64,000 nt of DNA from Bacteroidota bacterium (GTDB lineage: Bacteria > Bacteroidota > Ignavibacteria > UBA10030 > UBA6906): NCBI GenBank assembly GCA_017860635.1, contig JAGDMK010000001.1, positions 15,727 to 79,726 of the forward strand, in the 5' to 3' direction. How positions within the stretch are numbered: the first letter of the stretch is position 1; every line of letters begins with the position of its first letter. A program made the position numbers and the translations under genes. Below, one piece after another: positions 1 to 64,000 of this stretch. The notes under the pieces were generated by a model. It ran no database searches. It had not been told where the DNA came from and was given only the letters and a program-made list of their open reading frames with translations.

Positions 1-1825
1 GACATGGCTTTGTGACACCTTGCACGCTGCTCCATCGAGTCACAATAATATGAGCATCTATGCATCTGACGCCAACAGAGCATGGGTCTTATTGTTCAAC
101 AAGGTCGCCCAGTCGGGGGGCGGTCTCTTTGCCACAACCGACGGCGGCGTAACATGGAAAGAGGACCCGACGGTATTCAAACTTGCAGGCGGCTCTCCTG
201 GCATAATCTATTTCTTTGATGTTGCGAATGGTGTGTGCATTGGCGACCCTCCCGCTGATGGGTTCTATGAAATCTATACCACCTCGGACAGTGGTAGAAG
301 CTGGTCGCGCGTTCCGCGGGAGAATATTCCCGCTCCATTCCCTGGCGAAATGACCATAAGCCATGAGTTCACTGCCGCTGGTAGCTCGCTTTGGTTCCCA
401 CTCTACCATGGGAATGGGAGAATCTTCAGAACAACCGACAAGGGTCTGACATGGTCGGTTCTTGTGTATCCAAATATGCAGTATGGTCCGTACCCGACGA
501 TAGAATTTCAGGATGAAAAGGTCGGACTCGGCAGTGGCGATTGGGGAGAAGTGGAGAAGACAACCGACGGGGGTGTCACGTGGACGACGATCCCCACATC
601 GATGAGACTCGCATTTCAAGACCTCGATTATGTCCCGCACACACCGGGAATGTACGTCGCAAGTGCAGCGTGGTGCGACAGCTCTCTATTGCAGAAATAC
701 CACTATGGTACCGTATACACCCTGGACGCTGGGGCCCACTGGACTATTGCCACTGCATCGACAGCGGCGACCCCTCCAGCCACCTTTAGCCTTCCAATCA
801 TGAGTTTCGCCACTCCAACGTCAGGTTGGCAAGGCGATAATTCCCAGAATATCTACAAATGGACAGTGCCACCAGGAAGGACCGTGGGAGTATACCCTGA
901 CTCATTAATCTTCTCGATGATTACAGCAGGGCGAAGAAGTGATACGCTCTCCGTGGATTTCGTGAACCATGGACGTGACGCAGTGACGGTGTCGAGCATT
1001 ACCCTGTCGGGGACAGAATTTGCTGTGATTAGGCCGCCGACACTGCCGACCACTGTTTCCTCGCTTGGTTCAGTGAGAGTCGAAGTCTGTTTTACCCCAC
1101 TCACAAAAGGCACCCACCATGATTCCCTCGTCTTTGTGAGCAATGCCGCCAATGTCCCGCGAGCAAGCGTACTGTTGGGGGTTTATGCCACACCGTACCT
1201 GATTCTCGCACCGACGGCTATTGACTTCGGGCAAAAAGACGTCAACATGGCATCTCTCGACACTGCGCTCATCGTGACCAACCTCGGCGGAGCGGATGAT
1301 TCTATCTCAATAAGTGTGGATGCTGTTAACATCGTGCCAGATACGGCCATCTCTGTCTCACCCATGGGATTCATCCTTCCTGCCGGCGGTTCGCAGGCTT
1401 GCACCGTGCACGTCAGGCCCCGGCTGTTGGCAAGTGGTTCGTATTACTATGCTTTCGTCCAGATGAACTCACAACTCTCGGTCGTCACGCCGCAGCTGGA
1501 GGGGAGCATCTCGTTCAACCTCATCGGCACACTTGGGGTACGCGAAGCGGAAGGGCTCCCAACGCAATTCGCATTGCGGCAGAACTACCCCAACCCGTTC
1601 AATCCGAGCACGACCATCAAGTACGAGTTGCCCAGATCATCGGAAGTCAGATTGAGCGTGTACGATATGCTCGGGCGCGAGGTGGCGATTCTCGTGAATG
1701 AAAGAATGAACGCGGGAGTTCACGAAGTGAAGTTTGACGGTTCTGGTCTTGCGAGTGGTGTGTATCTATACCGAATGTGGGCGGGAGAGTTCGTGGCGAC
1801 GAAGCGCCTCCTCTTGTTGAAGTAA
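1..1825 (+). CDS. BNR/Asp-box repeat secreted protein with Ig-like middle domain and T9SS C-terminal sorting domain (5' partial; the reading frame is open to the window edge)
   Basis: Frame 2 has no stop between nt 2 and the first listed codon. Four S-x-D-x-G-x-T-W motifs are present (TTDGGVTW, TSDSGRSW, TTDKGLTW, TTDGGVTW). The C-terminus 'NYPNPFNPSTTIKYELPRSSEVRLSVYDMLGREV..GVYLYRM..KRLLLLK' is a T9SS type-A CTD. Confidence 0.75.
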   Translation, partial: TWLCDTLHAAPSSHNNMSIYASDANRAWVLLFNKVAQSGGGLFATTDGGVTWKEDPTVFKLAGGSPGIIYFFDVANGVCIGDPPADGFYEIYTTSDSGRSWSRVPRENIPAPFPGEMTISHEFTAAGSSLWFPLYHGNGRIFRTTDKGLTWSVLVYPNMQYGPYPTIEFQDEKVGLGSGDWGEVEKTTDGGVTWTTIPTSMRLAFQDLDYVPHTPGMYVASAAWCDSSLLQKYHYGTVYTLDAGAHWTIATASTAATPPATFSLPIMSFATPTSGWQGDNSQNIYKWTVPPGRTVGVYPDSLIFSMITAGRRSDTLSVDFVNHGRDAVTVSSITLSGTEFAVIRPPTLPTTVSSLGSVRVEVCFTPLTKGTHHDSLVFVSNAANVPRASVLLGVYATPYLILAPTAIDFGQKDVNMASLDTALIVTNLGGADDSISISVDAVNIVPDTAISVSPMGFILPAGGSQACTVHVRPRLLASGSYYYAFVQMNSQLSVVTPQLEGSISFNLIGTLGVREAEGLPTQFALRQNYPNPFNPSTTIKYELPRSSEVRLSVYDMLGREVAILVNERMNAGVHEVKFDGSGLASGVYLYRMWAGEFVATKRLLLLK

Positions 1826-1835
1826 ACATGGCCGC

Positions 1836-2085
1836 GGACATACAAGGCCAGCGATTGTATCCAAGGTTGTCAGCGAAGCCGGAAGAGATTCCGGCTTTGT
1901 CATTTTCTCAGCCGATAGTGTTCCGGCGAATCGAAGGCCGATGGTCGACAAATTGTAGACCGGAAGTTGAGTTGGTCTACAAAAAGCGTTGTGCACAAAC
2001 ATTCGAAATCGAGAATCGCGTAGTATTCACAAGGCCTTCTGGGTAGTCAAATCTTGACGCTGAATCGCCAGTACCATTCGAATCG
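1836..2085. repeat. Downstream element (DE) copy 1: conserved hairpin-rich 3' element found after several T9SS cargo genes
   Basis: Near-identical sequence recurs at 7970-8155, 15613-15890, 22803-23010 and 32780-33075. It contains a perfect inverted repeat 'aagccggaagagattccggctt' and 'ggtctacaa..ttgtagacc'. Confidence 0.7.
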
Positions 2086-2224
2086 GTCTCAGTCCTTGAC
2101 TTCCCATCCTCAGGAGATCCTGGCTGCATGATAGGATTTTCCTGGCTCCATAGATTCTGCTCCTCGCACCTGGGACCGTGTCTTAAACTTGCCCCTCCTG
2201 TTGTGCCTCCTGTTGTGCCCATCC

Positions 2225-2372
2225 TGTTGTTGACATTGCCTGAAAGCCGGAGTATATTTGCTTACTTTTGGCATGATGGCTTCCCCAGCCATCGAGCCGC
2301 CGCTCTGGACCCTGTAACGGTTCCTCCGTAGTAGAGCCTTCCCCGACGACCCCCTGGCTGTAAGCCTCGATG
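2225..2372 (+). promoter_or_regulatory. Promoter element (PE) copy 1: TTGACA(2230-2235)-N17-TATATT(2253-2258) followed by a conserved hairpin RNA/leader (GATGGCT..AGCCATC)
   Basis: Consensus sigma70-like -35/-10 boxes with a 17-nt spacer. The block recurs at 15962-16112, 23120-23265 and 25770-25980, with a fragment at 20052-20100. Confidence 0.55.
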
Positions 2373-3962
2373 CATCTGTTCGTCCATTCCGCCATTGGCC
2401 GAGATGGAATCCCGTCACGAAGGCAATCGGCAAATTATGCAGTGATCCGCCACGGTAACAAGAATACGTCAATAGTCGTCTTTCTCCTCCTGCTCGTTTC
2501 GGGAGTATTGACGGGTGTGTCATACCTCTCCATGCAATCCTCTCTTGCCTGGTTCTGTCTCATACCCTTGTTCTATGTCCTTCAGAAACAAGACGCCAGA
2601 GGATCATGTCTTTGTTGTACGGCATACGGAATTGTCACATCTGCCGTTCTCTGCTACTGGGTCATTCCTGTCGCGACAAGATACTCGGGTGTCTTGACAT
2701 TCTACTCGATGCTCCTGTACGGTGGTGTTGTCCTGTACTTCTCGCTGTATTCCGCTCTCTTCGGAGTGGGATACTATGTCCTGCGCACTCGCTCGGCGAA
2801 CACGATCCTCTGTGGTACCTCTGTTGCAGCTTTCTATGTGCTCCTTGAAGTGTTTCGGATGAAACTCCTCCCTGGTTCACCATGGTGTCATTATCCTCTT
2901 GCATGCTCCCAGGCCCGAAACTCGATCATCATTCAATGGGCCGCCATTGGCGGACCTTCTCTCATTACGTTTGGCATAGTGTTCGCAAACTACGCCGCGT
3001 CGCAATTCCTGCTGAAAAGAGAAGTGAAGTCACTCACGATGGCTGCGGTCTGTGTTCTCGTATTTGCCGGGGGAGGTGTCGTTTTGAAAAGTGCTGGCCA
3101 TGAGATCATCGATGACAGGTTGGAGGCGGTTCTCCTCAACGACAACATTGCCGCCGAAGCACGGTGGAATGATCAAACCGGTGACTCCCTGGCTGCTTTG
3201 TTGTTCAGATTGAACGAAGAGGCAGCACGCTACGATCCGGATCTTTTTGTGTGGTCGGAGACAGCTATTCCCTGGAAATTCGAGCCGGACGATGAATTCG
3301 TTCCCAAGGCATTGAGCATTACGCGTCGCTCAAAGGCGAATCACCTGATGGGTATGTGGTCACCCTCAGTCCGGAACAGTCAACTCGTATACAACTCGGC
3401 ATACCTCATCAGGAGTGACGGGAGAATTGCGGACAGATATGACAAGACAATCCTCCTCGATTTCCTTGAGAGGCCATTCAAGGGGGGCGCACTATCGGTT
3501 CTCCCTTTCTTCAACACGAGCAGATACAACAACGTGATTCCCGGCAGATCGCAAAACCTGATCATTTCCGGGAAGGCACGTATTGGTATGCTGATATGCA
3601 ATGAAAGCCTGTCCGAGGAGATGTATGTGCACTACGACAAAGCGAATGCGAATCTCCTCGTCGTGATGAGCAATGATGCCTGGTTTGAGGATACTCCCCT
3701 GCAGATGCATCATTTCTACTTTACGCGGATTGGGGCTGTGATGATCGGAAAGGATGTCATCGTCAACAGCAACAGGGGAATCGTAGGCGTGATTCGAGGC
3801 AATGGTGACATGGAATCCGTTCCGCAATCCGATACGCCGAGAGTAGTGCATTGCGTGGCCCGCCTATCCTCGAAGACGACGCTCTACTCCACGGTCAGTG
3901 GTTTCACTATCCCCCTCTATGCATTGCTGGCAGGTCTGTCAATCGTCATAAGGAGGAAATGA
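2370..3962 (+). CDS. lnt: Apolipoprotein N-acyltransferase
   Basis: N-terminal polytopic membrane region plus C-terminal CN-hydrolase domain. Catalytic-triad contexts match Lnt: 'VWSETAIP' (Glu), 'YDKTILLDF' (Lys), 'LICNESL' (Cys). The exact start is uncertain. Confidence 0.6.
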   Translation: MHLFVHSAIGRDGIPSRRQSANYAVIRHGNKNTSIVVFLLLLVSGVLTGVSYLSMQSSLAWFCLIPLFYVLQKQDARGSCLCCTAYGIVTSAVLCYWVIPVATRYSGVLTFYSMLLYGGVVLYFSLYSALFGVGYYVLRTRSANTILCGTSVAAFYVLLEVFRMKLLPGSPWCHYPLACSQARNSIIIQWAAIGGPSLITFGIVFANYAASQFLLKREVKSLTMAAVCVLVFAGGGVVLKSAGHEIIDDRLEAVLLNDNIAAEARWNDQTGDSLAALLFRLNEEAARYDPDLFVWSETAIPWKFEPDDEFVPKALSITRRSKANHLMGMWSPSVRNSQLVYNSAYLIRSDGRIADRYDKTILLDFLERPFKGGALSVLPFFNTSRYNNVIPGRSQNLIISGKARIGMLICNESLSEEMYVHYDKANANLLVVMSNDAWFEDTPLQMHHFYFTRIGAVMIGKDVIVNSNRGIVGVIRGNGDMESVPQSDTPRVVHCVARLSSKTTLYSTVSGFTIPLYALLAGLSIVIRRK

Positions 3963-3963
3963 G

Positions 3964-5745
3964 ATGAAGCCCACATCGTATGCCATCCTGTCCCTTGTGG
4001 TCGTTCTCTGGCATGATGTTGCTTCCGCCAATGGAGGTCAGGTCGCGTGGAGATGGAGAAACGATGACGGCGATGTCTATAGCGCCACGTGGAAAGACTC
4101 TGCAAACACTCCGGTCGTCCTGACGCAGTATGAGAATATCCGACTCAGGATAGAATACCTGGTCGGCGAGGTGAATGTCTGGAGTGTTTCGCTTCGCTAT
4201 ACGGAGTATCCAGATATCAATAGTTCCTGGATTCCGATAACCAGTGTCGATACCGGGAGGTTCTTCATCTCACCATCTCCACATCTCATTGATGCGATGT
4301 CATATTTCGACAACCAACTTCTCCCCCCATACAATCCCGACAATGTGTATCGCAGGACCCTTGCATTCGATTCATCATGCGCCTACCGGATGGTTGATGA
4401 GGAATCCTCTGTTTACGAGCTGGAGTATTCACTGAAGCCGACAATGAACATCCAACCGGGCTCGGCGTATTTCTTCTCTTGTTTCCTGGACGACTCGCCG
4501 ATGAACTCCGGGGCAGATTGGGAGCGTGCTGTTCTTCTGACACCTCCCGTCAGCTGGAGATCACAATCAATAGGCAGACGGTATACGCTCAATGATATCT
4601 TTTTCGTTGATGGGAGTACCGCAACTGCCGTCGGCAGCGGTGGCTCGGGGGGAAGAATATTCAAGACAGTAGACGCTGGAAAGACGTGGATCGATCTGCC
4701 ACTTCCGGCGTGTAAGGGCCTGAGCGCAGTTCAATTCGTGAACGCTGAAGTGGGAGTCGCTGTTGGCTCGGACGGGACAATTCTCAGAACCACGGATGGC
4801 GGGCAGAACTGGTTGTTCGTGGCAAGCACGGACGGCTTCAGATACTTGTCGGGTGTTGCCTTTTCTGATGAACAGAATGGGACAATCGTTGGTGGCTATT
4901 CCGGAGGAGGAGGAGGAATAATGCTTCGTACGACCGACGGTGGTGAGAGCTGGTTTCAACAGCAATGCCCGACCAGCAACTCTCTCCTCTCAGTGTGTTT
5001 CTCAGGCGCAGATCAGGGGATTGCTGTTGGTGCCGCGGGAACTATCGTGAGAACGACAAACGGCGGCGAACACTGGTTCGTGCAATCGAGCGGGACTACA
5101 CGCCGTCTTCGTGATATTTGCTTTTCGGATGCGAACCATGGAACGATTGTTGGTGAAGATAGCGGCAGAGGAGTAGCACTCCGGACATCAGATGGGGGAA
5201 TCACGTGGACATCAGTGCATATCGAAGGGCCTGTACTGAATGCGGTGTGTTTCGCGGACAACAGTACGGGCTGGACGGTCGGAGTCGGTGGCTGGATGTG
5301 CAAGACAACGGACGGGGGACTGAGTTGGAAGAGACTGACGAGCGGTACTTGCCGGTCGTTGTGCTCCGTTCATTTTGTCAACAGCGAAATCGGCTGGGTT
5401 GTGGGCGAGGGCGGGACAATCCTCAGAACCACAAACGGCGGAACAACTTCTGTCGATAATGACAAGCTTCTCACAGTGCCAACAGAGACCGTGCTGCTGC
5501 AGAATTACCCCAATCCCTTCAATCCGAGCACGACCATTACGTACCATCTGCCGAAATCGTCGCACGTGAGGTTGAGCGTGTACGACATGCTCGGTCGTGA
5601 GGTATCAGTGCTGGTGAACGAGAGGCGGGACGCCGGGGCGCACCAAACACGCTTCCAGGCATCGGAGCTGTCAAGCGGTGTCTACTTGTACCGGCTGATG
5701 GCTGGAGAATGCATCCGTACAAAGAAGATGATGGTTCTGCGGTGA
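3964..5745 (+). CDS. Secreted Ycf48/BNR-like beta-propeller protein with T9SS CTD
   Basis: Signal peptide 'MKPTSYAILSLVVVLWHDVASA'. Seven T(T/V)DGG..W Asp-box-like repeats (TVDAGKTW, TTDGGQNW, TTDGGESW, TTNGGEHW, TSDGGITW, TTDGGLSW, TTNGG). C-terminal 'NYPNPFNPSTTITYHLP..VYDMLGREV' CTD. RBS 'aaggagga' precedes the ATG. Confidence 0.8.
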   Translation: MKPTSYAILSLVVVLWHDVASANGGQVAWRWRNDDGDVYSATWKDSANTPVVLTQYENIRLRIEYLVGEVNVWSVSLRYTEYPDINSSWIPITSVDTGRFFISPSPHLIDAMSYFDNQLLPPYNPDNVYRRTLAFDSSCAYRMVDEESSVYELEYSLKPTMNIQPGSAYFFSCFLDDSPMNSGADWERAVLLTPPVSWRSQSIGRRYTLNDIFFVDGSTATAVGSGGSGGRIFKTVDAGKTWIDLPLPACKGLSAVQFVNAEVGVAVGSDGTILRTTDGGQNWLFVASTDGFRYLSGVAFSDEQNGTIVGGYSGGGGGIMLRTTDGGESWFQQQCPTSNSLLSVCFSGADQGIAVGAAGTIVRTTNGGEHWFVQSSGTTRRLRDICFSDANHGTIVGEDSGRGVALRTSDGGITWTSVHIEGPVLNAVCFADNSTGWTVGVGGWMCKTTDGGLSWKRLTSGTCRSLCSVHFVNSEIGWVVGEGGTILRTTNGGTTSVDNDKLLTVPTETVLLQNYPNPFNPSTTITYHLPKSSHVRLSVYDMLGREVSVLVNERRDAGAHQTRFQASELSSGVYLYRLMAGECIRTKKMMVLR

Positions 5746-5794
5746 GCTGGCAGTCACCCTGGATTGTCAATATCTCTGTTGAAAGGAGGATGAG

Positions 5795-7939
5795 ATGAAA
5801 ACGCGTTTCCGCTGCCTCGCAATCGTCCCTGTTCTGCTGTGTCCCTCTGCTTCTGCCCAATGGATACAGACGAACGGACCCTACGGCGGAGATGTGCTGT
5901 GCTTTGCCGCAAGCGGCCCATATGTCTTTGCCGGCACTTCGCGGGGTGGTGTCTTCCTCTCCAGCAATGGCGGCACAAGCTGGACATCGGCGGGTGCAGG
6001 GTTGACGCACTACTCTGTCAATGCGCTTGCTGCGAGCGGTGAATATCTTTTTGCCGGGACCGGTGGTGGTGGCGTGTTTCGTTCGACCAATGGAGGCACA
6101 AGTTGGACTGCCGTGAGTTCCGGCTTGACGTGCCGTGATGTCCGATATCTTGCCGTCAGCGGCACCAATCTCTTTGCCGGGACATGGGGCGACGGTATCT
6201 TACGTTCAACTGACAACGGCACAAGCTGGACCGTCGCAGATTCGGCAGGGGAATGCATATCATCTTTGGCAATCAGCGGCACGAACATCTTTGCGGGTGA
6301 ACCCGGCGTCGGGGGTGGGTGAGGAAATGCCTGGACCCTGGGTGGGGTCCGCCTCTCTACTGATAACGGCACAACCTGGGTCAAAGTCGACAACACGCTG
6401 GGCTGCCGGGATGTGCGTGTTCTGGCTTTGAGTCCTCCTTCCGGCGGAGAGAATGTCCCGAACCTCTTTGCCGGGACTTCCAACGGCGTGTTTCGCTCGA
6501 CCGACTGCGGTGCATGGTGGTCGGGCTCGAGTGTTGGCTTGAGTAGCACTGACATCAGGTCTCTTGCCGTCAGCGGCACAAATCTCTTTGCCGGGACGTG
6601 GGGTGGCGGTGTCTATGTATCGTCCAACAGTGGCGCAAACTGGACACGCATCGATTCTGGCTTGACAAACCGTCGAGTCAGATCGGTTGCCGTCTTCGGC
6701 ACCACTCTCTTTGCGGGAACTGATAGCGGCATCTTCCTCTCTGTGAACAGCGGTACAAGTTGGACTGCCGCCAATTCCGGCTTGACGAGCACGTATGTGC
6801 GATCTCTGGTCGTCAATGGCACAAGTCTCTTTGCCGGGACCGAAGGTGAGGGTGTTTTTCGTTCGACCGACAGTGGCACAAACTGGATCACCGCGAGTTC
6901 CGGTCTGACAAACCCTGATGTCAGATCTCTTGCCTTCGACGACACAATCCTCTTCGCCGGGACTGGCGGCGCCGGCGTCTTTCTCTTGAGAGATGGCGGT
7001 ACAAGCTGGAAGGCGGCGAATGCCGACATGAAAGGCGCTAACGTCTATTCGCTTGCCGTCGGCGGCACAAGTCTCTTTGCGGGGACCGAAGGGGCCTTTT
7101 TCCGTTCCACCGACAATGGCACGACCTGGACCAGGGTAGACTTGCCGAGTGATTGTGTCTGTGCTCTCGCCGTCATCCCCTCCGGCAGCGGGACAGGCGT
7201 TACAGAGGTCTATGCCGGAACCTGGGGGGACGGCGTATTTCGTTCGACCGACAGTGGCAGGAGCTGGACGTCGGCGAGTACCGGTCTGACGAGCACCACT
7301 ATCTTGTCTCTTGCCGTCAATCCCGCCGGTGACGGGACTGGCGCCACAGACCTCTATGCTGGAACCTGGGGGGGCGGCGTATTTCGCTCGCCCCAGAGCG
7401 GCACAAACTGGATGGCAGCAAGTACCGGCCTGACGTGCCCCTCGGTCCACGCGTTTACCGCCTCCGGAAAGAATCTCTTTGCGGGAACGACCAACGGGGT
7501 TTTTCTCTCGACAGATCGCGGCACGTCCTGGACGAATACCAGCTTAACAGACGTATCTGTCCATGGTCTGGCGTGTTCCGGTACGAATCTTTTTGCTGGA
7601 ACTCTTGGGTCCGGTGTGTGGCGGCGTCCGCTCTCGGAGTTGGTTACCCACGTTGAGATGCCACCACTCCGCCCGACTTCATTTGCACTACACCAGAACT
7701 ACCCGAACCCGCTCAACCCGAGCACGACCATCAAGTATGAGTTACCCAAATCATCGGAGGTCAGATTGAGCGTGTTCGATATGCTCGGACAGGAGGTATC
7801 TGTCTTGGTGAATGAGAGGAGGGAGGCAGGAGTTCACGAGGTCAAGTTTGACGGTTCAAATCTTGCGAGCGGAGTGTATTTCTACCGACTACAGGCAGGT
7901 GATTTCGTTGAATCGAAGAAACTCGTGCTTTTGAAATAG
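5795..7939 (+). CDS. BNR/Asp-box ~45-aa-repeat beta-propeller cargo protein with T9SS CTD, interrupted by an in-frame TGA at 6320-6322 (candidate recoded or split gene)
   Basis: ORFs 5795-6322 and 6413-7939 are in the same frame and separated only by TGA, with no other stop in between. The upstream part has the signal peptide 'MKTRFRCLAIVPVLLCPSASAQW'. The downstream part has ~12 'NLFAGT.GGGVFRSTDNGTSWT' repeats and the CTD but no signal peptide of its own. Confidence 0.6.
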
Positions 7940-7969
7940 TATCAGGTGATACTAACTAAAAATAGACGT

Positions 7970-8155
7970 GGCCACAGACATACAAGGCCAGCGATTGTAT
8001 CCAAGGTTGTCAGCGAAGCCGCAAGAGATTCCGGCTTTGTCATTTTCTCAACCGATAGTGTTCCGGCGAATTGAAAGCCGATGGTCGCCAAATTGTAGAC
8101 CGGAAGTTGAGTTGGTCTACAAAAAGCGTCGTGCAGAAACATTAGAATTTGGGAA
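7970..8155. repeat. DE copy 2 (truncated)
   Basis: About 90% identical to 1836-2020, including the 'gccggaagagattccggc' and 'ggtcgccaaattgtagacc' hairpins. Confidence 0.7.
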
Positions 8156-8280
8156 GCCTGGTTCAGCGGGATGGATCGACTCAATGGGTCAGGACTTGGG
8201 TCAGTTCCGACGCTCCTTGTCCTGGGACTACGATGTGAAGCGCAACACCCAGCCACTTAGACAGTCGGAGAGCCATTCAC

Positions 8281-8512
8281 TGCTGTGAAAAAGGCACAAT
8301 TGATAGTTTCTTCCGCATAATTGGTGGCAAAACCGCCTCCGGAGGCATTATCTTTCCGGCATCGACTAATTGATGACCCACACACGCTCCGGACTCGATG
8401 AGGGAGTCGGTGCGCCGCCGAGTGTTTCTGCTTTATCGTCGTACCGACGACCCACCGACTACCATCTCAAATAAGTAATCTCCGACAGCGTTTGCGTTGA
8501 AAGGAGGCCAAG
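8281..8512 (+). promoter_or_regulatory. Conserved upstream leader (UL) of BNR/beta-helix cargo paralogs ('ggcacaattgatagttt..gcataattggtggc....gagtcggtgcgccgccgagtgtttc....gcgttgaaaggagg')
   Basis: Homologous blocks lie at 10753-10995 and 16262-16481. 3' halves lie at 13306-13430, 17748-17883, 20100-20186 and 5760-5794. Each ends in the RBS 'aaaggagg' immediately before the ATG. Confidence 0.5.
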
Positions 8513-10729
8513 ATGACGACTCAATTCATCTGTCTTGCACTCGTCATTGTTCTGCTTTGCCCCTGTGTGCCAGCCCAATGGGTCCAAACGACCGGTCCTG
8601 GTGGTGGTAATATCGGCGCCATTGCCGTCAGTGGCACGAATGTGTTTGTGGGGACAGGCTTCCCCTTTTTTGGTGTTCACAATGCCGGTGGTGTCTTTCG
8701 CACAACGGACGATGGAGCAAGCTGGACCGCGGCCAACTCTGGTCTAACGGACATGTGCATCGGTTCTCTTACGGTCAGTCCCGCCTCCGACGGGGCAGGT
8801 GGGGTGAATCTCTTCGCAGGGACTCTCTGCGGTGGAGTCTTACGCTCCACCGACAACGGGACAAGCTGGACTGCTACAAGTTTGACGAGTGCGTTTGTCA
8901 CCTCTTTTGCCGTCAGTGGCACAAATCTCTTTGCGGGGTCCCCCGGACCTACGTGATATGGTGGTGAGACCCCAGGTGGGGTCTATCGTTCAACGGACAA
9001 TGGTAGCACCTGGACTGCGGCTAGCTCAGGTCTATCGAACTCGGTTGTCCGTTCTCTTGCCATCAGCGGGACGAATCTCTTCGCGGGGACTGACGGCGGT
9101 GTGTTTCTTTCTACCAACAACGGGATGAGTTGGAGTTCGGCCAATAGCGGTCTGCCCCTCCCGGACCAGTTCGGCAATGTTGCTAGTGTCATGTGTTTTG
9201 CGGTCAGCGGCGCGAATCTCTTTGCGGGCACTGGTGGTGGCGGGGTCTTTCTTTCCACGAACAATGGGACAAGCTGGACAGAAGCCGGCTTGACAAATAG
9301 TCGAGTTGGTGCTCTTGCTGTCTCCGGCACGAATCTCTTCGCGGTGACAGGCAGGTTTCTTGACAGTGGAGTCGTCTTTCGTACCACGGACAATGGTACA
9401 AACTGGACTGCGGCTAGTTCAGGCCTGCCGAACATGTGGGTCCGGTGTCTTGCTGTCAAAGGGACGAATCTCTTTGCATGCGGTGACGGCGGTGTGTTTC
9501 TATCCAGTGACAGCGGCACAAGCTGGAGTTCGGTCAACGCTCGTCTACCGAACACGGAGGTCTCGTCTCTTGCTGCCGCTGGGACAAATCTCTATGCGGG
9601 GACACGCCATTTCGCCGGTTACACTCTAGCCGTCTTTCTTTCAACCGATTTCGGGACAGACTGGGTCGTGTACAACGAGGGTCTGACAGACACGAGGGTC
9701 AGGGTTCTTGTTGCCAGTGGGATGTATCTTCTTGCTCAGAATGATAGCGGCGGTGTCTTTCTTTCCAGGGATAGCGGCAAAAGCTGGACCACGGCTAGCT
9801 CAGGTCTGACGAACACGTATGTCAGCTGTCTTGCTGTCAGCACATCCTCCGACGGGACAGGTGGTACGAATCTCTTTGTGGGGACTGGGTACGACGGTGT
9901 ATTTGTTTCCACCAATAACGGTACAAACTGGAATGCGGTCAACTCTGGTCTAGCCAACACTCGTGTATTGTCTCTTGCAGTCAGCGGGACAAATCTCATT
10001 GCAGGCACGGAAGGCGGCGTGTTTCTTTCCACGAACAGGGGAACAAGCTGGAGTCCTGTCAAATCAGGTCCAATAGGTACGTATGTGAATTCCCTTGTTG
10101 TTGGCGGGGCGTATATCTTTGCGGGGACTTACAATGCTGGTGTCTTTCTTTCCACTAATAGTGGGGTAAACTGGACTGCGGTCAATAGTGGCCTCCCAAA
10201 AGACCAGAACGGCATTCTGCCCCATGTCATGTGCTTTGCTGTCAGCGGCGCTAATCTCTTTGCGGGAACTGACGGCGGTGTCTTTTGTACAACCAACGAC
10301 GGCGTAAGCTGGACTGCCGTCAATACCGGTCTGACAAACACTTCTGTCGAGGCACTCGCCGTATCGGGCGCGTATCTCTTTGCAGGCACTGATGGGGCAG
10401 GTGTGTGGTGCCGCCACTTGTCGGAAATGATTACCTCGGTTGAGCCCGTGGTGACCGAATTACCGCACGAGTTCTTTGTCCAACAGAACTACCCCAATCC
10501 CTTCAATCCGAGCACGACCATCACGTACGCGCTACCTAAGTCTTCAGAAGTCAAATTGAGTGTCTTTGACATGCTGGGTCGTGAGGTCTCTGTCTTGGTA
10601 GGCGAGAGCAAAGATGCGGGGGTCCACCAGGTCAAGTTTGACGGTTCGAATCTTGCGAGCGGAGTGTATTTCTACAGATTAAAGGCGGGAGTTTTCGTAG
10701 CGACGAAACGACTGCTTTTACTAAGATGA
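8513..10729 (+). CDS. BNR/Asp-box repeat beta-propeller cargo protein with T9SS CTD, interrupted by an in-frame TGA at 8954-8956
   Basis: ORFs 8513-8956 and 9101-10729 are in the same frame with no other stops between them. Signal peptide 'MTTQFICLALVIVLLCPCVPAQW'. Many 'NLFAGT..GVFLSTNNGTSW' repeats. CTD 'NYPNPFNPSTTITYALP'. Confidence 0.6.
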
Positions 10730-10752
10730 AATGGGCACCAGGCGCACACTGC

Positions 10753-10995
10753 CAGCAGTTTTCTGCTGTGAAAAAGGCACAATTGATAGTTTCTTACGCA
10801 TAATTGGTGGCAGAACCTCCCTCGGGGGCATTATCTTGTCACCATCGAACAATACATGCCCCACACACGCTCTGACTTGACACAAGAGTCGACGCGCCGC
10901 CAAGTGTTTCTACAATATCGTCTCACCCGACGGCCTACCGAGTCCTGCCTCAAGTCAGTACTCTCCTATAGCAGTCGCGTTAAAAGGAGGACAAG
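10753..10995 (+). promoter_or_regulatory. UL copy upstream of the beta-helix cargo gene
   Basis: About 80% identical to 8281-8512 and ends in 'gcgttaaaaggaggacaagATG'. Confidence 0.5.
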
Positions 10996-13305
10996 ATGAG
11001 AACCCCCACCACCTGTCTCGCACTCGCATTTGTCCTTCTACTCCCCTTTGCATGTCCACTGTGGGGTCAGCCCGACACACATGTTCTGAACGTGGAAACG
11101 GAAGTTCCTGCAGGTCCTGTAAGCGGTGTGTGGACGTTGGCAGGCTCTCCCTACCACGTCAACGGGACCGTAACAATTCCGAACGATTCAACACTCATAA
11201 TAGAGCCTGGGGTGGAAGTCGTTTTCATGGGGCACTACAAATTGAATGTTGAGGGAAGACTGCTCGCTATTGGATCATTCAGTGATTCAATCCGATTCAG
11301 GGCCGTGGATACACAAACTGGCTGGCACGGGATACGGTTTGTCAACACTCCGAATACCAATGACACTTCCAAGATTGTCTATTGTGTCCTGCGCAACGGC
11401 AAGGGGAACACAGGGACCGGTTTCGACAGATGCGGTGGTGCGATGCTCATTGCCCAGTTCGACAAGGTCTTAGTTTCCAATTGTCTCTTTGATTCCAACA
11501 TGCAAACCTTTGAGGGTTGGAACGATCTTCTTCCCCAAGCTGGTCCAGCGATCTACATATATCATGCCTCACCAACAATATCACAGAGTACCTTTACACA
11601 TCATGTAGGTTCCCTGGGTAGCGCAATTAGCTGTCTACGTTGTCCCCATCCCATCATATCCAGGAATGTCTTTACAGAGAATCTCGGCATGGGTGGCCCC
11701 GTCGTTGCTCGTGAGATTGGCAGCCCCATCATATCCGGAAATGCCATCTATGGCAACATCGCTACGTATGCTGCAGGCGGGATTGCTGTCGAAGCGGGAG
11801 CGACTCCTAGGATTGAAAACAATATCATCGTTCATAATCGGGCACCGTTTGCAGGCGGCATCTGGTGTGCAAGTGGGACAAACGTAGTGCTCCTGAACAA
11901 TACTATCGCCTATAACACTGCTACTGACCGAGGGGGCGGCATTGATTGTGATGAGAATACCGACGCAATTCTTATCAACAATATCCTCTACGGAAATACC
12001 GCCGCTTATGGGAGTCAAGTAAATGTTGTTGATGTCCAATCAGATCCTGTGTTCCTGTACTGTAATATCCAGGGAGGGAAGGCGGGATTTGCGGGTACCG
12101 GAGCCGGAGCCAACTATACCGGGCTCTACAAAGACAACATTGTCATTGACCCCTTGTTCGTGAATGCAGCCGCGGGCGATTTTCGCCTTTCGGACTCTTC
12201 TCAGTGTATCGGTTCTGGTATCGACAGTATCGAAATATCAGGGGTGTGGTACTACTCTCCTCTCTTTGCCTTTGGGGGAAATGTCCGTCCAAACCCCGCC
12301 GGTTCAAGGCCGGATATTGGCGCGTGGGAGAGCATTCTGGGTTATCCAGTGACCGGTCTGAGGTACCCACATGATGTGAGACTCTCACGATGTGGACGGG
12401 ATACCCTGAGGATCACCGCACGGCTTGAGAACCCGCTTGCGCACGCTGTAGTTGTTACGGGCACACTGACTGCGGGCACGGGTGCGCTCATCGACAGCGT
12501 GTTCCTAAAGGATGATGGCCTCCACGGCGACGGCACATCGGCCGATGGGTTCTGGGGATGCCACTATGTCCCCAAGAAGGACGACACGATCAATGTGACT
12601 ATTCGAAAGGATGACTTGACTGCAGGAGCGTCATTGACGTTACCAACTGCCGCTACCTGCGTATTCACGCGAGGTCCGATTCTTAGTGTTGACACGAGGA
12701 CTGTAAATTTCCGCCAGATCGCCAATACCCTTCAGAGCCGCGACACGACATTCATGGTGCGAAATGTCGGCTACGCTGAAGACTCCGTCTATGTGACTCT
12801 GGATTATGTGAATGTGACGCCGGATTCGGCCATTGCTGTCTCTCCCGTGCAGTTTGTGCTTGCTGCGGGGGATTCTGCGAAGTTGACATTCCTGATTCGG
12901 CCACAACTCCTGGTCCCGCAATACTATTATGCATTGGTCCTCGTGCAATCCCGATTCGGTTTTGCTGATGTACTCTTCTCAAAATCGATGCTGTTCCAGG
13001 TGGTTGTCGGCACCAATGCCCCGGCGTCCGAAGAGCTGCCCGGGCAGTTCGCGCTGGATCAGAACTACCCCAATCCCTTCAATCCGAGCACGACCATCAC
13101 GTACGCGGTGCCTACGGCATCGGAAGTCAAGTTGAGCGTCTACGACATGCTCGGTCGCGAGGTGTCAGTGTTGGTGAATGATAGGAAGGATGCGGGAGTT
13201 CATGAGGTGCAGTTCGAGGCTTCAGGACTATCCAGTGGAATGTATTTCTACCGACTGCAATCGGGAGACTTAGTCCAATCGAGGAAACTGACGCTTTTAA
13301 AGTGA
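10996..13305 (+). CDS. Right-handed parallel beta-helix (pectate-lyase-like, PbH1 repeats) secreted protein with Ig-like domain and T9SS CTD
   Basis: Signal peptide 'MRTPTTCLALAFVLLLPFACPLWGQ'. Repeated 'NN.I..N.A..GGGI' PbH1-type turns. Its N-terminal ~130 aa and a ~120-aa C-proximal block are paralogous to the 20187-22754 protein. It shares an Ig-like 'YVNVTPDSAIAVSPVQF..YYYA' module with gene 1-1825. CTD 'NYPNPFNPSTTITYAVP'. Confidence 0.75.
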   Translation: MRTPTTCLALAFVLLLPFACPLWGQPDTHVLNVETEVPAGPVSGVWTLAGSPYHVNGTVTIPNDSTLIIEPGVEVVFMGHYKLNVEGRLLAIGSFSDSIRFRAVDTQTGWHGIRFVNTPNTNDTSKIVYCVLRNGKGNTGTGFDRCGGAMLIAQFDKVLVSNCLFDSNMQTFEGWNDLLPQAGPAIYIYHASPTISQSTFTHHVGSLGSAISCLRCPHPIISRNVFTENLGMGGPVVAREIGSPIISGNAIYGNIATYAAGGIAVEAGATPRIENNIIVHNRAPFAGGIWCASGTNVVLLNNTIAYNTATDRGGGIDCDENTDAILINNILYGNTAAYGSQVNVVDVQSDPVFLYCNIQGGKAGFAGTGAGANYTGLYKDNIVIDPLFVNAAAGDFRLSDSSQCIGSGIDSIEISGVWYYSPLFAFGGNVRPNPAGSRPDIGAWESILGYPVTGLRYPHDVRLSRCGRDTLRITARLENPLAHAVVVTGTLTAGTGALIDSVFLKDDGLHGDGTSADGFWGCHYVPKKDDTINVTIRKDDLTAGASLTLPTAATCVFTRGPILSVDTRTVNFRQIANTLQSRDTTFMVRNVGYAEDSVYVTLDYVNVTPDSAIAVSPVQFVLAAGDSAKLTFLIRPQLLVPQYYYALVLVQSRFGFADVLFSKSMLFQVVVGTNAPASEELPGQFALDQNYPNPFNPSTTITYAVPTASEVKLSVYDMLGREVSVLVNDRKDAGVHEVQFEASGLSSGMYFYRLQSGDLVQSRKLTLLK

Positions 13306-13430
13306 ATTGTGACTCGAAGTGGGAGTCGGTGCGCCGTCAGGTGTTTCCGAGGTACCGGTCTACCTGATGATACGCTAATATCCTGCGGGCGCCAGGCTCT
13401 TGCGATTCTGTTGCGCTGAGAGGAGGCAAA

Positions 13431-13550
13431 AATGAGAAGCCACTCACTCTGTCTCGTACTCGCCGTCGTTCCGCCTTGTCCCCGTGCGTTCGCTCAATGG
13501 GAGGGAGCCGGGGAAATGCAGTGTAGTTGTGAAGCCGGTTACAGGAGATG
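13431..13550 (+). pseudogene. Remnant 5' end (signal peptide only) of a BNR-family cargo paralog, fused upstream of the M1 peptidase gene
   Basis: Preceded by a UL 3' half and RBS 'gagaggaggcaaaaATG'. Encodes 'MRSHSLCLVLAVVPPCPRAFAQWEGAGEMQCSCEAGYRR*'. This matches the family signal peptide and then terminates after 39 codons. Confidence 0.5.
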
Positions 13551-15566
13551 AGTATGAAACGAACCATCGTGCTGCTTCTGATGGGTTGCTGCGCTGCGGC
13601 ACCGGCGGTGTGCGAGCAACTCCAGCGTCCCTCATTCGAATTGAACAAAGAAACACTAGTGAAAAGTGAAGCGCGGCGCTACGCGCTGCTAAGGGGGGCG
13701 CTTCGCAAACCCGCCTCCGACCCGAATATTGACGTCACATACTACAAACTCGATCTTACCATCACGACAACCCCCAACTATCTGAGGGGGGTAGTCACGA
13801 TGAATGCACTCAGCGTGGTCGCCAGTCTTACGGCCGTCACGCTCGACCTCATGAAGAGCATGACCGTTGACTCAGTGAAATCTGGCGGCACGCAGCTCGC
13901 TTTTGTACAGCAATCAGCGACAATGACGGTCACACTTGACCGCAGCTATATCAACGGCGAACTCGTCACAATGGATATCTACTATCGTGGTGTGCCGGGA
14001 AGCAGCGGATTCGGCAGTTTCACGTTCAGCTCTTACGATTCCATGCCGTGGATCTTTACGCTCAGCGAGCCGTACGGTGCAAGGGATTGGTGGCCGTGCA
14101 AGGATCATCCTGCGGACAAAGCAGATTCGGTGGACCTCTGGGTCACGGTGGACAGCACCCTCAAAGTCGGGTCAAACGGAAGACTTGTTGAGGTGATCGA
14201 CAATACAAATGGTACGAAAACCCACCGCTGGAAAGAGCAGTATCCAATCAGTACATACCTCGTTTCCCTCGCGGTCGGAGACTATGCTGAATTCACCAAT
14301 TGGTTCAAATATTCCCCGACCGATTCCATGCCGGTGTTGAACTATGTCCTTCCCGAACATCTCACTGAGGCGCAGAGAGATTTGCCGAAGACCGTGGATA
14401 TGCTGAAGATTTATTCGAATGTCTTCGGCCTGTATCCTTTCATTAACGAAAAGTACGGACATTCCGAGTGCGACTTGCGCGGAGGAATGGAAAACCAAAC
14501 CATGACGTCCCTCGGCGGGTTCTGGTTCTTTGGCATCTTTATTGGGTTCAGTGATGAACTTGTTGCGCACGAGCTTGCCCATATGTGGTTTGGAGACATG
14601 ATCACATGTGCTGATTGGCCGAACATCTGGATGAATGAAGGTTTTGCGACGTACTGCACGGCACTTTACTATGAATGCATGTACGGCACGTCAAGGTACA
14701 CAGAATACATGAGTTCGCTAATGGGCCGAGCGAAAAGCGCTGTCGGTTCTCTCTACGTTCGCGATACCCTCAACACCCTGTTCGACTTCAATCGTGTGTA
14801 TGCCAAGGGCGCTTCAGTTCTTCATATGCTCAGGCATGTTATGGGAGATACACTGTTTTTCCGGTCGCTCAGGGCGTATGCACAAGACTCCCGTTTCAGA
14901 TTCGCCGTGGCGACGACAGAAGACTTCAGGCAGGTATGTGAGAATGTGTCCGGGAGCCAACTCGGCTACTTCTTCGATGAATGGGTATACGGTGAGAGTT
15001 ATCCTCGTTACACCTGCACGTGGAAACGTGAGCAAGGTGTGTCAGGTTATGATGTCACATTCCGTCTCAGCCAAACGTCAGGTGCAACAACAGGTCCCAC
15101 GTTCTTCTCTATGCCCATGGATTGCAGGCTTGCCTGCACCGGGTGGGATACAACTGTGGCGCTCTTCCATTTCTCGGATGGTCAGCAATTCACCGTGACG
15201 ACATCACATATGCCGGACACACTTCAACTTGACCCGGACAATTGGATCCTCCGCGAGATTCAAGTAGTCCTATCCACACCGAACGACGCATCGGAGTTAC
15301 CCAAAACGTTTGCTTTGCACCAGAACTACCCCAATCCCTTCAACCCGATCACGACCATCACGTACGAGTTGCCCAAGTCTTCACAAGTGAACTTGAGTGT
15401 CTACGACATGCTCGGACGGGAGGTGTCAGTGCTTGTGAACGAGAGAAGGAACGCGGGAGTTCACGAAGTGAAGTTTGACGGCTCTGGTCTTGCGAGCGGA
15501 TTGTATCTATACCGGTTTCAGGCTGGCGATTTCGTGGCGACGAAGCGACTCCTGTTCTTGAAGTGA
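13548..15566 (+). CDS. M1-family zinc aminopeptidase (gluzincin) with T9SS CTD
   Basis: 'GGMEN' exopeptidase motif and 'HELAHMWFGD..(18)..WMNEGFATY' HExxH-E zinc signature. Signal peptide 'MKRTIVLLLMGCCAAAPAVC'. CTD 'NYPNPFNPITTITYELP'. Confidence 0.8.
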   Translation: MSMKRTIVLLLMGCCAAAPAVCEQLQRPSFELNKETLVKSEARRYALLRGALRKPASDPNIDVTYYKLDLTITTTPNYLRGVVTMNALSVVASLTAVTLDLMKSMTVDSVKSGGTQLAFVQQSATMTVTLDRSYINGELVTMDIYYRGVPGSSGFGSFTFSSYDSMPWIFTLSEPYGARDWWPCKDHPADKADSVDLWVTVDSTLKVGSNGRLVEVIDNTNGTKTHRWKEQYPISTYLVSLAVGDYAEFTNWFKYSPTDSMPVLNYVLPEHLTEAQRDLPKTVDMLKIYSNVFGLYPFINEKYGHSECDLRGGMENQTMTSLGGFWFFGIFIGFSDELVAHELAHMWFGDMITCADWPNIWMNEGFATYCTALYYECMYGTSRYTEYMSSLMGRAKSAVGSLYVRDTLNTLFDFNRVYAKGASVLHMLRHVMGDTLFFRSLRAYAQDSRFRFAVATTEDFRQVCENVSGSQLGYFFDEWVYGESYPRYTCTWKREQGVSGYDVTFRLSQTSGATTGPTFFSMPMDCRLACTGWDTTVALFHFSDGQQFTVTTSHMPDTLQLDPDNWILREIQVVLSTPNDASELPKTFALHQNYPNPFNPITTITYELPKSSQVNLSVYDMLGREVSVLVNERRNAGVHEVKFDGSGLASGLYLYRFQAGDFVATKRLLFLK

Positions 15567-15612
15567 GCGCGATATCAGATATAGTCCAGCAGTAGTCTTA
15601 TCATACGCGCTC

Positions 15613-15890
15613 GTTGAAGCCGGAAGAGATTCCGGCTTCTTCATTACTCAGCCGACAGTGTTCAGAGCAATCGAAAATCGATGGTCTACAATCTGTAGAC
15701 CAAAGAGCGAGTTGGTCTACAAAAAGCAAGGTGCACAAACATTCGAAATCGGGAATCGGGTAGTGTTCACAAGAGTTTCCCGTCGTTCGACTCTTGACGC
15801 TGAATCGCCAGTACCATTCGAATCATTTAGAATCCTCCCTGCCTGCCGGCAAGCAGGGATTTTCAGTATTGCATCCTCAATCAGCCCCCC
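15613..15890. repeat. DE copy 3, including a terminator-like hairpin 'ccctgcctgccggcaagcaggg' followed by 'attttc'
   Basis: Homologous to the other DE copies. Lies directly downstream of the M1 peptidase stop codon. Confidence 0.7.
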
Positions 15891-15961
15891 CCAGCCAGGG
15901 TTTTCTCTTCCATGCAGAACCCACTTGCCGCCTGAACCTGGCCCTGATACGCTTTCCCCAT

Positions 15962-16112
15962 CCCGTCGTTGAAATTGCCTCTGAGCTGGGGTATATTTGG
16001 CAGTTGTGCTCACGATGGCTCCTTCAGCCATCGAGCCGCCGCTGTTTGACCCTGTAGTAGTTCTACCGCTCTAGAGCCTTCCCCGACGACCCCTGGCTGC
16101 GAGCTTCAAAAT
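15962..16112 (+). promoter_or_regulatory. PE copy 3: TTGAAA(15969-15974)-N17-TATATT(15992-15997) followed by the conserved hairpin RNA
   Basis: Same architecture as 2225-2372. The 'GATGGCTcc..AGCCATC' stem is conserved. Confidence 0.5.
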
Positions 16113-16171
16113 AGCCCAAAATCCTCATCCGGTAAGAAAACGAGACGGTTCGATTCAGCCGTCAGTTCTGG

Positions 16172-16190
16172 CCCCCCCCCGGGGGGGGGG
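16172..16190. repeat. Homopolymeric palindrome C9G10
   Basis: 'gccccccccc gggggggggg' is a perfect self-complementary homopolymer tract in intergenic DNA. Confidence 0.9.
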
Positions 16191-16261
16191 TAGGGGATCA
16201 CTATCTAAGATGTAAAGCCCAGTGTCACAACAAGATGCGGAGCAATTGTCGCCCTTGAGTA

Positions 16262-16481
16262 GGGCACAATTGATAGTTTATCACGCAGGAGTGGTGGAAA
16301 AGCATCCCCCAAAGGCGTTATCATAGAATCGTCGGCGAAGGCGCTCCCGAAGCGCGTTCTGACTTCATGGAGGAGTGAATGTGGCGTCTCATTTCTCGTG
16401 GCGCTGTCCTTTCCGACGATAGATCGAGTCCAACTTCTAGTCAATGATTTTCTCCTTCATCTGCGTTCAAAGGAGGAAGAA
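16262..16481 (+). promoter_or_regulatory. UL copy (divergent) upstream of BNR cargo gene 16482
   Basis: 'gggcacaattgatagttt' then 'gcgttcaaaggaggaagaaATG'. Confidence 0.45.
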
Positions 16482-17729
16482 ATGAGAGCCCAACCCATTT
16501 GGCTCGCTTTTGTGCTCCTGTTGTCCTGTTCCTGCGTGACAGCCCAATGGATTCAAACCTCCCTTGACAGTTGTAGCATCCATTGTTTTGCCGTAATCGG
16601 TACGAACCTCTTTGCCGGCACTTGGAACTGCGGCGTCCTACTTTCGACCAACAGTGGCGCAAGTTGGACACAGGTCAACAATGGCTTGCCGGACAGCCCT
16701 GTTGAGGCTCTCGCAGTCTCCGGCACAAGCCTGTTCGCGGGGACCAATGACAGCGGGGTCTTCCTTTCGACTAACAGTGGCGGCACCTGGAAAGAAGTCA
16801 GCTCAGGACTGTCGAAGAGATACAACAAAGCCCTGGTTGTGAGTGGCACAAGACTCTTTGCCGGGTCTTGGGACCAGGGTGTCTTTCTGTCAACAGACAG
16901 CGGTACCAGCTGGTCTGCAGGAAGCGAAGGACTACCCGAAGGTCCACCCAGATATCCCAGCATTGAAGCTTTTGCCCTAATTGGCACAAGTCTCTTTGCC
17001 GGAACATACGGGCATGGTGTCTTTCGCACGACATGCGATGGCGCTAGCTGGACAGAGGTCAATTCCGGTTTAATCGGAAATGACATTGGCTGTCTCGCTG
17101 TACTCGGTGCAAATCTCTTTGCTGGAACAGTGTTTTGGAGTCGTGGCAGTGTCTATCGTTCCACCAACAATGGTGAAAGCTGGACTGAGGCTGATTCCGG
17201 CTTACCGGGAGCCAGTGTCGCATCTCTTGCCGGCTCAGACGGGATTCTACTAGCTGGAACTGAAACAGGTGCGAGGGGCAGTGTCTTCTTGTCTACCAAC
17301 TTTGGTGCATGCTGGTCTGAGTTTAGCTCCGGCCTGCCGAATACTGCTGTCAATTCCTTGGTTATCTCGGCTCTGCATATTTTCGCCGGGACTCCCATTG
17401 GCGTCTGGAGACGACCTTTGTCAGAAGTTGTTGCGGCGGTCGACGCAGGGACAGACGACCTGGCAGATGCGCTCTTGCTTCAGCAGAACTATCCGAACCC
17501 GTTCAATCCCAACACGACCATCAGGTACGAATTGCCCGTATCCTCAAATGTCAGGTTGAGTGTGTACGACATGCTTGGACGCGAGGTGTCGATGTTGGTC
17601 AACGAGAAGAGAGATGCAGGAGTTCACGAGGTGCAGTTTGGTGGGTCGAATCTCGCGAGCGGAGTGTATCTCTATCGACTGCAAGCGGGTGATTTTGTCC
17701 AGTCGAAGAAGCTCGTGATTTCAAAATAA
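16482..17729 (+). CDS. BNR/Asp-box repeat beta-propeller cargo protein with T9SS CTD (intact paralog, no internal stop)
   Basis: Signal peptide 'MRAQPIWLAFVLLLSCSCVTAQW'. Repeats 'SLFAGTNDSGVFLSTNSGGTW' etc. CTD 'NYPNPFNPNTTIRYELP'. RBS 'aaaggagg'. Confidence 0.8.
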   Translation: MRAQPIWLAFVLLLSCSCVTAQWIQTSLDSCSIHCFAVIGTNLFAGTWNCGVLLSTNSGASWTQVNNGLPDSPVEALAVSGTSLFAGTNDSGVFLSTNSGGTWKEVSSGLSKRYNKALVVSGTRLFAGSWDQGVFLSTDSGTSWSAGSEGLPEGPPRYPSIEAFALIGTSLFAGTYGHGVFRTTCDGASWTEVNSGLIGNDIGCLAVLGANLFAGTVFWSRGSVYRSTNNGESWTEADSGLPGASVASLAGSDGILLAGTETGARGSVFLSTNFGACWSEFSSGLPNTAVNSLVISALHIFAGTPIGVWRRPLSEVVAAVDAGTDDLADALLLQQNYPNPFNPNTTIRYELPVSSNVRLSVYDMLGREVSMLVNEKRDAGVHEVQFGGSNLASGVYLYRLQAGDFVQSKKLVISK

Positions 17730-17883
17730 GTATTAGGTGATACTAACTACAAATAATGTGGGACTCGACGTGGGAGTCGCTCCGCCGCCGGATGTATCTG
17801 CAATATCGCCTTGCCCGGCGGCAGGCGGAGTTCTTTGTCTGGTCAATAGTGTGCTCCAACGATTGCGTTGAAAGGAGGATAGA

Positions 17884-20046
17884 ATGAGGAGCCAATTCAT
17901 GGGCATAGCGCTCGCCGTGGTTCTCGTTTGCGCCTGTGCGCCCGCTCAATGGATACGAACCAACGGACCTTATGGTGGCTACGTCCACGCATTTGCTGCC
18001 AATGACACCAATCTTTTTGCGGCCACTTATGGCAGCGGTGTCTTTCTCTCCACTAACCATGGCAACAGCTGGACGCCGGCCAGCACAGGTTTGACGAACA
18101 GGGGCGTGAATACGCTTGCATTCAGCGGCACGAATCTCTTCGCCGGGACTGAGGGCGATGATGTCTTTCTCTCAACGAACAACGGTGAAAGCTGGACTGC
18201 CGTCAGCACTGGCTTGACGAATCAGTATATCTATGCCCTTGCTGTCTCCGGCACGAATCTCTTTGCCGGAGGTGGCGGCGTATTTCTTTCAACAAACAAT
18301 GGCACAAGCTGGAGTGCGGTCACAACGGGGTTGCCGACGGGATATGATGTCAGAGCTCTCGCCGTTTCCGGGACGAACCTTTTTGCAGGGACTTCTGGCA
18401 ACGGCGTCTTTCTCTCCACCGACAATGGCACCAACTGGACGCCGGCAAATGCGGGCTTGGAGCGCGCTAGTGTCTATGCTCTCGCCATCTCGGGGACGAA
18501 TCTCTTTGCTGGGACTTGGGGTAGTGGGGTCTTTCTTTCGACTGACAACGGCACAAGCTGGTCTTCGGCGAGTACAGGTCTGGTGAGTACATGTATTGTT
18601 GCCCTGGCCATTAGCGGGACCAACCTGTATGCGGGGGCAAGCCCCTCGTGAGGTAGTGCCCCGGCCTCAGGTGGGGTCAATGTTTCGACAGATAACGGAG
18701 CAAGCTGGAGAGCAGTCAATACCGGCTTGACGAATATGTATGTCTTAGCTCTTGGTGTCTTTGGGACGGATCTCATTGCCGGGACTGATGGCGATGGAGT
18801 CTTTCTCTCCACGAACAACGGTGAAATCTGGACAGCTGTCAACACAGGAATAACCAACACAGGTATCAACGTCATCGCTAGGAGCGATACAAATCTCTTC
18901 GCAGGGGCTCATGAGATGGGTATCTTTCTCTCCACAAACAATGGTGATAGCTGGACATCGGTCAGTGCAGGATTGGCGAACATGACTGTTAATGCTCTTG
19001 CATTTAGCGGCACAAGCGTTTTTGCGGGGACAGCGGGTGGAGTCTTTCTCTCCACGAACAACGGTTCAAGCTGGACGGCCGTCAGCGCATGGAGCGGGGA
19101 TGTCTGTGCCTTGTCTGTCAGCAACATGAATCTCTTTGCGGGGACTCATGGTGGCGTCTTTCGCTTCACCAACAATGACAGTAGGTGGACCGCAGTCGAC
19201 ACGCGTTTGACGAACGGGCCTGTCTTCGCGCTTGCTTCCAGCGACGGGTATCTTTTTGCGGGCACTGATCTTGGCGTATTTCGCTCCACGAACGATGGCA
19301 GTAGCTGGACAGCGGTCAACGCGGGTCTACCCGATAGGATGAATGTCCGTGATTTAGCTTTCAGCGGCACCAACCTTTTTGCGGGAACAGCTGAGTACGG
19401 TGTCTTTCTGTCTACAGACAATGGTGATAGTTGGACAGCCGTGAACACAGGCTTAGTCAACACGTGCGTGCAAGCGCTTGCAGTCGCCGGCACAAACCTC
19501 TTCGCGGGGACTGCTTTCCACGGTGTCTTTCTGTCTACAAACAATGGTAACAGTTGGACAGCCGTGAACTCAGGCTTAGCCAACACGGACGTGAAAGCGC
19601 TTGCTGTCAGCGGCGCCAACCTCTTCGCGGGAACAGCTGGAATATATATGCTTTCAGGTCGTTTTGGTGGTGGCGTGTGCAGACGACCTCTCTCAGAGAT
19701 GATTACTTCCATCGGAACCATCACAAACGGTCTCCCCGAAGAGTTCTTGCTCCATCAGAACTACCCAAACCCCTTCAACCCGAGCACCACCATCAAATAC
19801 GAGTTGCCTGCATCGTCTGATGTCAAACTGAGTGTGTACGATGTGCTTGGTCGTGAGGTGTCAGTATTAGTGAATGAGAGAAGGGATGCGGGAGTTCACG
19901 AAGTGAAGTTTGACGGTTCTGGTCTTGCGAGCGGATTGTATTTCTACCGATTACAGGTCCGCCCTCTGGACTCCGCCATCGAGCGAGACTCCAAGAGCGG
20001 AGCTGGCGATTTCGTAGCGACGAAACGACTCCTGTTATTGAAGTAA
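17884..20046 (+). CDS. BNR/Asp-box repeat beta-propeller cargo protein with T9SS CTD (CTD variant with an 18-aa insertion), interrupted by an in-frame TGA at 18649-18651
   Basis: ORFs 17884-18651 and 18727-20046 are in the same frame with no other stops. Signal peptide 'MRSQFMGIALAVVLVCACAPAQW'. CTD 'YRLQVRPLDSAIERDSKSGAGDFVATKRLLLLK'. Confidence 0.6.
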
Positions 20047-20186
20047 GCGGGATGTCAGATGCAGTTTTGGCATGATGGCTTTCCCAGCCATCGAGCCGCC
20101 GAGTGTTCTCTTGCTACACGACGATCCATCGAGTCCTGTTTCAAGTCACTTATTTCCGACAGCGATCGCGTCCTAAGGAGGACAAG

Positions 20187-22754
20187 ATGAAAGACAGGTC
20201 TTTCTGTCTCGCAGATCCATCAACGGCAACGACCCTCAGAAGATATTGCATGGTTCTTCTTTCCTTGGTCCTGTTGTCCGCCGACCTCTGGGCACAACGT
20301 GGAGCCTGGACAAGGAAAGCAGACATGCCAACTGCAAGGGCCGTTGTCTCCGTTTGTGTCGTCAACAACAAGATCTATGTGATCGGAGGAGTGGACAGGA
20401 TCGGCGGTAGTCTCGTCAGCGTGGCTGTCAACGAAGTCTATGACCCTTCAACGAATACCTGGGAAGTGAAGAAGCCTCTGCCGTTACCCAGATCGTTTGT
20501 TTCCACAGCGGCTGTGGACAGCATCGTCTATGCCATAGGCGGCATTCACGAGGGGTTTCATCCCGATGTTGGTACGTCGACAGTTTACGCTTATGATACA
20601 GGGACTGATTCGTGGACCCAGCGAGCAAATATGCTTGGGCCGAGGTATGCTGCATCGCCGGGCGTTGTTGATGGAATCATCTATAATGTTGGGGGTAATC
20701 ATGTTGAGCACAATTGCGAAGCGTACAATCCGGCAACAGACACATGGACGAGGAAGGAGGATATCCCTGAGGCCTACGGAGGTGTAATGGTGGCCTCATA
20801 TGGTGGACTACTCTATGGATTCGGTGGAGGATTTGACAGATCATTCCAAACAGTCTACGCTTATGATCCGAAGACAGACAGATGGACAAAGAAAGCAAAC
20901 ATGCCTACGGCCAGAGCTACTTCCCAGGCCGTTGTAGTCGACGGCAAGATGTACGTCCTGGGAGGATACACTTCTTATCCCCTCGGTGATGTGCTGCCGG
21001 ATCTGGAAGTATATGATCCAGTTGCAGACCGCTGGAAAAAGTTGCCAGACATGCCATTCCCGCGCACAATGTTTGGAGCTGCCGCAGTAAACGGTAAGAT
21101 TTATGTAATAGGTGGAACATTTGACTATCAGATGGGTTTCAACGATGTGTGGGAGTATGATCCCGCATTCCATACGGATATTGCCGCAGGTACGGTCAGC
21201 GGCACCTGGACGCTGGACGGCTCTCCATATCACATCAATGGCGAAATCACAGTACCGAACGACTCAACACTCACCATAGAGCCGGGAGTGGAAGTTGTAT
21301 TCCTGGGGCATTACAAATTTAACGTCCAGGGCAGGCTGCTGGCAGTCGGCACACAACAGGATACGATACGATTCAGAGCTGCGGATACGCAGACCGGCTG
21401 GCACGGGATACGGTTCGAGGATACCCCCAGTACAAACGATACGTCAAAGATCTTCTACTGCTCACTGAAGTATGGAAACGCAAACACAGGCTCTGGTCTT
21501 GATCGAAGTGGCGGTGCAATGCTGATATCTCATTTCGACAAAGTCTTGGTGTCCCACTGCCTGTTTGATTCCAATCAGCAGAGTGGTGATGGGTGGCATC
21601 CGCCCGAAGCAGATGGCGGAATCTTTGTTTACTATGCTTCAACGACAATTACGAATAGTACGTTTTCCAACAATACAAGTTCAAAAAGTAGCGCGATCGG
21701 ATGTGTATATTGTCCTAATGTCATCATATCAAACAACGTGTTTCACAACAACACTGGGAAGTATGGTGCCCTCGCCTGTTGCTACTATAGCCGGGGAACG
21801 ATATCAGGCAACATGTTCTACAACAATGTCGCAACTGAAGCTGCAGGTGGACTGCTCATTGACAACGGTGGGGCGCCGACCATTGCAAATAATGTCATTG
21901 TTCACAACCAAGGCTTCGTTGGCGGCATCTTGTGCTATAAAGGTGGCAAGCCAGTCTTGATCGGAAATACTATTGCCTACAACACAGCCAGCTATGCAGG
22001 GGGCGGTGTTGGCTGTAGTGAGGATGGCAATCCAGTTCTCATCAACAACATCATCTATGGCAATGCTGCTCCTATTGGAAAAGAAGTAGCCCTTGACGAT
22101 GAGTCGTGTGATCCGACTATTCTGTACTGCGATATCGAGGGTGGTAAGGCAGGCCTCGGGGGGACAGGCGCTGGAGCAAGTTATGCCGGGCTTTATGAAC
22201 ACAACATCGACGCTGACCCTCTGTTTGTTGATCCCGCCTCGGATGATTACCGTCTTTCAAATCATTCTCCATGTATTGGTGCTGGCACTGACTCAGTGGA
22301 GATCGCCGCGGTCTGGTACCGTGCTCCTGCATACTGTATAGGAGGGCGTGCCCGACCAAGCCCAGCCGGAACGAGGCCCGATATCGGGGCTTATGAGAAT
22401 CTCTTTGGATCACCAGTTGGTGTCAGTCAAGGGCTAATGAGCCCAAAGGAATTTTCTCTCCATCAGAACTACCCAAACCCGTTCAACCCAAGCACGATCA
22501 TCACGTACGAGTTGCCAAAATCCTCGGTAGTGAGGTTGAGCGTATACGACATGCTTGGACGTGAGGTGGTAGTGCTGGTGAACGAAAGGAGAGAGGCGGG
22601 AGTTCACGAGGTCAAGCTCGACGCGTCGGGATTATCGAGCGGAGTGTATTTTTACCGATTACAGGTCCGCCCTCCGGACTCCGCCATCGGGCGAGACCTC
22701 AAGGACGGAGCGGGGGACTTTGTAGGCACGAAGCGGCTCCTCTTGTTGAGGTAA
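20187..22754 (+). CDS. Kelch-repeat propeller plus parallel beta-helix secreted protein with T9SS CTD (insertion variant)
   Basis: RBS 'aaggagg' then an ATG at 20187. Kelch motifs 'NNKIYVIGG..EVYDPSTNTWEV'. A beta-helix region paralogous to the 10996 gene. CTD 'NYPNPFNPSTIITYELP..YRLQVRPPDSAIGRDLKDGAGDFVGTKRLLLLR'. Confidence 0.75.
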   Translation: MKDRSFCLADPSTATTLRRYCMVLLSLVLLSADLWAQRGAWTRKADMPTARAVVSVCVVNNKIYVIGGVDRIGGSLVSVAVNEVYDPSTNTWEVKKPLPLPRSFVSTAAVDSIVYAIGGIHEGFHPDVGTSTVYAYDTGTDSWTQRANMLGPRYAASPGVVDGIIYNVGGNHVEHNCEAYNPATDTWTRKEDIPEAYGGVMVASYGGLLYGFGGGFDRSFQTVYAYDPKTDRWTKKANMPTARATSQAVVVDGKMYVLGGYTSYPLGDVLPDLEVYDPVADRWKKLPDMPFPRTMFGAAAVNGKIYVIGGTFDYQMGFNDVWEYDPAFHTDIAAGTVSGTWTLDGSPYHINGEITVPNDSTLTIEPGVEVVFLGHYKFNVQGRLLAVGTQQDTIRFRAADTQTGWHGIRFEDTPSTNDTSKIFYCSLKYGNANTGSGLDRSGGAMLISHFDKVLVSHCLFDSNQQSGDGWHPPEADGGIFVYYASTTITNSTFSNNTSSKSSAIGCVYCPNVIISNNVFHNNTGKYGALACCYYSRGTISGNMFYNNVATEAAGGLLIDNGGAPTIANNVIVHNQGFVGGILCYKGGKPVLIGNTIAYNTASYAGGGVGCSEDGNPVLINNIIYGNAAPIGKEVALDDESCDPTILYCDIEGGKAGLGGTGAGASYAGLYEHNIDADPLFVDPASDDYRLSNHSPCIGAGTDSVEIAAVWYRAPAYCIGGRARPSPAGTRPDIGAYENLFGSPVGVSQGLMSPKEFSLHQNYPNPFNPSTIITYELPKSSVVRLSVYDMLGREVVVLVNERREAGVHEVKLDASGLSSGVYFYRLQVRPPDSAIGRDLKDGAGDFVGTKRLLLLR

Positions 22755-22802
22755 TCATAATCGCTGCAATACGCCACATACGATTCTGTCAGAAGCCATT
22801 GC

Positions 22803-23010
22803 CGAAGCCGGGAGAAACTCCGGTTTCGCTGTCTTCTGTGGCGACTGTGTCCGAGTGACTCGACCCCGATGGTCTACAAAGTGTAGGCAAATTCGCGAGT
22901 TGGTCTACAAAAAGCAGTGTGCACAAAAATTCGAAATCGGGAATCGCATAGTATTCACAAGGCTTTCCTGGTAGTCGAATTAAGGAGGTGAATCGCCAGT
23001 ACTATTCGAA
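22803..23010. repeat. DE copy 4
   Basis: Contains 'gccgggagaaactccggtt' and 'ggtctacaaagtgtagg', then 'gttggtctacaaaaagcagtgtgcacaaaaattcgaaatcgggaatcgc..'. Confidence 0.65.
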
Positions 23011-23119
23011 TCATCGCTACTCCTCGATTTTCCATTTTCAGTCAACCCTGGTTACCAGCCAGGTTCCATCTCCGTTCCTGCACACCCCACTCGTCCCATG
23101 AAGCTAGTCAATGCTATCC

Positions 23120-23265
23120 TGTCGTTGACATTGGCCATGGGCCGGAGTATATTTGCATGTTGAACACACGATGGCCTCGTCAGCCATCGAGCCGCCGCTA
23201 TTTGACCCTGTAGTAGTTCCCGGCAAAGAGCCTTTCCCGACGAGCCCTGGCTTGTAGCCGATTGA
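23120..23265 (+). promoter_or_regulatory. PE copy 4: TTGACA(23125-23130)-N17-TATATT(23148-23153) plus conserved hairpin RNA
   Basis: Same architecture as the other PE copies. Confidence 0.5.
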
Positions 23266-23446
23266 TTCTCCAGCCGTTCATTGACGTTTGTGCGCTCTGA
23301 GTCGAAGTAGTAGTCAGTGAGCGACCTGGGGAAAGGTCACCTTTGTCTTCCGTGTCTCCGATCCGTCGATGCACCGGATCAAGGGTATGGGTGCATGGGT
23401 GAATGTGCTCATGTCTCCCAATTCCTTGTCCCAGGAGGGGATAACC

Positions 23447-25183
23447 ATGAAAATCTGTGGACCTACAATATTTCTTTGGTTCGTGATCCTTGCCCTTCTG
23501 CTCCCCACCTTTGCGCTTTCACAATTTACGCGAGAGTGGGTTGCCACCTATGACGGCAGTGTCCCTGATTCGACCGGGTACGTGTACACCAGTTGGGACA
23601 ATCTCCAAGAAATGCTTGTAGACCGGGACGGGAATATCATTCTCGTGGGCGAAACTAACCCGGCCCCTTTTGAATATTCGTTGACCACAGTGAAGTTCAG
23701 TCCGCAAGGGAAGCAGTTGTGGAAGATTGATGTCCCTTTTCCGAAAGGACCCGTGAGCAGTAACTGTCAAATGGCAGTTGATGCAAAAGGAAACGTCTTT
23801 ATTGCCTACGCCGGAGCCGTGGGGGATTCTGCGGGGTGGGTCGTCCGCCGCTTTTCTGCTGCGGGGAGCTTAACCAGAACTTTCATCTTCCCGATAGCGG
23901 AGGATATCGCGGATTGGCCAAACGCAATTGCGATAGACACATCGGATAATATCATCCTTACCGGCAAGAGTAATACGGGCGGGCTTCAGTGGGACTGCGC
24001 GACGATGAAGGCAGATTCGGCCGGTAACCTCCTTTGGACGAGGCTGTACGACAGCGGTGGATGGGATGACGGTCTTGAAATCTGCCTTGACGATTCGAAC
24101 AATATCATGGTGGCTGCCGTCGGAGCGGGGTTCGGTACCGATGACGATATGGTGACGCTCAAGTACGATGGCAACGGGAACCTCTGCTGGGCGAAGGACT
24201 ATAACGGCGGCGGACTTGGATGGACGGATGATTGGCCAGTGTCCATACAATCAGATGCTGCGGGAAACGTCTATGTAACAGGGTATAGCCAACCTTCTGA
24301 GTCTGCCTGGTATGGCATCGCTACCCTCAAGTATGCCCGCGACGGCAGAGAGATGTGGTGCAGGAGAATCGAGGATGCCCTTGTTGGGTGCTTCGATTTT
24401 TCTTCTCATCATACAATGCATGTGGATGACATCGGCAATGTCTATCTTACCGGCAGCACGGATCCTGATTCTGGTTCGGATGACCTCTTGACTTGCAAGT
24501 ATTCGACCGATGGATCTCTGCTCTGGAAGACAATTTACCCGGACAGCGCGCGCGGTGATGACCTAGGAAAGGGGATAACTGTTACACCCTCGGGCCACGT
24601 GGTCGTTGCAGGCGAAGTCTACGAGACGCTCTCGGCAGGCAGGTATCCCACGATCCTTTGCTATGACACTGCGGGCAGAATCGTCGGACGTGATATTTAT
24701 CATGGCAACGTTAGCCCGCTGGAAAAGTGGGCCTTCTCCGTTGCCATGGGTCCGGACAACAGTATTTATCTTTCTGGAATGGATGAAGATTGGGCCACGG
24801 GCCGTGATTTTCTTCTGATCAAGTATTCTCTCACGGTCACAGGAGTTGAATCACCACACAGATTGTCTCTCCCCGACGAGTTCGCCCTGGCACAAAACTT
24901 CCCCAATCCCTTTAATCCGAGCACGACCATCGAATTCGAATTGCCCCTGTCATCGGAAGTCAGATTGAGTGTGTACGATATGCTCGGGCGGGAGGTGGAG
25001 GTTCTCGTGAATGAAAGAAGGAACGCGGGAGTTCACGAGGTCAAGCTCGACGCGTCGGGACTATCGAGCGGAGTGTATTTTTACCGATTGCAGGTCCGCC
25101 CTCTGGACTCCGCCATCGGGCGAGACTCCAAGAGCGGAGCAGGAGATTTCGTGGCGACGAAACGGCTGCTTCTGTTAAGATAG
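23447..25183 (+). CDS. SBBP-type beta-propeller repeat secreted protein with T9SS CTD (insertion variant)
   Basis: RBS 'aggagggg'. Signal peptide 'MKICGPTIFLWFVILALLLPTFALSQ'. Repeated 'G.vyvtGys' units (NVYVTGYS, NVYLTGST, HVVVAGEV). CTD 'NFPNPFNPSTTIEFELP..YRLQVRPLDSAIGRDSKSGAGDFVATKRLLLLR'. Confidence 0.7.
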   Translation: MKICGPTIFLWFVILALLLPTFALSQFTREWVATYDGSVPDSTGYVYTSWDNLQEMLVDRDGNIILVGETNPAPFEYSLTTVKFSPQGKQLWKIDVPFPKGPVSSNCQMAVDAKGNVFIAYAGAVGDSAGWVVRRFSAAGSLTRTFIFPIAEDIADWPNAIAIDTSDNIILTGKSNTGGLQWDCATMKADSAGNLLWTRLYDSGGWDDGLEICLDDSNNIMVAAVGAGFGTDDDMVTLKYDGNGNLCWAKDYNGGGLGWTDDWPVSIQSDAAGNVYVTGYSQPSESAWYGIATLKYARDGREMWCRRIEDALVGCFDFSSHHTMHVDDIGNVYLTGSTDPDSGSDDLLTCKYSTDGSLLWKTIYPDSARGDDLGKGITVTPSGHVVVAGEVYETLSAGRYPTILCYDTAGRIVGRDIYHGNVSPLEKWAFSVAMGPDNSIYLSGMDEDWATGRDFLLIKYSLTVTGVESPHRLSLPDEFALAQNFPNPFNPSTTIEFELPLSSEVRLSVYDMLGREVEVLVNERRNAGVHEVKLDASGLSSGVYFYRLQVRPLDSAIGRDSKSGAGDFVATKRLLLLR

Positions 25184-25345
25184 TCTGTGACTCGAAGCAA
25201 GAGTCAATGAGCCGCCGAGTGTAAATGCACTGCCTTCCCGCCCGATTACGTCGGGCGGAATGGCACTACGGATAGGGGTGAGAATTCTCTAGCGCTGTGA
25301 CAACTCGCCAGCCGCCTGAACCACGACAAGAGGATAGCTCAAAAC

Positions 25346-25642
25346 CTACCACGAACGCCGGCCACCCTGTTGCTTCCCTCCGTGACCCGGTTTGCGCTCT
25401 ACCCGTGGACGAGCTTCTGTCACGTCCATAGACTGACCCTTAAGAGGCTTCCGGTGTAGTCCGGCGATTGCCGCTTCTGCCTGGGCTTTGTCAGGCATTT
25501 CAACGAACGCGAATCCCTTGGAGCCCCCACCGAACTTATCCTTGACCACCTCCACCGATGACAGTGTGCCAAAAGGTTCGAAGGCGGCCCGCAATTCTGC
25601 ATCCGTAACATCGCGCGAGAGGTTTCCGACGAAAAGTTTCAT
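25346..25642 (-). CDS. RRM-domain RNA-binding protein (Rbp-like)
   Basis: RNP-2 'KLFVGNL' and RNP-1 'KGFAFVEM', with a Gly/Arg-rich tail. Confidence 0.85.
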   Translation of the reverse strand: MKLFVGNLSRDVTDAELRAAFEPFGTLSSVEVVKDKFGGGSKGFAFVEMPDKAQAEAAIAGLHRKPLKGQSMDVTEARPRVERKPGHGGKQQGGRRSW

Positions 25643-25769
25643 AATGTTCTTCCGTTTGTTCACATGCTTAAGAGACAATACCAATATACGGCTTTCGGAG
25701 ATAGCGTCCTAATGTCCCGCCGCGGCTTCAAGTCCGTCTCCTGCTACAGGAGAAGCGAAAGAGTCGCCA

Positions 25770-25980
25770 TCCCGTCGTTGACATTGCTCGCTAGCCGGAG
25801 TATATTTGCTCAGTTATGTGCACGATGGCTCCACCAGCCATCGAGTCCGTCATCCTGACATCCTGGGATGACGAGACCTCGTCCCGCCTCCGACGGGACG
25901 GGCCGCCGCTGTTTGACCCTGCAATGGTTCTTTCGCTTTAGAGCCTACCCCGACGACCCCCTGGCTGCAAGCCTCAGAGT
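25770..25980 (+). promoter_or_regulatory. PE copy 5: TTGACA(25778-25783)-N17-TATATT(25801-25806) plus conserved hairpin RNA carrying a ~57-nt insertion
   Basis: Same architecture as the other PE copies. Lies immediately upstream of the sensor kinase gene. Confidence 0.5.
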
Positions 25981-26088
25981 ATAGTGATTCTGACTTGGCA
26001 CCAACTCAGGAGCCAGATCACTCTTTCATGGATTGAATCCCTTGCTCTCCTCATTTGCAGCACTCCGGTTAGTACAAGAAGGCACATC

Positions 26089-29000
26089 ATGTTGTTTCCT
26101 TCGTTGAGAAGCTGCTGGAAACTCAAGGTCCTCCAACCTGTGTGTGTCCTTTTGTTCAGTCTGCAGTGCATTGTATTCTCAGCCCCACGAGAGACAATTC
26201 GATTTCAGCATTTCGGTGTCGAGCAGGGACTCCCGAACAGCGCCGTGAACTGGATTCTGCTGGACGGTCACGGGTATCTCTGGGTTGCCACAGTCGACGG
26301 TCTTGGCCGCTATGACGGATACCGGTTCCAGGTTTATCGAAATAACTCCGAAGACGAAGCGAGCTTGAGCTCCAACGACGTGAGAACTCTTTTTGAGGAT
26401 CGATCCGGGAATTTGTGGGTCGGGACAAATGGGGGGTTAAACAGATTCGACTGGAAAACGGAGAAGTTCAGGCGATACCTTTACAGTGCTCATGACGACA
26501 ACAGCATCAGTTCCGATTCCATCACGACAATAGGTGAGGATGGCAAGGGTGAGTTGTGGATTGGAACGAAGGCTGCTGGCCTGAACACGTTCAACGCACA
26601 TAAGAACAATTTCACGCGGGTGGTGCTTGATACGAGTGCGCGGACGGTGGGAAAAAAGACCTTGTGCGACAACAGAGTACGCGCCATCATTCGGGATCAC
26701 AAAGGGGTTCTCTGGATTGGAACACGAGGTGGGTGGTTGCACAGGCTTGATCCCGTCACGAACGAATTCGATTGCTATCGAAGTGCTCGTACTCATACGG
26801 ACGTTCTCGATCCCGATGGAGTGAGGGCTCTCTGTGAAGACCATTCCGGGAATATTTGGCTTGGGACGTTCGAAGCTGGTATTAAGAAGTTCGATCCGAT
26901 GACGAGGAAGTTCGAGACATTCATCCACAGGTCAGGGGATCCTACAAGCCTGAGCAACAACGCCGTTAATCAGCTGCTTGTTGATCGAACGGGCGATCTG
27001 TGGATCGCGACATTTAACGGAGGCCTCGATAGACGACGCTGGCCGGAAAGGAAGTTCAAGCATTATGTGAACAACCCTAAGGACCCCGTAACCCTGAGCA
27101 GTGATAACGTCACTTCTCTTTGTGAAGATCAATCCGGGACGGTGTGGGTCGGGACTGCAGTTGGCCTTGACAAATATGTTGCAGGAATGAATATCTTTCG
27201 ACACTTCTCTCACGACCCTGACGATCCGAAGAGCCTGAGCAACAATTTCGTTGCATCGATCAAGGAGGATCGCTCGGGGAATCTGTGGGTCGCTACGTTT
27301 GGTGGGGGACTCAACCAATTCGATCCAGCAACCGGAGTGTTCGAACATTTCTTGCATAGTCCCAGAGACGCGGGTAGCATCTGCAGCAATTACGTCACCG
27401 GTCTCTGTGTGAGTCGCTCGGGCTCGTTGTGGATCGGCACGATGGGAGGAGGTCTTGACAAGCTTGCTCCTGGAAGCCGGAAATTTCAACACTATCCGAA
27501 AACCAGAAGTGACACACGCATCCGCACAATCTATGAGGATGGATCAGGCCTGTTGTGGTACGGCACATACAGTGCGGGACTGAAGAAATTCAATCCCCGA
27601 ACGAATCAGCTTACACATTTCTTTCAGGACCCGAATAATCCTCATAGCGTGACCAGTAATGTGGTTTGGGAGTTCGAAGTGGATACTGCCCGTAAGAACG
27701 AAGGGCTCCTATGGATTGCAGCCAATCATGGATTCACGAGATGTGACATGAAGCGTGAGAAATTCCAACAGTTCTTTCCGGACACTCAATACACGAGTCG
27801 AAGCAATAACATCATGCAGACTCACCAGGATCACTCTGGCACGCTCTGGCTTGCAACTCTGGGCGGTCTCTGGGGCTTTGAACCGAAAACCGGGGCCTTC
27901 GAGCACTTTACCAGCAAGGACGGTCTGGCGAATGACCTTGTTTGGAATTTGGAAGAGGATGACCATGGACGGTTGTGGATCGCGACCGGCAGCGGTCTTT
28001 CCCGATTTGATCCTCGCACGAAACAGTTTAGGAATTACGATGCCGGGGACGGGTTGCAGGGAATCCGCTTCAATTATGGCTGCCACAGCAAACTCAGAAG
28101 TGGCGAACTGTGCTTCGGAAGCACCGATGGTTTCACCATGTTCCACCCTGATAGCGTAAAGGAGAACACGCACGTTCCCCCAATTGTCATTGCAGGTTTC
28201 AGGAAGTTCAACAAACCGGTCGACATTCGGGAGGCCGTTGGTCAGTCCGGCGCGGTCGAGCTTTCATACAAAGAAAACATGTTCTCCTTTGAGTTTGCTG
28301 CATTGGACTTTGTTCGCCCCGAAGAGAATCAGTACGCCTACAAGCTCGAGGGGTTTGACAAGGATTGGGTGTACTGCGGCACGCGCCGATCGGCAACGTA
28401 TACAAACCTCGATGGCGGAGAATATGTCTTTCGAGTTAAGGGAGCGAACAATGATGGTGTTTGGAACGAAGAAGGGGCTTCCATGGCTGTCATTATCACG
28501 CCCCCGTTCTGGGCAACATGGTGGTTCCGGATACCGGCAATGATCGCTCTGCTTGGCATTGTCGGCAAAACAGTCCGGTACGTTGAAAAGAGAAAGCTGA
28601 TGAGAAGAATCGAACAGTTGGAACTGGAGCAAGCCCTGGTGAACGAACGTGCCCGCATTTCACAAGACATGCACGATGAGATTGGGTCCAGTTTGTCAGA
28701 GATTGCCATACTGGGTGAGTTGGCGAGAAAGAAGCCAGAGGAAGCGGAAAGGTACATTCAGCAGATCTCCGAACGCGCAGCGGAGGTGATTGACAGTGTC
28801 AGCGAGATCGTCTGGGCGATGAATCCGAGCTACGACACACTTGACAGTCTCGTCGCTCGCATGCGAAGGGATGCGGTCAAATATTTGGGCTTTGCGAACA
28901 TTTCCTGCAGGTTCGCTGCTCCTGACGTTGTTCCTAGCCTCCCCCTCCGCGCTGAACTGCGCAGGAATCTTTTCCTTGTCGTCAAGGAAGCTCTTCACAA

Positions 29001-29277
29001 TATCGTCAAACACTCTGCGGCCACGGAAGTCTCGATCTCTGTCAGGTGCATGAAAGGCGACCTGGAAATTCTTGTCTCAGACAATGGAAAAGGGTTTGTC
29101 CTCACTGACCGACTCGGGACAGGAAATGGCTTGAGCAGCATGCACAAGCGGATCGCTGATATGGGCGGGACTCTCAGGATAGATTCCACACCCGGTCGTG
29201 GGACACTGGTTGCAGTTCAAGCGACATTGGCAACCCATAGACCAACCGATTTACCTAATTCTAAGTATTGGATCTGA
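26089..29277 (+). CDS. Sensor histidine kinase with periplasmic two-component-regulator-propeller (Reg_prop) repeats, Y_Y_Y domain, TM, HisKA_3 and HATPase_c
   Basis: Reg_prop-like 'G.LW.GT..GL..fd' repeats (more than 10). 'YAYKLEGFDKDW' Y_Y_Y motif. TM 'FWATWWFRIPAMIALLGIV'. H-box 'HDEIGSSLSEI'. 'SDNGKGF' G-box. Confidence 0.8.
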   Translation: MLFPSLRSCWKLKVLQPVCVLLFSLQCIVFSAPRETIRFQHFGVEQGLPNSAVNWILLDGHGYLWVATVDGLGRYDGYRFQVYRNNSEDEASLSSNDVRTLFEDRSGNLWVGTNGGLNRFDWKTEKFRRYLYSAHDDNSISSDSITTIGEDGKGELWIGTKAAGLNTFNAHKNNFTRVVLDTSARTVGKKTLCDNRVRAIIRDHKGVLWIGTRGGWLHRLDPVTNEFDCYRSARTHTDVLDPDGVRALCEDHSGNIWLGTFEAGIKKFDPMTRKFETFIHRSGDPTSLSNNAVNQLLVDRTGDLWIATFNGGLDRRRWPERKFKHYVNNPKDPVTLSSDNVTSLCEDQSGTVWVGTAVGLDKYVAGMNIFRHFSHDPDDPKSLSNNFVASIKEDRSGNLWVATFGGGLNQFDPATGVFEHFLHSPRDAGSICSNYVTGLCVSRSGSLWIGTMGGGLDKLAPGSRKFQHYPKTRSDTRIRTIYEDGSGLLWYGTYSAGLKKFNPRTNQLTHFFQDPNNPHSVTSNVVWEFEVDTARKNEGLLWIAANHGFTRCDMKREKFQQFFPDTQYTSRSNNIMQTHQDHSGTLWLATLGGLWGFEPKTGAFEHFTSKDGLANDLVWNLEEDDHGRLWIATGSGLSRFDPRTKQFRNYDAGDGLQGIRFNYGCHSKLRSGELCFGSTDGFTMFHPDSVKENTHVPPIVIAGFRKFNKPVDIREAVGQSGAVELSYKENMFSFEFAALDFVRPEENQYAYKLEGFDKDWVYCGTRRSATYTNLDGGEYVFRVKGANNDGVWNEEGASMAVIITPPFWATWWFRIPAMIALLGIVGKTVRYVEKRKLMRRIEQLELEQALVNERARISQDMHDEIGSSLSEIAILGELARKKPEEAERYIQQISERAAEVIDSVSEIVWAMNPSYDTLDSLVARMRRDAVKYLGFANISCRFAAPDVVPSLPLRAELRRNLFLVVKEALHNIVKHSAATEVSISVRCMKGDLEILVSDNGKGFVLTDRLGTGNGLSSMHKRIADMGGTLRIDSTPGRGTLVAVQATLATHRPTDLPNSKYWI

Positions 29278-29302
29278 AAGCGTGTGTACGTATTCTCAAT
29301 CC

Positions 29303-29929
29303 ATGACTATCAAAGTCGCAATCGTTGAAGACAACAAGAAGATTCGGGAGGGTCTGGCAATACTCATTGACGGCTCGGAAGGATTTCAATGCTCTGCGGT
29401 GTACGACAGCGCGGAAGAAGCCTTGCGCCATCTCCCGTCATACAAGCCCGATGTAGTGTTGATGGACATCCAACTCCCAGGGATGTCTGGCATCGAGTGT
29501 GTCGCGAAACTCAAGGAGAAGAACCCGAATCTTCAGGTCATTATGCTAACGGTCTTTGAGGACGATGAGAAGGTGTTCAAGTCCATTGTTGCCGGGGCTA
29601 CGGGGTATATCCTCAAGAGGACGCCGGCGGCAGAATTGCTCGGAGCGATAAAGGAAGTCCATGAAGGCGGTTCCCCAATGTCTGACCAGATCGCCCGCAA
29701 AGTGGTGCAGGCTTTTCAGCAGATGGGAAAGTCTTCCAAGGAAACGGAGAATCTCACCGAGCGGGAGATGGAGATTCTCTCGTTCCTTGCCAAGGGATAC
29801 CAGGACCAGGAAATTGCTGACCAGTTCTTTATCAGTGTCAAGACAGTTCGAACCCACCTCAGAAACACCTACCAGAAGCTTCATGTCCGTTCCCGCACCC
29901 AGGCTGTGCTGAAGTATTTGCGGAAATAG
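29303..29929 (+). CDS. NarL/FixJ-family response regulator (REC plus LuxR-type HTH)
   Basis: 'KVAIVEDN..DVVLMDIQLPGMSGIE' receiver. 'LTEREMEILSFLAKGYQDQEIADQFFISVKTVRTH' LuxR HTH. Confidence 0.85.
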   Translation: MTIKVAIVEDNKKIREGLAILIDGSEGFQCSAVYDSAEEALRHLPSYKPDVVLMDIQLPGMSGIECVAKLKEKNPNLQVIMLTVFEDDEKVFKSIVAGATGYILKRTPAAELLGAIKEVHEGGSPMSDQIARKVVQAFQQMGKSSKETENLTEREMEILSFLAKGYQDQEIADQFFISVKTVRTHLRNTYQKLHVRSRTQAVLKYLRK

Positions 29930-30562
29930 CCCGCTCTCTCTGGTCCATAGCTCCGGCACGTGAGCGATTCATTCAGCTTCTACTGTACGCACTTCTGCTG
30001 ATTTTTCTCCCCCTACGCACGCGTTTCATGAAGAGATTACTGAAAAAGGCCGATTTCCCTCGACGATGTGTAGCATTATATTGGGCTCCAGCAATTGTAC
30101 GGCTGGAGCCACCGTAAAGTCTCACGTTCACCTAATGCTTGTACTTCTCCAAATGCATTGCACTGCTGGGGCTTCTGCGGCAGGGAAACATACGTCAGAT
30201 CACGCCGGTGAAATCTGGTGCATGGTCAGCGGCATTCTGGTACCTACCCGGTGATGTGGGGGAAGGAGCGGCGGCGGTCGAGACACGGCGCGCGCGGGGC
30301 ATGCCCGTATTGGTTTGAGGTGGAAGGACTGTACCTGCAGATCAGACGGATGGCATTGCTCCCGTAGTCAGGCAGCAAACGGCACAGTGTCGTGACGGTG
30401 AAGAGAACGCTTCGGTACATTCAACCAGCGAAAGGTGATCAAGGAGGGGCTTTCTGAGGGCTGATGCTCAATGTGCCGCCTAGAGCATCTCAGACCGAGG
30501 GAACTTGTCACGAATTCCTTGGAGCAGTTGTTCAAAACCACATAAGCAATGAGGAGGTCATC

Positions 30563-32728
30563 ATGAGATTCAAACAGAAGTCAGCGTATGTGGCGTTTGG
30601 CGGTGTGTTCGTCATTGTCGGGTTCATGGGCATGGCTTCCATCAGTCTGGCGCAAGTTGACACTTGGACAGACAAAACCCCAATGCCCACCACAAGAACA
30701 TTGCCTGGTGGATGTGTCATTGATGGAAAAATCTACGTTGTCGGTGGCGCTCTGAATGAAACAGACCTGACAGCGGCTGTAGAAGTGTATGATCCAATCG
30801 GTAACACATGGACCAAGAAGGATACTCTGCCATCAAGGCTCTGTATTCATGCGACCTGCACATTCGAAGGCAAGATCTACGTATTTGGAGGTATCAGCCC
30901 CACTGTTCAGTCAACGGCTAAGAAGAGCGTCTATGTCTATGATCCAAGGATGGGCACTTGGACTCAGAAAGCTGATATGCCAAATGTCAATGCGTGGTGT
31001 GGTATAGCAGTTGTCGATAGCGCAATCTATCTCATTGGTGGATGTACCGTAGCGCCAGGTCCACCGAGTCAAACTGTAATGGCATATTATCCTCATATGC
31101 AATCGTGGACGTCGAAGGCAGATATGCCGACAGCTCGATTTGGCTTGTCCGCCTCCGTCGTGAATGGAAAGATCTATGCCATTGGAGGATGTGACGCCAG
31201 CTATCAGCCCTATAAAAACGTTGAGATGTACAATCCGGCAACGAATTCTTGGAGAGCCGTATCCGACATGCCGACGCAGCGCTTCGGTCTAGGTACTTGT
31301 GTGGTGGAAGGACAAATCTATGCTATTGGCGGTTGTTCAACGACGGGTGCATGTACAATCAATGAACTCTATGATCCTGCCACAAATACATGGACCACAA
31401 AATCTCCAATGCGGAAGGAACGGCTTGGACTCTTTGTGGGTTCGATCGGGAATAAGATCTATGCAATAGGTGGGTCGAATCCATACCCTCAGCCTACGAT
31501 GTTTTCTACGGTGGAGGAATATTTGGTCAAAGAAGACTTCTGGACAACGAAGACCAACATGCCTACCGCACGATACGGTCTATCCACCAGCGAGGTGAAT
31601 GGGAAGATCTATGCCATCGGCGGTGCAGCTGGTACGAGTATGACGACTCTTTCGACGGTGGAAGAGTACGACCCGGCCAGGGATATATGGACCACCAAAG
31701 CTCCGATGCCAACTCCCAGGTTCTTTCATTCCATGAGCGTGGTCAATGGGAAGATCTATGCCATCGGGGGCGCACCGCAGGCGAACCAACAAGTTCCGAC
31801 TGTGGAAGCGTACGACCCGGAGACGAATACGTGGACGACGAAAGCCGACATGCCAACCGCACGACACAGTCTATCCAGCAGTGTGGTGAATGGGAAGATC
31901 TATGCTATCGGGGGTGGCCGAGTTGGTACTTGGGATGTGTCAATCGTGGAAGAATTCGACCCGGCCACGGATAAATGGACAACGAAAGCCCCGATGCCAA
32001 CGCTAAGAGGCTCGCTTTCCACCAACGTGTTGGACGGAAAGATCTATGCAATCGGGGGTGGCTCTGGTACCATGGATGGGGCAGGTATTGGGATCGTGGA
32101 AGTGTACGACCCGGCCACGGATAAATGGACTGCGAAAGCCCCCATGCCAACGGCAAGAAAAGGCTTATCCACCAGCGTGGTAAACGGGAAGATCTATGCC
32201 TTTGGTGGCTATTCAGGGAGTGGAGTGAGCGCCCCAGTTATTTCGACCGTTGAAGTGTATAGCCCGACGACGGACTTCTGGACTAGGTTAGCCGAGATGC
32301 CGACGGCACGGGGCTTGCTTTCGACCAGCGTGGTGAACGGCAAGGTCTATCTCATTGGGGGGTCCGTGGCGCGGGGCTACCCTTGGGTAGCTTGTTCAAC
32401 AGTGGAGGAATATACCCTCCAGACAACAAGCGTAAAGGTAGAATCCAGGGCAACGATTGTACCGTTACAATACGCACTTTTGCAGAACTACCCCAACCCC
32501 TTCAATCCGAGCACAACAATCACGTACCAGTTGCCGGTGTCAACGGGAGTCAGATTGAGTGTGTTCGATGTACTGGGTCGGGAAGTATCCGTGCTGGTGA
32601 ATGAGAGAAGGGAGGCAGGTGTTCATGAAGTCAAGTGTGAGGGTTCGAATCTTGCAAGTGGCGTATATTTCTACCGACTGCAAGCTGGAGGTTTTGTGCA
32701 GACGAAGAAACTGGTTCTGAGCAAGTGA
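30563..32728 (+). CDS. Kelch-repeat beta-propeller secreted protein (about 12 Kelch units) with T9SS CTD
   Basis: RBS 'gaggagg'. Signal/anchor 'VAFGGVFVIVGFMGMASISLAQ'. Repeated 'NGKIYAIGG..VEEYDPATDKWTTKAPMPT'. CTD 'NYPNPFNPSTTITYQLP'. Confidence 0.8.
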   Translation: MRFKQKSAYVAFGGVFVIVGFMGMASISLAQVDTWTDKTPMPTTRTLPGGCVIDGKIYVVGGALNETDLTAAVEVYDPIGNTWTKKDTLPSRLCIHATCTFEGKIYVFGGISPTVQSTAKKSVYVYDPRMGTWTQKADMPNVNAWCGIAVVDSAIYLIGGCTVAPGPPSQTVMAYYPHMQSWTSKADMPTARFGLSASVVNGKIYAIGGCDASYQPYKNVEMYNPATNSWRAVSDMPTQRFGLGTCVVEGQIYAIGGCSTTGACTINELYDPATNTWTTKSPMRKERLGLFVGSIGNKIYAIGGSNPYPQPTMFSTVEEYLVKEDFWTTKTNMPTARYGLSTSEVNGKIYAIGGAAGTSMTTLSTVEEYDPARDIWTTKAPMPTPRFFHSMSVVNGKIYAIGGAPQANQQVPTVEAYDPETNTWTTKADMPTARHSLSSSVVNGKIYAIGGGRVGTWDVSIVEEFDPATDKWTTKAPMPTLRGSLSTNVLDGKIYAIGGGSGTMDGAGIGIVEVYDPATDKWTAKAPMPTARKGLSTSVVNGKIYAFGGYSGSGVSAPVISTVEVYSPTTDFWTRLAEMPTARGLLSTSVVNGKVYLIGGSVARGYPWVACSTVEEYTLQTTSVKVESRATIVPLQYALLQNYPNPFNPSTTITYQLPVSTGVRLSVFDVLGREVSVLVNERREAGVHEVKCEGSNLASGVYFYRLQAGGFVQTKKLVLSK

Positions 32729-32779
32729 AAGTCGCCGCGATACATGCGACTCCTGCAATTCGATCACAGGTGTTTCCGG

Positions 32780-33075
32780 AGCCGGAAGTAGTTCCGGCTT
32801 CGCTATTTATGTGACCAGTGCTGTTCGAGAACCTCGAAAACCGATGGTCTGCAATTCGTAGACCAATACTCGGCTTGGTCCAAGAAAAGTCTCGTGCTCA
32901 AACATTCGAGTTCGGGAATCGCTCAATGTCCACAAGGGCTTCCTCACTTTCGAATCTTGAGGCTGAATCGCCACTACTGTTCAATTCAGCAGGAATCCTC
33001 CCTACCTGACGGCAGGCAGGGATTTTCCGTATTCCATCTTCATTCAGCCCTGACCCCAGACGGGGTTCTTTCTTC
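32780..33075. repeat. DE copy 5 with terminal terminator-like hairpins ('ccctacctgacggcaggcaggg' followed by 'attttcc', and 'accccagacggggtt' followed by 'ctttcttcttc')
   Basis: Homologous to DE copies 1-4. Confidence 0.65.
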
Positions 33076-33122
33076 TTCAGGATCTGTTCATGGTTTGAGC
33101 CTGGCTGCAGCAAATCGACCGC

Positions 33123-33151
33123 TTGACATTGTAACAGAATGGCATTACTAT
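33123..33151 (+). promoter_or_regulatory. Sigma70-like promoter TTGACA-N17-TACTAT upstream of the DoxX gene
   Basis: 'cgcTTGACAttgtaacagaatggcatTACTATtgc', about 70 nt upstream of the ATG at 33224. Confidence 0.45.
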
Positions 33152-33223
33152 TGCGACAGTCAATGCTGAGTGTGCCTTGCCAGCAGGCGTCCCAATCCAG
33201 GCAACACACCTGAAAGGAGTGCA

Positions 33224-33697
33224 ATGACTGCCCCCCACGGTGAACGAACACTTGCTTCCGACGCTACAGTTCTCATCCGTCTGCTTGTTGGATGCGTATT
33301 CCTTTCTGAGGGCATCCAGAAGTTTCTTTATCCGGCTGCGCTGGGCGCCGGCCGGTTTCTGCGGATCGGCTTTCCCTGGCCGGATGTCCTGGGGCCTGGT
33401 ATCGGAATAATTGAAATCATCGGAGGGGAACTCATCCTCCTGGGCCTGCTGACCCGGCCGACGGCGCTTGTGCTTCTGGTCAATATTTCCCTCGCAATCA
33501 TTTCAACAAAAATCCCGATTTTGCTTGGTCATGGTTTTTGGGGGTTCAAACTTCCGGAGCTCATGAGCTATGGATTCTGGAGCATGGCTCAGGAAGCGCG
33601 CACGGACCTGGCGATGTTCCTCTGCACCCTTTTTCTCGTTATTGCCGGGGCAGGTTCCTGGTCTCTTGACTCGTATCGACAGCGGCGACAAGAGTAG
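33224..33697 (+). CDS. DoxX-family membrane protein
   Basis: Four TM helices with a 'LLVGCVFLSEGIQKF' start typical of DoxX. RBS 'aaaggag'. Confidence 0.6.
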   Translation: MTAPHGERTLASDATVLIRLLVGCVFLSEGIQKFLYPAALGAGRFLRIGFPWPDVLGPGIGIIEIIGGELILLGLLTRPTALVLLVNISLAIISTKIPILLGHGFWGFKLPELMSYGFWSMAQEARTDLAMFLCTLFLVIAGAGSWSLDSYRQRRQE

Positions 33698-33733
33698 TGA
33701 AATGTGAATGCCACAACTTCCATCTCCAGCTAG

Positions 33734-33757
33734 CCCCGCCCCCAGGCGGGGTTCTTT
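33734..33757 (+). terminator. Rho-independent terminator after the DoxX gene
   Basis: 'ccccgcc-ccca-ggcgggg' hairpin followed by 'ttcttt'. Confidence 0.5.
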
Positions 33758-33884
33758 GTATCCCAACACGCGCTTGCTCGCCGTTTGGAGCTTAATTGCG
33801 AGGTGACGCCAACGAGATGCTAAGATCCGGAGGAGTCGCACTATGCTTACGTCTCAGTTTCTTTCCATCGTGCTCCGAGAGAAG

Positions 33885-36104
33885 ATGGCTATCCACTTCA
33901 TCACTATCCTGGTTGCGGCTCTTATGATGGCAGGATGCCAGCATCCAGAGCCTGATGCGTACACGCTCCAGACACCTGCGCTGACGGTGACGATCGATCG
34001 GGACGGAGGAATCCGGCACATAGCCTACGCCGGTCCGGAGCAGGTGCGGCACGTCAGGTCGTTTACACGGTTATCCGACTGCGAACCGGCAGGCGATGTG
34101 GAAATCGCCCACAGCGACTCCCAATTCAGTTTTCGAAGGAAATGGATTTCAAGATCCACGGGGAATTCAGCCCTTGTGACTGATTGCTTCAGCAAGGGGA
34201 ACGGCAGCATACGGTGGGAGGTGGAGGTTGCCGGCCTCGAAGGTCCATGGAGCACTCCGGTGGAAACGCATCTGGTCTATCCCGACAGCGTTTCGGCGAG
34301 GTTCTGGACGGCATGGGGGGACCCGAGGCTGGGCGGTATCCGAAGCCGGTCACCGGAACAACAGGCTTCTCTCGGCATTCTTGCCTCGGACGTAACCGGG
34401 AACTGGAGCGATCCGCTTCTTCCTATCCCGTTCGTAGACGACACCGTATGGTACGGCGCTCCTCCTTTTAGCTATGACAATCCACGGATCGGCTTCATCC
34501 CATTTCAGGGAAACCTGATGGGGATACCGTTGGTCACAGTCTCTGAAGAGCAAGGAGACAGGGGACTGAGCCTAATCCTTTCGCCGGCGGATACACTGCT
34601 CGAACTGAATCTCAGGGTAAGCTCCTCAGGTGAAATGGTCTTCAGCAGGGAGCATCATCGCATCTCATCTGCCGCGCCGGTTCGCCTCCGCATGGACCTC
34701 GTGGCTCATGAATCAGGATGGCGGGGCGGCCTGCGTTGGATGGCAGAGAACTACCCCGGCTTTTTCGATCCGAACATCCCTGAGGCGCACGAGATTGCCG
34801 GGACCGGCGCGTATTCGTCTCTCGAGAAGCCGTTCGACATTCAGAAGATGCGGAGAATGGCATTTGGCGTGAATTGGAAGGCGAGCTTCGACTTTCCGTA
34901 CATGGGGATGTTCATCCCGCCGGTGAAAGACGAGAATCAGCAGTGGGTACGTTACGGCGGCGGCACCACATCGATTGCGGCCATGCGGGACTACGCCGCA
35001 GGAATGCGATCACACGGCTTCCACGTTCTGAGCTACTTCAATATTACAGAATTCGGTGCTGAGGTGACCGATCCGGCACCGCGCCGCAAGGCAGACAGAG
35101 ATGAAGATCTCTGGAAGAATGCCGATGACTTCCTGTACTACAGACTTGCTGATGCAATCCTCCGCGTGTCCACTGCAGTCGCAAAAGACAAGCTCACGTT
35201 TGATCCGCGGGCGAGAGCCGGAGGTCCCTACTACACATGGGGGAACGGGATCGTCATGGATCCCGGCGAACCGGTCTACCAGGAGTTCCTGCTCGAACAG
35301 GCCCGGATACATATCACGTTCATCCCTGATGCAGAGGGTATTTGTATTGACAGGATGGATTGGCTCCGGTTGTACAACGAGGAGCGTGACGACAACCTGA
35401 GCTGGTTCAACAACCGGCCTACCCGCTCGCTGCTTGTATCATGGAAGAACCTTCTGGACCAGCTCGGTCCGATGATGCATGGATCGGGCAAAGCGATCTT
35501 TGTCAACAATCATGACAAACGGATTGACCTGCTCCGGCAGGTTGATGGTTTCTTTGATGAGTTCACGTACGGCGGATCTCCGTTGAACCTGACGGCGTTG
35601 ATGGGCGTCAGGAGACCCGTGCTCGGCTGGACCTCTGAGGAGAAGAACCTCCGGCCGGATCCGGATGCATTCTTCCAGCGCTACCTCCATCTTGGCGTTT
35701 TCCCGACAGCGCCATTTCCGGGCAACGACCATTCGCTTCAACCGTCCGCATGGGTCGACAGGCAGTATCTGGATTACGGTCCGCTCCTCAGCCTGATGAA
35801 AGGGAAGAAATGGGTCCTCGAGCCTCACTGTATTACGGTTGAGGGCCTGAAAGCAAAGGTGAACCTGTTCGAGGTGCCGGGAGGGTGGGTCGTCCCGGTG
35901 ACTTTCGGTCCTAAAGAAGGGACCGTCCCGGTGACTGTCCGCAATGTCCCTGGCATGACAGGTGATCTGAAGGCGTCTGCCATGTACCCCGGGAGCGACA
36001 CAATGGTTCCGGTAGCGATCACTGGTGCCGGCGACGCACTGCAGATGGTGGTCAGCACCAGAAGAGGATGCGCCATGGTGAAGCTCATGAAGGAAACACG
36101 ATGA
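33885..36104 (+). CDS. Hypothetical lipoprotein (about 740 aa), function unknown
   Basis: Lipobox 'VAALMMAGC'. No recognisable catalytic motif was found by eye. Confidence 0.5.
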   Translation: MAIHFITILVAALMMAGCQHPEPDAYTLQTPALTVTIDRDGGIRHIAYAGPEQVRHVRSFTRLSDCEPAGDVEIAHSDSQFSFRRKWISRSTGNSALVTDCFSKGNGSIRWEVEVAGLEGPWSTPVETHLVYPDSVSARFWTAWGDPRLGGIRSRSPEQQASLGILASDVTGNWSDPLLPIPFVDDTVWYGAPPFSYDNPRIGFIPFQGNLMGIPLVTVSEEQGDRGLSLILSPADTLLELNLRVSSSGEMVFSREHHRISSAAPVRLRMDLVAHESGWRGGLRWMAENYPGFFDPNIPEAHEIAGTGAYSSLEKPFDIQKMRRMAFGVNWKASFDFPYMGMFIPPVKDENQQWVRYGGGTTSIAAMRDYAAGMRSHGFHVLSYFNITEFGAEVTDPAPRRKADRDEDLWKNADDFLYYRLADAILRVSTAVAKDKLTFDPRARAGGPYYTWGNGIVMDPGEPVYQEFLLEQARIHITFIPDAEGICIDRMDWLRLYNEERDDNLSWFNNRPTRSLLVSWKNLLDQLGPMMHGSGKAIFVNNHDKRIDLLRQVDGFFDEFTYGGSPLNLTALMGVRRPVLGWTSEEKNLRPDPDAFFQRYLHLGVFPTAPFPGNDHSLQPSAWVDRQYLDYGPLLSLMKGKKWVLEPHCITVEGLKAKVNLFEVPGGWVVPVTFGPKEGTVPVTVRNVPGMTGDLKASAMYPGSDTMVPVAITGAGDALQMVVSTRRGCAMVKLMKETR

Positions 36105-36115
36105 ACGTCAGGAAA

Positions 36116-36163
36116 CCGGGAATTCCGTCTTGTGACAAAATCGTGACAAAAACGAATTCCGGG
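36116..36163 (+). terminator. Hairpin (imperfect inverted repeat ccggGaattc..gaattccgg) enclosing the direct repeat gtgacaaaa x2
   Basis: Seen directly in the sequence, 12 nt after the stop codon of the lipoprotein gene. Confidence 0.3.
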
Positions 36164-36218
36164 CTACGTAGATTCTGACAGTCCAGCGGATTTAACAGAC
36201 TTCACGAAAGGGCGTCTC

Positions 36219-36656
36219 ATGTCGCGCAGCAAGAAGCTCATCGTTGTTCTCCTTCTCACTGGCCCGCTTATTGCGGTATCCTCTATAGCTGGCCAGCCGG
36301 CTCAGGAAGAACATGAGGAGTTCTACAAGATCATCCGGACGGTCAAGGATATCCTCCTTGGGCAGAATACAGAGCAGGCGAAAGCCAGCATCGCGCCGGG
36401 AGCACAGCTCATCTGGGGAGCGAAGTTTGTAGACCTCGGAGATGTAGTAGCGGGGAAGAACACAACATGCGCTCTCGCAGATACTTCATTTCACGGGGTC
36501 ATGATTCAGGGCCGGACAAATGAGACAGAGGATATGGGGTGGGTTGTACTCAAGACGCGACAGTCCGACACGACCAGAGTGAGGTTCCACTCCGTTGTAT
36601 TCCTGAAAGACTCTACCGGGCGATACAGGATCCATCACTGGCACAGCGGGATCTAG
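36219..36656 (+). CDS. Hypothetical secreted protein
   Basis: Signal peptide 'KKLIVVLLLTGPLIAVSSIAG'. No recognisable motifs. Confidence 0.45.
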   Translation: MSRSKKLIVVLLLTGPLIAVSSIAGQPAQEEHEEFYKIIRTVKDILLGQNTEQAKASIAPGAQLIWGAKFVDLGDVVAGKNTTCALADTSFHGVMIQGRTNETEDMGWVVLKTRQSDTTRVRFHSVVFLKDSTGRYRIHHWHSGI

Positions 36657-36972
36657 AAGCAATTGTGTGATCTCTAAGTTTCACTAGAGGCATGAAGCTG
36701 GCTGCCAAGCCGTCGATGAGCCCGGACCTCCTGGATGCCAATTCCATTCGCTCCCTCTGTGTTGATAGCCCTCCTGTGATTTAATTAGCGTTCGCGAGAT
36801 GATCCCCAGCGTCGAATCAAAGCCCAACCGGCAAGCAATGGCGGGCGAACACCATTAAAAGAAATTAATCAACTAAACGAAGATATCGGAACTTTCGTAC
36901 ATATCGTCGCGTTAAGGGGGTATGATTCAACAGTCCATTCAAAATCCCCCACAAACTCTAACGGAGGTTCCG

Positions 36973-39381
36973 ATGCGGACACGTCGGATTGCTTTTTTCG
37001 CACTGTTTTACGCGTTTGCGGTTGTTGTTGCGAACGCCCAGACTGCCAGGCTTCAGGTCATTCATAATGCGGCAGATCCCGCAGCGGATTCTGTCGATAT
37101 CTACCTGAACGGGACGCTCCTGCTTGACAATTTCAAATTCCGTGCTGCCACACCGTACATTGATGCTCCAGCAGGCGTTCAACTGAACATCGGTGTCGCT
37201 CCTGCATCCAGCCACTCTGCTTCCGACACAATCAAGAATTTCCAGGCGACGCTTGCCAGCGGCGAGAAGTACGTTGCCATCGCCAATGGGGTTCTGGATC
37301 CGGCTGGCTTCGCGGCCAATCCTGACGGCCGTTCAACCGGTTTCACGCTCTTCATCAAGACTCCGGCCAAGGAGTCATCGACAGGCGGGAACGTTGAGTT
37401 CGTCGGCGTGCACGGGGCCACTGATGCACCCACGGTGGATATCGTTGCCCGCGGCGTTGCCACACTGGTTAATAATGCTCCGTACGGCGCCATGACCGGA
37501 TACATTGCGGTTCCTCCAGCCAAGTACCTCCTGGATGTGAAGGATAGCTCCGGGACGGTCCGAGTTGCGACGTTCAGTGCAGAACTCTCCGGTCTTGCCA
37601 ACGGTGCGGCGATCGTGTTCGCATCCGGGTTCCTGAATCCTTCGGCAAACAAGAACGGGAAGGCATTTGGGCTGTTTGCGGCTCTGCCGAATGGCACCGT
37701 TGTGACATTGCCCCTGGTGACAACAGCACGCCTTCAGGCAATCCACAATGCTGCCGATCCCGCTGCAGATTCTGTCGACATTTATCTTGGATCGATTAAG
37801 CTTCTCGACAACTTCAAGTTCCGTCAGGCAACGCCGTTCATCGATGCGCCGGCAGGCCAGCAGATCGTGCTCGGCGTCGCTCCGGCAACGAGTATGAGTG
37901 TCAGTGACACGCTCGTGGGATTCAGGGCGACCCTCACCCCTGGTGAAAGCTATGTGGTAATCGCGAACGGGGTGTTGAGCCCTGCGACCTTCGCATCGAA
38001 CCCCGACGGTCGTCCCATCGGCTTCACGCTCTTCATCAAGACTCCGGCAAAAGAGTCGGCCACCGGTGGTAATGTTGAATTCGTCGGGGTCCACGGCGCG
38101 ACGGATGCACCTACAGTTGACATCGTCGCACGCGGTGTGGCCACGCTTGTCAACAATGCCTCATATGGTGATGTGACCGGCTACATTCCGGTTCCCCCGG
38201 CCAAGTACCTTCTGGATGTCAAAGATAGCTCCGGTACGGTCCGTGTTGCGACGTTCAGCGCAGATCTTTCCGGTCTTGCCAACGGTGCGGCGATCGTGTT
38301 CGCGTCCGGGTTCCTGAATCCTTCGGCAAACAAGAATGGGAAGGCATTCGGACTGTTTGCTGCTCTGCCGAATGGCGCGGTCGTGGAATTCCCGGCGGTG
38401 ACGACTGCACGCGTCCAGGTGATCCACAATGCCGCAGATCCTGCTGCCGCTTCAGTTGACGTGTACCTCAACGGGACGAAGCTGATTGACAACTTCGGTT
38501 TCCGCAAGGCGACCCCCTTCATTGACGCGCCCGCGGGCTCTCCGATCAACATCGGTGTGGCCGGTGGCAACAGCAGCACGGCAGCAGACACACTCAAGAA
38601 CTTCGCGCTGACACTGACCCCGGGCGACACCTATGTTGCGATAGCCAACGGCGTACTGAATCTGGCCAACTTCGCGGTCAACCCGAACGGCAAGAACCGG
38701 GCATTCACCCTGTTCATTCAGCCCGTCGCCCGCGAGAAGGCTCTCGACACCACCAAAGTGGAGTTTTTTGCCCTGCACGGCTCCACAGATGCGCCGATCG
38801 TTGATGTGGTTGCCCGCGGTGTTGCGACGCTCGTCAACAATGCTGCGTACGGAGATATCACGGGATACATCGCAGTGCCTCCGGCCAGCTACACCCTCGA
38901 CGTGAAGGACAGCAGCGGCTCGGTGACGGTTGCCAGCTTTGCCGCAGATCTCAGCGGCCTGCGCAAGGGGTCTGCTGTGGTGTTCGCCTCTGGATTCCTG
39001 ACTCCTTCGGCGAACCAGAATGGTCCGGCATTTGGTCTATACGCAGCGCTGGCAAACGGGACCGTCGTGCCGTTCGGAGCAGTCACAAGTGTGAGCCAGC
39101 AGTCTGATGTGGCACCGTTCTCGTACGAGTTGTCGCAGAATTATCCCAATCCGTTCAACCCGTCGACGCAGATCACGTTCTCCGTTCCGAAAGACGCCAT
39201 TGCGAAGCTAGTGGTCTACAATTCGCTCGGACAGGAAATCGCGACCCTGGCCGATGGGGCTTACACCGCCGGAACATACCGGGTGGACTTCAATGCTGCC
39301 GGGCTGCCCTCCGGTGCATACTTCTACAGAGTCCAGGCGGGAGAGTTCACTGCCACTCGCAAGATGGTTCTCATGAAGTAA
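36973..39381 (+). CDS. Secreted protein with three tandem ~228-aa DUF4397-like domains and a T9SS CTD
   Basis: RBS 'acggagg'. Signal peptide 'MRTRRIAFFALFYAFAVVVANAQ'. Three repeats starting 'RLQVIHNAADPAADSVDIYLNG', 'RLQAIHNAADPAADSVDIYLGS', 'RVQVIHNAADPAAASVDVYLNG' (nt period about 682; repeats 1 and 2 are about 85-90% nt-identical). CTD 'NYPNPFNPSTQITFSVP..FYRVQAGEFTATRKMVLMK'. Confidence 0.7.
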   Translation: MRTRRIAFFALFYAFAVVVANAQTARLQVIHNAADPAADSVDIYLNGTLLLDNFKFRAATPYIDAPAGVQLNIGVAPASSHSASDTIKNFQATLASGEKYVAIANGVLDPAGFAANPDGRSTGFTLFIKTPAKESSTGGNVEFVGVHGATDAPTVDIVARGVATLVNNAPYGAMTGYIAVPPAKYLLDVKDSSGTVRVATFSAELSGLANGAAIVFASGFLNPSANKNGKAFGLFAALPNGTVVTLPLVTTARLQAIHNAADPAADSVDIYLGSIKLLDNFKFRQATPFIDAPAGQQIVLGVAPATSMSVSDTLVGFRATLTPGESYVVIANGVLSPATFASNPDGRPIGFTLFIKTPAKESATGGNVEFVGVHGATDAPTVDIVARGVATLVNNASYGDVTGYIPVPPAKYLLDVKDSSGTVRVATFSADLSGLANGAAIVFASGFLNPSANKNGKAFGLFAALPNGAVVEFPAVTTARVQVIHNAADPAAASVDVYLNGTKLIDNFGFRKATPFIDAPAGSPINIGVAGGNSSTAADTLKNFALTLTPGDTYVAIANGVLNLANFAVNPNGKNRAFTLFIQPVAREKALDTTKVEFFALHGSTDAPIVDVVARGVATLVNNAAYGDITGYIAVPPASYTLDVKDSSGSVTVASFAADLSGLRKGSAVVFASGFLTPSANQNGPAFGLYAALANGTVVPFGAVTSVSQQSDVAPFSYELSQNYPNPFNPSTQITFSVPKDAIAKLVVYNSLGQEIATLADGAYTAGTYRVDFNAAGLPSGAYFYRVQAGEFTATRKMVLMK

Positions 39382-39446
39382 GCATTCTCTTCTGTCAGGT
39401 GTACCGGTTCTAGAAAACAAAACCTGGCTCTCTAAGAGCCAAGGAC

Positions 39447-39490
39447 GAATCAAGCGGTGTCGCGGCGCGATGCCGCTTGATTTCTTTTCT
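39447..39490 (+). terminator. Rho-independent terminator after the DUF4397 cargo gene
   Basis: 10-bp perfect stem 'aatcaagcgg..ccgcttgatt' followed by 'tcttttct'. Confidence 0.6.
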
Positions 39491-39690
39491 GGATGGTGCC
39501 TGCCCCTCAATGGGAGTCGGGGAGGGACGCACACCCGCCGGGAGCATATGGATTAGCAATCATTGGCCGATTTGTTCGCGTTTCGAGGGGCAGGCGTGTT
39601 GATGCTGAGCCGGCCAATGCCGAGGCGCGTTGGTGTTGAGGCGACCTGCAGCGTTGTATCTCTAGAGGCGACTCCGTATATTAAAACATT

Positions 39691-41154
39691 ATGGCTGAAG
39701 AAAGGATCGTTGAACCACGGCTCCTGCGCGGTTTCAGAGACTATCTCCCCGCGCAGATGAATGCCCGGAACAAACTCGTCGCCACAATCCGGCAGGTGTA
39801 TGAACGCTATGGTTTCCTCCCGCTTGAAACCCCTGCGCAGGAATACCGCGTGACCCTGATGGGGTATGGCGAAGAAAACACCAAGCAGATCTTCACGTTC
39901 CAGAATCCCGAAGAAGAAGACGTTGCATTGAGGTTCGACCTCACCGTCCCCCTCGCCCGTGTTGTTGCCCAGTACCCGGATCTCCCGTTGCCGTTCCGCC
40001 GCTACCAGGTAGCGCCCGTCTGGCGTGCTGACAAGCCGGATCCGGGTCGTTTCCGCGAGTTCCTGCAGTTCGATCTGGACTCGGTCGGCACCTCATCGCT
40101 TGCGGCAGATGTCGAGATCCTGACCGGGATGTATGACACACTCAAGGCTCTGGGGCTGCAGAACTTCCTAGTCCGGTTCAGCAGCCGCAAAGTCCTGAAC
40201 AGCCTTCTCGACTATGCCGGGATCTCTCACGACATGGCCCACGGAGTGTTCCGTGTGCTGGACAAGTTAGAGAAAATCGGTGTCGAGAATGTTGCTGCCG
40301 AGCTGACAGTGGGACGCGTGGATGTGTCGGGTGACAAGATTCAGGGACTCGGGCTGAATACAAAAGCAGTCTCACGGATCACTGAATTCCTGGCGCTTCC
40401 CAAGGGCGCGCGCGATCAGGTTCTGACCGGACTCAAGCAATTGTTTTCGGGTGTCGATTCCGCGGCCGAGGCAGTGCAGGAGCTCGAGTTCCTCTGTACC
40501 TCTCTGGAGGTGCTGGACATCCCGGAGGACTGCGTCGCACTGGATCTGAGTATCGCCCGAGGTCTCGATTACTACACGGGTCCGGTGTTTGAAGCCGTGC
40601 TCAACGATGCTCCGGAGTTCGGCTCTGTGTTTGGTGGAGGACGCTATGACGGGCTGGTGGAGCGCTTCCTCGGGCGCAAGATTCCTGCCGTCGGTGCCTC
40701 GATCGGTGTGGACCGACTGTTTGCCGCCATGCAGAAGCTGGGCCTCTTCACCATGGGAAACGCAACGGCACAGGTGTTGGTGACAATCATGGAACATGGC
40801 AGGCTGGCTGAGTATCAGCAACTAACACGCCGCCTCCGCGAGGCAGGCATCAACACAGAAATGTACCTCGGGGAGGAACGGAGCCCGGGCAAGCAGCTGC
40901 AGTATGCCAACCGGCAACACATTCCCGTCGCAATCCTTCTGGGCAGCAACGAATTCGAACGCGGCGAAGTGACTATCAAAGACCTGGTGCTGGGTGCGTC
41001 GCTTCAGGAAAAGAAGAAGGGCGTCACAGGGAAAGACCGCGAAAAATACCTTCAGGAAACCCGCACGGTACAGATGACAGTGCCTCAAGCAGCATGCGTC
41101 GACAAGGTCAGGGAAGTCCTCGCGCGTCACAACGGATCATCGCTCTCCAGCTAA
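39691..41154 (+). CDS. hisS: Histidine--tRNA ligase
   Basis: N-terminal 'PRLLRGFRDYLP' HisRS signature, class II aaRS motifs and 'GGRYDGL'. Confidence 0.9.
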   Translation: MAEERIVEPRLLRGFRDYLPAQMNARNKLVATIRQVYERYGFLPLETPAQEYRVTLMGYGEENTKQIFTFQNPEEEDVALRFDLTVPLARVVAQYPDLPLPFRRYQVAPVWRADKPDPGRFREFLQFDLDSVGTSSLAADVEILTGMYDTLKALGLQNFLVRFSSRKVLNSLLDYAGISHDMAHGVFRVLDKLEKIGVENVAAELTVGRVDVSGDKIQGLGLNTKAVSRITEFLALPKGARDQVLTGLKQLFSGVDSAAEAVQELEFLCTSLEVLDIPEDCVALDLSIARGLDYYTGPVFEAVLNDAPEFGSVFGGGRYDGLVERFLGRKIPAVGASIGVDRLFAAMQKLGLFTMGNATAQVLVTIMEHGRLAEYQQLTRRLREAGINTEMYLGEERSPGKQLQYANRQHIPVAILLGSNEFERGEVTIKDLVLGASLQEKKKGVTGKDREKYLQETRTVQMTVPQAACVDKVREVLARHNGSSLSS

Positions 41155-41168
41155 TCATCGGACCCTTT

Positions 41169-42686
41169 ATGTCCAGGACTCTTCGTGTAGATGGCAAATC
41201 ACTGACCATCGATCGTGTCGTCGCGGTGGCGCGCAACAACATGCCCGTCCGGCTTGATCCTTCCGCGCGGAAGGACATGCGACGGTCACGCGAGTGGGTC
41301 GAACAGGCCGTGAGGGATCATGCCATCGTGTACGGCGTGACCACAGGGTTCGGGGCATTTCAGAATGTGTCGGTCCCGCAGGACCGGCTGCGCGAGCTCC
41401 AGCGCAATCTGATCCTCAGTCATTGTGCTGGCGTGGGTGCGCCATTTCCAGAAGAGGTTGTTCGTGCGATGCTGCTGCTCCGGGCGAATGCGCTTGCGCG
41501 CGGCCATTCCGGCATCCGGATATTCGTCGTCGAGCGGCTGCTGGAAATGCTCAACCGGGGCGTGCATCCGGTGGTGCCCGAGCAGGGTTCTGTTGGCTCC
41601 AGCGGAGATCTGGCACCTCTATCGCATGCTGCAGCCGTGCTCATCGGCGAGGGGGAAGCATTCTACAAGGGTAAGCGCATGAGCGGCGCCAGGGCAATGC
41701 GTTTGGCGGGACTTGAGCCGGTTGTGCTCGAAGCCAAAGAGGGCCTTGCCCTGAACAACGGTACACAGGCCATGACCGCGGTGGGGGCGCTGGCCGTTTG
41801 TGATGCCCGCCGCATTGCAGACCTCGCCGATATCGCGGCAGCGATGAGCCTCGAGGCGGTGAAAGGGAAGAGCACCCCATTTGCGGAAAAAGTGCTTGCC
41901 ACCCGTCCTCATCCGGGGCAGGCGCGCTCTGCGCAGAACATCCGGACGATGATTGCGGGAAGCCGTCTGGTGGACCGTGTCGATCATGACACACGGCACA
42001 AGGTCCAGGACTCGTACTCCATCCGCTGCGCGCCGCAGGTGCACGGTGCCTCGCGGGATGCCATTGACTACGTCGCCCGTGTTGTAGAAACCGAAATCAA
42101 CGCCACCACCGACAATCCGTTGATCTTCCCGGATTCCAACGAGGTGTTCAGCGTCGGCAATTTCCACGGACAACCGGTCGCGCTGGCCATGGACTTCCTG
42201 GCGCTGGCCGTTGCGGAGCTCGGAAACATCTCTGAACGGCGGACTGCAAAGCTGATGGACCGTGAACACAACTGCGGCCTTCCGGCATTTCTTGCGGTCG
42301 ACGGCGGGATTGAATCGGGCCTGATGATCGAACAATATACGGCTGCAGCGTTGGTCTCTGAAAACAAGGTCCTAATTCATCCGGCCAGCGGCGACTCCAT
42401 CCCGACATCGGCCAATCAGGAAGACCATGTCAGCATGGGCACCATCGCCGCCCGGCAAGCGCGTCAGGTGCTGGAGAATGTAGAACGGGTGATAGCGATC
42501 GAGCTCCACGGTGCAGTTGAGGCCCTCGGTTACCGTTCGGAGCGTCAGGGGGAGGGAACCCGGAAGGCGTTCAAGATGCTCTCCGAGGTGGTACCTCCTC
42601 TCCGCGGGGACCGTCCTCTGTCGAAGGATATTGAAAACCTGGTAGGATTTCTCCGCGAAGACACTCTGCGCACTGTCCTGCATTGA
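41169..42686 (+). CDS. hutH: Histidine ammonia-lyase family (MIO-dependent) enzyme
   Basis: 'GSVGSSGDLAPLSH', 'KEGLALNNGTQAMTA' and 'QDSYSIRCAPQVHG' are HAL/PAL family hallmarks. The MIO tripeptide is Ser-Ser-Gly rather than the usual Ala-Ser-Gly. Confidence 0.8.
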   Translation: MSRTLRVDGKSLTIDRVVAVARNNMPVRLDPSARKDMRRSREWVEQAVRDHAIVYGVTTGFGAFQNVSVPQDRLRELQRNLILSHCAGVGAPFPEEVVRAMLLLRANALARGHSGIRIFVVERLLEMLNRGVHPVVPEQGSVGSSGDLAPLSHAAAVLIGEGEAFYKGKRMSGARAMRLAGLEPVVLEAKEGLALNNGTQAMTAVGALAVCDARRIADLADIAAAMSLEAVKGKSTPFAEKVLATRPHPGQARSAQNIRTMIAGSRLVDRVDHDTRHKVQDSYSIRCAPQVHGASRDAIDYVARVVETEINATTDNPLIFPDSNEVFSVGNFHGQPVALAMDFLALAVAELGNISERRTAKLMDREHNCGLPAFLAVDGGIESGLMIEQYTAAALVSENKVLIHPASGDSIPTSANQEDHVSMGTIAARQARQVLENVERVIAIELHGAVEALGYRSERQGEGTRKAFKMLSEVVPPLRGDRPLSKDIENLVGFLREDTLRTVLH

Positions 42687-42760
42687 GTACGGGCGGAGGG
42701 TCTTGATGCTGCACCCTTCTGGATCCGACACAATCTGCCTCATGTAACCCGGAGTCCACG

Positions 42761-43753
42761 ATGAGCACATGGATGCCTCACGACGATCGCTACGCCACAC
42801 TTCCATACCGCAGATGCGGGCGAAGCGGACTGCGCCTTCCGCCGATCTCACTCGGGCTCTGGCACAACTTCGGCGGAGTGGACGCCGAAGAGAACGGCCG
42901 CGCAATGCTGTGCAAAGCCTTCGATCTCGGCATCACGCATTTCGATCTGGCCAACAACTATGGTCCGCCCCCGGGATCCGCGGAGGAAACATTCGGCAGG
43001 ATCTTCAGGAAGGACTTCGTACCATACCGCGATGAACTCGTGATCTCCACAAAGGCAGGGTACTGGATGTGGCCCGGGCCGTATGGGGAGTGGGGATCAC
43101 GCAAGTATCTCATCGCCAGTCTGGACCAGAGTCTGAAGCGTATGGGTCTGGACTACGTCGACATATTCTATTCCCATCGTCCCGATCCCGACACGCCGCT
43201 TGAAGAGACCATGGGCGCACTGGATTTCGCCGTTCGTTCGGGACGTGCGCTCTATGCCGGCATCTCTTCGTACAAGCCTGACCAGACCCGGCGCGCAGCA
43301 GCACTTCTCCGTCAGATGGGCACGCCGTGCCTCATCCATCAGCCAGTCTATCACATGTTTAACCGCTGGATAGAGGGTGAACTTCTCCAGGTGTTGCAGG
43401 AGGAAGGAATGGGGTGCATTGTGTTCTCTCCGCTCGCACAAGGTCTGTTATCAGGCCGGTATCTCGAAGGGATTCCCCAGGACTCACGGGCCGGGAAGCC
43501 CCACGGTTTCCTGAGACCCCAGCACGTCACAGAGGAAAAGCTCAACAAGGTACGTTCTCTTCAGTCTGTGGCCCGGCGCCGCAACCAGACGCTTGCGCAG
43601 CTCGCGCTGAGCTGGGTGCTGCGGCGTCCCGGCGTGACTTCCGCACTTATCGGTGCAAGCTCCGTCGCGCAGATCGAGGAGAACGTGGCGGCCAGCTACG
43701 CCCCACCTCTGTCGGATGACGATCTCCGGGAGATTGACACCATACTGCACTAG
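42761..43753 (+). CDS. Aldo/keto reductase, YghZ/Gpr-like (AKR14 / Kv-beta-like)
   Basis: N-terminus 'YRRCGRSGLRLPPISLGLWHNFG' closely resembles E. coli YghZ. Carries the AKR motifs. Confidence 0.75.
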   Translation: MSTWMPHDDRYATLPYRRCGRSGLRLPPISLGLWHNFGGVDAEENGRAMLCKAFDLGITHFDLANNYGPPPGSAEETFGRIFRKDFVPYRDELVISTKAGYWMWPGPYGEWGSRKYLIASLDQSLKRMGLDYVDIFYSHRPDPDTPLEETMGALDFAVRSGRALYAGISSYKPDQTRRAAALLRQMGTPCLIHQPVYHMFNRWIEGELLQVLQEEGMGCIVFSPLAQGLLSGRYLEGIPQDSRAGKPHGFLRPQHVTEEKLNKVRSLQSVARRRNQTLAQLALSWVLRRPGVTSALIGASSVAQIEENVAASYAPPLSDDDLREIDTILH

Positions 43754-43910
43754 GCACGCCACGTTCATTTCGGGACGCTGCTGAAGGTTCTGCCTGAGCT
43801 GGTGGCTGGTTCTCGTGCGTTCGCCGATACGCACGCCCCTTTCCCGACGACTGCCAGCTCGCCTTGACCACTTCAATCCATCCATACACATCATCCCACT
43901 GATTTTTGCC

Positions 43911-43985
43911 TTACCGGTTCCTCTCTTACCGGCTTCTCTCTTACCGGCTTCTTTCTCACCGGCTTCTCTCTCACCGGCTTCTGTC
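43911..43985. repeat. Tandem direct repeat, 15-bp unit 'ttaccggcttctctc' x5
   Basis: Read directly. Lies about 80 bp upstream of msrB. Confidence 0.85.
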
Positions 43986-44062
43986 TCATTGACTCTCTTG
44001 TCATCGGCCCGGCGGAACCAGCCAACGAGACTCCGTGTTGTATCAGGAAAGGAGCGCTGGAT

Positions 44063-44560
44063 ATGTGGATGACAGGTATTCTGCTCGCGTTGTTTCTTCT
44101 TCACTCAGGCGACGAATCAGGTCGACACATCAGGGTGTATTCGGTCGAAAAGAAAGGATACGTGACGGTGGAAAAGGTCGTGAAGTCGGAGAAGGAATGG
44201 CGCGCGCTACTGACACCGGAGCAATACGAGGTGACCAGAAAGCATGGTACCGAGCGGGCCTGTTCAGGGGCATACTGGGCTCATCACGAAGCCGGTGTCT
44301 ATTCCTGCGTCTGCTGCGGACTGGATCTCTTTGCGTCGAACACGAAATTCGAGTCAGGGACCGGCTGGCCCAGCTTCTTCGGTCCGGTCGCAAAGGAAAA
44401 CATCTTGAATGTCGTCGACCGGAGCTTCGGGATGGTCCGTACAGAAATCCGCTGTGCGCGCTGTGACGCCCACCTCGGGCACGTGTTTGAGGATGGACCT
44501 CCGCCGACAGGGCTCCGCTACTGCCTGAACTCGCTGGCCTTGAAATTCACGCCCCGGTGA
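44063..44560 (+). CDS. msrB: Peptide-methionine (R)-S-oxide reductase MsrB with an N-terminal hydrophobic extension
   Basis: Two CxxC pairs ('CVCCGLDLF', '[12 protein letters not shown]') and 'GTGWPSF'. The N-terminus '[16 protein letters not shown]' looks like a signal peptide or membrane anchor. Confidence 0.85.
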
Positions 44561-44621
44561 TTCTGCTGAGTTGATGGCTTCAGGGAAACCATGAGCTCCG
44601 GCGAAGTAATGAGAAGGCGCT

Positions 44622-44720
44622 GCGCCAGGTACAACCTTTTCCGCCGCAAGCCAGTCCACCACAACCTTGTCCGCCGTAAGCCAGTCCATCACAACTTTCT
44701 CCGCCGTAACCCAGTCAATC
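44622..44720. repeat. Tandem direct repeat, ~30-bp unit 'tccgccg(c/t)aagccagtcca(c/t)cacaac(c/t)ttg' x3.3
   Basis: Read directly. Lies between msrB and the polysaccharide operon. Confidence 0.8.
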
Positions 44721-44798
44721 CCAACCTTGCAACTCCTGACCTTTTAATGTATCTTCTGTAAAATCTGCGGCCTTCGTATCTCTCTGCCGGATTGACAC

Positions 44799-45785
44799 TT
44801 GCGACGCAAGAAGATACTCTTCACCTCCTCTCTCAATTCGACATTCATCCAGGAAGACATCAGGCTGCTGCAGAAGCACTATGATGTAACTCCTCTGAAC
44901 ACCCTCGGGCCTGGTGCTTTCTTCAAGATTCTTGTCCGCATCCGGTCGCACGATGTCACATTCACCTGGTTTGCCTCCGTCTATGCGTTCCTTACGGTTC
45001 TTCTGAGCCGGATCTTCGGCAAAAATGCTCTCATTGTTGCCGGAGGGGCAGATGCAGCAAAGCTCCCGGAGATTCCCTACGGGATCTGGGTGAGTCCGTG
45101 GAGGACTCCCCTGGTCAGGTACGCCGTCCGGCATGCCTGGCATGTTCTCGCGGTGGATCCCTCCCTGCAGAGCGGGCTGGCCAGGCTCGCCGGCTATGAC
45201 GGCCAGAACATTGTCTACGTCCCGACAGGCTACGATCCGGAAAAATGGAAACCCGGGGGTGCGAAAGAACGGTTCGTATTGACCGTCGCAGGTTGTGAGT
45301 ATCGATGGAGAATGAAGGTCAAGGGAATCGATGTGCTCCTCGACGTTGCGCGCAGCCTTGCTGATGTGCATTTCGTGGTGGTGGGGATGCATGAACTGCT
45401 GATTCAGGAAACAAGGGCGACGATTCCGCCGAATGTCGAGCTCATTCCTTTCATCCCACAAAGTACACTGCTCGGCTATTACCAGCGGGCTGCGGTATAC
45501 TGCCAGCCCTCGTACACGGAGGGTTTGCCGAACAGTCTCTGTGAGGCGATGCTCTGTGAATGCGTTCCGGTGGGTTCGAATGTCGGAGGGATTCCCACGG
45601 CGATCGCCGGGATCGGCCATATGGTTCCTTATGGCGATGTCCCGGCATTCGCCAGTGCCATCCGCTTGGCCCTGGACGCTCCCGGCAATACCGGCAGTCG
45701 GGCACGGGAGCACATTGCGCAGACATTCACGCTGGAGCGCCGGGAAACAGCGCTTCGGCAGATTGTAGAAGAGGCGACACGATGA
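44799..45785 (+). CDS. Glycosyltransferase family 4 (GT-B, group 1)
   Basis: 'EGLPNSLCEAMLCECVPVGSNVGGIP' is the GT1/GT4 C-terminal nucleotide-sugar binding motif. Confidence 0.7.
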   Translation: MRRKKILFTSSLNSTFIQEDIRLLQKHYDVTPLNTLGPGAFFKILVRIRSHDVTFTWFASVYAFLTVLLSRIFGKNALIVAGGADAAKLPEIPYGIWVSPWRTPLVRYAVRHAWHVLAVDPSLQSGLARLAGYDGQNIVYVPTGYDPEKWKPGGAKERFVLTVAGCEYRWRMKVKGIDVLLDVARSLADVHFVVVGMHELLIQETRATIPPNVELIPFIPQSTLLGYYQRAAVYCQPSYTEGLPNSLCEAMLCECVPVGSNVGGIPTAIAGIGHMVPYGDVPAFASAIRLALDAPGNTGSRAREHIAQTFTLERRETALRQIVEEATR

Positions 45786-45798
45786 GCCGGGGGAGAGT

Positions 45799-47202
45799 GT
45801 GAAACGGCCCCTTCGGAATATGAGCGCGCTCTTCGCCGGCGACGTGGCCAGCCGGGGGATCGGCTTCCTTGTCACCGTGTACCTTGCACGAATCCTGGAA
45901 CCCGCAGGGTTCGGACTCGTCAGTGTCGGCATGGCCCTCCTCGGGCATTTGCAGTTACTCTCCAGCCCGGGCATTCAACTTGTAGAGACCCGGAACACCG
46001 CCCGGGCGGACGGGATGGACGACCGGAGATTTGGTGGTGTTCTCACTCTGCGGTTCGTCCTGTCAATTGTGCTCTTCGCACTAGCACTCCTCGTTCTCTT
46101 CGTCAATCCGTATGATCCGGCAGTCCGCAGGGTGATGCTCTGGAGTCTGGCCTCGCTGTTTCCGTTGGCCCTTGCAACGGACTGGTACCTTCAGGGAATG
46201 GAGCGGATGCCGCCAATCGGTGCAGCCCGGTTTGCCGGCTACTGCGTGTACGGGCTGGCGGCCTGGTTTCTGGTGCGATCACTCGATGATGTTGCCATGG
46301 CGCCGGCGGCGTTCTTCCTCGGTGCGATTGTGACGACCGGCATGCTCTGGGGGACAACAGCTTCGCTGCGGCCCGTGCCCCGGTTGAAGTGGGACGTCGG
46401 TCTCTGGACGCAGCTCCTGCGGGAGAATCTCCCCGTGGGTATGGCGATGTTCGTCGGCCAGATGGTGATGAACCTCCCTCCGATTGTGATTGCAGCGACG
46501 ACCGGCACCGCCGACGCAGGGGTGTATAACGCGGCATTGAAACTTGTGTTTCTGCTTCTGATTGCTGACCGTGTTCTCAATGCGATCTTTCTGCCGGCGT
46601 TCACGAGAATACGGGAAACGAAGCCTGCGGACCTGGAGAAGATAGTATCCGTCACGGCCAAAATGGTGATCACCGGAGTGATTGTCATTGTGCTGCTGGG
46701 CAACCTGCTGTCATCGTGGGGAATCGCCCTTGTGTACGGTCCGGCCTATGGAAGCGCCGATCCTGTGTTCCGCATTCTGCTGCTCTACGTCGGACTCACG
46801 CTCATCAATTCTATCGCGACCAACGTGCTCCTTGCTTCGGGATACGAGCGTCTGTACAGCAGCATCCTCATCCGCGGGTCCCTCGTCCTGATTGTTGCGA
46901 TGCTTATCCTCACGCCGCTGTTTGGCAGCATCGGGACAGCCATAGGGGCGGGTGTGGGTGAGCTGGTGACTGTGCTGCTCATGTCATGGCACGCGAGGAG
47001 AAATGGATCATTTCCTCCGGCGGGTGTGTTTGTTCCCCCCCTGATTGCCGGCTGCTGTTCTGGAATTGCGGGGTGGCTGCTCTGGCCGATCCATCCGGTC
47101 GTGGCAACGGGTGCAGCAACCGTGGTTCTGGTCGGATTGATGTTCATATTCAGAGTCTTCAAGAGTGAAGACATTGCCTACATGAGGGAGCGACTGGTGT
47201 GA
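45799..47202 (+). CDS. Polysaccharide biosynthesis protein / oligosaccharide flippase (Wzx-like, MOP superfamily)
   Basis: About 12-14 TM helices. N-terminal 'ALFAGDVASRGIGFLVTVYLARIL' is typical of Wzx/PST-family proteins. Confidence 0.7.
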   Translation: MKRPLRNMSALFAGDVASRGIGFLVTVYLARILEPAGFGLVSVGMALLGHLQLLSSPGIQLVETRNTARADGMDDRRFGGVLTLRFVLSIVLFALALLVLFVNPYDPAVRRVMLWSLASLFPLALATDWYLQGMERMPPIGAARFAGYCVYGLAAWFLVRSLDDVAMAPAAFFLGAIVTTGMLWGTTASLRPVPRLKWDVGLWTQLLRENLPVGMAMFVGQMVMNLPPIVIAATTGTADAGVYNAALKLVFLLLIADRVLNAIFLPAFTRIRETKPADLEKIVSVTAKMVITGVIVIVLLGNLLSSWGIALVYGPAYGSADPVFRILLLYVGLTLINSIATNVLLASGYERLYSSILIRGSLVLIVAMLILTPLFGSIGTAIGAGVGELVTVLLMSWHARRNGSFPPAGVFVPPLIAGCCSGIAGWLLWPIHPVVATGAATVVLVGLMFIFRVFKSEDIAYMRERLV

Positions 47203-48755
47203 AGATCCAGGCCGGCATCACACGGCGTTCCCGGACGTGGGAACAACTGCTGAGAAGGGAGGGGCTGCCCTGGCGCACAGTGCATCTGGCAACGGGAGAG
47301 GGGCTTGCGGACTGCAGCGTTCTGATTGTCACGCATCAGCTCGACGCATCCGAATGTGACATCGTGGAAGACTACCTCCGGTCCGGAGGCGCACTCCTCG
47401 CCAGCGCCCGGCATGTTGTCGGCGTCGGAGGAACAGGCGTCCGTAGAGAGCCGCTGCACTATCTGGCATCGGACGGTGATGGGGTCTTCACAACCGTGCG
47501 GATCGTCGATCTCGGTACTCAGGGCGACATTCCCCGCGAGGCGAATCATCTCCGCACACATCAGCACCACCATGCGGTCTTCGCAGGATCCCTCCTCGGC
47601 GGCCCGGCGGTGCTTCTTCCATTTGATGTGCAGCGTGTGCTGGCCGATACGCGCTCGGTGTACAAGGCGTTCTACGTGCACAGGGATCGTCTGCCAACGG
47701 AGCGCGTATCGATGGTGTCGCGCGGGGAGGTCTTCCAGCTCTGCCATCACGCGCTGGAGTATCTCCATCACCGCCGGTCGTTGCCCTATGTCCATCTCTG
47801 GTACTACCCGGGAACATCGCCCAACGTTCTTGCATTCAGAATTGACACGGATGGTGCTCCCCGTTATGACATAGACGAGCTGTACGATGTATTGAACAAT
47901 GCCGGCGTCCCAGGGACCTGGTTTCTGGACGTCGCCTCCCACGAGCCATGGCTTCCACATTTTGCCACAATGATGGGCCAGGAGTTTGCGCTCCACTGCT
48001 ATGAGCACCGGATCGAGCCGGATCCTGACCGGCAGGAAGCTCAGTGGGCACGGGCGCTTGCGATGATGCGACTCGCCGGGCTGGCCCCGCTGGGGATGGC
48101 GGTGCCATTCGGGACTTGGACCACTGGACTTGGAGGAGTCATCGACCGGCTCGGGCTGGTGTATTCCTCGGAGTTCTCCTACGCCTACGACACGGTTCCG
48201 CTTGTCCCCGAAGATCTCGAGCATGCGTACCGTACGCTCCAGGTCCCTATCCATCCGGTCAGTATTGGTTCTCTCCGCCGCACGGGAGCGACTTCCCAAC
48301 AGATGATCGAGTACTACCGGTCGACGATTGATGCGCACATGGCCCGGAATATTCCGCTGCTCTTCTACCATCATCCTTCGCACCGCCACTGGGATGTTGT
48401 GGATGCACTGCTGGAACACGCTCTTTTGCAGGACGTCCCCGGGGTGCTCATGGGGGACTTTGCGTTCTGGTGGCTCGCCCGTGCAAGACTTAATGTACAG
48501 TTCGACATCAGGGAGAGTGTGCTGCAGGTCGTGAATGCTGCTGCGGCGGCCAATGCGCGTGTCGGCATACGCGTATCGCTGTCAGCAACGCAGACACTGC
48601 TGCTTCCGTCCAGTGAGACGGTCCTTCTGGATTCGCGGGAGAGCACCGTCCGGAAGATCCCGTATGTTCCGGATGACCTGCGCCGGATCCGTGAGCCTGA
48701 CCCGCGGCGGATGCTGGGGGATCTCTACACACGAATGCTCAGGAGGCTGAAGTGA
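47199..48755 (+). CDS. Hypothetical protein in the polysaccharide operon (possible NodB-like deacetylase fold; unassigned)
   Basis: Translationally coupled to its neighbours (GTGA and GTGA start/stop overlaps). 'AFRIDTDGAP' weakly resembles the NodB 'TFDDG' motif. Assignment is low-confidence. Confidence 0.45.
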   Translation: MKIQAGITRRSRTWEQLLRREGLPWRTVHLATGEGLADCSVLIVTHQLDASECDIVEDYLRSGGALLASARHVVGVGGTGVRREPLHYLASDGDGVFTTVRIVDLGTQGDIPREANHLRTHQHHHAVFAGSLLGGPAVLLPFDVQRVLADTRSVYKAFYVHRDRLPTERVSMVSRGEVFQLCHHALEYLHHRRSLPYVHLWYYPGTSPNVLAFRIDTDGAPRYDIDELYDVLNNAGVPGTWFLDVASHEPWLPHFATMMGQEFALHCYEHRIEPDPDRQEAQWARALAMMRLAGLAPLGMAVPFGTWTTGLGGVIDRLGLVYSSEFSYAYDTVPLVPEDLEHAYRTLQVPIHPVSIGSLRRTGATSQQMIEYYRSTIDAHMARNIPLLFYHHPSHRHWDVVDALLEHALLQDVPGVLMGDFAFWWLARARLNVQFDIRESVLQVVNAAAAANARVGIRVSLSATQTLLLPSSETVLLDSRESTVRKIPYVPDDLRRIREPDPRRMLGDLYTRMLRRLK

Positions 48756-49678
48756 CCGTTCATGTCGCAGGATTCCACCCCGCGAAAGGGGATCTGTTTC
48801 ATCTGTATGCGGCAAATATCGGAACGTACCATCTGGCCCGCGAGATACGGGCGCTGGGACTCCCCCTCGTCGTATCACCTATCACCTATAGCTCCCACAC
48901 ACCCGGCTTCATACGGAATGCGCTTAGCGTGACACGGGCAGTGCAGAAGAGAGCCAGAGGGATATGGTCGGACTACGGGCTTTGCGCGGAAATCTGTTCC
49001 TGGGCACGGATGGTGCTTCCCAACACGCAGGCGGAAGCCGATCTCCTCATTCAGGGGTATGGCGTCTCCGCAGGGAATGTGCGGGTCATTCCGAATGGCG
49101 TCGATGAAGTGTTCACGCGTGCAGATCCGGACCTTTTCGTGAAGACGTACGGACTGCGGAATTTCATTTTGAACGTGGGGCATACGGGACATGAACGGAA
49201 GAATGTCCTGCGCATGATCCGGGCACTCGGACCGCTCAACTGCCCGGTCGTGATCATCGGTCGGATCATCAAGAGCTCGTACGGAGATGCGTGTGTCCGG
49301 GAGGCGGCCCGCTACAAACACATCCTCCTGCTCGACGGAATTGACCACAGCTCGCCCATGCTTGCCTCCGCATACGCTGCGTGCGATGTGTTTGTGTTGC
49401 CGTCACTCTTTGAGACGCCGGGTATCGCCGCACTCGAGGCGGGACTTGCAGGGGCAAAGGTGGTGATCACGCCTCACGGTGGAACACGCGAGTATTTCCG
49501 GGACATGGCGGACTATGTCGAGCCGCTGAGCGAGGCGTCGATCAGAAGAGGAGTGGAGAGCGCTCTTGGCAGAAAGAAGGATGAGCGGCTGAAACAGCAC
49601 ATTGCCGCCCACTATCTCTGGCGGCATGTGGCGGAGCAAACGGCGGAAGCGTACAATGAAGTCGCGACGGACGCCTGA
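48752..49678 (+). CDS. Glycosyltransferase family 4 (C-terminal GT-B domain)
   Basis: 'VFVLPSLFETPGIAALEAGLAGAKVVITPHGG' E-x7-E-like motif. Confidence 0.65.
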   Translation: MTVHVAGFHPAKGDLFHLYAANIGTYHLAREIRALGLPLVVSPITYSSHTPGFIRNALSVTRAVQKRARGIWSDYGLCAEICSWARMVLPNTQAEADLLIQGYGVSAGNVRVIPNGVDEVFTRADPDLFVKTYGLRNFILNVGHTGHERKNVLRMIRALGPLNCPVVIIGRIIKSSYGDACVREAARYKHILLLDGIDHSSPMLASAYAACDVFVLPSLFETPGIAALEAGLAGAKVVITPHGGTREYFRDMADYVEPLSEASIRRGVESALGRKKDERLKQHIAAHYLWRHVAEQTAEAYNEVATDA

Positions 49679-50134
49679 TTACTGCGGCGAGGATGGCTTC
49701 TTGAGCGGCTCCCAGAGAAGCTGAATGGCGCTGCCACTGAGCACGCCGACCTGGACATCATAGCGTTCTTCCCCGATATTCACCGTTCCCCACCCCGGCA
49801 TCACATAGACTCCCTCCGGTTCGCTCCGCCGGAAATCCAGGACTATACCCCTCCCGAAGTCCACGCTAATCCAGTCTTCCCCCTGGGCGATTGCCTTCCC
49901 CGGATCCACTCTGGTGAGGAGCATGTAGCGTCGGCCGTCATTCCTGAATAAACCTGTTGTATCCAGCTGTTCGATCACACGCAACGACCGGAACTGAACG
50001 TCCATGCCGATGTGGAAGACACATTCTTCCAGTGGCTGTGTGGTACGAGTTTGCTGCGTGAAAGGAGAGAAGGATACTCCGCATCCCGTGAGCAGCGCGG
50101 TTGTCATAAGAAGTGTAAGAAGTGAGAGTCTCAT
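49679..50134 (-). CDS. Hypothetical lipoprotein
   Basis: Lipobox 'LLMTTALLTGC'. Convergent with the GT4 gene. Confidence 0.5.
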   Translation of the reverse strand: MRLSLLTLLMTTALLTGCGVSFSPFTQQTRTTQPLEECVFHIGMDVQFRSLRVIEQLDTTGLFRNDGRRYMLLTRVDPGKAIAQGEDWISVDFGRGIVLDFRRSEPEGVYVMPGWGTVNIGEERYDVQVGVLSGSAIQLLWEPLKKPSSPQ

Positions 50135-50459
50135 AGGCCCGGCGATTTAGGGGTGATGGATATGGGATCGACCAGCTCAAGATACAAAAAGTCCCCCTTA
50201 ACCGTTAGTCGGCAGCAAGGAATGTGGTGACCATGTCTGATCACAAAAATGGCGAATATTGACCAGAGGGACCTCCATCGCCCCGACAGATGGCATTTTC
50301 CGGCCTGCGGAAGGGGTTTGCCTTTGGCGTGCATTTTGTATTGATTTCTGGGGATTAGCGCGGGGGTTCCATTCGTGCGGAGCGATGGAGATGCACTGGA
50401 ATGCGTTCTCAAATCATGCCATGGCACACGAGGTGACTGACAGCTCCTCGCGGCGAGGG

Positions 50460-51044
50460 ATGGAGCATTGCATGCGGTGTATGGCACCACTGCTGGTTTT
50501 TCCGGTGCTGGTCTGCGGCATTGCCCCGCGTGCGCTACCACAGGAAGTGTCTCTGCCTCCGGACGCCCAGGCACAGCTCCTCATGAACGTGCTCACCTTT
50601 GACCGGTCGCAGAGGGAGAAACTCAGCAAGGGCATCAAGGTGGCCGTGCTGTATGAGTCGAGTATCCGTTCTTCCGCGGTCATCGCGAAGGACGTTGCGA
50701 AAGCGCTGCCTGGAGCAGCGGAATTAGTTCACAGCCGCGTGCGGGTAGTGAACATGGACATGAATGGGAAAGCGGATCTGGTGACCCGCCTGCGTGATCA
50801 GGGAATCCAGATTGCCTATATTGCCCCGCTCCGTGCGTCCGGGATTTCCGCGGTTGCCCAGACCTGTCGAGCGCAACGGATCCTGACATTCACAGGTGTG
50901 GCAAAGTATTTGAGTCAGGGTGTGGCAGTCGGCCTCGTACGCCAGGGGGAGAACCCCAGGGTCCTCATTAACCTGCCAGCTTCCCGTGCGGCTGGATCGG
51001 TCTTCAGCGCACAGTTGCTACGCGTCGCGCGGGTGGTGGAATGA
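50460..51044 (+). CDS. YfiR/DUF4154-like periplasmic protein
   Basis: Signal peptide 'MAPLLVFPVLVCGIA'. The C-terminal pattern 'ILTFTGV..GVAVGLV....RVLINLPASRAAGSVFSAQLLRVARVV' matches the YfiR family. The 4-bp overlap with the downstream kinase gene suggests an operon. The exact start is uncertain. Confidence 0.45.
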   Translation: MEHCMRCMAPLLVFPVLVCGIAPRALPQEVSLPPDAQAQLLMNVLTFDRSQREKLSKGIKVAVLYESSIRSSAVIAKDVAKALPGAAELVHSRVRVVNMDMNGKADLVTRLRDQGIQIAYIAPLRASGISAVAQTCRAQRILTFTGVAKYLSQGVAVGLVRQGENPRVLINLPASRAAGSVFSAQLLRVARVVE

Positions 51045-52864
51045 GCGTGTCCCCTCTTCATAGACTCATGCATCTCCGCATCCGCTGGAAGCTTGCATTG
51101 CTCATTGGATTCGTTTTCCTGGTCATTGCCTGCTTCTTCCTGATCTTTATCCCCAATCGAGTCGAGCGGATGGGTGACAGCGCCCTTGCGGCGAAGGCAC
51201 GTGTCGTTTCCGCCATGACTTCTGCAAATATCACGTCCGCGCTCGTGTTCCAGGATACCGCGCAGATCGCCGAAGAACTCCGCTCGGCGATGTTCAGCCG
51301 GGATATCCGGTACGCTGTCGTGGTCGATCTGCAGGGACGCGTCCTCGCTTCAGTGAACTACCCCGAAGCGATGCGCTGTGAGTATGAAGGAACCCCTGAA
51401 GCGGGCCGGATTGTCCGCCACGCTGATCTCTGGCAGACTCGCGAACGGATCATTCACCGGAACACAGAATTGGGGGACCTGTTCCTTGGCTTCTCGCGGA
51501 TTGAGGTCGGATCCGGCAGGGAACAGATCATGAAGGAGACAGCGATTGTCACGCTGATCGTCTTCCTGGTGGGCTTGCTTTCGGTAATCGGCATCAGCGG
51601 TGCCGTGACGGCGCACCTGAAATCGGTTGTCGCCTCGGCAAGGGCTGTGACGGCAGGCGACATGAAGAGCAGGGCACCCGAAGGCCACGGTGATGAAGTC
51701 GGGGAGCTGGCACGGGCATTTAACAGCATGCTCGACAGGCTGAGCGTGGCCCAGCGGAATCTCGAGGAGGTGAACAAAGACCTCGAATACAGGGTGTCCG
51801 TCCGGACCGAGGCATTGCTGAAAGAAATCGGCGAACACCGGAACACGGAAGAGTCGTTGCGGCTGACAGAACAACGCCAGCGCCAGATCATCGACCTCGT
51901 GCCGCACTTCATATTTGCCAAGGATGTGGAGGGACGGTTCGTCGTCGCAAATGAGGCGGTGGCGAAGGCCTACGGCACAGCGGTCGAGAAGCTGCTCGGG
52001 AAGACCGATGCCGATTTTGCCTCGTCGGAAGAAGAAGTGCGGAAATTCCGTGAGGCTGATATGGAAGTCATTGCCTCCGGAAAAGAGAAACTCATTCCTG
52101 AAGAGCAAATCACCACGGCATCAGGAGAAGTGAGGATTCTGCAGACCATCAAAATCCCGTTCACCCTTTCCGGGTCGACCATCGCGTCGGTGCTGGGAGT
52201 TTCCACGGACATCACGGCGCTCAAGACTGCCGAGAATGAACTCAAGCTCTCACTCAGGGAGAAGGATGTCCTGCTGAAAGAGATACACCATCGTGTCAAG
52301 AACAACCTGCAGATCATCAACAGCCTTCTGAATCTGCAGGTGTCCGATCTGCACGATCCTGTCATCGTGGATGCGCTGAAGGTGAGTCAGAACCGGATCC
52401 GGTCCATGGCGCTCGTCCACGAGCGTCTGTACCGGTCGGGGAACCTGGCGGGCATAGATTTTTGCGAGTATCTGGAGCTCGTGGCGGGTCAATTGCTCCG
52501 GGCGTACGACCGGCGGGGCGTAACCTGCAAGGTGCTCAGCGACCGGATCATGATCAGTGTGGATGCTGCGATTCCCTGCGGTCTCATTGTGAATGAGCTC
52601 CTCACGAATGCCCTCAAACACGCGTTTGTGGGGAGGAGCGAAGGATACATTGAAGTCATCTTCCGGAAGGCAGGTGAGGACCTCGTCGAGTTGACGGTGA
52701 GTGACGACGGTGTGGGGTTGCCCCCGTCGATCGATATTCACACCGCAGAATCAATGGGTCTCACACTCGTGGCCAGTCTGGCCCAGCAACTGCAGGCGAC
52801 GATAGCCATCGACAGGTCAGCCGGCACACGCTTCTGCCTCACCTTCCGCCTCCGGAACGACTGA
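51041..52864 (+). CDS. Sensor histidine kinase (TM - HAMP - PAS - HisKA_2 - HATPase_c)
   Basis: N-terminal TM 'LALLIGFVFLVIACFFLIF'. HAMP region 'VTAGDMKSRAPEGHGDEVGELARAFNSMLDRL'. H-box 'HHRVKNNLQIINSLLNLQ'. ATP-lid 'LIVNELLTNALKHAF' and 'VSDDGVGLPP'. Confidence 0.8.
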   Translation: MSVSPLHRLMHLRIRWKLALLIGFVFLVIACFFLIFIPNRVERMGDSALAAKARVVSAMTSANITSALVFQDTAQIAEELRSAMFSRDIRYAVVVDLQGRVLASVNYPEAMRCEYEGTPEAGRIVRHADLWQTRERIIHRNTELGDLFLGFSRIEVGSGREQIMKETAIVTLIVFLVGLLSVIGISGAVTAHLKSVVASARAVTAGDMKSRAPEGHGDEVGELARAFNSMLDRLSVAQRNLEEVNKDLEYRVSVRTEALLKEIGEHRNTEESLRLTEQRQRQIIDLVPHFIFAKDVEGRFVVANEAVAKAYGTAVEKLLGKTDADFASSEEEVRKFREADMEVIASGKEKLIPEEQITTASGEVRILQTIKIPFTLSGSTIASVLGVSTDITALKTAENELKLSLREKDVLLKEIHHRVKNNLQIINSLLNLQVSDLHDPVIVDALKVSQNRIRSMALVHERLYRSGNLAGIDFCEYLELVAGQLLRAYDRRGVTCKVLSDRIMISVDAAIPCGLIVNELLTNALKHAFVGRSEGYIEVIFRKAGEDLVELTVSDDGVGLPPSIDIHTAESMGLTLVASLAQQLQATIAIDRSAGTRFCLTFRLRND

Positions 52865-52875
52865 TCCGCCGCCCC

Positions 52876-53310
52876 TTAACGGAGCACGATCGCCAGCACG
52901 GACTTCTGAAGGCGGTCGGAAATCGCCGTAAAGACCTGCTCATCGTTCACGTACTCCGCCTTGCCTTCTTCGACAAACATCTGCGGGTTCTCGTAGACTA
53001 TCCTGACGAGAGAGGCCTTGTATTTAACAGCCGGAGTCTTTCCATTCCTTGCCAGTTCGCAGACCTGCTCATAGATAGCATCGTTCTGCATTTCCGGCTG
53101 CGCGAGCTTCAGGAGTGCCACATCCCGCAGGGTGCATTCCACCACCGCAGGGACGGGGAACCGCAGTGATTCCACGTATGCCCGCTCAAAGCGCGGGATG
53201 TTGAACTGGCGGTATGATTCCATCCTGGCACACGTCCTCACCACCTCATCAGCCCTTGCAGGAACGGCTGTGAGGGATACCGCTATCAGCACTGCTGTCA
53301 TGGCATGCAT
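52876..53310 (-). CDS. Hypothetical secreted protein
   Basis: Signal peptide 'MHAMTAVLIAVSLTAVPARA'. Confidence 0.4.
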   Translation of the reverse strand: MHAMTAVLIAVSLTAVPARADEVVRTCARMESYRQFNIPRFERAYVESLRFPVPAVVECTLRDVALLKLAQPEMQNDAIYEQVCELARNGKTPAVKYKASLVRIVYENPQMFVEEGKAEYVNDEQVFTAISDRLQKSVLAIVLR

Positions 53311-53532
53311 TGTACCCTCACTGATCTGTTTGTGAAAGACCTCTACATTCTCTAAGACTCTCCCGCGCGACAAATGTTACGCGTCGCCGGCGCTTCTACC
53401 TGTCGTTCGTCGTGTCCCCGTGTGGCTTCGTCGCATCAGAATTGTGTGTGTTGTCCTGCCGGCTCTTCAGAAGATCGGGTCGAATGGCTGTTTGACTGCC
53501 GCGTTCTGATTTCGTAGATTTTATTTGGATGA

Positions 53533-54105
53533 TTGGCCAGACGTTTCATAGACACACGTCAAAAGGAGTGTGCTACGGTGAAAACAGAACCGAACCATGC
53601 CGGGCGGACCACGCTCGGAGCAGTCATTATCCTTTGTGCCCTTGGAGTCATCGCGGGATCATGTGCACGGTGCGACCTTGACTCCGCCGGAAAGACAGAG
53701 GAGGGGAAAAACACCATGTTGCGCATCGTTTTGGGTGAAGGAGGCGGTTTTGCCGGAACCTGGGATGGGTATACAATCACGGGAACCGGTGCCGTCTACA
53801 AATGGAGCGGGAAAGGAGCGAGAGAAAATGAGGTCGAGATCGGCACCCTGGATGCCGACACGATGTGCACGCTCTGGGATGAGGCAAAGGCCCTGAGGAC
53901 AGTTCCCCCGACGGACTCTGCCGGATCTCTAGTGCGGTTCCTCAGCCTGACGGTCCAGGACACCACACGTGAATACACCTGGAGACCGCAGCTCGGTCAA
54001 AGCCCCTTCAGGCCTCTCTATCAGCACTTCTACGATCACTGTCTCATCGTGGTACAGAAATCATTACTACCGACCACAAAAAACACAGTTCCCTCTGGAA
54101 AGTGA
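53533..54105 (+). CDS. Hypothetical protein (possible lipoprotein)
   Basis: 'LGAVIILCALGVIAGSC'. The exact start is uncertain. Confidence 0.35.
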   Translation: MARRFIDTRQKECATVKTEPNHAGRTTLGAVIILCALGVIAGSCARCDLDSAGKTEEGKNTMLRIVLGEGGGFAGTWDGYTITGTGAVYKWSGKGARENEVEIGTLDADTMCTLWDEAKALRTVPPTDSAGSLVRFLSLTVQDTTREYTWRPQLGQSPFRPLYQHFYDHCLIVVQKSLLPTTKNTVPSGK

Positions 54106-57100
54106 CAGACCCCATGAGACACTCTCTGATATTGTTATTCGCCCTTGCGGTGCTGCTGGGCGATTCGCTTCAAGCGGGGAACACGAAGATACCGTCTTCA
54201 TCTTCCACCCCGAATGGCTTCGATCTCAAGAAGGCACGGCATTATGCTCCTTCGGCTGCTCAACACTCCCTGTTTGCGTCCGACGTTGCGAACCTGACCG
54301 ATCGTATTGCGGCAGCCACGCAGGTGCAGGCAGATGCGCTTCAGAAGCTGACTCCCGCCCAGCGAGTAGCTCTCGAATCGCTGCGGAGCTCGAACCCGGG
54401 ACGTCTTGCGATTTCCTGGGACGATGTCCATGCCGTTCCGATCTTCGTCCAGGGATTGGCCGGCGCAGCGATGGAAACTGATGGTTCCAGCCTCCCATCC
54501 AGAGAACAGGCGCAGCGCGTCGCCTCGGAGTTCCTCCAGGCCAATGCCGGACTGCTTCGGATCCAGGATCCAGCCTCCGAATTCAAGCAAATCGATCTGC
54601 AACAGGATGCGCTGGGATTCACGCATATCCGCTATCAGCAGATGTACCGTGGATCGGAAGTCTGGGGACGTGATGTCCGAGTCCATGTAAATAGTCAAGG
54701 AAAGGTCGAGAGCTTCAACGGACGGTACATTCCCACGCCGGCCGGGCTGGTGTCTGACATTACGACTGCGGATGCCGCCAGTGCACAGGCGATCGCAGTT
54801 GAGCGGTGCGGCCGCGACTGCCGTGTGACCGGAGTACGAAACGTATATCTCCCGGATGATGCCGGACGCCTGACGCTCTGCTGGGTCGTGAGTGTGGCGG
54901 GTGGACTCGATCTCCGGAACGATGTCTTTGTCGATGCCGGTACCGGCCAGGTTGCGAAAGTGTACAACAGAGTGGCGATGGATGGTCCCGTGACTGGAAG
55001 CGGCATAGACCTTCAGGGTGTTACCCGTTCGCTCGGTGTCTATCAGATCGGAACGCAGTACCTGATGATCGACGCGAGCAAGACCATGTACAATGCTTCT
55101 CAGTCGCAGATGCCTGCCGATGGAAAAGGCGTGATCTATGCATTCGATGCCAGGAATGCGGAGCAGAGCATCTACTATATCACATCAACGACTGCTTCAT
55201 CCTGGAGCAGCCGGCCCGGCGTCTCGGCACTCTACACGGGAGGCAAAATCTATGACTATTACAGGACCGTGCACAACCGGAACGCCATCGACAATCAGGG
55301 CGGGACGATGAATTTCATCGTCAACTTCAAATCCAACTACAGCAATGCTTTCTGGAACGGGCAGTACATGGTGTTCGGGAACGGAGATGGCACCACGTTC
55401 AGCGATCTGGCCGGTGCCGCCGATGTGGCGGCGCATGAGCTGACGCATGGAGTGACAGAGAACACGGCGAATCTGCTCTATGAAAACCAGTCGGGAGCAC
55501 TGAACGAGTCGTTCTCCGATGTGTTCGGAACGCTCTTCGAGTTCTGGCTCAAAAGCTCAGGCGGCAACTGGCTCTTGGGTGAAGATGTTTTCACGCCAGG
55601 GACACCCGGAGACGCCCTCCGGAGCATGTCCGATCCGGCAGGCCCCGAAGTCCCGCCAGGTTCGCGTCAGCCAACAAAAATGAGTGAGTACAAGAATCTC
55701 CCCAACGACAAATCCGGCGATTATGGCGGTGTGCACATCAATAGTGGCATTCCGAACAAGGCTTTCTACCTTTTTGCCACCGCATCGGGGATGACAAAAG
55801 AAGAGGCCGGACAGGTGTACTACCGTGTGCTGACCACGTACCTGACAAAGAACTCCCAGTTTGTGGATTGCCGGTTGTCCGTCATTAAAGCGGCAGAGGA
55901 TCTTTTCGGCGGGGCGGGGAATGCAAAAGCCCTCGCTGCGGCGGCTGCCTTCGATGCGGTCGGAATTACATCGGGTACGGCCACTACGCCGCCGACATCC
56001 GATCCCCCTGTCCAGGGCACTCAGTATGTTGCTCTCGTCAATGTCTCCGACGGATATCTGTACCGGTGGACTATGGGAACCACTACCTTCGCCAAGCTTT
56101 CAACGATGGCTCTTGCCAGCCGGCCCGCGGTGATGGACAACGGAACCTATCTGTTCTACGTCGATCAGACCAACAATCTCCATGTGGTCGGGTCGGACGG
56201 GACGAACGATCAGACCCTTTCAAGCGGCGGCGGTTTCAACAACATTGCCGTGTCACGAAGCGGCCGGTATCTGGCAGCGACAACCACTTTCTCAGAGGCG
56301 AAGATCTACGTCTTTGACCTGCAGAACAGCGCCGGCAACAAAGTGCTCCAGCTGTACACGCCGGTGTACCACACCGGAGAATCTTCCGGAAGCATATGGT
56401 ATCCGGACCGGATTGACTGGACCGCCGATGAGACGCGGATCATGTATGATGCATACAACACCACAGTGCTGACCGGCGGCGACACACTTGGATTCTGGGA
56501 TATCAATACTGTCCGTTTGGCTGAAGGGACCTGCTCACGGCTCTTTGCCGCCCAGCCCCGTGGCATCAACATCGGGAATGCCGTGTATGCATCCAATACA
56601 GACAACCTGATCGCGTTCGACTACATGGACGAGAACAGTCAGGTGAAGGTGCTGGCGGTGAATCTGAATACCGGTGATGCGGGAGTCGTGACGAATAACT
56701 ATTCCTCGTTGGGCAACCCGTCGTTCTCTGTTGATGACAAGAAGATATACTATCACTACATCAATCAATCCTCGAGCCAGTACCAGGTGTGGGCTGTCGA
56801 TTTGTTGACCGATGGGATCACCGGTTCAGGCTCCGATGTGAAGCAGCTTGACGGCGGTGTGTATCCCCTGGCATTCGCGGTAGGCACGCGTCCGACGGAT
56901 GTCCCTGTCTCCGCGGAACTTCCGCAGGGATGTCTGCTCGAGCAGAATTATCCGAATCCCTTCAACCCCGGGACCCGGATTTCCTTCCAGATCCCTGTGG
57001 CGGGAAAGGTGACGCTCAAGGTCTACGACATCCTGGGCAGAGAAGTGGCGACGCTGGTGGATGCACAGGTGCCGGCCGGAGTGCACGCGGTTCCGTTCGA

Positions 57101-57188
57101 TGGATCCGGGTTGTCGAGTGGAGTCTATTTGTACCGGCTCGATGCGGGAGGTGTGACTCAGTCACGGCGGATGATTATGGCAAAGTAG
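54102..57188 (+). CDS. M4 (thermolysin-like) zinc metalloprotease with a C-terminal beta-propeller-like region and T9SS CTD
   Basis: Signal peptide 'MRHSLILLFALAVLLGDSLQA'. 'HELTHGVTE..(19)..GALNESFSDVFG' is the M4 HExxH plus NExxSD signature. CTD 'NYPNPFNPGTRISFQIP..VYDILGREV..GVYLYRL'. Confidence 0.8.
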   Translation: MTDPMRHSLILLFALAVLLGDSLQAGNTKIPSSSSTPNGFDLKKARHYAPSAAQHSLFASDVANLTDRIAAATQVQADALQKLTPAQRVALESLRSSNPGRLAISWDDVHAVPIFVQGLAGAAMETDGSSLPSREQAQRVASEFLQANAGLLRIQDPASEFKQIDLQQDALGFTHIRYQQMYRGSEVWGRDVRVHVNSQGKVESFNGRYIPTPAGLVSDITTADAASAQAIAVERCGRDCRVTGVRNVYLPDDAGRLTLCWVVSVAGGLDLRNDVFVDAGTGQVAKVYNRVAMDGPVTGSGIDLQGVTRSLGVYQIGTQYLMIDASKTMYNASQSQMPADGKGVIYAFDARNAEQSIYYITSTTASSWSSRPGVSALYTGGKIYDYYRTVHNRNAIDNQGGTMNFIVNFKSNYSNAFWNGQYMVFGNGDGTTFSDLAGAADVAAHELTHGVTENTANLLYENQSGALNESFSDVFGTLFEFWLKSSGGNWLLGEDVFTPGTPGDALRSMSDPAGPEVPPGSRQPTKMSEYKNLPNDKSGDYGGVHINSGIPNKAFYLFATASGMTKEEAGQVYYRVLTTYLTKNSQFVDCRLSVIKAAEDLFGGAGNAKALAAAAAFDAVGITSGTATTPPTSDPPVQGTQYVALVNVSDGYLYRWTMGTTTFAKLSTMALASRPAVMDNGTYLFYVDQTNNLHVVGSDGTNDQTLSSGGGFNNIAVSRSGRYLAATTTFSEAKIYVFDLQNSAGNKVLQLYTPVYHTGESSGSIWYPDRIDWTADETRIMYDAYNTTVLTGGDTLGFWDINTVRLAEGTCSRLFAAQPRGINIGNAVYASNTDNLIAFDYMDENSQVKVLAVNLNTGDAGVVTNNYSSLGNPSFSVDDKKIYYHYINQSSSQYQVWAVDLLTDGITGSGSDVKQLDGGVYPLAFAVGTRPTDVPVSAELPQGCLLEQNYPNPFNPGTRISFQIPVAGKVTLKVYDILGREVATLVDAQVPAGVHAVPFDGSGLSSGVYLYRLDAGGVTQSRRMIMAK

Positions 57189-57256
57189 GGAGAACAATGT
57201 TCCAGTCGACGGGTCCACATCCTCGTGATAAAGTCGCCCTGCGGAGACGGTCAGAG

Positions 57257-59059
57257 ATGATGAGAGGCCGCTGTACAATTGTCGTTGCGTTGATCGTTGC
57301 CGGCATGCACCTGCCGCTTTCGGCGCAGACGTTGCGTTCGCAATACCTGGTGAATCCGGATCTTGCGATCGGATACGTGGATAGCTGTGCTCGCTTCTGG
57401 TTCAAGGCCTACGACTCTGTCCGGGGCGGCTTCTCCATGAACATTGACCGCACTGGTAACCTGATTACCTCCTGGGGCACAGGCAAAAACACACTCAACC
57501 AGTCCCGCGACGCGTACGGCTTTCTCCGTGCGTATATGCTCACCGGGAACGCCCAGTATCTCACGTACGCCCGCCGCGCGTTGGACTTCCTGTACCGGTC
57601 AGGATGGGACAGCACGAACGGCGGCTGGTACAACGAGGTGAACAGGGACGGCGTTCCTTCGAATCCGACAGCCAACAAGACCGCCTATTACCAGCACTAT
57701 GCGCTGCTCGGCATAGCGGCATCCGTTGAGGTGACCGATGACAGCCTCGATCGGGTGATGCTCGCACGAAGCCTTGCTCACAACGAGGCACGTTTCTGGG
57801 ACGCGCGGCTGCAGGCATTCGGGTACTATGATCAGACTCTCGCCAACGGTACTCAACCGTCGGGCAAAAGCTTCAATGCCACTGTGGATGCGGTAACAAC
57901 GCACTTGCTCTCGTTGTATCTGATGACGGGGGACTCGGTGTACGCCAGGAGGCTGAGGCAGATTGGGGACAACATGGTGAATCGACTTGCAGCTTCTTCC
58001 GCATCGCAGGCGATCGGGTTTGTGGAAGGATTCGATTCCGACTGGAATCCGGATCCTTCCAACACCATGACCATCATGGGACACGTGCTCAAGACCGGCT
58101 GGTGTCTTGCACGGCTGTATGTGTTGTTTCAGGATACCTCGTACCTGGGTGCTGCGGACCGGCTGGTCGAGTCGGTTGTCCAGAAGGGGTACGATCGCCA
58201 GAACGGCGGTCCGTACAAGGACTACAACCGCGTAACCGGCGAGATGCTGATGTGGGGACAGAAAGACACTGCCAAGGCATGGTGGCAGATGGAGCAGGCT
58301 ATCACCGCCGGCTTGCTTCTCGACTATTGTGGGCACTACTCCTATGCTTCGATCCCAGTGCTGCAGATGGCCGACGAGACGTTGGAGTTCTTTATGAAAT
58401 ACTTTGTCGACCATGTGTACGGGGAGGTGTATGAGAACCGCACCAAGTACGGGGCGCAGATCTGGGACACAAACAAAGGCAGCAGCGGGAAAGCTGCTTA
58501 CCATTCCATCGAACTTGGCTACTATGTGTACTTGTACGGCAAGTTGCTTCTGAGGAAGGAGCCGGCGACGCTGCACTATGCCTTCAGTCCAAAGCCGTAC
58601 GAGCGACAGATTCGCTTGATGCCCATCGTTGGAAAGTACATGATCGCTGGTGTGCTGCTCAACGGAGAGCGTCATTTCTCTTTCGACAAATGGCCCCCCA
58701 TGCTGAGGATCCCGGCAAATGTGGGTGGGGATTTTGCAGTAACCTTCGAGCCCATTGTCACCTCTGTTGATAGCAGGGCAGTCGCCGGCATGCCGGAGCA
58801 ACTGCAATTGGAACAGAACTTTCCTAATCCCTTCAATCCATCCACCACCATTCGCTTCTCACTGCCTGTTGCGGGGAGAGCGATTATGACGGTCCACGAT
58901 ATTCTCGGCAGGGAAGTCGCGAGGCTAGTCGATGAAGAAAAGGCAACGGGGACCTACACGGTCAGGTTCAGCGCGGATGGCTTGGCGTCAGGGGTTTACC
59001 TGTACCGCCTCCAGGCCGGAGGCGTTCAGATGACGAAGCGGATGCTCTATGTGAGATAA
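57257..59059 (+). CDS. (alpha/alpha)6-barrel N-acylglucosamine 2-epimerase (AGE)-like protein with T9SS CTD
   Basis: Signal peptide 'MMRGRCTIVVALIVAGMHLPLSAQ'. Repeated W/GGF/GGW motifs ('VRGGFSMNIDRTG', 'TNGGWYNEVNRDG', 'QNGGPYKDYN') spaced as in AGE-family six-hairpin enzymes. The family assignment is by eye only. CTD 'NFPNPFNPSTTIRFSLP'. Confidence 0.5.
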   Translation: MMRGRCTIVVALIVAGMHLPLSAQTLRSQYLVNPDLAIGYVDSCARFWFKAYDSVRGGFSMNIDRTGNLITSWGTGKNTLNQSRDAYGFLRAYMLTGNAQYLTYARRALDFLYRSGWDSTNGGWYNEVNRDGVPSNPTANKTAYYQHYALLGIAASVEVTDDSLDRVMLARSLAHNEARFWDARLQAFGYYDQTLANGTQPSGKSFNATVDAVTTHLLSLYLMTGDSVYARRLRQIGDNMVNRLAASSASQAIGFVEGFDSDWNPDPSNTMTIMGHVLKTGWCLARLYVLFQDTSYLGAADRLVESVVQKGYDRQNGGPYKDYNRVTGEMLMWGQKDTAKAWWQMEQAITAGLLLDYCGHYSYASIPVLQMADETLEFFMKYFVDHVYGEVYENRTKYGAQIWDTNKGSSGKAAYHSIELGYYVYLYGKLLLRKEPATLHYAFSPKPYERQIRLMPIVGKYMIAGVLLNGERHFSFDKWPPMLRIPANVGGDFAVTFEPIVTSVDSRAVAGMPEQLQLEQNFPNPFNPSTTIRFSLPVAGRAIMTVHDILGREVARLVDEEKATGTYTVRFSADGLASGVYLYRLQAGGVQMTKRMLYVR

Positions 59060-59129
59060 GGTTTGGCGATACGATGTGGCTTGGCGTCGAACGTACGATA
59101 GGGCAGTGCCTCAAGCAGCGAAGTTCAGA

Positions 59130-60164
59130 TCATTCGATCCGCACCCCCAGCGAAAAGTGATGCCGGGCTCCGAAGATTCCGAAGGCTTCATATCCGTAAT
59201 CCACCCTGAGCGGGACTCCTCCCAGTTCTTCGGAAAGCCCGATGCCTCCCGTGAATCCCCTCTCGTCATAATTCATCATGTAGCCCAGCCGCGCCACGAT
59301 CATGTTCAGATACGCATATTCAGCGCCGAACTTGATCTTCTCCTCAAAATCGCGCGGATGCCGGCTCTCGATCAGCAGGGTAAGGTTCTTTGCTTCGTCG
59401 TCATCGAGGAAGAACTGCAGCGGCTGGACAGAGATCCCGAAGTTGACCGCAAACGGCATCGGGAACGCCTCATTTTCGTATTTGATCTCGCGTGAGATAT
59501 TCTGCAGCGATGCCCCGAACCGGATGCCGTTGTAGAGAAAATCGTAGCATGCCCCCACATCGAGCGCAAAATCCCCGTGGTCGTACGTACGTTCGCTGAT
59601 GACAAGGTTCGGAGTGGTAATGGACCCGCCGAACGGTCCTACCCATGCTGAGGCCAGGTCCTGCACCGCGTACTTCACCTGGACTCCGTAGCTGAACCGG
59701 TTGCTGACCTGTTGTGCGAACGCCACCCCGAGGGCGTAGGCCTTCGGGGAAAACGTTCCGGTCTCCTCGTACCCTGCGGCATTGGTGGACCGCCGCGTAC
59801 CGTAGAACTCGCCGTAGTCCATCGAGACAAAGCTGACACCCAGAACGCCGAAGCCCCAGAGATCGGCCGTGGCGGCAATGGCGTTGTAGTTGATGTCGGC
59901 GATTCCCTGTGTCCGGTGGAGCGCGATGTCGAACTGCGACTGGTTCCAGGCGGTCAGCGCCGGATTCCAGAATAGCCCGCTCGCGTTGGTCGTCGTGGTG
60001 ATGCCTGTCCCCCCGCGGCCGATGACTTCTGCAGAGACCGGGTTCTCAAGGAACCGGAAGCCCACCTGTGCCTTCTTCGTGATTTGTGAAGCTGCTACAG
60101 CCGGAAGCAGTGCTGCCAGCAGCAGTATGGCGACGCATCTGTGCGTTCTCATGGTCGGCCTCAA
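59130..60164 (-). CDS. Outer-membrane beta-barrel protein, possibly PorP/SprF family (T9SS-associated)
   Basis: Signal peptide 'MRTHRCVAILLLAALLPAVAAS'. N-terminal 'LFWNPALTAW' resembles the PorP/SprF 'NPAYAG' region. Alternating hydrophobic pattern. The 4-bp overlap with the upstream CTD cargo gene indicates translational coupling. Confidence 0.35.
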   Translation of the reverse strand: MRPTMRTHRCVAILLLAALLPAVAASQITKKAQVGFRFLENPVSAEVIGRGGTGITTTTNASGLFWNPALTAWNQSQFDIALHRTQGIADINYNAIAATADLWGFGVLGVSFVSMDYGEFYGTRRSTNAAGYEETGTFSPKAYALGVAFAQQVSNRFSYGVQVKYAVQDLASAWVGPFGGSITTPNLVISERTYDHGDFALDVGACYDFLYNGIRFGASLQNISREIKYENEAFPMPFAVNFGISVQPLQFFLDDDEAKNLTLLIESRHPRDFEEKIKFGAEYAYLNMIVARLGYMMNYDERGFTGGIGLSEELGGVPLRVDYGYEAFGIFGARHHFSLGVRIE

Positions 60165-62296
60165 CGTACGATCACGAATTTGACGAACTGGTCTTCCAGC
60201 GGATTGCCGTCAAGATCGGCAGATTCCGTCACCGCAAGGATGTAGATGCCGCTTGCCACGTACTGGTTGGTGTCCGTGCGCTGGCCCCACGCATGATCCG
60301 CGGTGCCGTAGTGGGGAATAGTCGTCACGAGATCGCCGGTCTCCGTGAAGATCCTCAGCGTGCACTTCACCGGGAGGTTGACGAAGAGGATCTTGTCGGG
60401 GGTACCGGTGAATCCCAGCGCACCGGAGGCAACCGTCGCGGGATTGGGCACAACCCTGACTTTCCCGCCTTCGCTCAGGCCCGGCTTGAACGAGGCGGCA
60501 GGAAGCTGAGATCGGGTCGCATAGCGAGAGCTCTCCAATGGGGTGCCGGGATTCGGACCGGCCGTGTTTTGCGCGCCATCGTCCACCGCCGTAACGGCGT
60601 AGTAATAGTTGACACCACGCTGGATGTCCCGGTCGATATACGACGTGGCATTCCGATCGGTGGTTTCGTGAATCATGACCCACTCCTCGCCCGCGGATTG
60701 ATCCAGAGGATCGTTCACATAGTATGCGCCCCGCTTGCGGTACACCCGCCAGGCACGCCAGTCATCCACACCGGCCACGGGATCTTTGAAGTAGCCAGCG
60801 TCGGGGTACGACCAGGCGACCTCGATTCTGTCCGGCCCCGACGTGACGGCGATATCCGGTGGCGGTGGAGGAGCGGGTACGGGCTGGCTGCGGCTCATCC
60901 GGTCCCACGCCCAGTATGCCCGGTCGATGGCCTTCCACAATGAATCCCTGCCCCGCAGGATGTACGCACTCTTCATGGAGTCGGTGACGGGCTGCCCATC
61001 CAGCGAGCCGCCGTTGAGCCAGAGTCTCCCGACGGTGTCTGCTTCGCTCTTGCTAATGCTTCCAACCCCCACAGCGTAGACGAATGTGATGGAATCGACG
61101 CGGCCCGTGCTCCTGTCTTTGGTCAGACTGTAAGGGCCCGTGGTGACGAACCGCATCGGTCCTTTTTCCGGCGATGTGCTGAAGCCGGCCGTGATCGCGT
61201 CGGGTGGAAATTTCCCCCGCGAATCATCGCCGCGGTAGGTCTTCTTCAGATCGATGTCGCGGCGGCCCCAGAGATCCTTGATGATCGTCGCATGGGGCAT
61301 GGCGTATGGCTGGCTCACGTCGTCGGTCCGGTCCGACGCCGAACGGTCGGCCTGCAGGAGCGCGAAACCCGGTATCTGCGTCGAGTGCAGGTAGCCCGTG
61401 ACGCGGTCAGGGTCGCCCGTGTCATCGGTTGAGCCGTTGGGGTATGCGCGGCCATTCGGCACCCACGAATCCCAGTAATACGCAACTGCGAGAGAATCGC
61501 GCGGCCGGCCTGTCACCAGTTCTGATTTGCGCTTGAACCAGGAATCCAGATCATCTTCGCCTTCATAGGCGAACGTTCCAATGGACGCGCGCTCGCCGGC
61601 TTTCGTGGGCCCGAAGCTGAAGGCGAGGGGCCACCAGAAACGGATCGTCTGGTCGGGAAGCGTGTCCTTTGCGACGGAGCTTTCCCTCGGGAGTTTGAGC
61701 TCGCCTGTGAACTTGTGCGTGGCCTTCCAGATGAAGTAGTCTCCATGAACGGGATTGCTGAAGGCGAAGATCTCCACGTGCGAGCGGATGCCGAACTGCC
61801 CGAGAACATCTTCAAACTCAAGCTTGATGTCGCACGGCAATGAGGGGTCGACGGCCCACCGGTACGGCGGATCCAGCGCAATGCCGTCAACGGTGATGTG
61901 GGGAGGGCGGTACCGGCGTGTCTCGAGTGCCCAGTCGGTTTTGCCGTAGTTTGTCAGAGCGTCCCCGCGTGTGAACATGGGGCGCGCCACGCCGTTCTCA
62001 TCCAGAATCCCGCTGTCGTCAAGTGAGAGCGGGTTGAAGATCTGATAGAGCATGTTCGACTGCCATCTGTCGGCGGGCCAGAAGAACGTCTCGGTGGAAG
62101 CCCGGTTGTCTCCCGTCAGGTTCCAGCTGAATTGGGACTGCAGTCCGCCGTCGCCCATCAGGCGGTTCATGGCCAGGGAGATACGGTTGATATCCAGGGA
62201 CATCGTCCCTGGGTTGTAGTTGCGTTGCTGTGCGGAGCAGAGCGTGCACCCGATGATTCCGGCTGCAACCACGCGAATCACATTCGAGGTGTTCAT
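60161..62296 (-). CDS. Large secreted protein with a divergent T9SS C-terminal sorting domain
   Basis: Signal peptide 'MNTSNVIRVVAAGIIGCTLCSA'. C-terminus 'VVPNPATVASG..CTLRIFTETGDLVTTI..ASGIYILAV....VKFVIVR' follows the CTD pattern (NP..., IxD/E.G..V, sGiY). No catalytic domain was recognised. Confidence 0.55.
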   Translation of the reverse strand: MNTSNVIRVVAAGIIGCTLCSAQQRNYNPGTMSLDINRISLAMNRLMGDGGLQSQFSWNLTGDNRASTETFFWPADRWQSNMLYQIFNPLSLDDSGILDENGVARPMFTRGDALTNYGKTDWALETRRYRPPHITVDGIALDPPYRWAVDPSLPCDIKLEFEDVLGQFGIRSHVEIFAFSNPVHGDYFIWKATHKFTGELKLPRESSVAKDTLPDQTIRFWWPLAFSFGPTKAGERASIGTFAYEGEDDLDSWFKRKSELVTGRPRDSLAVAYYWDSWVPNGRAYPNGSTDDTGDPDRVTGYLHSTQIPGFALLQADRSASDRTDDVSQPYAMPHATIIKDLWGRRDIDLKKTYRGDDSRGKFPPDAITAGFSTSPEKGPMRFVTTGPYSLTKDRSTGRVDSITFVYAVGVGSISKSEADTVGRLWLNGGSLDGQPVTDSMKSAYILRGRDSLWKAIDRAYWAWDRMSRSQPVPAPPPPPDIAVTSGPDRIEVAWSYPDAGYFKDPVAGVDDWRAWRVYRKRGAYYVNDPLDQSAGEEWVMIHETTDRNATSYIDRDIQRGVNYYYAVTAVDDGAQNTAGPNPGTPLESSRYATRSQLPAASFKPGLSEGGKVRVVPNPATVASGALGFTGTPDKILFVNLPVKCTLRIFTETGDLVTTIPHYGTADHAWGQRTDTNQYVASGIYILAVTESADLDGNPLEDQFVKFVIVR

Positions 62297-62344
62297 TCGT
62301 CGGTCCTGGTGAAGGATGAGCTGAACGGAGAATGCACAGAGTTC

Positions 62345-64000
62345 TCAAAGATTCAGGCGGAGGCCGAGGACATATCTCCGCGGATTAAGGAATATCGGCG
62401 CCTGCCACCAGCCGATCTTGATATGCCCGTCATCAGACTTCCAGTCGCCCCATTTGTCCGATCCCCCCTTGTCCGGTGTCTTCAACGACTGTTTGTAATC
62501 GCTGTACTGGGCCTCCGTCATGTTCCCGGGAACGAGCCACTTGTTGTTTGTGAGATTCTTGATTGTCAGCACGAGTTCCAGTGTGCCCACCCCTATGTCG
62601 ATCATCTTCGATCCGCGGAAGTCGATGTTCCAGTAGTCCACGATGTCGACGTACTGCCAGAGCTTCACGTCCGGCTCGGACGGGTTCATCAGGATGCGTC
62701 CGCCATCGCGCCACTCGAAGAGGAAATTCGCGAAGAACCCACCCAGCCAGTTCCCTCCCAGCCAATCCGATCCGAAATCCATCGGTGTGTGAAGGCTGAG
62801 GTTGGCATTGGCACGGGGACGGGGCTCAGTGACGCTGATGTTGGGCGAGCGCAGCTCGCTGTCTTTCGCCTTCAGGCGGTTTTCATACACGCGCGCCAGT
62901 CCGGACTGACCCGAGCTCTGAACCATGTAATCGTACATCAGGTTGAATGTCACAAAGCGTCCCATTGGCCGCTCGAGACGCAACTCCACGCCGCGGATGT
63001 CGCGGTACGCGTCAGCATAGTACCGGCTGACGATATTGTCCTCGTAGTAGTTGATGTAACTCCTGGTGAGCGGTTCTCCCTGCACATCCTTGTAGTAGGC
63101 AACGACATTGACGATGAAGTCGTTGAGGATCATCTGCTCGTAGCCGAACTCGTACGACACTGTGCGCGCCATATCCAGATCCGGCGTCGGGACGGCGACA
63201 GATCCCAGGTTGAGCTGGGTGTTGTACAGGAATGATACTGCGGGGCGCTGGTAGAAGTGTCCGTAGTTGAAATACATCTTGCTCGCTTCGGTGATCGGGA
63301 AGGCGACACCGAGACGGGGCGAGAAGTACACCTGTACCCGGTTCTCCGTGGTGGGCCACCCGGGAGGATCTGCCATAAGATCGCGGAAGGCGAGCCAGCG
63401 CTCATAGGTGCCGGCGCCCCCGGGGAGGTTGCTGTAGATGTCCGCATACAGTTTTCTGTACTCTTCGGAAAGCGGAAACTCAGTCTGGTACCCCTTCTTC
63501 ATCGGGTTCAGGTAGTCCACTCGGAGCCCTGCGTTCAGTGTCATACCCTCAAACTCGAGCTTGTCCTGCGCATACAATCCAATTTCCAGCGGCGTTGCGT
63601 CGTAGTACTCCCACGTGTCGGGGGTATACGAAAGCTGGGATTGGAACCAGGTGCCCGTGTAGACGAAGAGGTCCTGAAGCCGGACGGAGATGCCCGCCTC
63701 AAGCTGGTGGTGGCGTCCGAGCTGGGCAGTGATGTCTCCCTTCAACTGGTAGACCCATGAATACGAGGAATCGATCCGCTGCGGTCCGCCGAAGAGTGCA
63801 AATGTCCCCAGGCCATCGAACCCGTAATTCGTAGATGCGTTCGGGCTGCCGTAGGTCGGGACGTAGAATCTGTAGGTTTTTCCGGTGTAGGTGGGGATTG
63901 TGCTTGCGCTCGTGTAATATACATACTGGTCGGCGCGGCTGGTATCCATTGCGAACGGCGAGAGCATCTGGTCAGTGTAGCCGATCTGCAGGTCGACAGT
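62345..64000 (-). CDS. Outer-membrane beta-barrel protein (TonB-dependent-receptor-like), 5' partial at the window edge
   Basis: Long Tyr/Gly/Asn-rich amphipathic beta-strand pattern throughout. The ORF is open to the end of the window. The C-terminal residue is not aromatic, so the TBDR assignment is tentative. Confidence 0.4.
   Translation of the reverse strand, partial: TVDLQIGYTDQMLSPFAMDTSRADQYVYYTSASTIPTYTGKTYRFYVPTYGSPNASTNYGFDGLGTFALFGGPQRIDSSYSWVYQLKGDITAQLGRHHQLEAGISVRLQDLFVYTGTWFQSQLSYTPDTWEYYDATPLEIGLYAQDKLEFEGMTLNAGLRVDYLNPMKKGYQTEFPLSEEYRKLYADIYSNLPGGAGTYERWLAFRDLMADPPGWPTTENRVQVYFSPRLGVAFPITEASKMYFNYGHFYQRPAVSFLYNTQLNLGSVAVPTPDLDMARTVSYEFGYEQMILNDFIVNVVAYYKDVQGEPLTRSYINYYEDNIVSRYYADAYRDIRGVELRLERPMGRFVTFNLMYDYMVQSSGQSGLARVYENRLKAKDSELRSPNISVTEPRPRANANLSLHTPMDFGSDWLGGNWLGGFFANFLFEWRDGGRILMNPSEPDVKLWQYVDIVDYWNIDFRGSKMIDIGVGTLELVLTIKNLTNNKWLVPGNMTEAQYSDYKQSLKTPDKGGSDKWGDWKSDDGHIKIGWWQAPIFLNPRRYVLGLRLNL

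What the first reader, a model, noticed from the sequence alone, without database searches (positions are those of the whole stretch)
1..33100. Dense T9SS cargo island with modular cassette architecture (shared 5' leader plus signal peptide, variable passenger, shared 3' CTD plus downstream element)
Twelve cargo genes lie in the first 33 kb, and fifteen in the whole window. The CTD-encoding 3' ends are about 85-90% nt-identical between functionally unrelated genes (BNR propeller, M1 peptidase, Kelch, beta-helix, SBBP), including identical runs such as 'aacgcgggagttcacgaagtgaagtttgacggttctggtcttgcgag'. The passenger domains are unrelated. The 5' ends of the BNR and beta-helix genes share a conserved leader ending in 'gcgttgaaaggagg' and a conserved signal peptide M(R/K)..F.CLAL.VLLCPC..AQW. 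This pattern indicates gene conversion or cassette shuffling that keeps secretion signals homogeneous while swapping cargo.
Basis: seen in the sequence. Interest (0 to 1): 0.6.

Follow-up and report, generated by a model that had tools for sequence, protein, structure and literature searches.

The report
tRNA-His-anchored array of secretion-cargo modules
The first 33 kb of this window is most of a 40-kb genomic island that begins at a tRNA-His gene and consists of tandem, promoter-led modules of type IX secretion cargo genes separated by copies of the tRNA's 3' end; it shows how a bacterium can grow its secreted-protein repertoire module by module, and three of the cargo genes carry a conserved in-frame stop codon that looks like a selenocysteine site.

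Summary
11 (not 12) T9SS type-A CTD genes end within 1-33,100, and 14 (not 15) lie in the window. Island CTDs are 64-85% nt-identical (mean 74%), not 85-90%, and several passengers are paralogs.

The similarity does exceed amino-acid constraint: the same codon is used at 53% of identical residues, against 34% expected. It also continues past the stop codons into a ~0.5-kb conserved junction. That "downstream element" consists of:
- an intrinsic terminator;
- three GGTCTACA repeats;
- a 21-nt direct repeat of the 3' end of tRNA-His;
- a near-consensus promoter;
- a leader.

The real tRNA-His gene lies 7.1 kb upstream of the window. Eight repeats over 40 kb delimit tandem modules. A relative's 11-kb island between tRNA-His and hisS is flanked by the same repeat.

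Best reading: a tRNA-His-anchored island built by tandem accretion of cargo operons, then reshaped by duplication, domain swapping and a few short conversion tracts. General within-genome homogenisation is not supported, because a relative's CTDs are as similar as the paralogs. No integrase was found.

In passing: three BNR-propeller cargo genes, and an ortholog in the relative, carry a conserved in-frame TGA followed by a SECIS-like hairpin.

The parts
1..1825 (+). 3' part of a cargo gene (BNR/Ycf48-like + two Ig-like ASH/HYDIN modules + T9SS CTD). The gene starts upstream of the window.
   Evidence: Pfam. The full 720-732-aa gene is seen in L008/L037.
1873..2369 (+). Junction module, made of: terminator 1873-1900; GGTCTACA repeats 1943-1983; tRNA-His 3'-end direct repeat 2064-2084; promoter P1 2230-2258; leader1 2268-2369.
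   Evidence: This is the best promoter match (11/12) and the best terminator match of the scanned 20 kb.
2370..3962 (+). Apolipoprotein N-acyltransferase (Lnt)-like gene. It is the first gene after P1 in this module and is not a T9SS cargo.
   Evidence: Pfam LNT_N + CN_hydrolase.
3964..5745 (+). Cargo gene: Ycf48/BNR propeller + CTD.
   Evidence: Pfam.
5795..7939 (+). Cargo gene: BNR/sortilin-like propeller + CTD. It is interrupted by one in-frame TGA at 6320-6322, followed by a hairpin at 6334-6349.
   Evidence: The N-terminal fragment is found exactly in 21 independent contigs.
7940..8160 (+). Truncated junction: terminator and GGTCTACA repeats only, with no direct repeat and no P1.
8280..8512 (+). 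Leader2, a 5' untranslated module ending in GCGTTGAAAGGAGG.
   Evidence: 76.8% identical to 10763-10995.
8513..10729 (+). Cargo gene: BNR/sortilin-like propeller + CTD. In-frame TGA at 8954-8956, hairpin at 8968-8983.
   Evidence: The N-terminal fragment is found exactly in 19 contigs.
10763..13305 (+). Leader2 + cargo gene (right-handed beta-helix + Ig-like module + CTD), 10996-13305.
13306..13551 (+). Leader2 followed by a vestigial signal-peptide uORF (13432-13551; MRSHSLCLVLAVVPPCPRAFAQW...). The uORF overlaps the M1 peptidase start through ATGA.
13548..15566 (+). Cargo gene: M1 peptidase + CTD.
   Evidence: Pfam.
15616..16110 (+). Junction module, made of: terminator 15616-15639; GGTCTACA repeats 15683-15723; direct repeat 15804-15824; P1 15969-15997; leader1 16008-16110.
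16352..17729 (+). Leader2 + cargo gene (BNR propeller + CTD), 16476-17729.
17755..20046 (+). Leader2 + cargo gene (BNR propeller + CTD), 17884-20046. In-frame TGA at 18649-18651, hairpin at 18663-18678. 45-nt palindromic in-frame insertion in the CTD at 19957-20001.
   Evidence: An ortholog with an aligned TGA is present in L033.
20066..22754 (+). Hybrid leader (leader1 hairpin + leader2 tail) + cargo gene 20184-22754 (Kelch propeller fused to beta-helix + CTD). The CTD carries the 45-nt insertion at 22665-22709.
22803..23260 (+). Junction module, made of: terminator 22803-22828; repeats 22871-22911; direct repeat 22992-23012; P1 23125-23153; leader1 23164-23260.
23444..25183 (+). Cargo gene: SBBP beta-propeller repeats + CTD (an alternative start is at 23369). 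The CTD carries the 45-nt insertion at 25094-25138.
25349..25642 (-). Small RRM-domain RNA-binding protein gene. It is the only minus-strand gene in the island.
   Evidence: Pfam RRM_1, E = 5.6e-21.
25778..25983 (+). P1 (25778-25806) + leader1 carrying a 57-nt insertion. Here they drive the sensor kinase.
25984..29929 (+). Two-component system: Reg_prop/Y_Y_Y histidine kinase (25984-29277) and LuxR-type response regulator (29330-29929).
   Evidence: Pfam.
30563..32728 (+). Cargo gene: 12 Kelch repeats + CTD (the ORF opens at 30464).
   Evidence: Pfam.
32777..33151 (+). Last, decayed junction: terminator 32777-32802; repeats 32846-32889; degenerate direct repeat 32967-32987; P1-like site 33123-33151. 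G+C rises beyond this point.

Best explanation
Window 1-33,150 is the distal five-sixths of a ~40-kb genomic island in an uncultivated Bacteroidota bacterium.

Shown:
- The island begins at a tRNA-His gene 7.1 kb upstream of the window.
- It is a tandem array of at least seven modules.
- Each module is a transcription unit that opens with the same near-consensus promoter (P1) and leader and closes with the same terminator.
- Most genes in the modules are type IX secretion cargo: signal peptide, variable passenger, type-A CTD.
- Modules are separated by a ~0.5-kb junction. In order, it holds a terminator, three GGTCTACA repeats (-> <- ->), a 21-nt direct repeat of the 3' end of tRNA-His, a copy of the sequence that follows the real tRNA (a hairpin plus T-run), P1 and leader1.

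Inferred:
- This junction is what tandem site-specific integration at a tRNA 3' end leaves behind: the right arm of one element, the att core, and the left arm of the next. The island therefore grew by accretion of related integrase-less, CIME-like modules. The GGTCTACA repeats would be the recombinase arm sites.
- Inside the modules the cargo set diversified by duplication, domain swapping and occasional short gene-conversion tracts. The conserved 5' end (leader2 + signal peptide) and 3' end (CTD + junction) served as homology.
- CTD similarity mainly reflects shared ancestry in this module pool plus strong purifying selection, not continuous homogenisation.
For: The tRNA gene and its repeats:
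- tRNA-His lies at window -7209..-7133 in L037, a contig of the same species.
- ATCGCCAGTACCATTCGAWTC occurs at the tRNA 3' end and again at -5973, -3394, -810, 2064, 15804, 22992 and, degenerate, at 32967.
- Homology to the tRNA starts at its 65th base in every copy that aligned (-3394, 2064, 15804, 22992), and continues into the tRNA-downstream region and P1/leader1 at 78-92% identity.
- There is no similarity to the tRNA body upstream of the repeat (z about 0).

Relatives:
- L033 (HisRS 77% aa identity) has an 11-kb island between tRNA-His and hisS. It is flanked by the 13-nt TCGCCAGTACACC at both ends and carries the same terminator, GGTCTACA repeats, P1 and leaders.
- L011, a third organism, has tRNA-His, then P1/leader1, then two non-cargo genes, then the repeats and the direct repeat.

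Signals and composition:
- P1 sites are the best promoter matches in 40 kb: 11/12 at 2230, 23125 and 25778. The junction terminators are among the strongest terminator matches in the two scans (the best match in 1-20,000; second and fourth in 20,001-40,000).
- G+C is about 0.53 in the island and about 0.58 beyond 34 kb.

Internal reshuffling:
- Same-codon excess in CTDs is 0.53 against 0.34 expected.
- For the genes ending at 1825 and 13305, the passenger same-codon fraction is 0.30 and the CTD fraction 0.64.
- Three pairs have significant conversion-like tracts.
- The 45-nt insertion is 44/45 identical between two CTDs.
- Scars are listed.

A PorV/PorQ family gene lies in the window.
Against: - No integrase or other recombinase was found between -7.6 kb and +64 kb, nor in the relative's island.
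- About twenty strain-level contigs are collinear at 99.6-100% identity with no module gained or lost, so there is no sign of current mobility.
- The whole 0.5-kb junction is repeated, not only the core. Tandem segmental duplication of one original integrated element would give the same picture.
- The role of the GGTCTACA repeats as recombinase sites is inferred from position only. They could be a transcription-factor operator, or RNA hairpins.
- Module sizes (2.6-13.7 kb) are small for integrative elements.
Confidence: 0.55

Rival explanations
1. In-situ tandem duplication only. One ancestral element integrated at tRNA-His. Its unit (core, promoter, genes, terminator, repeats) was then amplified by unequal homologous recombination, and passengers were replaced later. 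There were no repeated site-specific integrations.
For: - The whole junction, not only the core, is repeated at 70-85% identity.
- Many passengers in different modules are paralogs.
- No integrase was found.
- The strains are collinear.
Against: - The first module in two different organisms carries non-cargo genes (SnoaL-like, esterase) with the same junction.
- Junctions and CTDs of a relative are as close to the window's as the window's are to each other. This fits a shared pool better than private amplification.
- The first duplication would still need a second copy of the core.
Confidence: 0.3
2. One reading: ongoing gene conversion (concerted evolution) homogenises the CTD and signal-peptide ends of otherwise unrelated genes.
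For: - Synonymous similarity is above expectation.
- 8 of 55 CTD pairs have p < 0.05 for long identical tracts, and 3 pairs have p <= 0.0005.
- The CTD of 17884-20046 is closer to those of 13548-15566 and of the gene ending at 1825 (85% and 81% nt) than to its ortholog's CTD (76%).
- The 45-nt insertion is shared by three adjacent CTDs and is absent from the ortholog.
Against: - On average, the relative's CTDs are as similar to the window's as the window's paralogs are to each other (same-codon 0.53-0.59 vs 0.53). Nucleotide identity is only 64-85%.
- dS between orthologous CTDs is saturated.
- Paralogous passengers also show a same-codon excess (0.36-0.45 vs 0.28-0.30 expected).
- Conversion is therefore occasional, not the main cause.
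Confidence: 0.2
3. Similarity of the CTD-coding ends reflects only amino-acid constraint imposed by the T9SS recognition machinery, plus codon bias.
For: The CTD consensus is conserved at protein level across species.
Against: - Same-codon use is 53% against 34% expected, whereas island CTDs compared with non-island CTDs of the same genome sit at expectation.
- The similarity runs on for ~540 non-coding bases.
Confidence: 0.02
4. An integron-like system: an unknown recombinase encoded elsewhere still shuffles the modules as cassettes through the junction sites.
For: - The modules form a same-orientation array separated by a conserved structured site containing inverted repeats.
- Island content differs strongly between relatives: 4 cargo genes in L033 against the 11 CTD genes that end inside window 1-33,100, plus further genes upstream of the window.
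Against: - There is no intI and no attC-type site.
- The cassettes carry their own promoter.
- There is no strain-level variation.
Confidence: 0.1

Closest known systems
Dehalococcoides ssrA genomic islands (tandem islands carrying rdhA genes; PMC3146451)
   Same: - Several tandem islands lie downstream of a small stable-RNA gene.
- Each is bounded by a direct repeat of that gene's 3' end.
- The cargo is a family of paralogous niche genes.
- G+C is lower than in the flanks, and some islands lack integration genes.
   Different: - Many ssrA islands carry an integration module with a serine recombinase (dsiB); none is seen here.
- The target here is tRNA-His.
- The repeat is embedded in a 0.5-kb conserved junction that also supplies terminator, promoter and leader.
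- The modules are smaller, and the cargo is T9SS-secreted proteins.
CIMEs and tandem accretion of integrative elements at tRNA genes (Streptococcus ICESt1/ICESt3 family; reviewed in PMC5704250)
   Same: These are elements without integration genes that keep att sites. They accumulate in tandem at the 3' end of a tRNA gene, and the internal junctions have right arm, core and left arm.
   Different: - No functional partner element or integrase was seen.
- Mobility is untested.
- At least seven modules of one family sit in a row, which is unusual.
Integrons and clusters of attC sites lacking an integrase (CALINs)
   Same: A same-orientation array of gene units separated by a repeated, structured site.
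   Different: - There is no IntI and no attC.
- The units carry their own strong promoter and terminator and hold one to six genes.
- The repeated core is derived from a tRNA.
T9SS type-A C-terminal domain cargo proteins (Pfam PF18962, TIGR04183)
   Same: All 14 proteins carry the domain at the extreme C-terminus. A PorV/PorQ family gene is in the window.
   Different: Nothing unusual in the domain itself, except a 15-residue insertion encoded by a 45-nt palindrome in three of them.
Bacterial selenoprotein genes with an in-frame UGA and a downstream SECIS hairpin (model summarised in PMC13188914)
   Same: - The in-frame UGA is conserved.
- The hairpin starts 11 nt after the UGA. It has a 6-7-bp stem and a 4-nt loop RGGU, 17 nt from UGA to loop.
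- The coding sequence downstream is under purifying selection.
   Different: - The residue lies in a variable propeller loop with no redox motif.
- Homologs mostly have Trp there, and one has Cys.
- The protein is exported.
- Sec machinery has not been shown for this organism.

Membership tests
T9SS type-A CTD cargo | C-terminal Por_Secre_tail domain above the curated cut-off | tested here: met
   14 of 14 genes score 29-44 bits against a cut-off of 27.
T9SS type-A CTD cargo | N-terminal Sec signal peptide | tested here: inconclusive
   Hydrophobic N-termini ending in AQW/AQR can be read in the sequences. No signal-peptide predictor was available.
T9SS type-A CTD cargo | T9SS machinery in the same genome | tested here: met
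   59130-60164 (-) matches NCBIfam PorV/PorQ family NF033709 at 161 bits, cut-off 90. The other components were not looked for.
Concerted evolution by gene conversion | Synonymous similarity between paralogous segments above the codon-usage expectation | tested here: met
   0.53 observed against 0.34 expected.
Concerted evolution by gene conversion | Paralogs within a genome more alike than homologs between genomes | tested here: not met
   The mean within-window value is 0.53; L033 compared with the window gives 0.53-0.59. Only single pairs fit.
Concerted evolution by gene conversion | Mosaic tracts longer than permutation expectation | tested here: met
   Three pairs have p <= 0.0005 and 8 of 55 have p < 0.05. 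The 45-nt insertion is 44/45 identical.
tRNA-targeted genomic island / tandem accretion | Starts at the 3' end of a tRNA gene | tested here: met
   tRNA-His lies at the left end in L037, L033 and L011.
tRNA-targeted genomic island / tandem accretion | Direct repeats of the tRNA 3' end at the boundaries | tested here: met
   Eight copies occur over 40 kb. In L033 a 13-nt repeat lies at the tRNA and just before hisS.
tRNA-targeted genomic island / tandem accretion | Integrase gene | tested here: not met
   None between -7.6 and +64 kb, and none in L033. The rest of the genome was not available.
tRNA-targeted genomic island / tandem accretion | Composition differs from the flanks and content differs between relatives | tested here: met
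   G+C is about 0.53 in the island and about 0.58 in the flank. The island is 40 kb here and 11 kb in L033. Strains of the species are identical.
tRNA-targeted genomic island / tandem accretion | Excision as a circle, leaving an empty site | not testable with these tools
   This needs the reads of the source metagenomes.
Integron | IntI integrase, attI and attC sites, promoterless cassettes | tested here: not met
   There is no integrase. The repeated site is 0.5 kb long and carries its own promoter and terminator.
Bacterial selenoprotein gene | In-frame UGA conserved among homologs, with the downstream part under purifying selection | tested here: met
   Three paralogs and one ortholog carry it. 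The ortholog's TGA aligns with that of 17884-20046. dN/dS after the TGA is 0.18, and 0.06 in the CTD.
Bacterial selenoprotein gene | Stem-loop that fits the bSECIS model: loop of 3-9 nt with G in its first two positions, stem of 4-16 bp, 16-37 nt from UGA to loop, MFE <= -7.5 | tested here: met
   All four sites read TGA-N11-GRCCYY-RGGT-GGGGTC. Minimal hairpin energies are -11.3, -12.0, -9.8 and -6.8 kcal/mol; the last one misses the energy limit when taken alone.
Bacterial selenoprotein gene | Cys in place of Sec in homologs | tested here: inconclusive
   P0095 has Cys in the same AG-x4-C-x6-GGV frame. P0087, P0110 and P0014 have Trp.
Bacterial selenoprotein gene | selA, selB, selC (tRNA-Sec) and selD in the genome | not testable with these tools
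   The genome is not in the searchable genome collection. None of these genes is in the window.
Rfam RNA families (for the junction and leaders) | Match to a curated covariance model | tested here: not met
   No match at gathering threshold in the window. Only weak chance-level matches were found in 15567-16475.

The most novel reading that the evidence does not exclude
The three split BNR-propeller genes (5795-7939, 8513-10729, 17884-20046) and their ortholog in a relative are read through their conserved UGA by selenocysteine insertion, directed by the RGGU-loop hairpin 11 nt downstream.

This would make them the first selenoproteins known to be exported by the type IX secretion system. Sec would sit in a surface loop where relatives have Trp or Cys. 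Only the read-through product would carry both the signal peptide and the CTD, so export would depend on recoding.
Probability: 0.45. Interest if true: 0.8.

Novelty: new variant of a known kind. Interest (0 to 1): 0.66.

Why it matters
Bacteroidota and their relatives export large, fast-changing sets of surface and extracellular proteins through the T9SS. How these sets grow is poorly documented.

- **A concrete route for growth.** An expandable site sits between tRNA-His and hisS. Ready-made expression modules (promoter, leader, secretion tags, terminator) are stacked there one after another, and their conserved ends then serve as homology for passenger swapping.
- **Testable parts.** The junction gives a candidate recombination core, candidate recombinase-binding repeats, and a near-consensus promoter with its leader.
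- **Annotation.** The UGA-interrupted cargo genes are split into two fragments by gene callers in about twenty public assemblies. Recognising them as recoded genes corrects that annotation, and may add a secreted protein family to the bacterial selenoproteome.

Tried and rejected
- **Rfam.** The whole window at gathering thresholds gave nothing. Permissive scans of a TGA site and of a full junction gave nothing or chance-level hits.
- **tRNA scan of the window.** It found none. The tRNA-His gene was only found after fetching upstream DNA through the Lnt protein.
- **Genome collection scan with a junction pattern.** It gave four chance hits only, so the source genome is not in that collection.
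- **RNA structure of leader2.** Three hairpins, including one that pairs UCUCC with the GGAGG ribosome-binding site, are in register: 78.6% of cells are paired against 36-54% when slid. Covariation is no better than in shuffles, with one compensatory pair, so this is left as inconclusive.
- **Idea that the junction holds a decayed whole tRNA.** Rejected. There is no alignment signal upstream of the 3'-terminal repeat.
- **Small peptide in leader1 (MASSAIEPPLFDP...).** Considered, but one copy has a frame-breaking 1-nt indel and there is no ribosome-binding site. Not pursued.
- **More UGA-interrupted orthologs through their N-terminal fragments.** The protein search was swamped by ordinary 400-aa BNR proteins.
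- **DNA further upstream through the CTD-less BNR protein.** The exact protein was not returned.
- **Integron reading.** Rejected: no IntI and no attC.
- **UGA reassignment for the whole genome.** Rejected. TGA ends many genes exactly at the CTD terminus, and only these three genes have internal TGAs.


Full report
**1. What is in the region**

All long genes in 1-33,100 are on the + strand. The T9SS hallmark QNYPNPFNP occurs 14 times in the window. Eleven of the genes that carry it end inside 1-33,100, with stops at 1825, 5745, 7939, 10729, 13305, 15566, 17729, 20046, 22754, 25183 and 32728. Three more end at 39381, 57188 and 59059.

All 14 C-termini match Pfam PF18962 above its cut-off. Passengers are:
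- BNR/sortilin-like or Ycf48-like propellers (six genes);
- a right-handed beta-helix;
- an M1 peptidase;
- a Kelch propeller fused to a beta-helix;
- SBBP repeats;
- a 12-repeat Kelch propeller.

The island also holds genes that are not cargo:
- an Lnt-like acyltransferase (2370-3962);
- a Reg_prop/Y_Y_Y histidine kinase with a LuxR-type regulator (25984-29929);
- a small RRM protein on the minus strand (25349-25642).

A PorV/PorQ family gene lies at 59130-60164. NCBI labels the source a Bacteroidetes/Bacteroidota bacterium MAG. The same species occurs in many wetland metagenome assemblies.

**2. Check of the observation**

The numbers are too high.
- There are 11 and 14 CTD genes, not 12 and 15.
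- CTD nucleotide identity among the 11 is 64-85%, mean 73.6%, and no pair reaches 85%.
- Several passengers are paralogs or share modules.

The key question was whether the identity exceeds amino-acid constraint. It does.
- At identical residues the same codon is used in 53% of cases, against 33.5% expected from codon usage.
- Island CTDs compared with the three other CTDs of the same genome sit at expectation, 35.5% against 34%.
- The similarity does not stop at the stop codon. Self-BLAST shows blocks such as 1568-2368 vs 15309-16107 (72.5%, 822 nt), with similar blocks after the stops at 7939, 22754 and 32728.

**3. Anatomy of the downstream element**

Aligned copies show the same order of parts:
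- a G+C-rich hairpin with a T-run (GAAGCCGGAAGAGATTCCGGCTT...);
- GGTCTACA three times, in the orientation -> <- ->;
- a conserved stretch ending in ATCGCCAGTACCATTCGAATC;
- a second hairpin with a T-run;
- TTGACATTG-N12-AGTATATTTG;
- about 100 conserved bases that start with the hairpin GATGGC...GCCATC.

The consensus scan ranks these promoters first in 40 kb: 11/12 at 2230, 23125 and 25778; 10/12 at 15969 and 33123. The first hairpins are among the strongest terminator matches in the two scans: the best match in 1-20,000, and the second and fourth in 20,001-40,000. No Rfam family matches.

**4. The element contains the 3' end of tRNA-His**

A metagenome scan with a junction pattern returned two useful loci.
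- L008 extends the window 6.3 kb upstream and holds more junctions.
- L011 comes from another organism and holds both halves of the element around two non-cargo genes.

ARAGORN found tRNA-His immediately upstream of the P1/leader1 half in L011. It also found tRNA-His at the left end of a syntenic island in a relative, L033. Alignment showed that the junctions become collinear with the L011 tRNA locus exactly from the last 13 bases of the tRNA onwards.

Fetching DNA upstream of Lnt from a contig of the window's own species (L037) then showed tRNA-His at window -7209..-7133. It is followed by the same hairpin, P1 and leader1.

The 21-mer occurs at the tRNA end and at -5973, -3394, -810, 2064, 15804, 22992 and, degenerate, 32967. 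The sequence upstream of the repeat has no similarity to the tRNA body.

In L033 the 13-mer TCGCCAGTACACC lies at the tRNA 3' end and again 37 bases before hisS, so it brackets the whole 11-kb island. G+C rises from about 0.53 to about 0.58 just beyond the last repeat.

Each junction therefore has the make-up expected between two elements integrated in tandem at a tRNA 3' end: right arm, core, left arm. Precedents are the tandem ssrA islands of Dehalococcoides (PMC3146451) and the accretion of CIMEs (PMC5704250).

The site-specific origin is inferred. No integrase was found in the DNA available.

**5. Modules**

In window coordinates the repeats delimit these modules:
- tRNA-His to -5973: a SnoaL-like gene;
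- to -3394: a BNR gene without a CTD;
- to -810: a glycoside-hydrolase-like CTD gene;
- to 2064: the gene ending at 1825;
- to 15804: Lnt and five cargo genes, with one truncated junction at 7940-8160;
- to 22992: three cargo genes;
- to 32967: the SBBP gene, the RRM gene, the two-component system behind a further P1, and the Kelch gene.

P1 also drives Lnt, the kinase and, in decayed form, DoxX at 33170, so the promoter is not specific to cargo genes.

**6. Inside the modules**

Shorter gaps between genes hold a second leader, which ends in GCGTTGAAAGGAGG, followed by a conserved signal peptide. The BNR genes, the beta-helix gene and the Kelch/beta-helix fusion share this leader and signal peptide.

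Upstream of the M1 peptidase the same leader is followed by a 39-codon remnant of that signal peptide. It stops in ATGA at the peptidase's own start. The peptidase passenger thus sits inside a resident 5'/3' frame.

Other scars:
- a BNR gene that ends without a CTD, directly in front of the GGTCTACA repeats;
- a strain variant of that gene missing one 41-residue blade;
- a relic encoding SVNETREAGVHEVTIDGS, fused to a leader, in L033.

The three hairpins proposed for leader2, one of which pairs with the ribosome-binding site, are in register but lack covariation.

**7. Gene conversion or shared ancestry?**

Where passengers are paralogous, they also show a same-codon excess (0.36-0.45 against 0.28-0.30 expected). 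This is smaller than in the CTDs, where the fraction is 0.47-0.61. For the genes ending at 1825 and 13305 the shared Ig-like module shows none (0.30) while the CTD shows 0.64.

A permutation test on runs of identical polymorphic sites gives three strongly significant pairs, with tracts of 36-48 nt.

Comparison with L033 (HisRS 77% aa identity, dS saturated) shows no general homogenisation. Its three island-type CTDs are 72-76% identical to the window's, with same-codon fractions of 0.53-0.59. That equals the within-window mean.

Two observations do fit local exchange.
- The CTD of 17884-20046 is closer to those of unrelated neighbours than to its ortholog's CTD.
- A 45-nt hairpin-forming in-frame insertion (encoding VRPLDSAIGRDSKSG) is present only in three adjacent CTDs. 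It is absent from the ortholog and is 44/45 identical between two genes whose flanks are about 77% identical.

About twenty contigs from other samples are collinear with the window at 99.6-100% identity. The refutation criterion "synteny identical in all relatives" therefore holds among strains, but fails at genus or family level.

**8. The in-frame TGA codons**

Three BNR genes appear as two ORFs each. In each case the two ORFs are in the same frame, separated by a single TGA at 6320, 8954 and 18649.

The N-terminal fragments are found exactly in 19-21 independent contigs, which rules out a sequencing error. L033 has an ortholog of 17884-20046 (62% aa identity) whose TGA aligns with it.

All four sites read TGA-N11-GRCCYY-RGGT-GGGGTC.
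- The changes in the 5' arm keep pairing (A-U/G-U and C-G/U-G).
- The 3' arm is the codon triplet GGT GGG GTC. It is used for Gly-Gly-Val only at these 4 of 37 GGV sites in eight related genes, where 0.03 per site is expected.
- The hairpins fit the published bacterial SECIS model.
- Between orthologs, dN/dS is 0.27 before the TGA, 0.18 after it and 0.06 in the CTD. The downstream part is therefore translated.

Only a read-through product would have both the signal peptide and the CTD.

Against a classical selenoprotein:
- Homologs carry Trp at the same position. P0087 even has TGG-x6-GGT GGG GTC, but lacks the 5' arm. P0095 carries Cys.
- There is no redox motif.
- The Sec machinery could not be checked.

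I rate selenocysteine at about 0.45 and hairpin-assisted read-through as Trp at about 0.35. Decay into pseudogenes is excluded by the selection data.

**9. Verdict**

The dense cargo island and its modular ends are real.

The main new result is that the "downstream element" is an att-like junction carrying the 3' end of tRNA-His. The island is a tandem array anchored at that tRNA.

This is a new variant of a known kind of system (tandem islands at stable-RNA genes), applied to T9SS cargo. It comes with an unusually complete built-in expression module, and with a side finding that may be a new exported selenoprotein family.

Noticed in passing
window 6320-6349, 8954-8983, 18649-18678; L033 13593-13622: Three BNR-propeller cargo genes, and an ortholog in a relative, carry one conserved in-frame TGA. 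It is followed after 11 nt by a 6-bp hairpin with an RGGU loop (TGA-N11-GRCCYY-RGGT-GGGGTC). The sequence downstream is under purifying selection. These are candidate selenocysteine sites or programmed read-through sites. Gene callers split these genes in two.
   Followed up: yes
window 19957-20001, 22665-22709, 25094-25138: A 45-nt hairpin-forming insertion lies in frame (VRPLDSAIGRDSKSG) at the same place in three adjacent CTDs. It is 44/45 identical between two of them.
   Followed up: partly
window 13432-13551: A 39-codon uORF encodes a remnant of the island's signal peptide. Its stop overlaps the M1 peptidase start (ATGA). It may act as a translationally coupled upstream ORF.
   Followed up: partly
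L008 7282-9159 (minus strand; window about -5474 to -3597) and L009 781-2535: A 625-aa BNR propeller gene has the island's leader and signal peptide but no CTD, and is followed directly by the junction repeats. A strain variant lacks one 41-residue blade.
   Followed up: partly
L033 12720-12773: A 54-nt relic of CTD coding sequence (SVNETREAGVHEVTIDGS) lies in an intergenic region of the relative, joined to the tail of a leader.
   Followed up: partly
window 25839-25895: A 57-nt insertion with its own hairpins sits inside leader1 upstream of the histidine kinase. The RRM-protein gene (25349-25642, minus strand) lies just upstream of that promoter.
   Followed up: no
window 16170-16190: A run GGCCCCCCCCCGGGGGGGGGG (C9 then G10) lies between leader1 and leader2. 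It may be a hairpin or an assembly-prone spot. An 88%-complementary 17-nt pair (16073-16089 and 16329-16345) encloses this stretch.
   Followed up: no
window 39691-42686 and L033 4204-18368: The island sits between tRNA-His and hisS, and hisS is followed by an aromatic amino acid lyase gene. These genes are presumably adjacent without the island, forming a histidine-themed neighbourhood.
   Followed up: no
window 59130-60164 (minus strand): A PorV/PorQ family T9SS outer-membrane protein gene lies next to two further cargo genes: an M4 peptidase (54102-57188) and a GlcNAc 2-epimerase-like gene (56930-59059). The ORFs of those two cargo genes overlap by about 260 nt, so one start is probably further downstream.
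   Followed up: no
window 37041-39069: The DUF4397 cargo gene (36922-39381) is an internal triplication of a ~680-nt unit at 66-71% nt identity.
   Followed up: no

What the first reader, a model, noticed from the sequence alone, without database searches (positions are those of the whole stretch)
2225..2372. Dispersed promoter-bearing element: consensus TTGACA-N17-TATATT followed by a conserved ~130-nt hairpin RNA (5 copies)
Copies lie at 2225-2372, 15962-16112, 23120-23265 and 25770-25980, with a fragment at 20052-20100. All keep -35/-10 boxes with exactly 17-nt spacing. They are followed by 'GATGGCT-loop-AGCCATC', where the loop sequence varies (ccttc, tcccc, ctcgtc, ccacc) while the stem is kept. 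That is covariation typical of a structured RNA. The block then continues with 'gagccgccgct.tttgaccctgtagtagttc..agagcc(t/a)(t/a)ccccgacgaccccctggctg.aagcct'. The copies precede unrelated genes (lnt, a BNR cargo gene, an SBBP cargo gene, a sensor kinase). This could be a small RNA gene family, a shared regulatory leader or riboswitch-like element, or a MITE that carries an outward promoter. A short conserved ORF (MA[SP][SP]AIEPPLFDP..) overlaps it, but the loop codons are not conserved, so an RNA element is more likely.
Basis: seen in the sequence. Interest (0 to 1): 0.6.

Follow-up and report, generated by a model that had tools for sequence, protein, structure and literature searches.

The report
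Shared promoter-leader of secreted-protein genes
A roughly 150-base promoter-plus-leader sequence sits in front of many unrelated genes for exported proteins in uncultured Ignavibacteria-like bacteria; it is real and conserved across many metagenomes, but nothing shows it is a folded riboswitch-like RNA or a jumping element, and what reads it is unknown.

Summary
Four full copies (2219-2372, 15958-16112, 23114-23265, 25767-25980) and one variant (20069-20136) exist; chance expects none.

Each full copy is a strong sigma-70-type promoter (TTGACA-17-TATATT) followed 16-19 nt later by a hairpin, then a C-rich block: GAGCCGCCG...GACCCTG...AGAGCC...CCCGACGACCCC..TGGCTG.

About 50 further distinct copies occur in Ignavibacteriota/Bacteroidota MAGs and soil, fen and sediment metagenomes. 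All of them point towards the next gene. Most of those genes (40 of 51) encode signal-peptide proteins of unrelated families.

DNA upstream of -35 is unalignable, while the leader keeps about 70-80% column identity. This is a conserved promoter plus 5' leader.

It is not a MITE: no terminal inverted repeats or target-site duplications, one orientation only, and window copies only 73-84% alike. It is not a separate sRNA, because no terminator follows it. It is not a peptide gene, because the frame is not kept.

The claimed covariation is absent: every tested helix scores the same as shuffled controls. Rfam has no match.

The leader is modular. A second unit (module B) and an upstream conserved block (D16) extend the repeat well beyond the reported coordinates.

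The mechanism is inferred only: a stabilising 5' hairpin plus a sequence-specific site for an unknown trans factor.

The parts
2230..2258 (+). Copy 1 promoter, TTGACA-17-TATATT
   Evidence: Scores 11 of 12, among the best in the window. Sequence read.
2270..2298 (+). Copy 1 hairpin H1, GGCATGATGGCT-tcccc-AGCCATCGAGCC
   Evidence: Inverted repeat with 12-nt arms, 83% complementary. Predicted in the MFE fold.
2262..2372 (+). Copy 1 leader module A, from about the predicted transcription start to CTCGATG. Lies upstream of lnt (ORF 2370-3962).
   Evidence: Alignments. An identical copy occurs in metagenome contig L022. Pfam finds LNT_N and CN_hydrolase.
15969..15997 (+). Copy 2 promoter, TTGAAA-17-TATATT
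   Evidence: Scores 10 of 12.
16004..16112 (+). Copy 2 leader module A. H1 is at 16011-16035.
16361..16431 (+). Degenerate module B inside the roughly 480-nt leader of copy 2. The gene starts at 16482 after AAAGGAGGAA.
   Evidence: Alignment with the region upstream of 8513. Coordinates.
23125..23153 (+). Copy 3 promoter, TTGACA-17-TATATT
   Evidence: Scores 11 of 12.
23160..23265 (+). Copy 3 leader module A. H1 is at 23167-23191.
23292..23323 (+). Module-B-type hairpin region downstream of copy 3 (GCGCTCTGAGTCGAAGTAGTAGTCAGTGAGCG). The SBBP/T9SS gene starts at 23447.
25778..25806 (+). Copy 4 promoter, TTGACA-17-TATATT
   Evidence: Scores 11 of 12.
25821..25980 (+). Copy 4 leader module A, with H1 at 25821-25845 and a 57-nt two-hairpin insert at 25846-25902. 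It precedes a sensor kinase (start 26089) and a LuxR-type response regulator.
20069..20136 (+). Copy 5. H1 is followed by a module-B-type tail (GAGCCGCCGAGTGTT...CGACGA). No recognisable promoter. It starts 23 nt after the stop of the previous gene, and the Kelch/T9SS gene starts at 20187 after AAGGAGGAC.
8391..8459 (+). Module B without module A (GGACTCGATGAGGGAGTCGGTGCGCCGCCGAGTGTT...CCGACGACCCACCGAC), upstream of the BNR gene that starts at 8513.
25189..25223 (+). Module-B-like fragment (GACTCGAAGCAAGAGTCAATGAGCCGCCGAGTGTA) just after the stop of the SBBP gene.
1862..2159 (+). Associated upstream block D16, copy 1. It lies between terminator T1 (1873-1900) and the copy 1 promoter. Function unknown.
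15603..15898 (+). D16, copy 2
22791..23084 (+). D16, copy 3
32767..33054 (+). D16, copy 4. It is followed by a promoter (33123-33151, TTGACA-17-TACTAT) but no leader A.

Best explanation
The element is a conserved cassette made of a strong sigma-70-type promoter and the first 110-350 nt of the transcript it drives, that is, a 5' untranslated leader. A lineage of uncultured Ignavibacteria-like bacteria (GTDB Bacteroidota) uses it in front of many non-homologous genes for exported, lipoprotein, outer-membrane and T9SS-cargo proteins.

The leader is built from one or two units. Each unit is a 5'-proximal hairpin, then GAGCCGCCG, then 18-45 variable bases, then CCCGACGACCC.

Proposed action, in cis on the mRNA:
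1. The 10-12-bp hairpin begins only about 5-10 nt from the predicted 5' end. It shields the transcript from 5'-end-dependent decay.
2. The C-rich, largely unpaired, sequence-conserved tract is a docking site for one trans-acting reader, either an RNA-binding protein or a G-rich small RNA.

Shown: the repeat, the promoter geometry, the orientation, the cross-genome footprint, the bias towards signal-peptide genes, and the absence of coding or transposon features.

For: - The repeat is far beyond chance.
- The copies' promoters are the best-scoring in the window.
- Homologues occur in 10 loci from Ignavibacteriota/Bacteroidota MAGs and in dozens of metagenome contigs. In all, 52-57 distinct copies were found.
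- 45 of 55 copies have a promoter scoring at least 8 of 12. Of those, 38 have a 17-nt spacer, and the -10 ends 16-19 nt before GATGGCT in most.
- Column identity is about 0.3 upstream of -35, 0.5 in the promoter, 0.68-0.82 in leader blocks not fixed by the search pattern, and 0.45 further downstream.
- Every copy lies upstream of, and points towards, an ORF. That ORF usually has a GGAGG ribosome-binding site 23-360 nt away.
- 40 of 51 downstream proteins look like signal-peptide proteins, against 25 of 64 other ORFs in the same loci. Fisher's exact test gives p = 2.7e-5.
- The downstream families are unrelated: Lnt, BNR, Kelch and SBBP T9SS cargo, a sensor kinase, alpha/beta hydrolases, DUF4440 lipoproteins, TonB_C, peptidase M28 and OmpA.
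- H1 is predicted in nearly all copies. One-sided changes in its 5' arm are mostly wobble-compatible on the sense strand (C-to-U opposite G, A-to-G opposite U). A hitch-hiking copy in L058 keeps pairing through two G.U pairs.
- The same bipartite motif recurs in module B. Module B can follow module A or sit directly after a promoter.
Against: - There are no expression data. The transcription start is only predicted.
- No covariation supports any helix. Observed values equal the shuffles, and no two-sided changes were found.
- The H1 3' arm was fixed by both collection-search patterns. It could therefore not vary in most sequences, so H1 is untested rather than confirmed.
- Mean folding z-score is only -0.9.
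- Strong primary-sequence conservation without structure could also reflect a DNA-level site.
- The signal-peptide count uses a crude heuristic, and many downstream genes are paralogues (the MRTQSICLAL...WVQTNGPYGG family). The copies are therefore not independent.
- No candidate reader was identified. An RRM protein gene lies next to copy 4, but this pairing is not seen in other loci.
Confidence: 0.55

Rival explanations
1. A riboswitch-like or attenuator RNA that switches between two folds. One fold has two local hairpins: H1 (AUGGCU/AGCCAU) and H3 (GGCU-gyr-AGCC). The other is a long-range fold in which CAGCCA pairs with the downstream UGGCUG, and GAGCCGCCG lies opposite CGACGACCCC.
For: In copy 1 the segments are 12 of 17 complementary. 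The CAGCCA:UGGCUG pairing is possible in 93% of cells across 51 sequences. There are several GGCU and AGCC segments that could exchange partners. The element sits in a 5' UTR.
Against: There is no covariation at all and no Rfam match. No terminator or SD-sequestering expression platform is shared by the copies, and the distance to the start codon ranges from 23 to 360 nt. The regulated genes share no metabolic theme that would suggest a ligand. GCCGCCG against CGACGAC needs two C.A mismatches.
Confidence: 0.12
2. A DNA-level operator. The H1 palindrome (CGATGGCT-N5-AGCCATCG), centred about 25-30 bp downstream of the start site, would be bound by a dimeric transcription factor. One candidate is the LuxR-type response regulator encoded after copy 4. 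The rest of the block would hold further protein sites.
For: A perfect 8-bp inverted repeat with a variable 5-bp spacer is what a dimer operator looks like. Conserved arms, a variable centre and no compensatory change all fit DNA recognition. Copy 4 precedes a kinase and response-regulator pair, as expected for autoregulation.
Against: It does not explain about 100 nt of strand-asymmetric, C-rich conservation downstream. Arm changes are biased towards those that keep G.U pairing on the sense strand. The spacer is constrained to pyrimidines on one strand. The same motif pair recurs far from the promoter in module B.
Confidence: 0.12
3. A mobile or recombinationally copied promoter (a MITE-like element or a 'putative mobile promoter') whose similarity reflects spread rather than leader function. 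Only the promoter would matter.
For: The same promoter-bearing block precedes non-homologous genes, which is the operational definition of a putative mobile promoter (PMC3575422). The window shows that whole intergenic units were duplicated together: terminator, D16, terminator, promoter, leader. The modules are mosaic.
Against: There are no terminal inverted repeats or target-site duplications. All copies share one orientation. Window copies are only 73-84% identical to one another. Sequence subtypes are shared between genomes rather than being genome-specific. The transcribed part is better conserved than the promoter spacer, and the DNA upstream of -35 is unalignable.
Confidence: 0.1
4. A translated upstream leader peptide (MA[SP][SP]AIEPPL...) that regulates the downstream gene, for example through Pro-Pro stalling.
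For: An ATG, GTG or TTG occupies the same position in 50 of 52 copies, and CTG never does. The N-terminal MAxxAIEPP is shared.
Against: There is no ribosome-binding site, and the start codon lies inside the H1 stem. The peptides end after 13 to more than 60 residues, with different C-termini. The distance between the conserved blocks is 41, 42 or 43 nt, giving 22/15/15 modulo 3, yet the nucleotide blocks stay conserved across frames. AIEPP is encoded by bases that the search pattern fixed.
Confidence: 0.06
5. An independent small RNA gene of about 130-150 nt.
For: It has its own strong promoter and a conserved sequence.
Against: No intrinsic terminator follows the block in the window or in homologues. 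Conservation often continues through module B to the ribosome-binding site. The block always sits directly upstream of a co-oriented gene.
Confidence: 0.04

Closest known systems
Putative mobile promoters (PMPs; Matus-Garcia, Nijveen and van Passel 2012; summary read as PMC3575422)
   Same: These are highly similar non-coding sequences upstream of non-homologous genes within a genome. Some are shared between taxa, and most have no Rfam match and no known function. The authors note that such conservation may reflect post-transcriptional roles.
   Different: PMPs were defined at 80% identity or more over at least 50 nt, in the -150 to -50 region. Here the conserved part is mainly the transcribed leader, the copies are older (73-84% identity), the leader is modular, and it is tied to one functional class, exported proteins.
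5'-terminal stabilising stem-loops of abundant envelope or secreted-protein mRNAs (E. coli ompA 5' UTR, B. subtilis aprE leader). From my own knowledge, not tested here.
   Same: A stable hairpin within a few nucleotides of the 5' end of a long leader, in front of a gene for an exported protein.
   Different: Those are single-gene leaders without a dispersed, sequence-conserved family. Here the primary sequence beyond the hairpin is conserved across dozens of genes and genomes.
Correia, ERIC and other MITEs that carry outward promoters
   Same: A dispersed short repeat that supplies a promoter to neighbouring genes.
   Different: MITEs have terminal inverted repeats and target-site duplications, insert in both orientations and have sharp ends. 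None of these features is seen here.
lnt RNA motif (Rfam; Chlorobi, upstream of lnt). Recalled from memory, then tested with Rfam.
   Same: Copy 1 lies directly upstream of an lnt gene in a relative of Chlorobi.
   Different: No Rfam family, including Lnt, matches the region even at E of 10 or less. The element here precedes many other genes.
JUMPStart/ops leader elements that recruit NusG paralogues (RfaH, UpxY, LoaP). From my own knowledge.
   Same: A short conserved sequence in the 5' leader of several unrelated operons for surface or secreted products. It is read for its sequence, not as a covarying fold.
   Different: ops is 8-12 nt and serves long operons with internal terminators. Here the block is over 100 nt and mostly precedes single genes. 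No NusG paralogue was linked to it.

Membership tests
Rfam-described RNA family (any, including the lnt motif, Chlorobi-1 and Chlorobi-RRM) | Match to the family covariance model | tested here: not met
   The whole window gives no match at gathering thresholds. Copy 1, copy 2 with D16, and L008 give only noise at E of 10 or less, for example eukaryotic lncRNA and snoRNA models well below gathering scores.
Structured cis-regulatory RNA or riboswitch | Conserved secondary structure supported by compensatory base changes | tested here: not met
   For H1+P2+H3 and for Alt+P3, all five measures equal the shuffled controls. An all-against-all column scan finds only C/U opposite invariant G. Caveat: the H1 3' arm was fixed by the search patterns.
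Structured cis-regulatory RNA or riboswitch | Location in a 5' UTR with an expression platform (terminator or SD-sequestering helix) | tested here: inconclusive
   The 5' UTR location is met. No shared terminator or anti-SD element was found. The distance to the start codon ranges from 23 to 360 nt.
MITE or Correia-like element with an outward promoter | Terminal inverted repeats | tested here: not met
   The only inverted repeats are internal: H1 and the CAGCCA/TGGCTG pair. None lies at the ends.
MITE or Correia-like element with an outward promoter | Target-site duplications and sharp ends | tested here: not met
   The flanks of the four window copies share no short direct duplication. The 3' end of similarity is ragged and differs between copies.
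MITE or Correia-like element with an outward promoter | Insertion in either orientation relative to genes, with near-identical copies | tested here: not met
   All copies for which a downstream ORF could be examined point towards it. Window copies are 73-84% identical.
Putative mobile promoter (PMP) in the sense of Matus-Garcia et al. 2012 | At least 80% identity over at least 50 nt upstream of genes whose coding regions are not homologous | tested here: met
   Copies c1/c4 and c2/c4 are 82-84% identical over about 157 columns, and shorter cores score higher. The downstream genes are Lnt, BNR, SBBP and a sensor kinase. The definition was read. The exact -150 to -50 window of that study was not applied.
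Leader-peptide uORF (attenuation or arrest peptide) | Conserved reading frame, start signal and stop | tested here: not met
   A start-like codon is present in 50 of 52 copies, but the frame is not kept (spacing modulo 3 is 22/15/15). Peptide length and C-terminus vary, and there is no ribosome-binding site.
Independent sRNA gene | Own promoter and own terminator | tested here: not met
   A promoter is present. No intrinsic terminator follows module A.
5'-terminal mRNA-stabilising stem-loop | Hairpin within a few nucleotides of the mapped 5' end; longer half-life when present | not testable with these tools
   Geometry is compatible. The -10 ends 16-19 nt before GATGGCT, and the extended stem starts about 5 nt earlier. 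No start-site or half-life data exist.

The most novel reading that the evidence does not exclude
The leader marks mRNAs of the exported proteome (T9SS cargo, lipoproteins, outer-membrane proteins, Lnt, an envelope sensor kinase) for one dedicated post-transcriptional reader. Its bipartite C-rich motif (GAGCCGCCG ... CCCGACGACCC) follows a 5' hairpin and is used once or twice in tandem. This would give Ignavibacteria a secretome-wide RNA regulon with no described counterpart.
Probability: 0.22. Interest if true: 0.7.

Novelty: new member of a known kind. Interest (0 to 1): 0.45.

Why it matters
If the leader is functional, it defines a ready-made regulon of exported and T9SS-secreted proteins in a widespread but uncultured soil, fen and sediment lineage. 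It would also supply a strong native promoter-leader cassette. It would be a case in which a long 5' UTR is conserved for its sequence rather than for a covarying fold, which points to an unknown RNA- or DNA-binding reader. It also shows that part of the 'dark' conserved intergenic DNA in these genomes is modular: D16, promoter, and modules A, B and C.

Tried and rejected
- **Rfam.** Searched at gathering and at E of 10 or less on the window, on three sub-regions and on one foreign locus. Nothing was found.
- **RNAalifold.** Run on 4 and on 52 copies. Only the H1 core was predicted, with no covariation term.
- **Column-pair scan and explicit structure tests.** No signal above shuffles.
- **Coding hypothesis.** Rejected on frame and stop-codon statistics.
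- **MITE hypothesis.** Rejected on absent terminal inverted repeats and target-site duplications, single orientation, and divergence between copies.
- **Internal sigma-54 or second sigma-70 promoter at the conserved TTGACA/TTGGCAC before module B.** Spacing and the -10 or -12 elements do not fit. This was judged by eye on the sequences.
- **Pairing between D16 (either strand) and the leader.** RNAduplex z-scores ranged from -1.4 to +1.3, so no signal. The duplexes were unconstrained and not meaningful. The first attempt timed out.
- **RRM protein as a recurrent neighbour.** It is found only in the window.
- **Looking up the window's genome through an encoded protein.** One call failed on a wrong frame. 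The corrected protein is not on record.
- **Other failed calls.** A batch fold failed on a length limit. One D16 script crashed part-way.
- **Literature.** Full-text search for Ignavibacteria with structured RNA motifs found nothing relevant.

Full report
**1. Observation**

The five sites are present as described and align over about 150 nt.
- Core patterns recur four times each, where dinucleotide shuffles expect none.
- The copies at 2230, 23125 and 25778 carry TTGACA-17-TATATT. The copy at 15969 carries TTGAAA-17-TATATT.
- These four are the top sigma-70-like matches in the first 40 kb.
- The copy at 25.8 kb has a 57-nt insert (25846-25902) right after AGCCATCGAG. The insert folds into two hairpins.
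- The 20-kb copy has no recognisable promoter. It starts 23 nt after the previous stop codon and continues with a different tail (GAGCCGCCGAGTGTT...CGACGA).

**2. Context in the window**

The first 40 kb is a same-strand array of genes for T9SS cargo proteins. These carry the Por_Secre_tail domain with BNR/Sortilin, Kelch, SBBP, beta-helix or M1 peptidase domains.
- The copies precede lnt, a BNR cargo gene (true start about 16482), a Kelch cargo gene (20187) and an SBBP cargo gene (23447).
- The fourth full copy precedes a Reg_prop/Y_Y_Y histidine kinase (26089), which is followed by a LuxR-type response regulator.
- Strong GGAGG ribosome-binding sites mark the real starts.

**3. Relatives elsewhere**
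- An exact-pattern scan of species-representative genomes found 10 loci. All are in MAGs labelled Ignavibacteriota, Ignavibacteriae or Bacteroidota.
- A second pattern scan of metagenomes returned 119 stretches. About half are true homologues and the rest are chance matches inside genes.
- An nhmmer profile found 63 hits above 50 bits, giving 52-57 distinct sequences.
- Contig L022 carries copy 1 identically. It extends about 6 kb beyond the window start and holds two more copies.
- Caveat: both patterns fixed AGCCATCGAGCCGCC. The genome pattern also fixed GATGGC, and the metagenome pattern fixed CGACGA. Conservation of those bases is therefore by ascertainment.

**4. What is conserved**
- DNA upstream of -35 is unalignable, with column identity about 0.3.
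- The promoter region scores about 0.5.
- Leader blocks not fixed by the patterns score 0.68-0.82. These are CTCTGGACCCTG, AGAGCC, the flanks of CGACGA, and CCCCTGGCTG.
- Sequence further downstream scores about 0.45.
- 45 of 55 copies have a promoter scoring at least 8 of 12. Of those, 38 have a 17-nt spacer.
- The -10 box ends 16-19 nt before GATGGCT in most copies.
- The transcript should therefore begin only about 10 nt before the hairpin. Counting the outer GC(A/U)C...GAGC pairs that extend H1 to 10-12 bp, the distance is about 5 nt.

**5. Orientation and downstream genes**
- Every copy with enough flanking sequence lies upstream of, and points towards, an ORF.
- By a crude N-terminal test, 40 of 51 of these proteins have a signal peptide or lipobox. 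Several of the misses are obvious mis-calls.
- The same test gives 25 of 64 for other ORFs in the same loci (Fisher p = 2.7e-5).
- Many belong to one paralogous family (MRTQSICLAL...WVQTNGPYGG). Others are alpha/beta hydrolases, DUF4440 lipoproteins, a TonB_C protein, an M28 peptidase, an OmpA-family protein, Lnt and a sensor kinase.
- The copies are not independent, so the p-value is indicative only.

**6. Not protein-coding**
- Translating from the ATG gives MA(S/P)(S/P)AIEPPL... followed by unrelated tails of 13 to more than 60 residues.
- The distance between GAGCCGCC and CGACGA is 42, 41 or 43 nt in 19, 15 and 11 copies. Modulo 3 this splits 22/15/15, yet the nucleotide blocks on both sides stay conserved.
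- No frame is open in all copies.
- One oddity remains. The start-like codon is ATG, GTG or TTG in 50 of 52 copies and never CTG.

**7. No evidence of a covarying fold**
- RNAalifold predicts only the H1 core.
- A scan of all column pairs finds only C/U variation opposite invariant G.
- Two explicit models were tested: H1+P2+H3, and the long-range CAGCCA:UGGCUG pairing plus a closing GCUCUG/YAGAGC helix. Their paired fractions, double changes and covariation scores equal the shuffled controls.
- Folding energy is only modestly below shuffles (mean z = -0.9).
The loop itself is constrained to pyrimidines.
- Weak support for an RNA-level hairpin, not a DNA palindrome, comes from the kind of one-sided change seen in the 5' arm. 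These are C-to-U opposite G (16 cells at two positions, plus 2 at a third) and A-to-G opposite U (7 cells). Transitions that would break pairing are rare.
- A hitch-hiking copy in L058 keeps the stem through two G.U pairs.
- These cells probably represent only a few independent events.

**8. Not a MITE and not a stand-alone sRNA**
- No terminal inverted repeats were found, only internal ones.
- The flanks show no duplications, and the 3' ends are ragged.
- Only one orientation is seen.
- Window copies are 73-84% identical to each other.
- Sequence subtypes are shared across genomes: CTCTGGACCCTGTTCCAG..., CTGTTTGACCCTGTAGTAG... and CTCTGGACCCTTGTTTG....
- No terminator follows module A.

**9. 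The element is modular and larger than reported**
- Many leaders continue with module B...TTGACA..AATGGCTCGATGTAGGAGTCAGC-GAGCCGCCGAGTGTT-(5-20 nt)-CCTACCCGACGACCCACCGAGTCC.... They then run to GCGTTGAAAGGAGGACAAGATG.
- Module B also occurs alone directly after a promoter (L022 about 6900, L110 about 2650).
- In the window, module B appears at 8391-8459 upstream of gene 8513. It appears in degenerate form in the leaders of copy 2 (16361-16431) and copy 3 (23292-23323). It forms the tail of copy 5.
- The basic unit is therefore a 5' hairpin, then GAGCCGCCG, then a variable stretch, then CCCGACGACCC, used once or twice.
- The two motifs are not complementary. GCCGCCG against CGACGAC gives two C.A mismatches.
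- The bases that follow the two motifs repeat directly: CUGG in module A and GAGU in module B. This observation was made by eye on the sequences.

**10. Upstream neighbour (D16)**
- In the window, three of the four promoter-bearing copies are preceded by the same layout. The layout runs: stop codon of a T9SS gene, intrinsic terminator T1, a conserved block of about 220-300 nt (D16), a second plus-strand terminator T2, about 70 unconserved bases, and then the promoter.
- D16 also occurs at 32767-33054 before a different promoter without leader A, and partly at 8002-8155.
- D16 is conserved upstream of leader promoters in several other loci.
- It contains a GGTCTACA-n3-TGTAGACC palindrome plus a third GGTCTAC copy, so alternative hairpins are possible. 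It also contains a C/U-rich stretch with CCUC motifs before T2. The T2 stem changes in a compensated way between copies.
- It has no Rfam match. Its strand and promoter were not resolved.
- No meaningful complementarity to the leader was found.

**11. Mechanism**
- Best supported is a promoter plus 5' UTR cassette under purifying selection that acts on the mRNA of exported-protein genes.
- I infer two parts: a 5'-proximal protective hairpin, and a sequence-specific, mostly single-stranded C-rich docking site for an unidentified reader.
- This fits the geometry, the strand asymmetry, the lack of covariation with strong sequence conservation, and the reuse of the same motif pair in module B.
- The main rivals cannot be excluded without experiments. 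They are a conformational RNA switch, a DNA operator for a regulator such as the adjacent LuxR-type protein, and plain promoter propagation.

**12. Comparison with known systems and novelty**
- Operationally the element meets the definition of a 'putative mobile promoter' family (PMC3575422).
- It resembles 5' stabiliser leaders of ompA and aprE, and sequence-read leader elements such as ops/JUMPStart. That comparison rests on my own knowledge.
- It is not a member of any Rfam family, including the lnt motif that its position before lnt brings to mind.
- It is a new family of a known general kind.
- Its link to the secretome and its modular build are the interesting parts. Its function is unproven.

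Noticed in passing
window 1862-2159, 15603-15898, 22791-23084, 32767-33054, partial 8002-8155; also L019:1031-1273, L004:4053-4295, L017:1959-2240, L110:2382-2622, L022:6996-7280/9591-9852/4418-4638: A second conserved intergenic block (D16, about 220-300 nt) lies between a terminator after the upstream T9SS gene and a second plus-strand terminator just before the leader promoter. It contains a GGTCTACA-n3-TGTAGACC palindrome plus a third GGTCTAC copy, so alternative hairpins are possible. It also contains TGTGCACA, repeated TCGAA/GAATCG motifs, and a C/U-rich stretch with CCUC motifs. It has no Rfam match. It may be a small RNA gene or a regulatory region; strand and promoter are unresolved.
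   Followed up: partly
window 8293-8350, 10776-10792, about 16262-16330: A third short shared leader block (module C: GGCACAATTGATAGTTT...GGTGG.AAA...GGCRTTATC) occurs upstream of three BNR or beta-helix T9SS genes.
   Followed up: partly
window 16172-16190: A run of nine C directly followed by ten G lies inside the leader of copy 2. It could be a perfect loop-less hairpin or an assembly artefact.
   Followed up: no
window 25346-25654 (minus strand): A gene for a small RRM_1 RNA-binding protein is transcribed divergently from the copy 4 promoter. It is a possible reader of the pyrimidine-rich leader, but it is not found next to leaders in the other loci held.
   Followed up: partly
window 26089-29929: Copy 4 drives a two-component pair: a Reg_prop/Y_Y_Y/HisKA_3 sensor kinase and a LuxR (GerE)-type response regulator. 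If this pair controls the promoter family, it would be autoregulated.
   Followed up: no
window 25846-25902: The 57-nt insert in copy 4 forms two hairpins. Seventeen of its bases (GTCCCGCCTCCGACGGG) recur inside a BNR gene at 8778-8794, with a shorter match at 9846.
   Followed up: partly
window 5795-7939, 8513-10729, 17884-20046: Several BNR-repeat T9SS genes appear as two adjacent ORFs in different frames. These could be frameshifts, pseudogenes or sequencing errors in highly repetitive 123-nt coding repeats.
   Followed up: no
window 37390-39054: Three tandem copies of about 680 nt (71-85% identity to the reference copy) lie inside a DUF4397 T9SS cargo gene (36922-39381).
   Followed up: no
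L005:711-900 and L007:7270-7469 (both from contig CAWDEM010000008.1): Two copies of the leader with identical upstream sequence but different downstream sequence occur in one MAG. One is fused directly to the middle of a DUF4440-like gene, which suggests a recent duplication or deletion. L058:1361-1396 shows a similar leader-to-mid-gene fusion.
   Followed up: no

What the first reader, a model, noticed from the sequence alone, without database searches (positions are those of the whole stretch)
6300..6360. In-frame TGA at a conserved loop position of BNR-repeat T9SS cargo gene 5795-7939, followed 18 nt later by a conserved GGTGGGGTC hairpin arm
The 5795-6322 ORF (with signal peptide) and the 6413-7939 ORF (repeats plus T9SS CTD, no signal peptide) are in the same frame and separated only by TGA at 6320-6322. 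The read-through sequence is '..FAGEPGVGGG*GNAWTLGGVRLSTDNGTTW'. A functional T9SS cargo protein needs the N-terminal Sec signal and the C-terminal CTD on one polypeptide, so the gene only makes sense if the UGA is decoded. Downstream of the TGA there are 10 spacer nt, then 'GGACCC-UGGGUG-GGGUCC', which can form a 6-bp hairpin whose 3' arm lies within the Gly-Gly-Val codons. This geometry resembles a bacterial SECIS element (UGA, about 11-nt spacer, stem-loop with GGU in the apical region). Candidate explanations are selenocysteine insertion, programmed stop-codon readthrough, or a split or inactivated gene.
Basis: partly seen in the sequence, partly recalled or inferred. Interest (0 to 1): 0.85.

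Follow-up and report, generated by a model that had tools for sequence, protein, structure and literature searches.

The report
Candidate selenocysteine in secreted propeller proteins
Three neighbouring genes for secreted, cell-surface "propeller" proteins each carry one conserved in-frame UGA stop codon followed by an RNA hairpin that matches the bacterial signal for inserting selenocysteine, so they are probably an undescribed family of selenium-containing proteins rather than broken genes.

Summary
Gene 5795-7939 has one in-frame TGA at 6320-6322. Two paralogues in the window have the same feature in the same extended blade loop: 8513-10729 (TGA 8954) and 17884-20046 (TGA 18649).

- **RNA element.** In all three, GGTGGGGTC starts 18 nt after the TGA. 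It forms the 3' arm of a 6-8 bp hairpin with an (A/G)GGU loop at nt 21-24. This meets every criterion of the published bacterial SECIS model and puts G23/U24 in the E. coli register.
- **Not an error.** Six independent assemblies with strain-level SNPs keep the TGA.
- **Conserved.** Eleven distinct sequences, paralogues 47-50% and orthologues about 60-80% identical, keep the stop. All ten with DNA, including three fetched by protein alone, keep the spacing and hairpin.
- **Translated through.** The 21-49 codons after the stop are start-less and complete a propeller blade.
- **No reassignment.** TGA ends 13 of 24 window genes.

Best reading is a new selenoprotein family of T9SS-secreted GH74-like BNR propellers (confidence about 0.75). 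Not shown: selA/B/C/D in these genomes, which I could not test, and any convincing Cys homologue. The family is absent from a 2026 catalogue of 119 families and from NCBIfam.

The parts
5795..7939 (+). g4: full recoded gene (714 aa). Signal peptide, about 14 BNR/Asp-box propeller blades, T9SS C-terminal sorting domain. One in-frame UGA in the B-C loop of blade 4.
5795..5857 (+). g4 N-terminal Sec-type signal peptide (MKTRFRCLAIVPVLLCPSASA)
   Evidence: read directly from the translation, (no predictor run)
6320..6322 (+). g4 in-frame TGA, the proposed selenocysteine codon (..FAGEPGVGGG-U-GNAWTLGGVRLSTDNG..)
   Evidence: present in 6 independent assemblies
6332..6351 (+). g4 SECIS-like hairpin: stem UGGACCCU/GGGGUCCG (8 bp including U-G pairs), GGGU loop at 6340-6343, 3' arm within GGTGGGGTC 6341-6349
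7700..7927 (+). g4 T9SS type A C-terminal sorting domain (Por_Secre_tail)
8513..10729 (+). g5: paralogue (738 aa, 47% identical to g4) with one in-frame UGA in the B-C loop of blade 3
8954..8956 (+). g5 in-frame TGA (..FAGSPGPT-U-YGGETPGGVYRSTDNG..)
   Evidence: orthologues
8967..8984 (+). g5 SECIS-like hairpin AGACCCC-AGGU-GGGGUCU (7 bp, -13.1 kcal/mol)
17884..20046 (+). g9: paralogue (720 aa, 50% identical to g4) with one in-frame UGA in the B-C loop of blade 6
18649..18651 (+). g9 in-frame TGA (..YAGASPS-U-GSAPASGGVNVSTDNG..)
   Evidence: orthologues
18663..18678 (+). g9 SECIS-like hairpin GGCCUC-AGGU-GGGGUC (6 bp)

Best explanation
g4 (5795-7939), g5 (8513-10729) and g9 (17884-20046) are intact genes of a previously undescribed bacterial selenoprotein family.

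**Proposed mechanism.** Each mRNA is translated from its signal peptide to its T9SS sorting domain as one polypeptide. At the single in-frame UGA, a SelB.GTP.Sec-tRNA(Sec) complex bound to the hairpin just downstream outcompetes RF2 and inserts selenocysteine. The hairpin is a 6-8 bp stem starting 10-12 nt after the UGA. It has an (A/G)GGU loop that puts G23 and U24 where the E. coli element has them.

**Product.** The product is a tandem GH74-like BNR/Asp-box beta-propeller of about 14 blades. It would be exported by Sec, then carried to the cell surface by the type IX secretion system. One Sec sits in an elongated Gly/Pro-rich loop between strands B and C of one blade of the first propeller.

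**Shown:** the UGA; its conservation; the need to translate through it; and the conserved hairpin with fixed spacing that fits the SECIS model.

**Inferred:** that the inserted residue is Sec; that SelA/B/C/D exist in these genomes; that the B-C loop lies on the ligand-binding 'top' face (general propeller topology); and what the selenol does. The role could be metal or metalloid binding, or a redox or covalent link. It is unknown.
For: 1. **Three paralogues share the feature.** They are 47-50% identical. Each has exactly one in-frame stop, always TGA, always in the same extended FAG...GGV loop.
2. **Fixed geometry.** The layout is TGA-N18-GGTGGGGTC with the (A/G)GGU loop at nt 21-24 in all three. 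GGTGGGGTC is used for Gly-Gly-Val nowhere else among 22 GGV sites.
3. **All four bSECIS criteria are met.** The criteria come from the 2026 review (PMC13188914). The loop is 4 nt (3-9 allowed). The stem is 6-8 bp (4-16 allowed). There is a G within the first two loop positions, followed by G or U. The UGA-to-loop spacing is 17 nt (16-37 allowed). The MFE is -13 to -16.6 kcal/mol (limit -7.5). The register matches the E. coli minimal SECIS: stem-loop at nt 15-31, G23/U24 in the loop (PMC8659212).
4. **Not an error.** The 175-aa N-terminal fragment is recorded in 24 blocks of the collection. Six assemblies from different samples, differing by 1-10 SNPs per 4.9 kb, all keep both TGAs and both hairpins.
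5. **Conserved across species.**
   - Pattern scans found an Ignavibacteriota MAG (L001), a Bacteroidetes MAG (L004) and two metagenome contigs (L013, L014), all with ORF context and pairing 5' arms. The chance hits had neither.
   - A protein search found six g5-type N-terminal fragments, 68-100% identical, all ending at ..AG[ST]PG[PH]T.
   - DNA fetched by protein alone (L019-L021) again shows TGA-N18-GGTGGGGTC and the hairpin.
6. **Base-pairing is maintained.** 95.9% of cells are paired, against 33-61% for slid registers. One pair covaries (AU/UA/GC) and three change on one side only.
7. **Sequence after the stop is coding.** The 21-49 codons after the TGA have no start codon, stay open and encode the rest of the blade (GGVxxSTDNGxxW). 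tblastn aligns g5 to L001 straight through the stop. In g5-type orthologues the 34 nt from nt 15 after the UGA are identical, while the codons just upstream of the TGA do carry synonymous changes (downstream block).
8. **TGA is an ordinary stop here.** It ends 13 of 24 genes.
9. **The element is specific.** A covariance model of the element scores 54-72 bits at the three sites and 20 bits or less elsewhere in the window.
Against: - **Sec machinery not examined.** selA, selB, selC and selD could not be looked for in these genomes. None lies in the window or in about 18 kb of extra flank.
- **No convincing Cys homologue.** Nearly all known selenoproteins have one. Among 466 relatives, only two loops carry a Cys at similar spacing (P0109, P0079), which is compatible with chance.
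- **No obvious chemistry.** There is no CxxU/UxxC-type motif, and the protein is extracytoplasmic and not an evident oxidoreductase.
- **No database support.** There is no match to any Rfam SECIS family or NCBIfam selenoprotein model.
- **Weak thermodynamic signal.** Hairpin energies are not significantly better than shuffles.
- **Confounded conservation.** The 3' arm is also a conserved Gly-Gly-Val motif, so its constancy is partly protein-driven.
- **Limited and partly biased sample.** The sequences fall into three orthologue groups, so there are few independent events. Four of the relatives were found with a pattern that fixed the 3' arm.
- **One E. coli feature is missing.** There is no bulged U17.
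Confidence: 0.75

Rival explanations
1. SelB-independent programmed read-through. The UGA is decoded at some frequency by a near-cognate or suppressor tRNA (Trp, Cys, Arg or Gly), and the downstream hairpin stimulates this. The cell then makes a short periplasmic product and a full-length T9SS cargo in a set ratio.
For: Translation through the UGA is required and a conserved hairpin follows it. No Cys homologue or Sec machinery was demonstrated. The loop is Gly-rich, so an ordinary residue would be tolerated.
Against: Read-through stimulators have no known need for a GGU loop at exactly nt 22-24 with invariant spacing, kept across 47-50% identical paralogues. Those are SelB-recognition features. 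A leaky stop could be replaced by a sense codon at no cost, yet none of 11 lineages has done so.
Confidence: 0.1
2. SECIS/SelB-type recoding that delivers a residue other than Sec. One example would be Cys from a tRNA(Sec)-like tRNA, as has been proposed for some bacteria (recalled from memory, Mukai et al.; not checked here).
For: The cis evidence is the same as for Sec. Nothing here identifies the amino acid.
Against: Such systems are rare. There is no evidence for them in this lineage, and the tRNA and SelB genes could not be inspected.
Confidence: 0.05
3. The stop is a true stop, kept by selection. The gene is split, and the N-terminal 147-255 aa secreted fragment is the functional product, perhaps with an independently made C-terminal part.
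For: Gene callers and the GenBank record annotate two separate proteins. N-terminal fragments of constant length recur in databases.
Against: The fragment ends in the middle of a propeller blade. The 21-49 codons after the stop have no start codon, yet stay open and encode the rest of the blade. The downstream part lacks a signal peptide but ends in a T9SS sorting domain, which is useless without export. The nucleotide-level constraint on the hairpin would have no explanation.
Confidence: 0.04
4. Pseudogene, sequencing or assembly error, or a reassigned genetic code (UGA = Gly or Trp).
For: A single in-frame stop is the commonest signature of a defective gene. The residues around the stop are Gly-rich, which fits code 25 superficially.
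Against: Six independent assemblies with strain SNPs agree on the TGA. Eleven diverged lineages keep one stop at one site, with no frameshifts or extra stops over about 700 codons. TGA terminates 13 of 24 genes in the window, including neighbours with complete sorting domains.
Confidence: 0.01

Closest known systems
Bacterial selenoprotein genes with an intragenic SECIS (prototype E. coli fdhF/fdnG; consensus model of Zhang & Gladyshev 2005 as summarised in PMC13188914)
   Same: An in-frame UGA is followed directly by a coding-region stem-loop. The loop is 4 nt, with G in its first two positions followed by G or U. The UGA-to-loop spacing is 17 nt. The stem-loop occupies about nt 13-32, with G23/U24 in the loop as in E. 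coli. There are TGA-containing homologues in other organisms.
   Different: There is no bulged U17 and no Cys-containing homologues were found. The protein is not a known selenoprotein family, has no thioredoxin-like fold and has no CxxU/UxxC motif. Three paralogues lie in one gene cluster.
Predicted envelope selenoproteins: TonB-dependent receptor FCYXU-type (NF049945), GSU2204/MtrB-PioB outer-membrane beta-barrel selenoprotein (NF041027), DUF1573 selenoprotein (PF07610)
   Same: These are predicted Sec-containing proteins that are exported beyond the cytoplasmic membrane. They set a precedent for non-cytoplasmic selenoproteins (table).
   Different: The folds are different and there is no T9SS sorting domain. 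Those families have Cys homologues and mostly Cys-adjacent Sec motifs. No NCBIfam selenoprotein model matches g4 or g5.
GH74 xyloglucanases and F510_1955-family BNR glycosylhydrolases (tandem seven-bladed propellers; PDB 2cn2, 5jwz, 6p2l)
   Same: Repeated Asp-box (SxDxGxxW) blades of about 41-48 aa, about 14 blades in all. Sequence similarity is weak but significant (E = 3e-9 to 2cn2; NF045728 at 160-166 bits).
   Different: Scores are below the NCBIfam cut-off (175). Catalytic residues were not examined. The solved enzymes matched here are not described as containing selenocysteine, as far as I know. These proteins also carry a T9SS domain.
T9SS type A cargo proteins of Bacteroidota/Ignavibacteria
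   Same: An N-terminal signal peptide plus a C-terminal Por_Secre_tail/TIGR04183 domain. The genes sit in a roughly 40-kb island of at least 12 such cargo genes.
   Different: No T9SS cargo has been reported to contain selenocysteine (literature searches).

Membership tests
Bacterial selenoprotein gene (Sec-UGA + bSECIS) | In-frame UGA inside a conserved ORF, with coding sequence on both sides | tested here: met
   There is a single TGA in each 715-739-codon frame. The 21-49 start-less codons after it encode the rest of a blade. tblastn aligns orthologues through the stop.
Bacterial selenoprotein gene (Sec-UGA + bSECIS) | bSECIS consensus: 3-9 nt apical loop, 4-16 bp upper stem, G in the first two loop positions, 16-37 nt from UGA to loop, MFE <= -7.5 kcal/mol | tested here: met
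   Loop (A/G)GGU (4 nt), stems 6-8 bp, spacing 17 nt, MFE -13 to -16.6 kcal/mol. Criteria taken from PMC13188914. bSECISearch itself was not run.
Bacterial selenoprotein gene (Sec-UGA + bSECIS) | TGA conserved at the same site in homologues from other organisms | tested here: met
   Eleven distinct sequences keep the stop: g4; six g5-type; four g9-type. Ten of them have DNA showing TGA + hairpin.
Bacterial selenoprotein gene (Sec-UGA + bSECIS) | Cys-containing homologues aligning with the Sec position | tested here: inconclusive
   No Cys was found at the site in close relatives. Two of 466 relatives have a Cys in a similar loop (P0109 AGT-C-GDDNSL-GGV; P0079), which cannot be told from chance. 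The searches were limited by repeat-dominated ranking and length windows.
Bacterial selenoprotein gene (Sec-UGA + bSECIS) | selA, selB, selD and tRNA-Sec present in the same genome | not testable with these tools
   None lies in the window or in about 18 kb of extra flank.
Bacterial selenoprotein gene (Sec-UGA + bSECIS) | Selenium demonstrated in the protein | not testable with these tools
   This is an experimental question.
E. coli-type minimal SECIS (fdhF) | Upper stem-loop about 11 nt after UGA (nt 15-31), with G23 and U24 in the loop | tested here: met
   Stems span nt 13-32, 14-31 and 15-30. G23 and U24 are in the loop in all ten sequences. Definition from PMC8659212.
E. coli-type minimal SECIS (fdhF) | Bulged U17 in the 5' strand of the stem | tested here: not met
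   Nt 17 is a paired C in the g4 and g5 stems and a paired C in g9. No bulge is predicted.
Rfam SECIS families | Covariance-model match | tested here: not met
   There were no gathering-score hits in the window and no SECIS hit at E <= 10 around two of the sites.
Catalogued prokaryotic selenoprotein families (119 in PMC13188914; NCBIfam 20.0 models) | Match to a listed family or model | tested here: not met
   The table holds no BNR, propeller or T9SS family. hmmscan of g4 and g5 against NCBIfam gives only F510_1955 (below cut-off), BamI (below cut-off) and Por_Secre_tail.
T9SS type A cargo | N-terminal signal peptide and C-terminal TIGR04183/PF18962 sorting domain on one polypeptide | tested here: met
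   The sorting domain scores 44-48 bits (cut-offs 23-27). The signal peptide was read from the sequence. The two sit on one polypeptide only if the UGA is decoded.
Alternative genetic code with UGA as sense (tables 4/25) | UGA not used as a terminator genome-wide | tested here: not met
   13 of 24 confident genes in the window end in TGA at the expected end of complete domains.

The most novel reading that the evidence does not exclude
This would be the first selenoprotein family that is a type IX secretion cargo displayed on or released from the cell surface. The Sec would sit in a flexible Gly/Pro-rich surface loop of a GH74-like propeller, with no Cys-containing counterparts and no redox partner motif. 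That implies a role for the selenol outside classical thiol-oxidoreductase chemistry. Possible roles are capture of soft metals or metalloids, covalent tethering, or selenium-gated production of surface proteins. The family would have expanded to at least three paralogues in Ignavibacteria-like Bacteroidota from soils and sediments.
Probability: 0.3. Interest if true: 0.75.

Novelty: new member of a known kind. Interest (0 to 1): 0.62.

Why it matters
- **Annotation.** If confirmed, this adds a selenoprotein family in a fold, a cellular location (T9SS-exported) and a lineage (Ignavibacteria-like Bacteroidota) where none is catalogued. It would correct a recurrent error: these genes are deposited as two unrelated "BNR repeat" and "hypothetical" proteins.
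- **Method.** It is a clear case where homology-based Cys/Sec pair searches would fail, because no Cys homologue was found. It would therefore be a useful test for SECIS-based and machine-learning predictors.
- **Biology.** A Sec in an exposed loop of an extracellular propeller raises a directly testable question about what a selenol does outside the cell. It also raises the question of whether selenium supply gates the production of surface proteins.

Tried and rejected
- **Rfam.** A gathering-threshold scan of the whole window and E-value scans around two sites gave no SECIS family.
- **tRNA and sel genes.** ARAGORN found no tRNA in the window. Pfam and NCBIfam scans of all larger ORFs, plus flanks L022 and L024/L025, found no sel genes. 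They found only an MsrB/SelR-domain protein in its Cys form.
- **Cys homologues.**
  - Full-length g9 with U->C returned only 36-63% identical paralogue-level hits; no close full-length orthologue appeared.
  - A 64-aa loop profile returned only proteins of 112 aa or less, apparently because of a length window, so it was uninformative.
  - The exhaustive representative search with the 35 aa after the UGA was swamped by multi-repeat proteins.
  - Regex mining of all 466 retrieved proteins found only two ambiguous Cys loops. DNA for one of them (P0109) was unavailable.
- **A possible fourth interrupted paralogue.** P0222, a 210-aa fragment on the same 85-kb MAG contig outside the window, could not be retrieved.
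- **Rejected readings.** Sequencing error, pseudogene, code reassignment and termination-reinitiation were rejected for the reasons given under rival explanations. A recently inserted mobile repeat was also rejected: the 17 nt between the TGA and the loop differ extensively between paralogues, and only the spacing, pairing and loop are kept.
Full report
**1. The observation**

Frame 5795-7939 translates as 714 residues interrupted by one stop, TGA at 6320-6322. The part before the stop starts with a typical signal peptide (MKTRFRCLAIVPVLLCPSASA|QW) followed by BNR/Asp-box repeats. The part after it has more repeats (Sortilin-Vps10/BNR hits) and a Por_Secre_tail/TIGR04183 type IX secretion sorting domain. 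ViennaRNA draws it as an 8-bp stem (U13-G32 to U20-G25, counting the U of UGA as 1) with a GGGU tetraloop, at -16.6 kcal/mol.

**2. It is not a single case**

I scanned all six frames for long open segments separated by one stop. This found two more genes of the same family with exactly the same feature:
- g5, 8513-10729, TGA at 8954: ..FAGSPGPT*YGGETPGGVYRSTDNG..
- g9, 17884-20046, TGA at 18649: ..YAGASPS*GSAPASGGVNVSTDNG..

For comparison, g4 reads ..FAGEPGVGGG*GNAWTLGGVRLSTDNG... In each gene the stop lies in an elongated version of the short loop that normally joins 'LFAGT' to 'GGVFxSTDNG' in every blade. It sits in blade 4, 3 and 6 respectively, out of about 14 blades.

In all three genes the layout is TGA, exactly 18 nt, then GGTGGGGTC. 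That 9-mer occurs only three times in the 64-kb window, at exactly these sites. The full pattern had no match in 100 shuffles. Gly-Gly-Val is encoded 22 times in the paralogues by 12 different codon combinations. GGT-GGG-GTC (2.9% expected from codon usage) is used only after the three TGAs.

Each site folds into a 6-8 bp hairpin whose loop, (A/G)GGU, occupies nt 21-24. A covariance model of the element scores 54-72 bits at the three sites. Nothing else in the window scores above 20 bits, and those weaker hits are ordinary blades that lack the insertion.

**3. Artefact, pseudogene and code reassignment are excluded**

- **Independent assemblies agree.** The exact 175-aa N-terminal fragment of g4 is on record in 24 blocks of the assembly collection. 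Six loci from different ENA and JGI samples were retrieved. They differ from the window by 1-10 SNPs per 4.9 kb with no indels, and all keep both TGAs and both hairpins.
- **The source is a deposited MAG.** The window comes from an NCBI MAG labelled 'Bacteroidetes bacterium' (85-kb contig). There the two halves are deposited as separate proteins, for example MBP1655419.1 'BNR/Asp-box repeat protein'.
- **The genes are otherwise intact.** The three paralogues are only 47-50% identical, yet each has a single stop and no frameshift over about 700 codons.
- **TGA is a normal stop here.** It ends 13 of 24 confident genes in the window, including neighbours whose sorting domains end normally.

**4. 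Conservation in other organisms**

*Pattern scans.* A strict DNA pattern scan of GTDB species genomes gave four hits. Two are real relatives with full ORF context: L001, an Ignavibacteriota MAG carrying a g5 orthologue that is 62% identical over the whole length, aligned by tblastn straight through the stop; and L004, a 'Bacteroidetes' MAG carrying a g9-type gene. The other two are chance hits with no ORF and no pairing 5' arm. A relaxed pattern on JGI metagenomes gave two more g9-type genes (L013, L014) and six chance hits.

*Protein search.* Those scans fixed the 3' arm, so I also searched by protein alone. The g5 N-terminal fragment retrieves six distinct clusters, 68-100% identical. All are 140-147 aa long and all end at ..AG[ST]PG[PH]T (..AASPGPT in P0219), so they are truncated at the same residue. 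DNA could be fetched for three of them (L019, L020, L021). Each shows TGA, 18 nt, GGTGGGGTC and a 6-7 bp hairpin with an AGGU loop. A fourth (P0219) has no DNA available, but its downstream gene was called in frame only 24 nt after the stop.

*Pairing.* On a seven-sequence alignment, 95.9% of stem cells form pairs, against 33-61% when the partner strand is slid by 1-3 nt. One pair covaries (A-U, U-A, G-C). Three pairs change on one side only (A-U/G-U, C-G/U-G). RNAalifold recovers the same helix from nine sequences. In the g5-type orthologues, the 34 nt from nt 15 after the UGA are identical. The codons just upstream do carry synonymous changes. This points to a constraint at the nucleotide level.

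**5. Translation must continue through the UGA**

Downstream of the stop the frame stays open. It encodes the rest of the interrupted blade and the next blades for 21-49 codons before the first possible start codon in most sequences (4 in L014). A propeller blade cannot be made from two polypeptides without a start codon. The C-terminal part also has a T9SS sorting domain but no signal peptide of its own. Termination-reinitiation and a 'two genes' reading therefore do not work.

**6. What the element matches**

The 2026 review of prokaryotic selenoproteomes gives the bacterial SECIS model (PMC13188914). The three sites compare with it as follows:

| Criterion | Model | Observed |
|---|---|---|
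| Apical loop | 3-9 nt | 4 nt |
| Upper stem | 4-16 bp | 6-8 bp |
| UGA-to-loop spacing | 16-37 nt | 17 nt |
| MFE | <= -7.5 kcal/mol | -13 to -16.6 kcal/mol |

The E. coli minimal SECIS is a stem-loop spanning nt 15-31, 11 nt after the UGA. Its essential nucleotides are G23 and U24 in the loop and a bulged U17 (PMC8659212). The elements here span nt 13-32, 14-31 and 15-30 and have G23 and U24 in the loop. They lack the U17 bulge.

**7. What is missing**

- I could not examine the rest of any of these genomes for tRNA-Sec, SelA, SelB or SelD. The window, plus about 10 kb beyond its 3' end and about 8 kb beyond its 5' end, holds none.
- No convincing Cys-containing homologue was found. Among 466 retrieved relatives only two carry a Cys in a comparable loop (P0109: AGT-C-GDDNSL-GGV; P0079). 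That is what chance could give, and the DNA of P0109 was not available.
- There is no CxxU/UxxC motif.
- There was no Rfam SECIS hit.
- The hairpin energies are not significantly better than shuffles of this G+C-rich sequence.
- The 3' arm doubles as a conserved Gly-Gly-Val motif.
- The sequences fall into only three orthologue groups.

**8. Explanation**

The best-supported reading is SelB/SECIS-directed insertion of selenocysteine at one position of a T9SS-exported, GH74-like tandem propeller (confidence about 0.75).

The closest solved relatives are GH74 xyloglucanases (E = 3e-9 to 2cn2). The closest NCBIfam model is the F510_1955 glycosylhydrolase family, below its cut-off. From general propeller topology the B-C loop lies on the 'top' face, the usual ligand-binding face.

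The role of the selenol is unknown. Possibilities are metal or metalloid binding, a selenenyl-sulfide with a nearby Cys, or selenium-dependent gating of full-length product.

The rival readings and their confidences are:
- hairpin-stimulated read-through without SelB (0.10);
- SECIS-type delivery of another residue (0.05);
- a conserved true stop (0.04);
- pseudogene, error or code change (0.01).

**9. Novelty**

The 119-family catalogue in the 2026 review, the BSepDB paper and NCBIfam 20.0 contain no BNR, propeller or T9SS selenoprotein. Full-text searches pairing selenocysteine or selenoprotein with T9SS, type IX secretion, beta-propeller or Ignavibacteria found nothing relevant.

The mechanism is the known one, so I rate this a new member of a known kind. 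It has unusual features: it is extracytoplasmic T9SS cargo, no Cys homologues were found, there is no redox motif, and three paralogues sit in one cargo island.

Noticed in passing
window about 19957-20001 (g9), about 22665-22709 (g10), about 25094-25138 (g11): Three T9SS sorting domains carry the same 45-nt in-frame insertion (aa VRP[LP]DSAI[EG]RD[SL]K[SD]G) between 'YRLQ' and 'AGDFV'. It contains the inverted repeat CTCCGC...GCGGAG. It is absent from g4, g5 and the other sorting domains in the window.
   Followed up: no
window 1-39400, also 54102-59059: This is a dense island of T9SS cargo genes, with at least 14 ORFs ending in Por_Secre_tail. They include BNR propellers, NosD/beta-helix proteins, an M1 and an M4 peptidase, Kelch-type repeats and a GlcNAc 2-epimerase-like protein. 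A PorV-like gene lies at 59130-60164.
   Followed up: partly
window 44063-44557 (+): This is an MsrB (Pfam 'SelR' domain) gene with an intact ORF, so it is the Cys form. It is not evidence for or against Sec use.
   Followed up: no
proteins P0109 and P0079 (relatives, not in the window): Two family members carry a Cys in an elongated B-C loop with spacing like the Sec loop (AGT-C-GDDNSL-GGV; AGS-C-SIDWG-GGI). P0109 comes from the same JGI sample (3300075153) as the TGA-type P0219. They may be Cys counterparts or chance.
   Followed up: partly
protein P0222 (same 85,218-bp MAG contig, outside the window): This is a fourth signal-peptide-bearing N-terminal fragment (210 aa), ending at ..GLTSTIVLALAVSP. 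It may be another interrupted paralogue. Its locus could not be retrieved.
   Followed up: partly
proteins P0128, P0235, P0247, P0266 and others (database relatives): Many database fragments of this family switch into a shifted frame (..RLSFHQQRHKLD..) inside or near the same loops. These are probably homopolymer errors in long-read MAGs. They are a reminder that interrupted genes in this family are common for trivial reasons.
   Followed up: no
window 25984-29929 (+): A Reg_prop/Y_Y_Y hybrid histidine kinase is followed by a LuxR-type response regulator, between the propeller genes and further cargo genes. The same pair precedes the BNR protein P0109 in a related contig, so it may regulate the island.
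   Followed up: no
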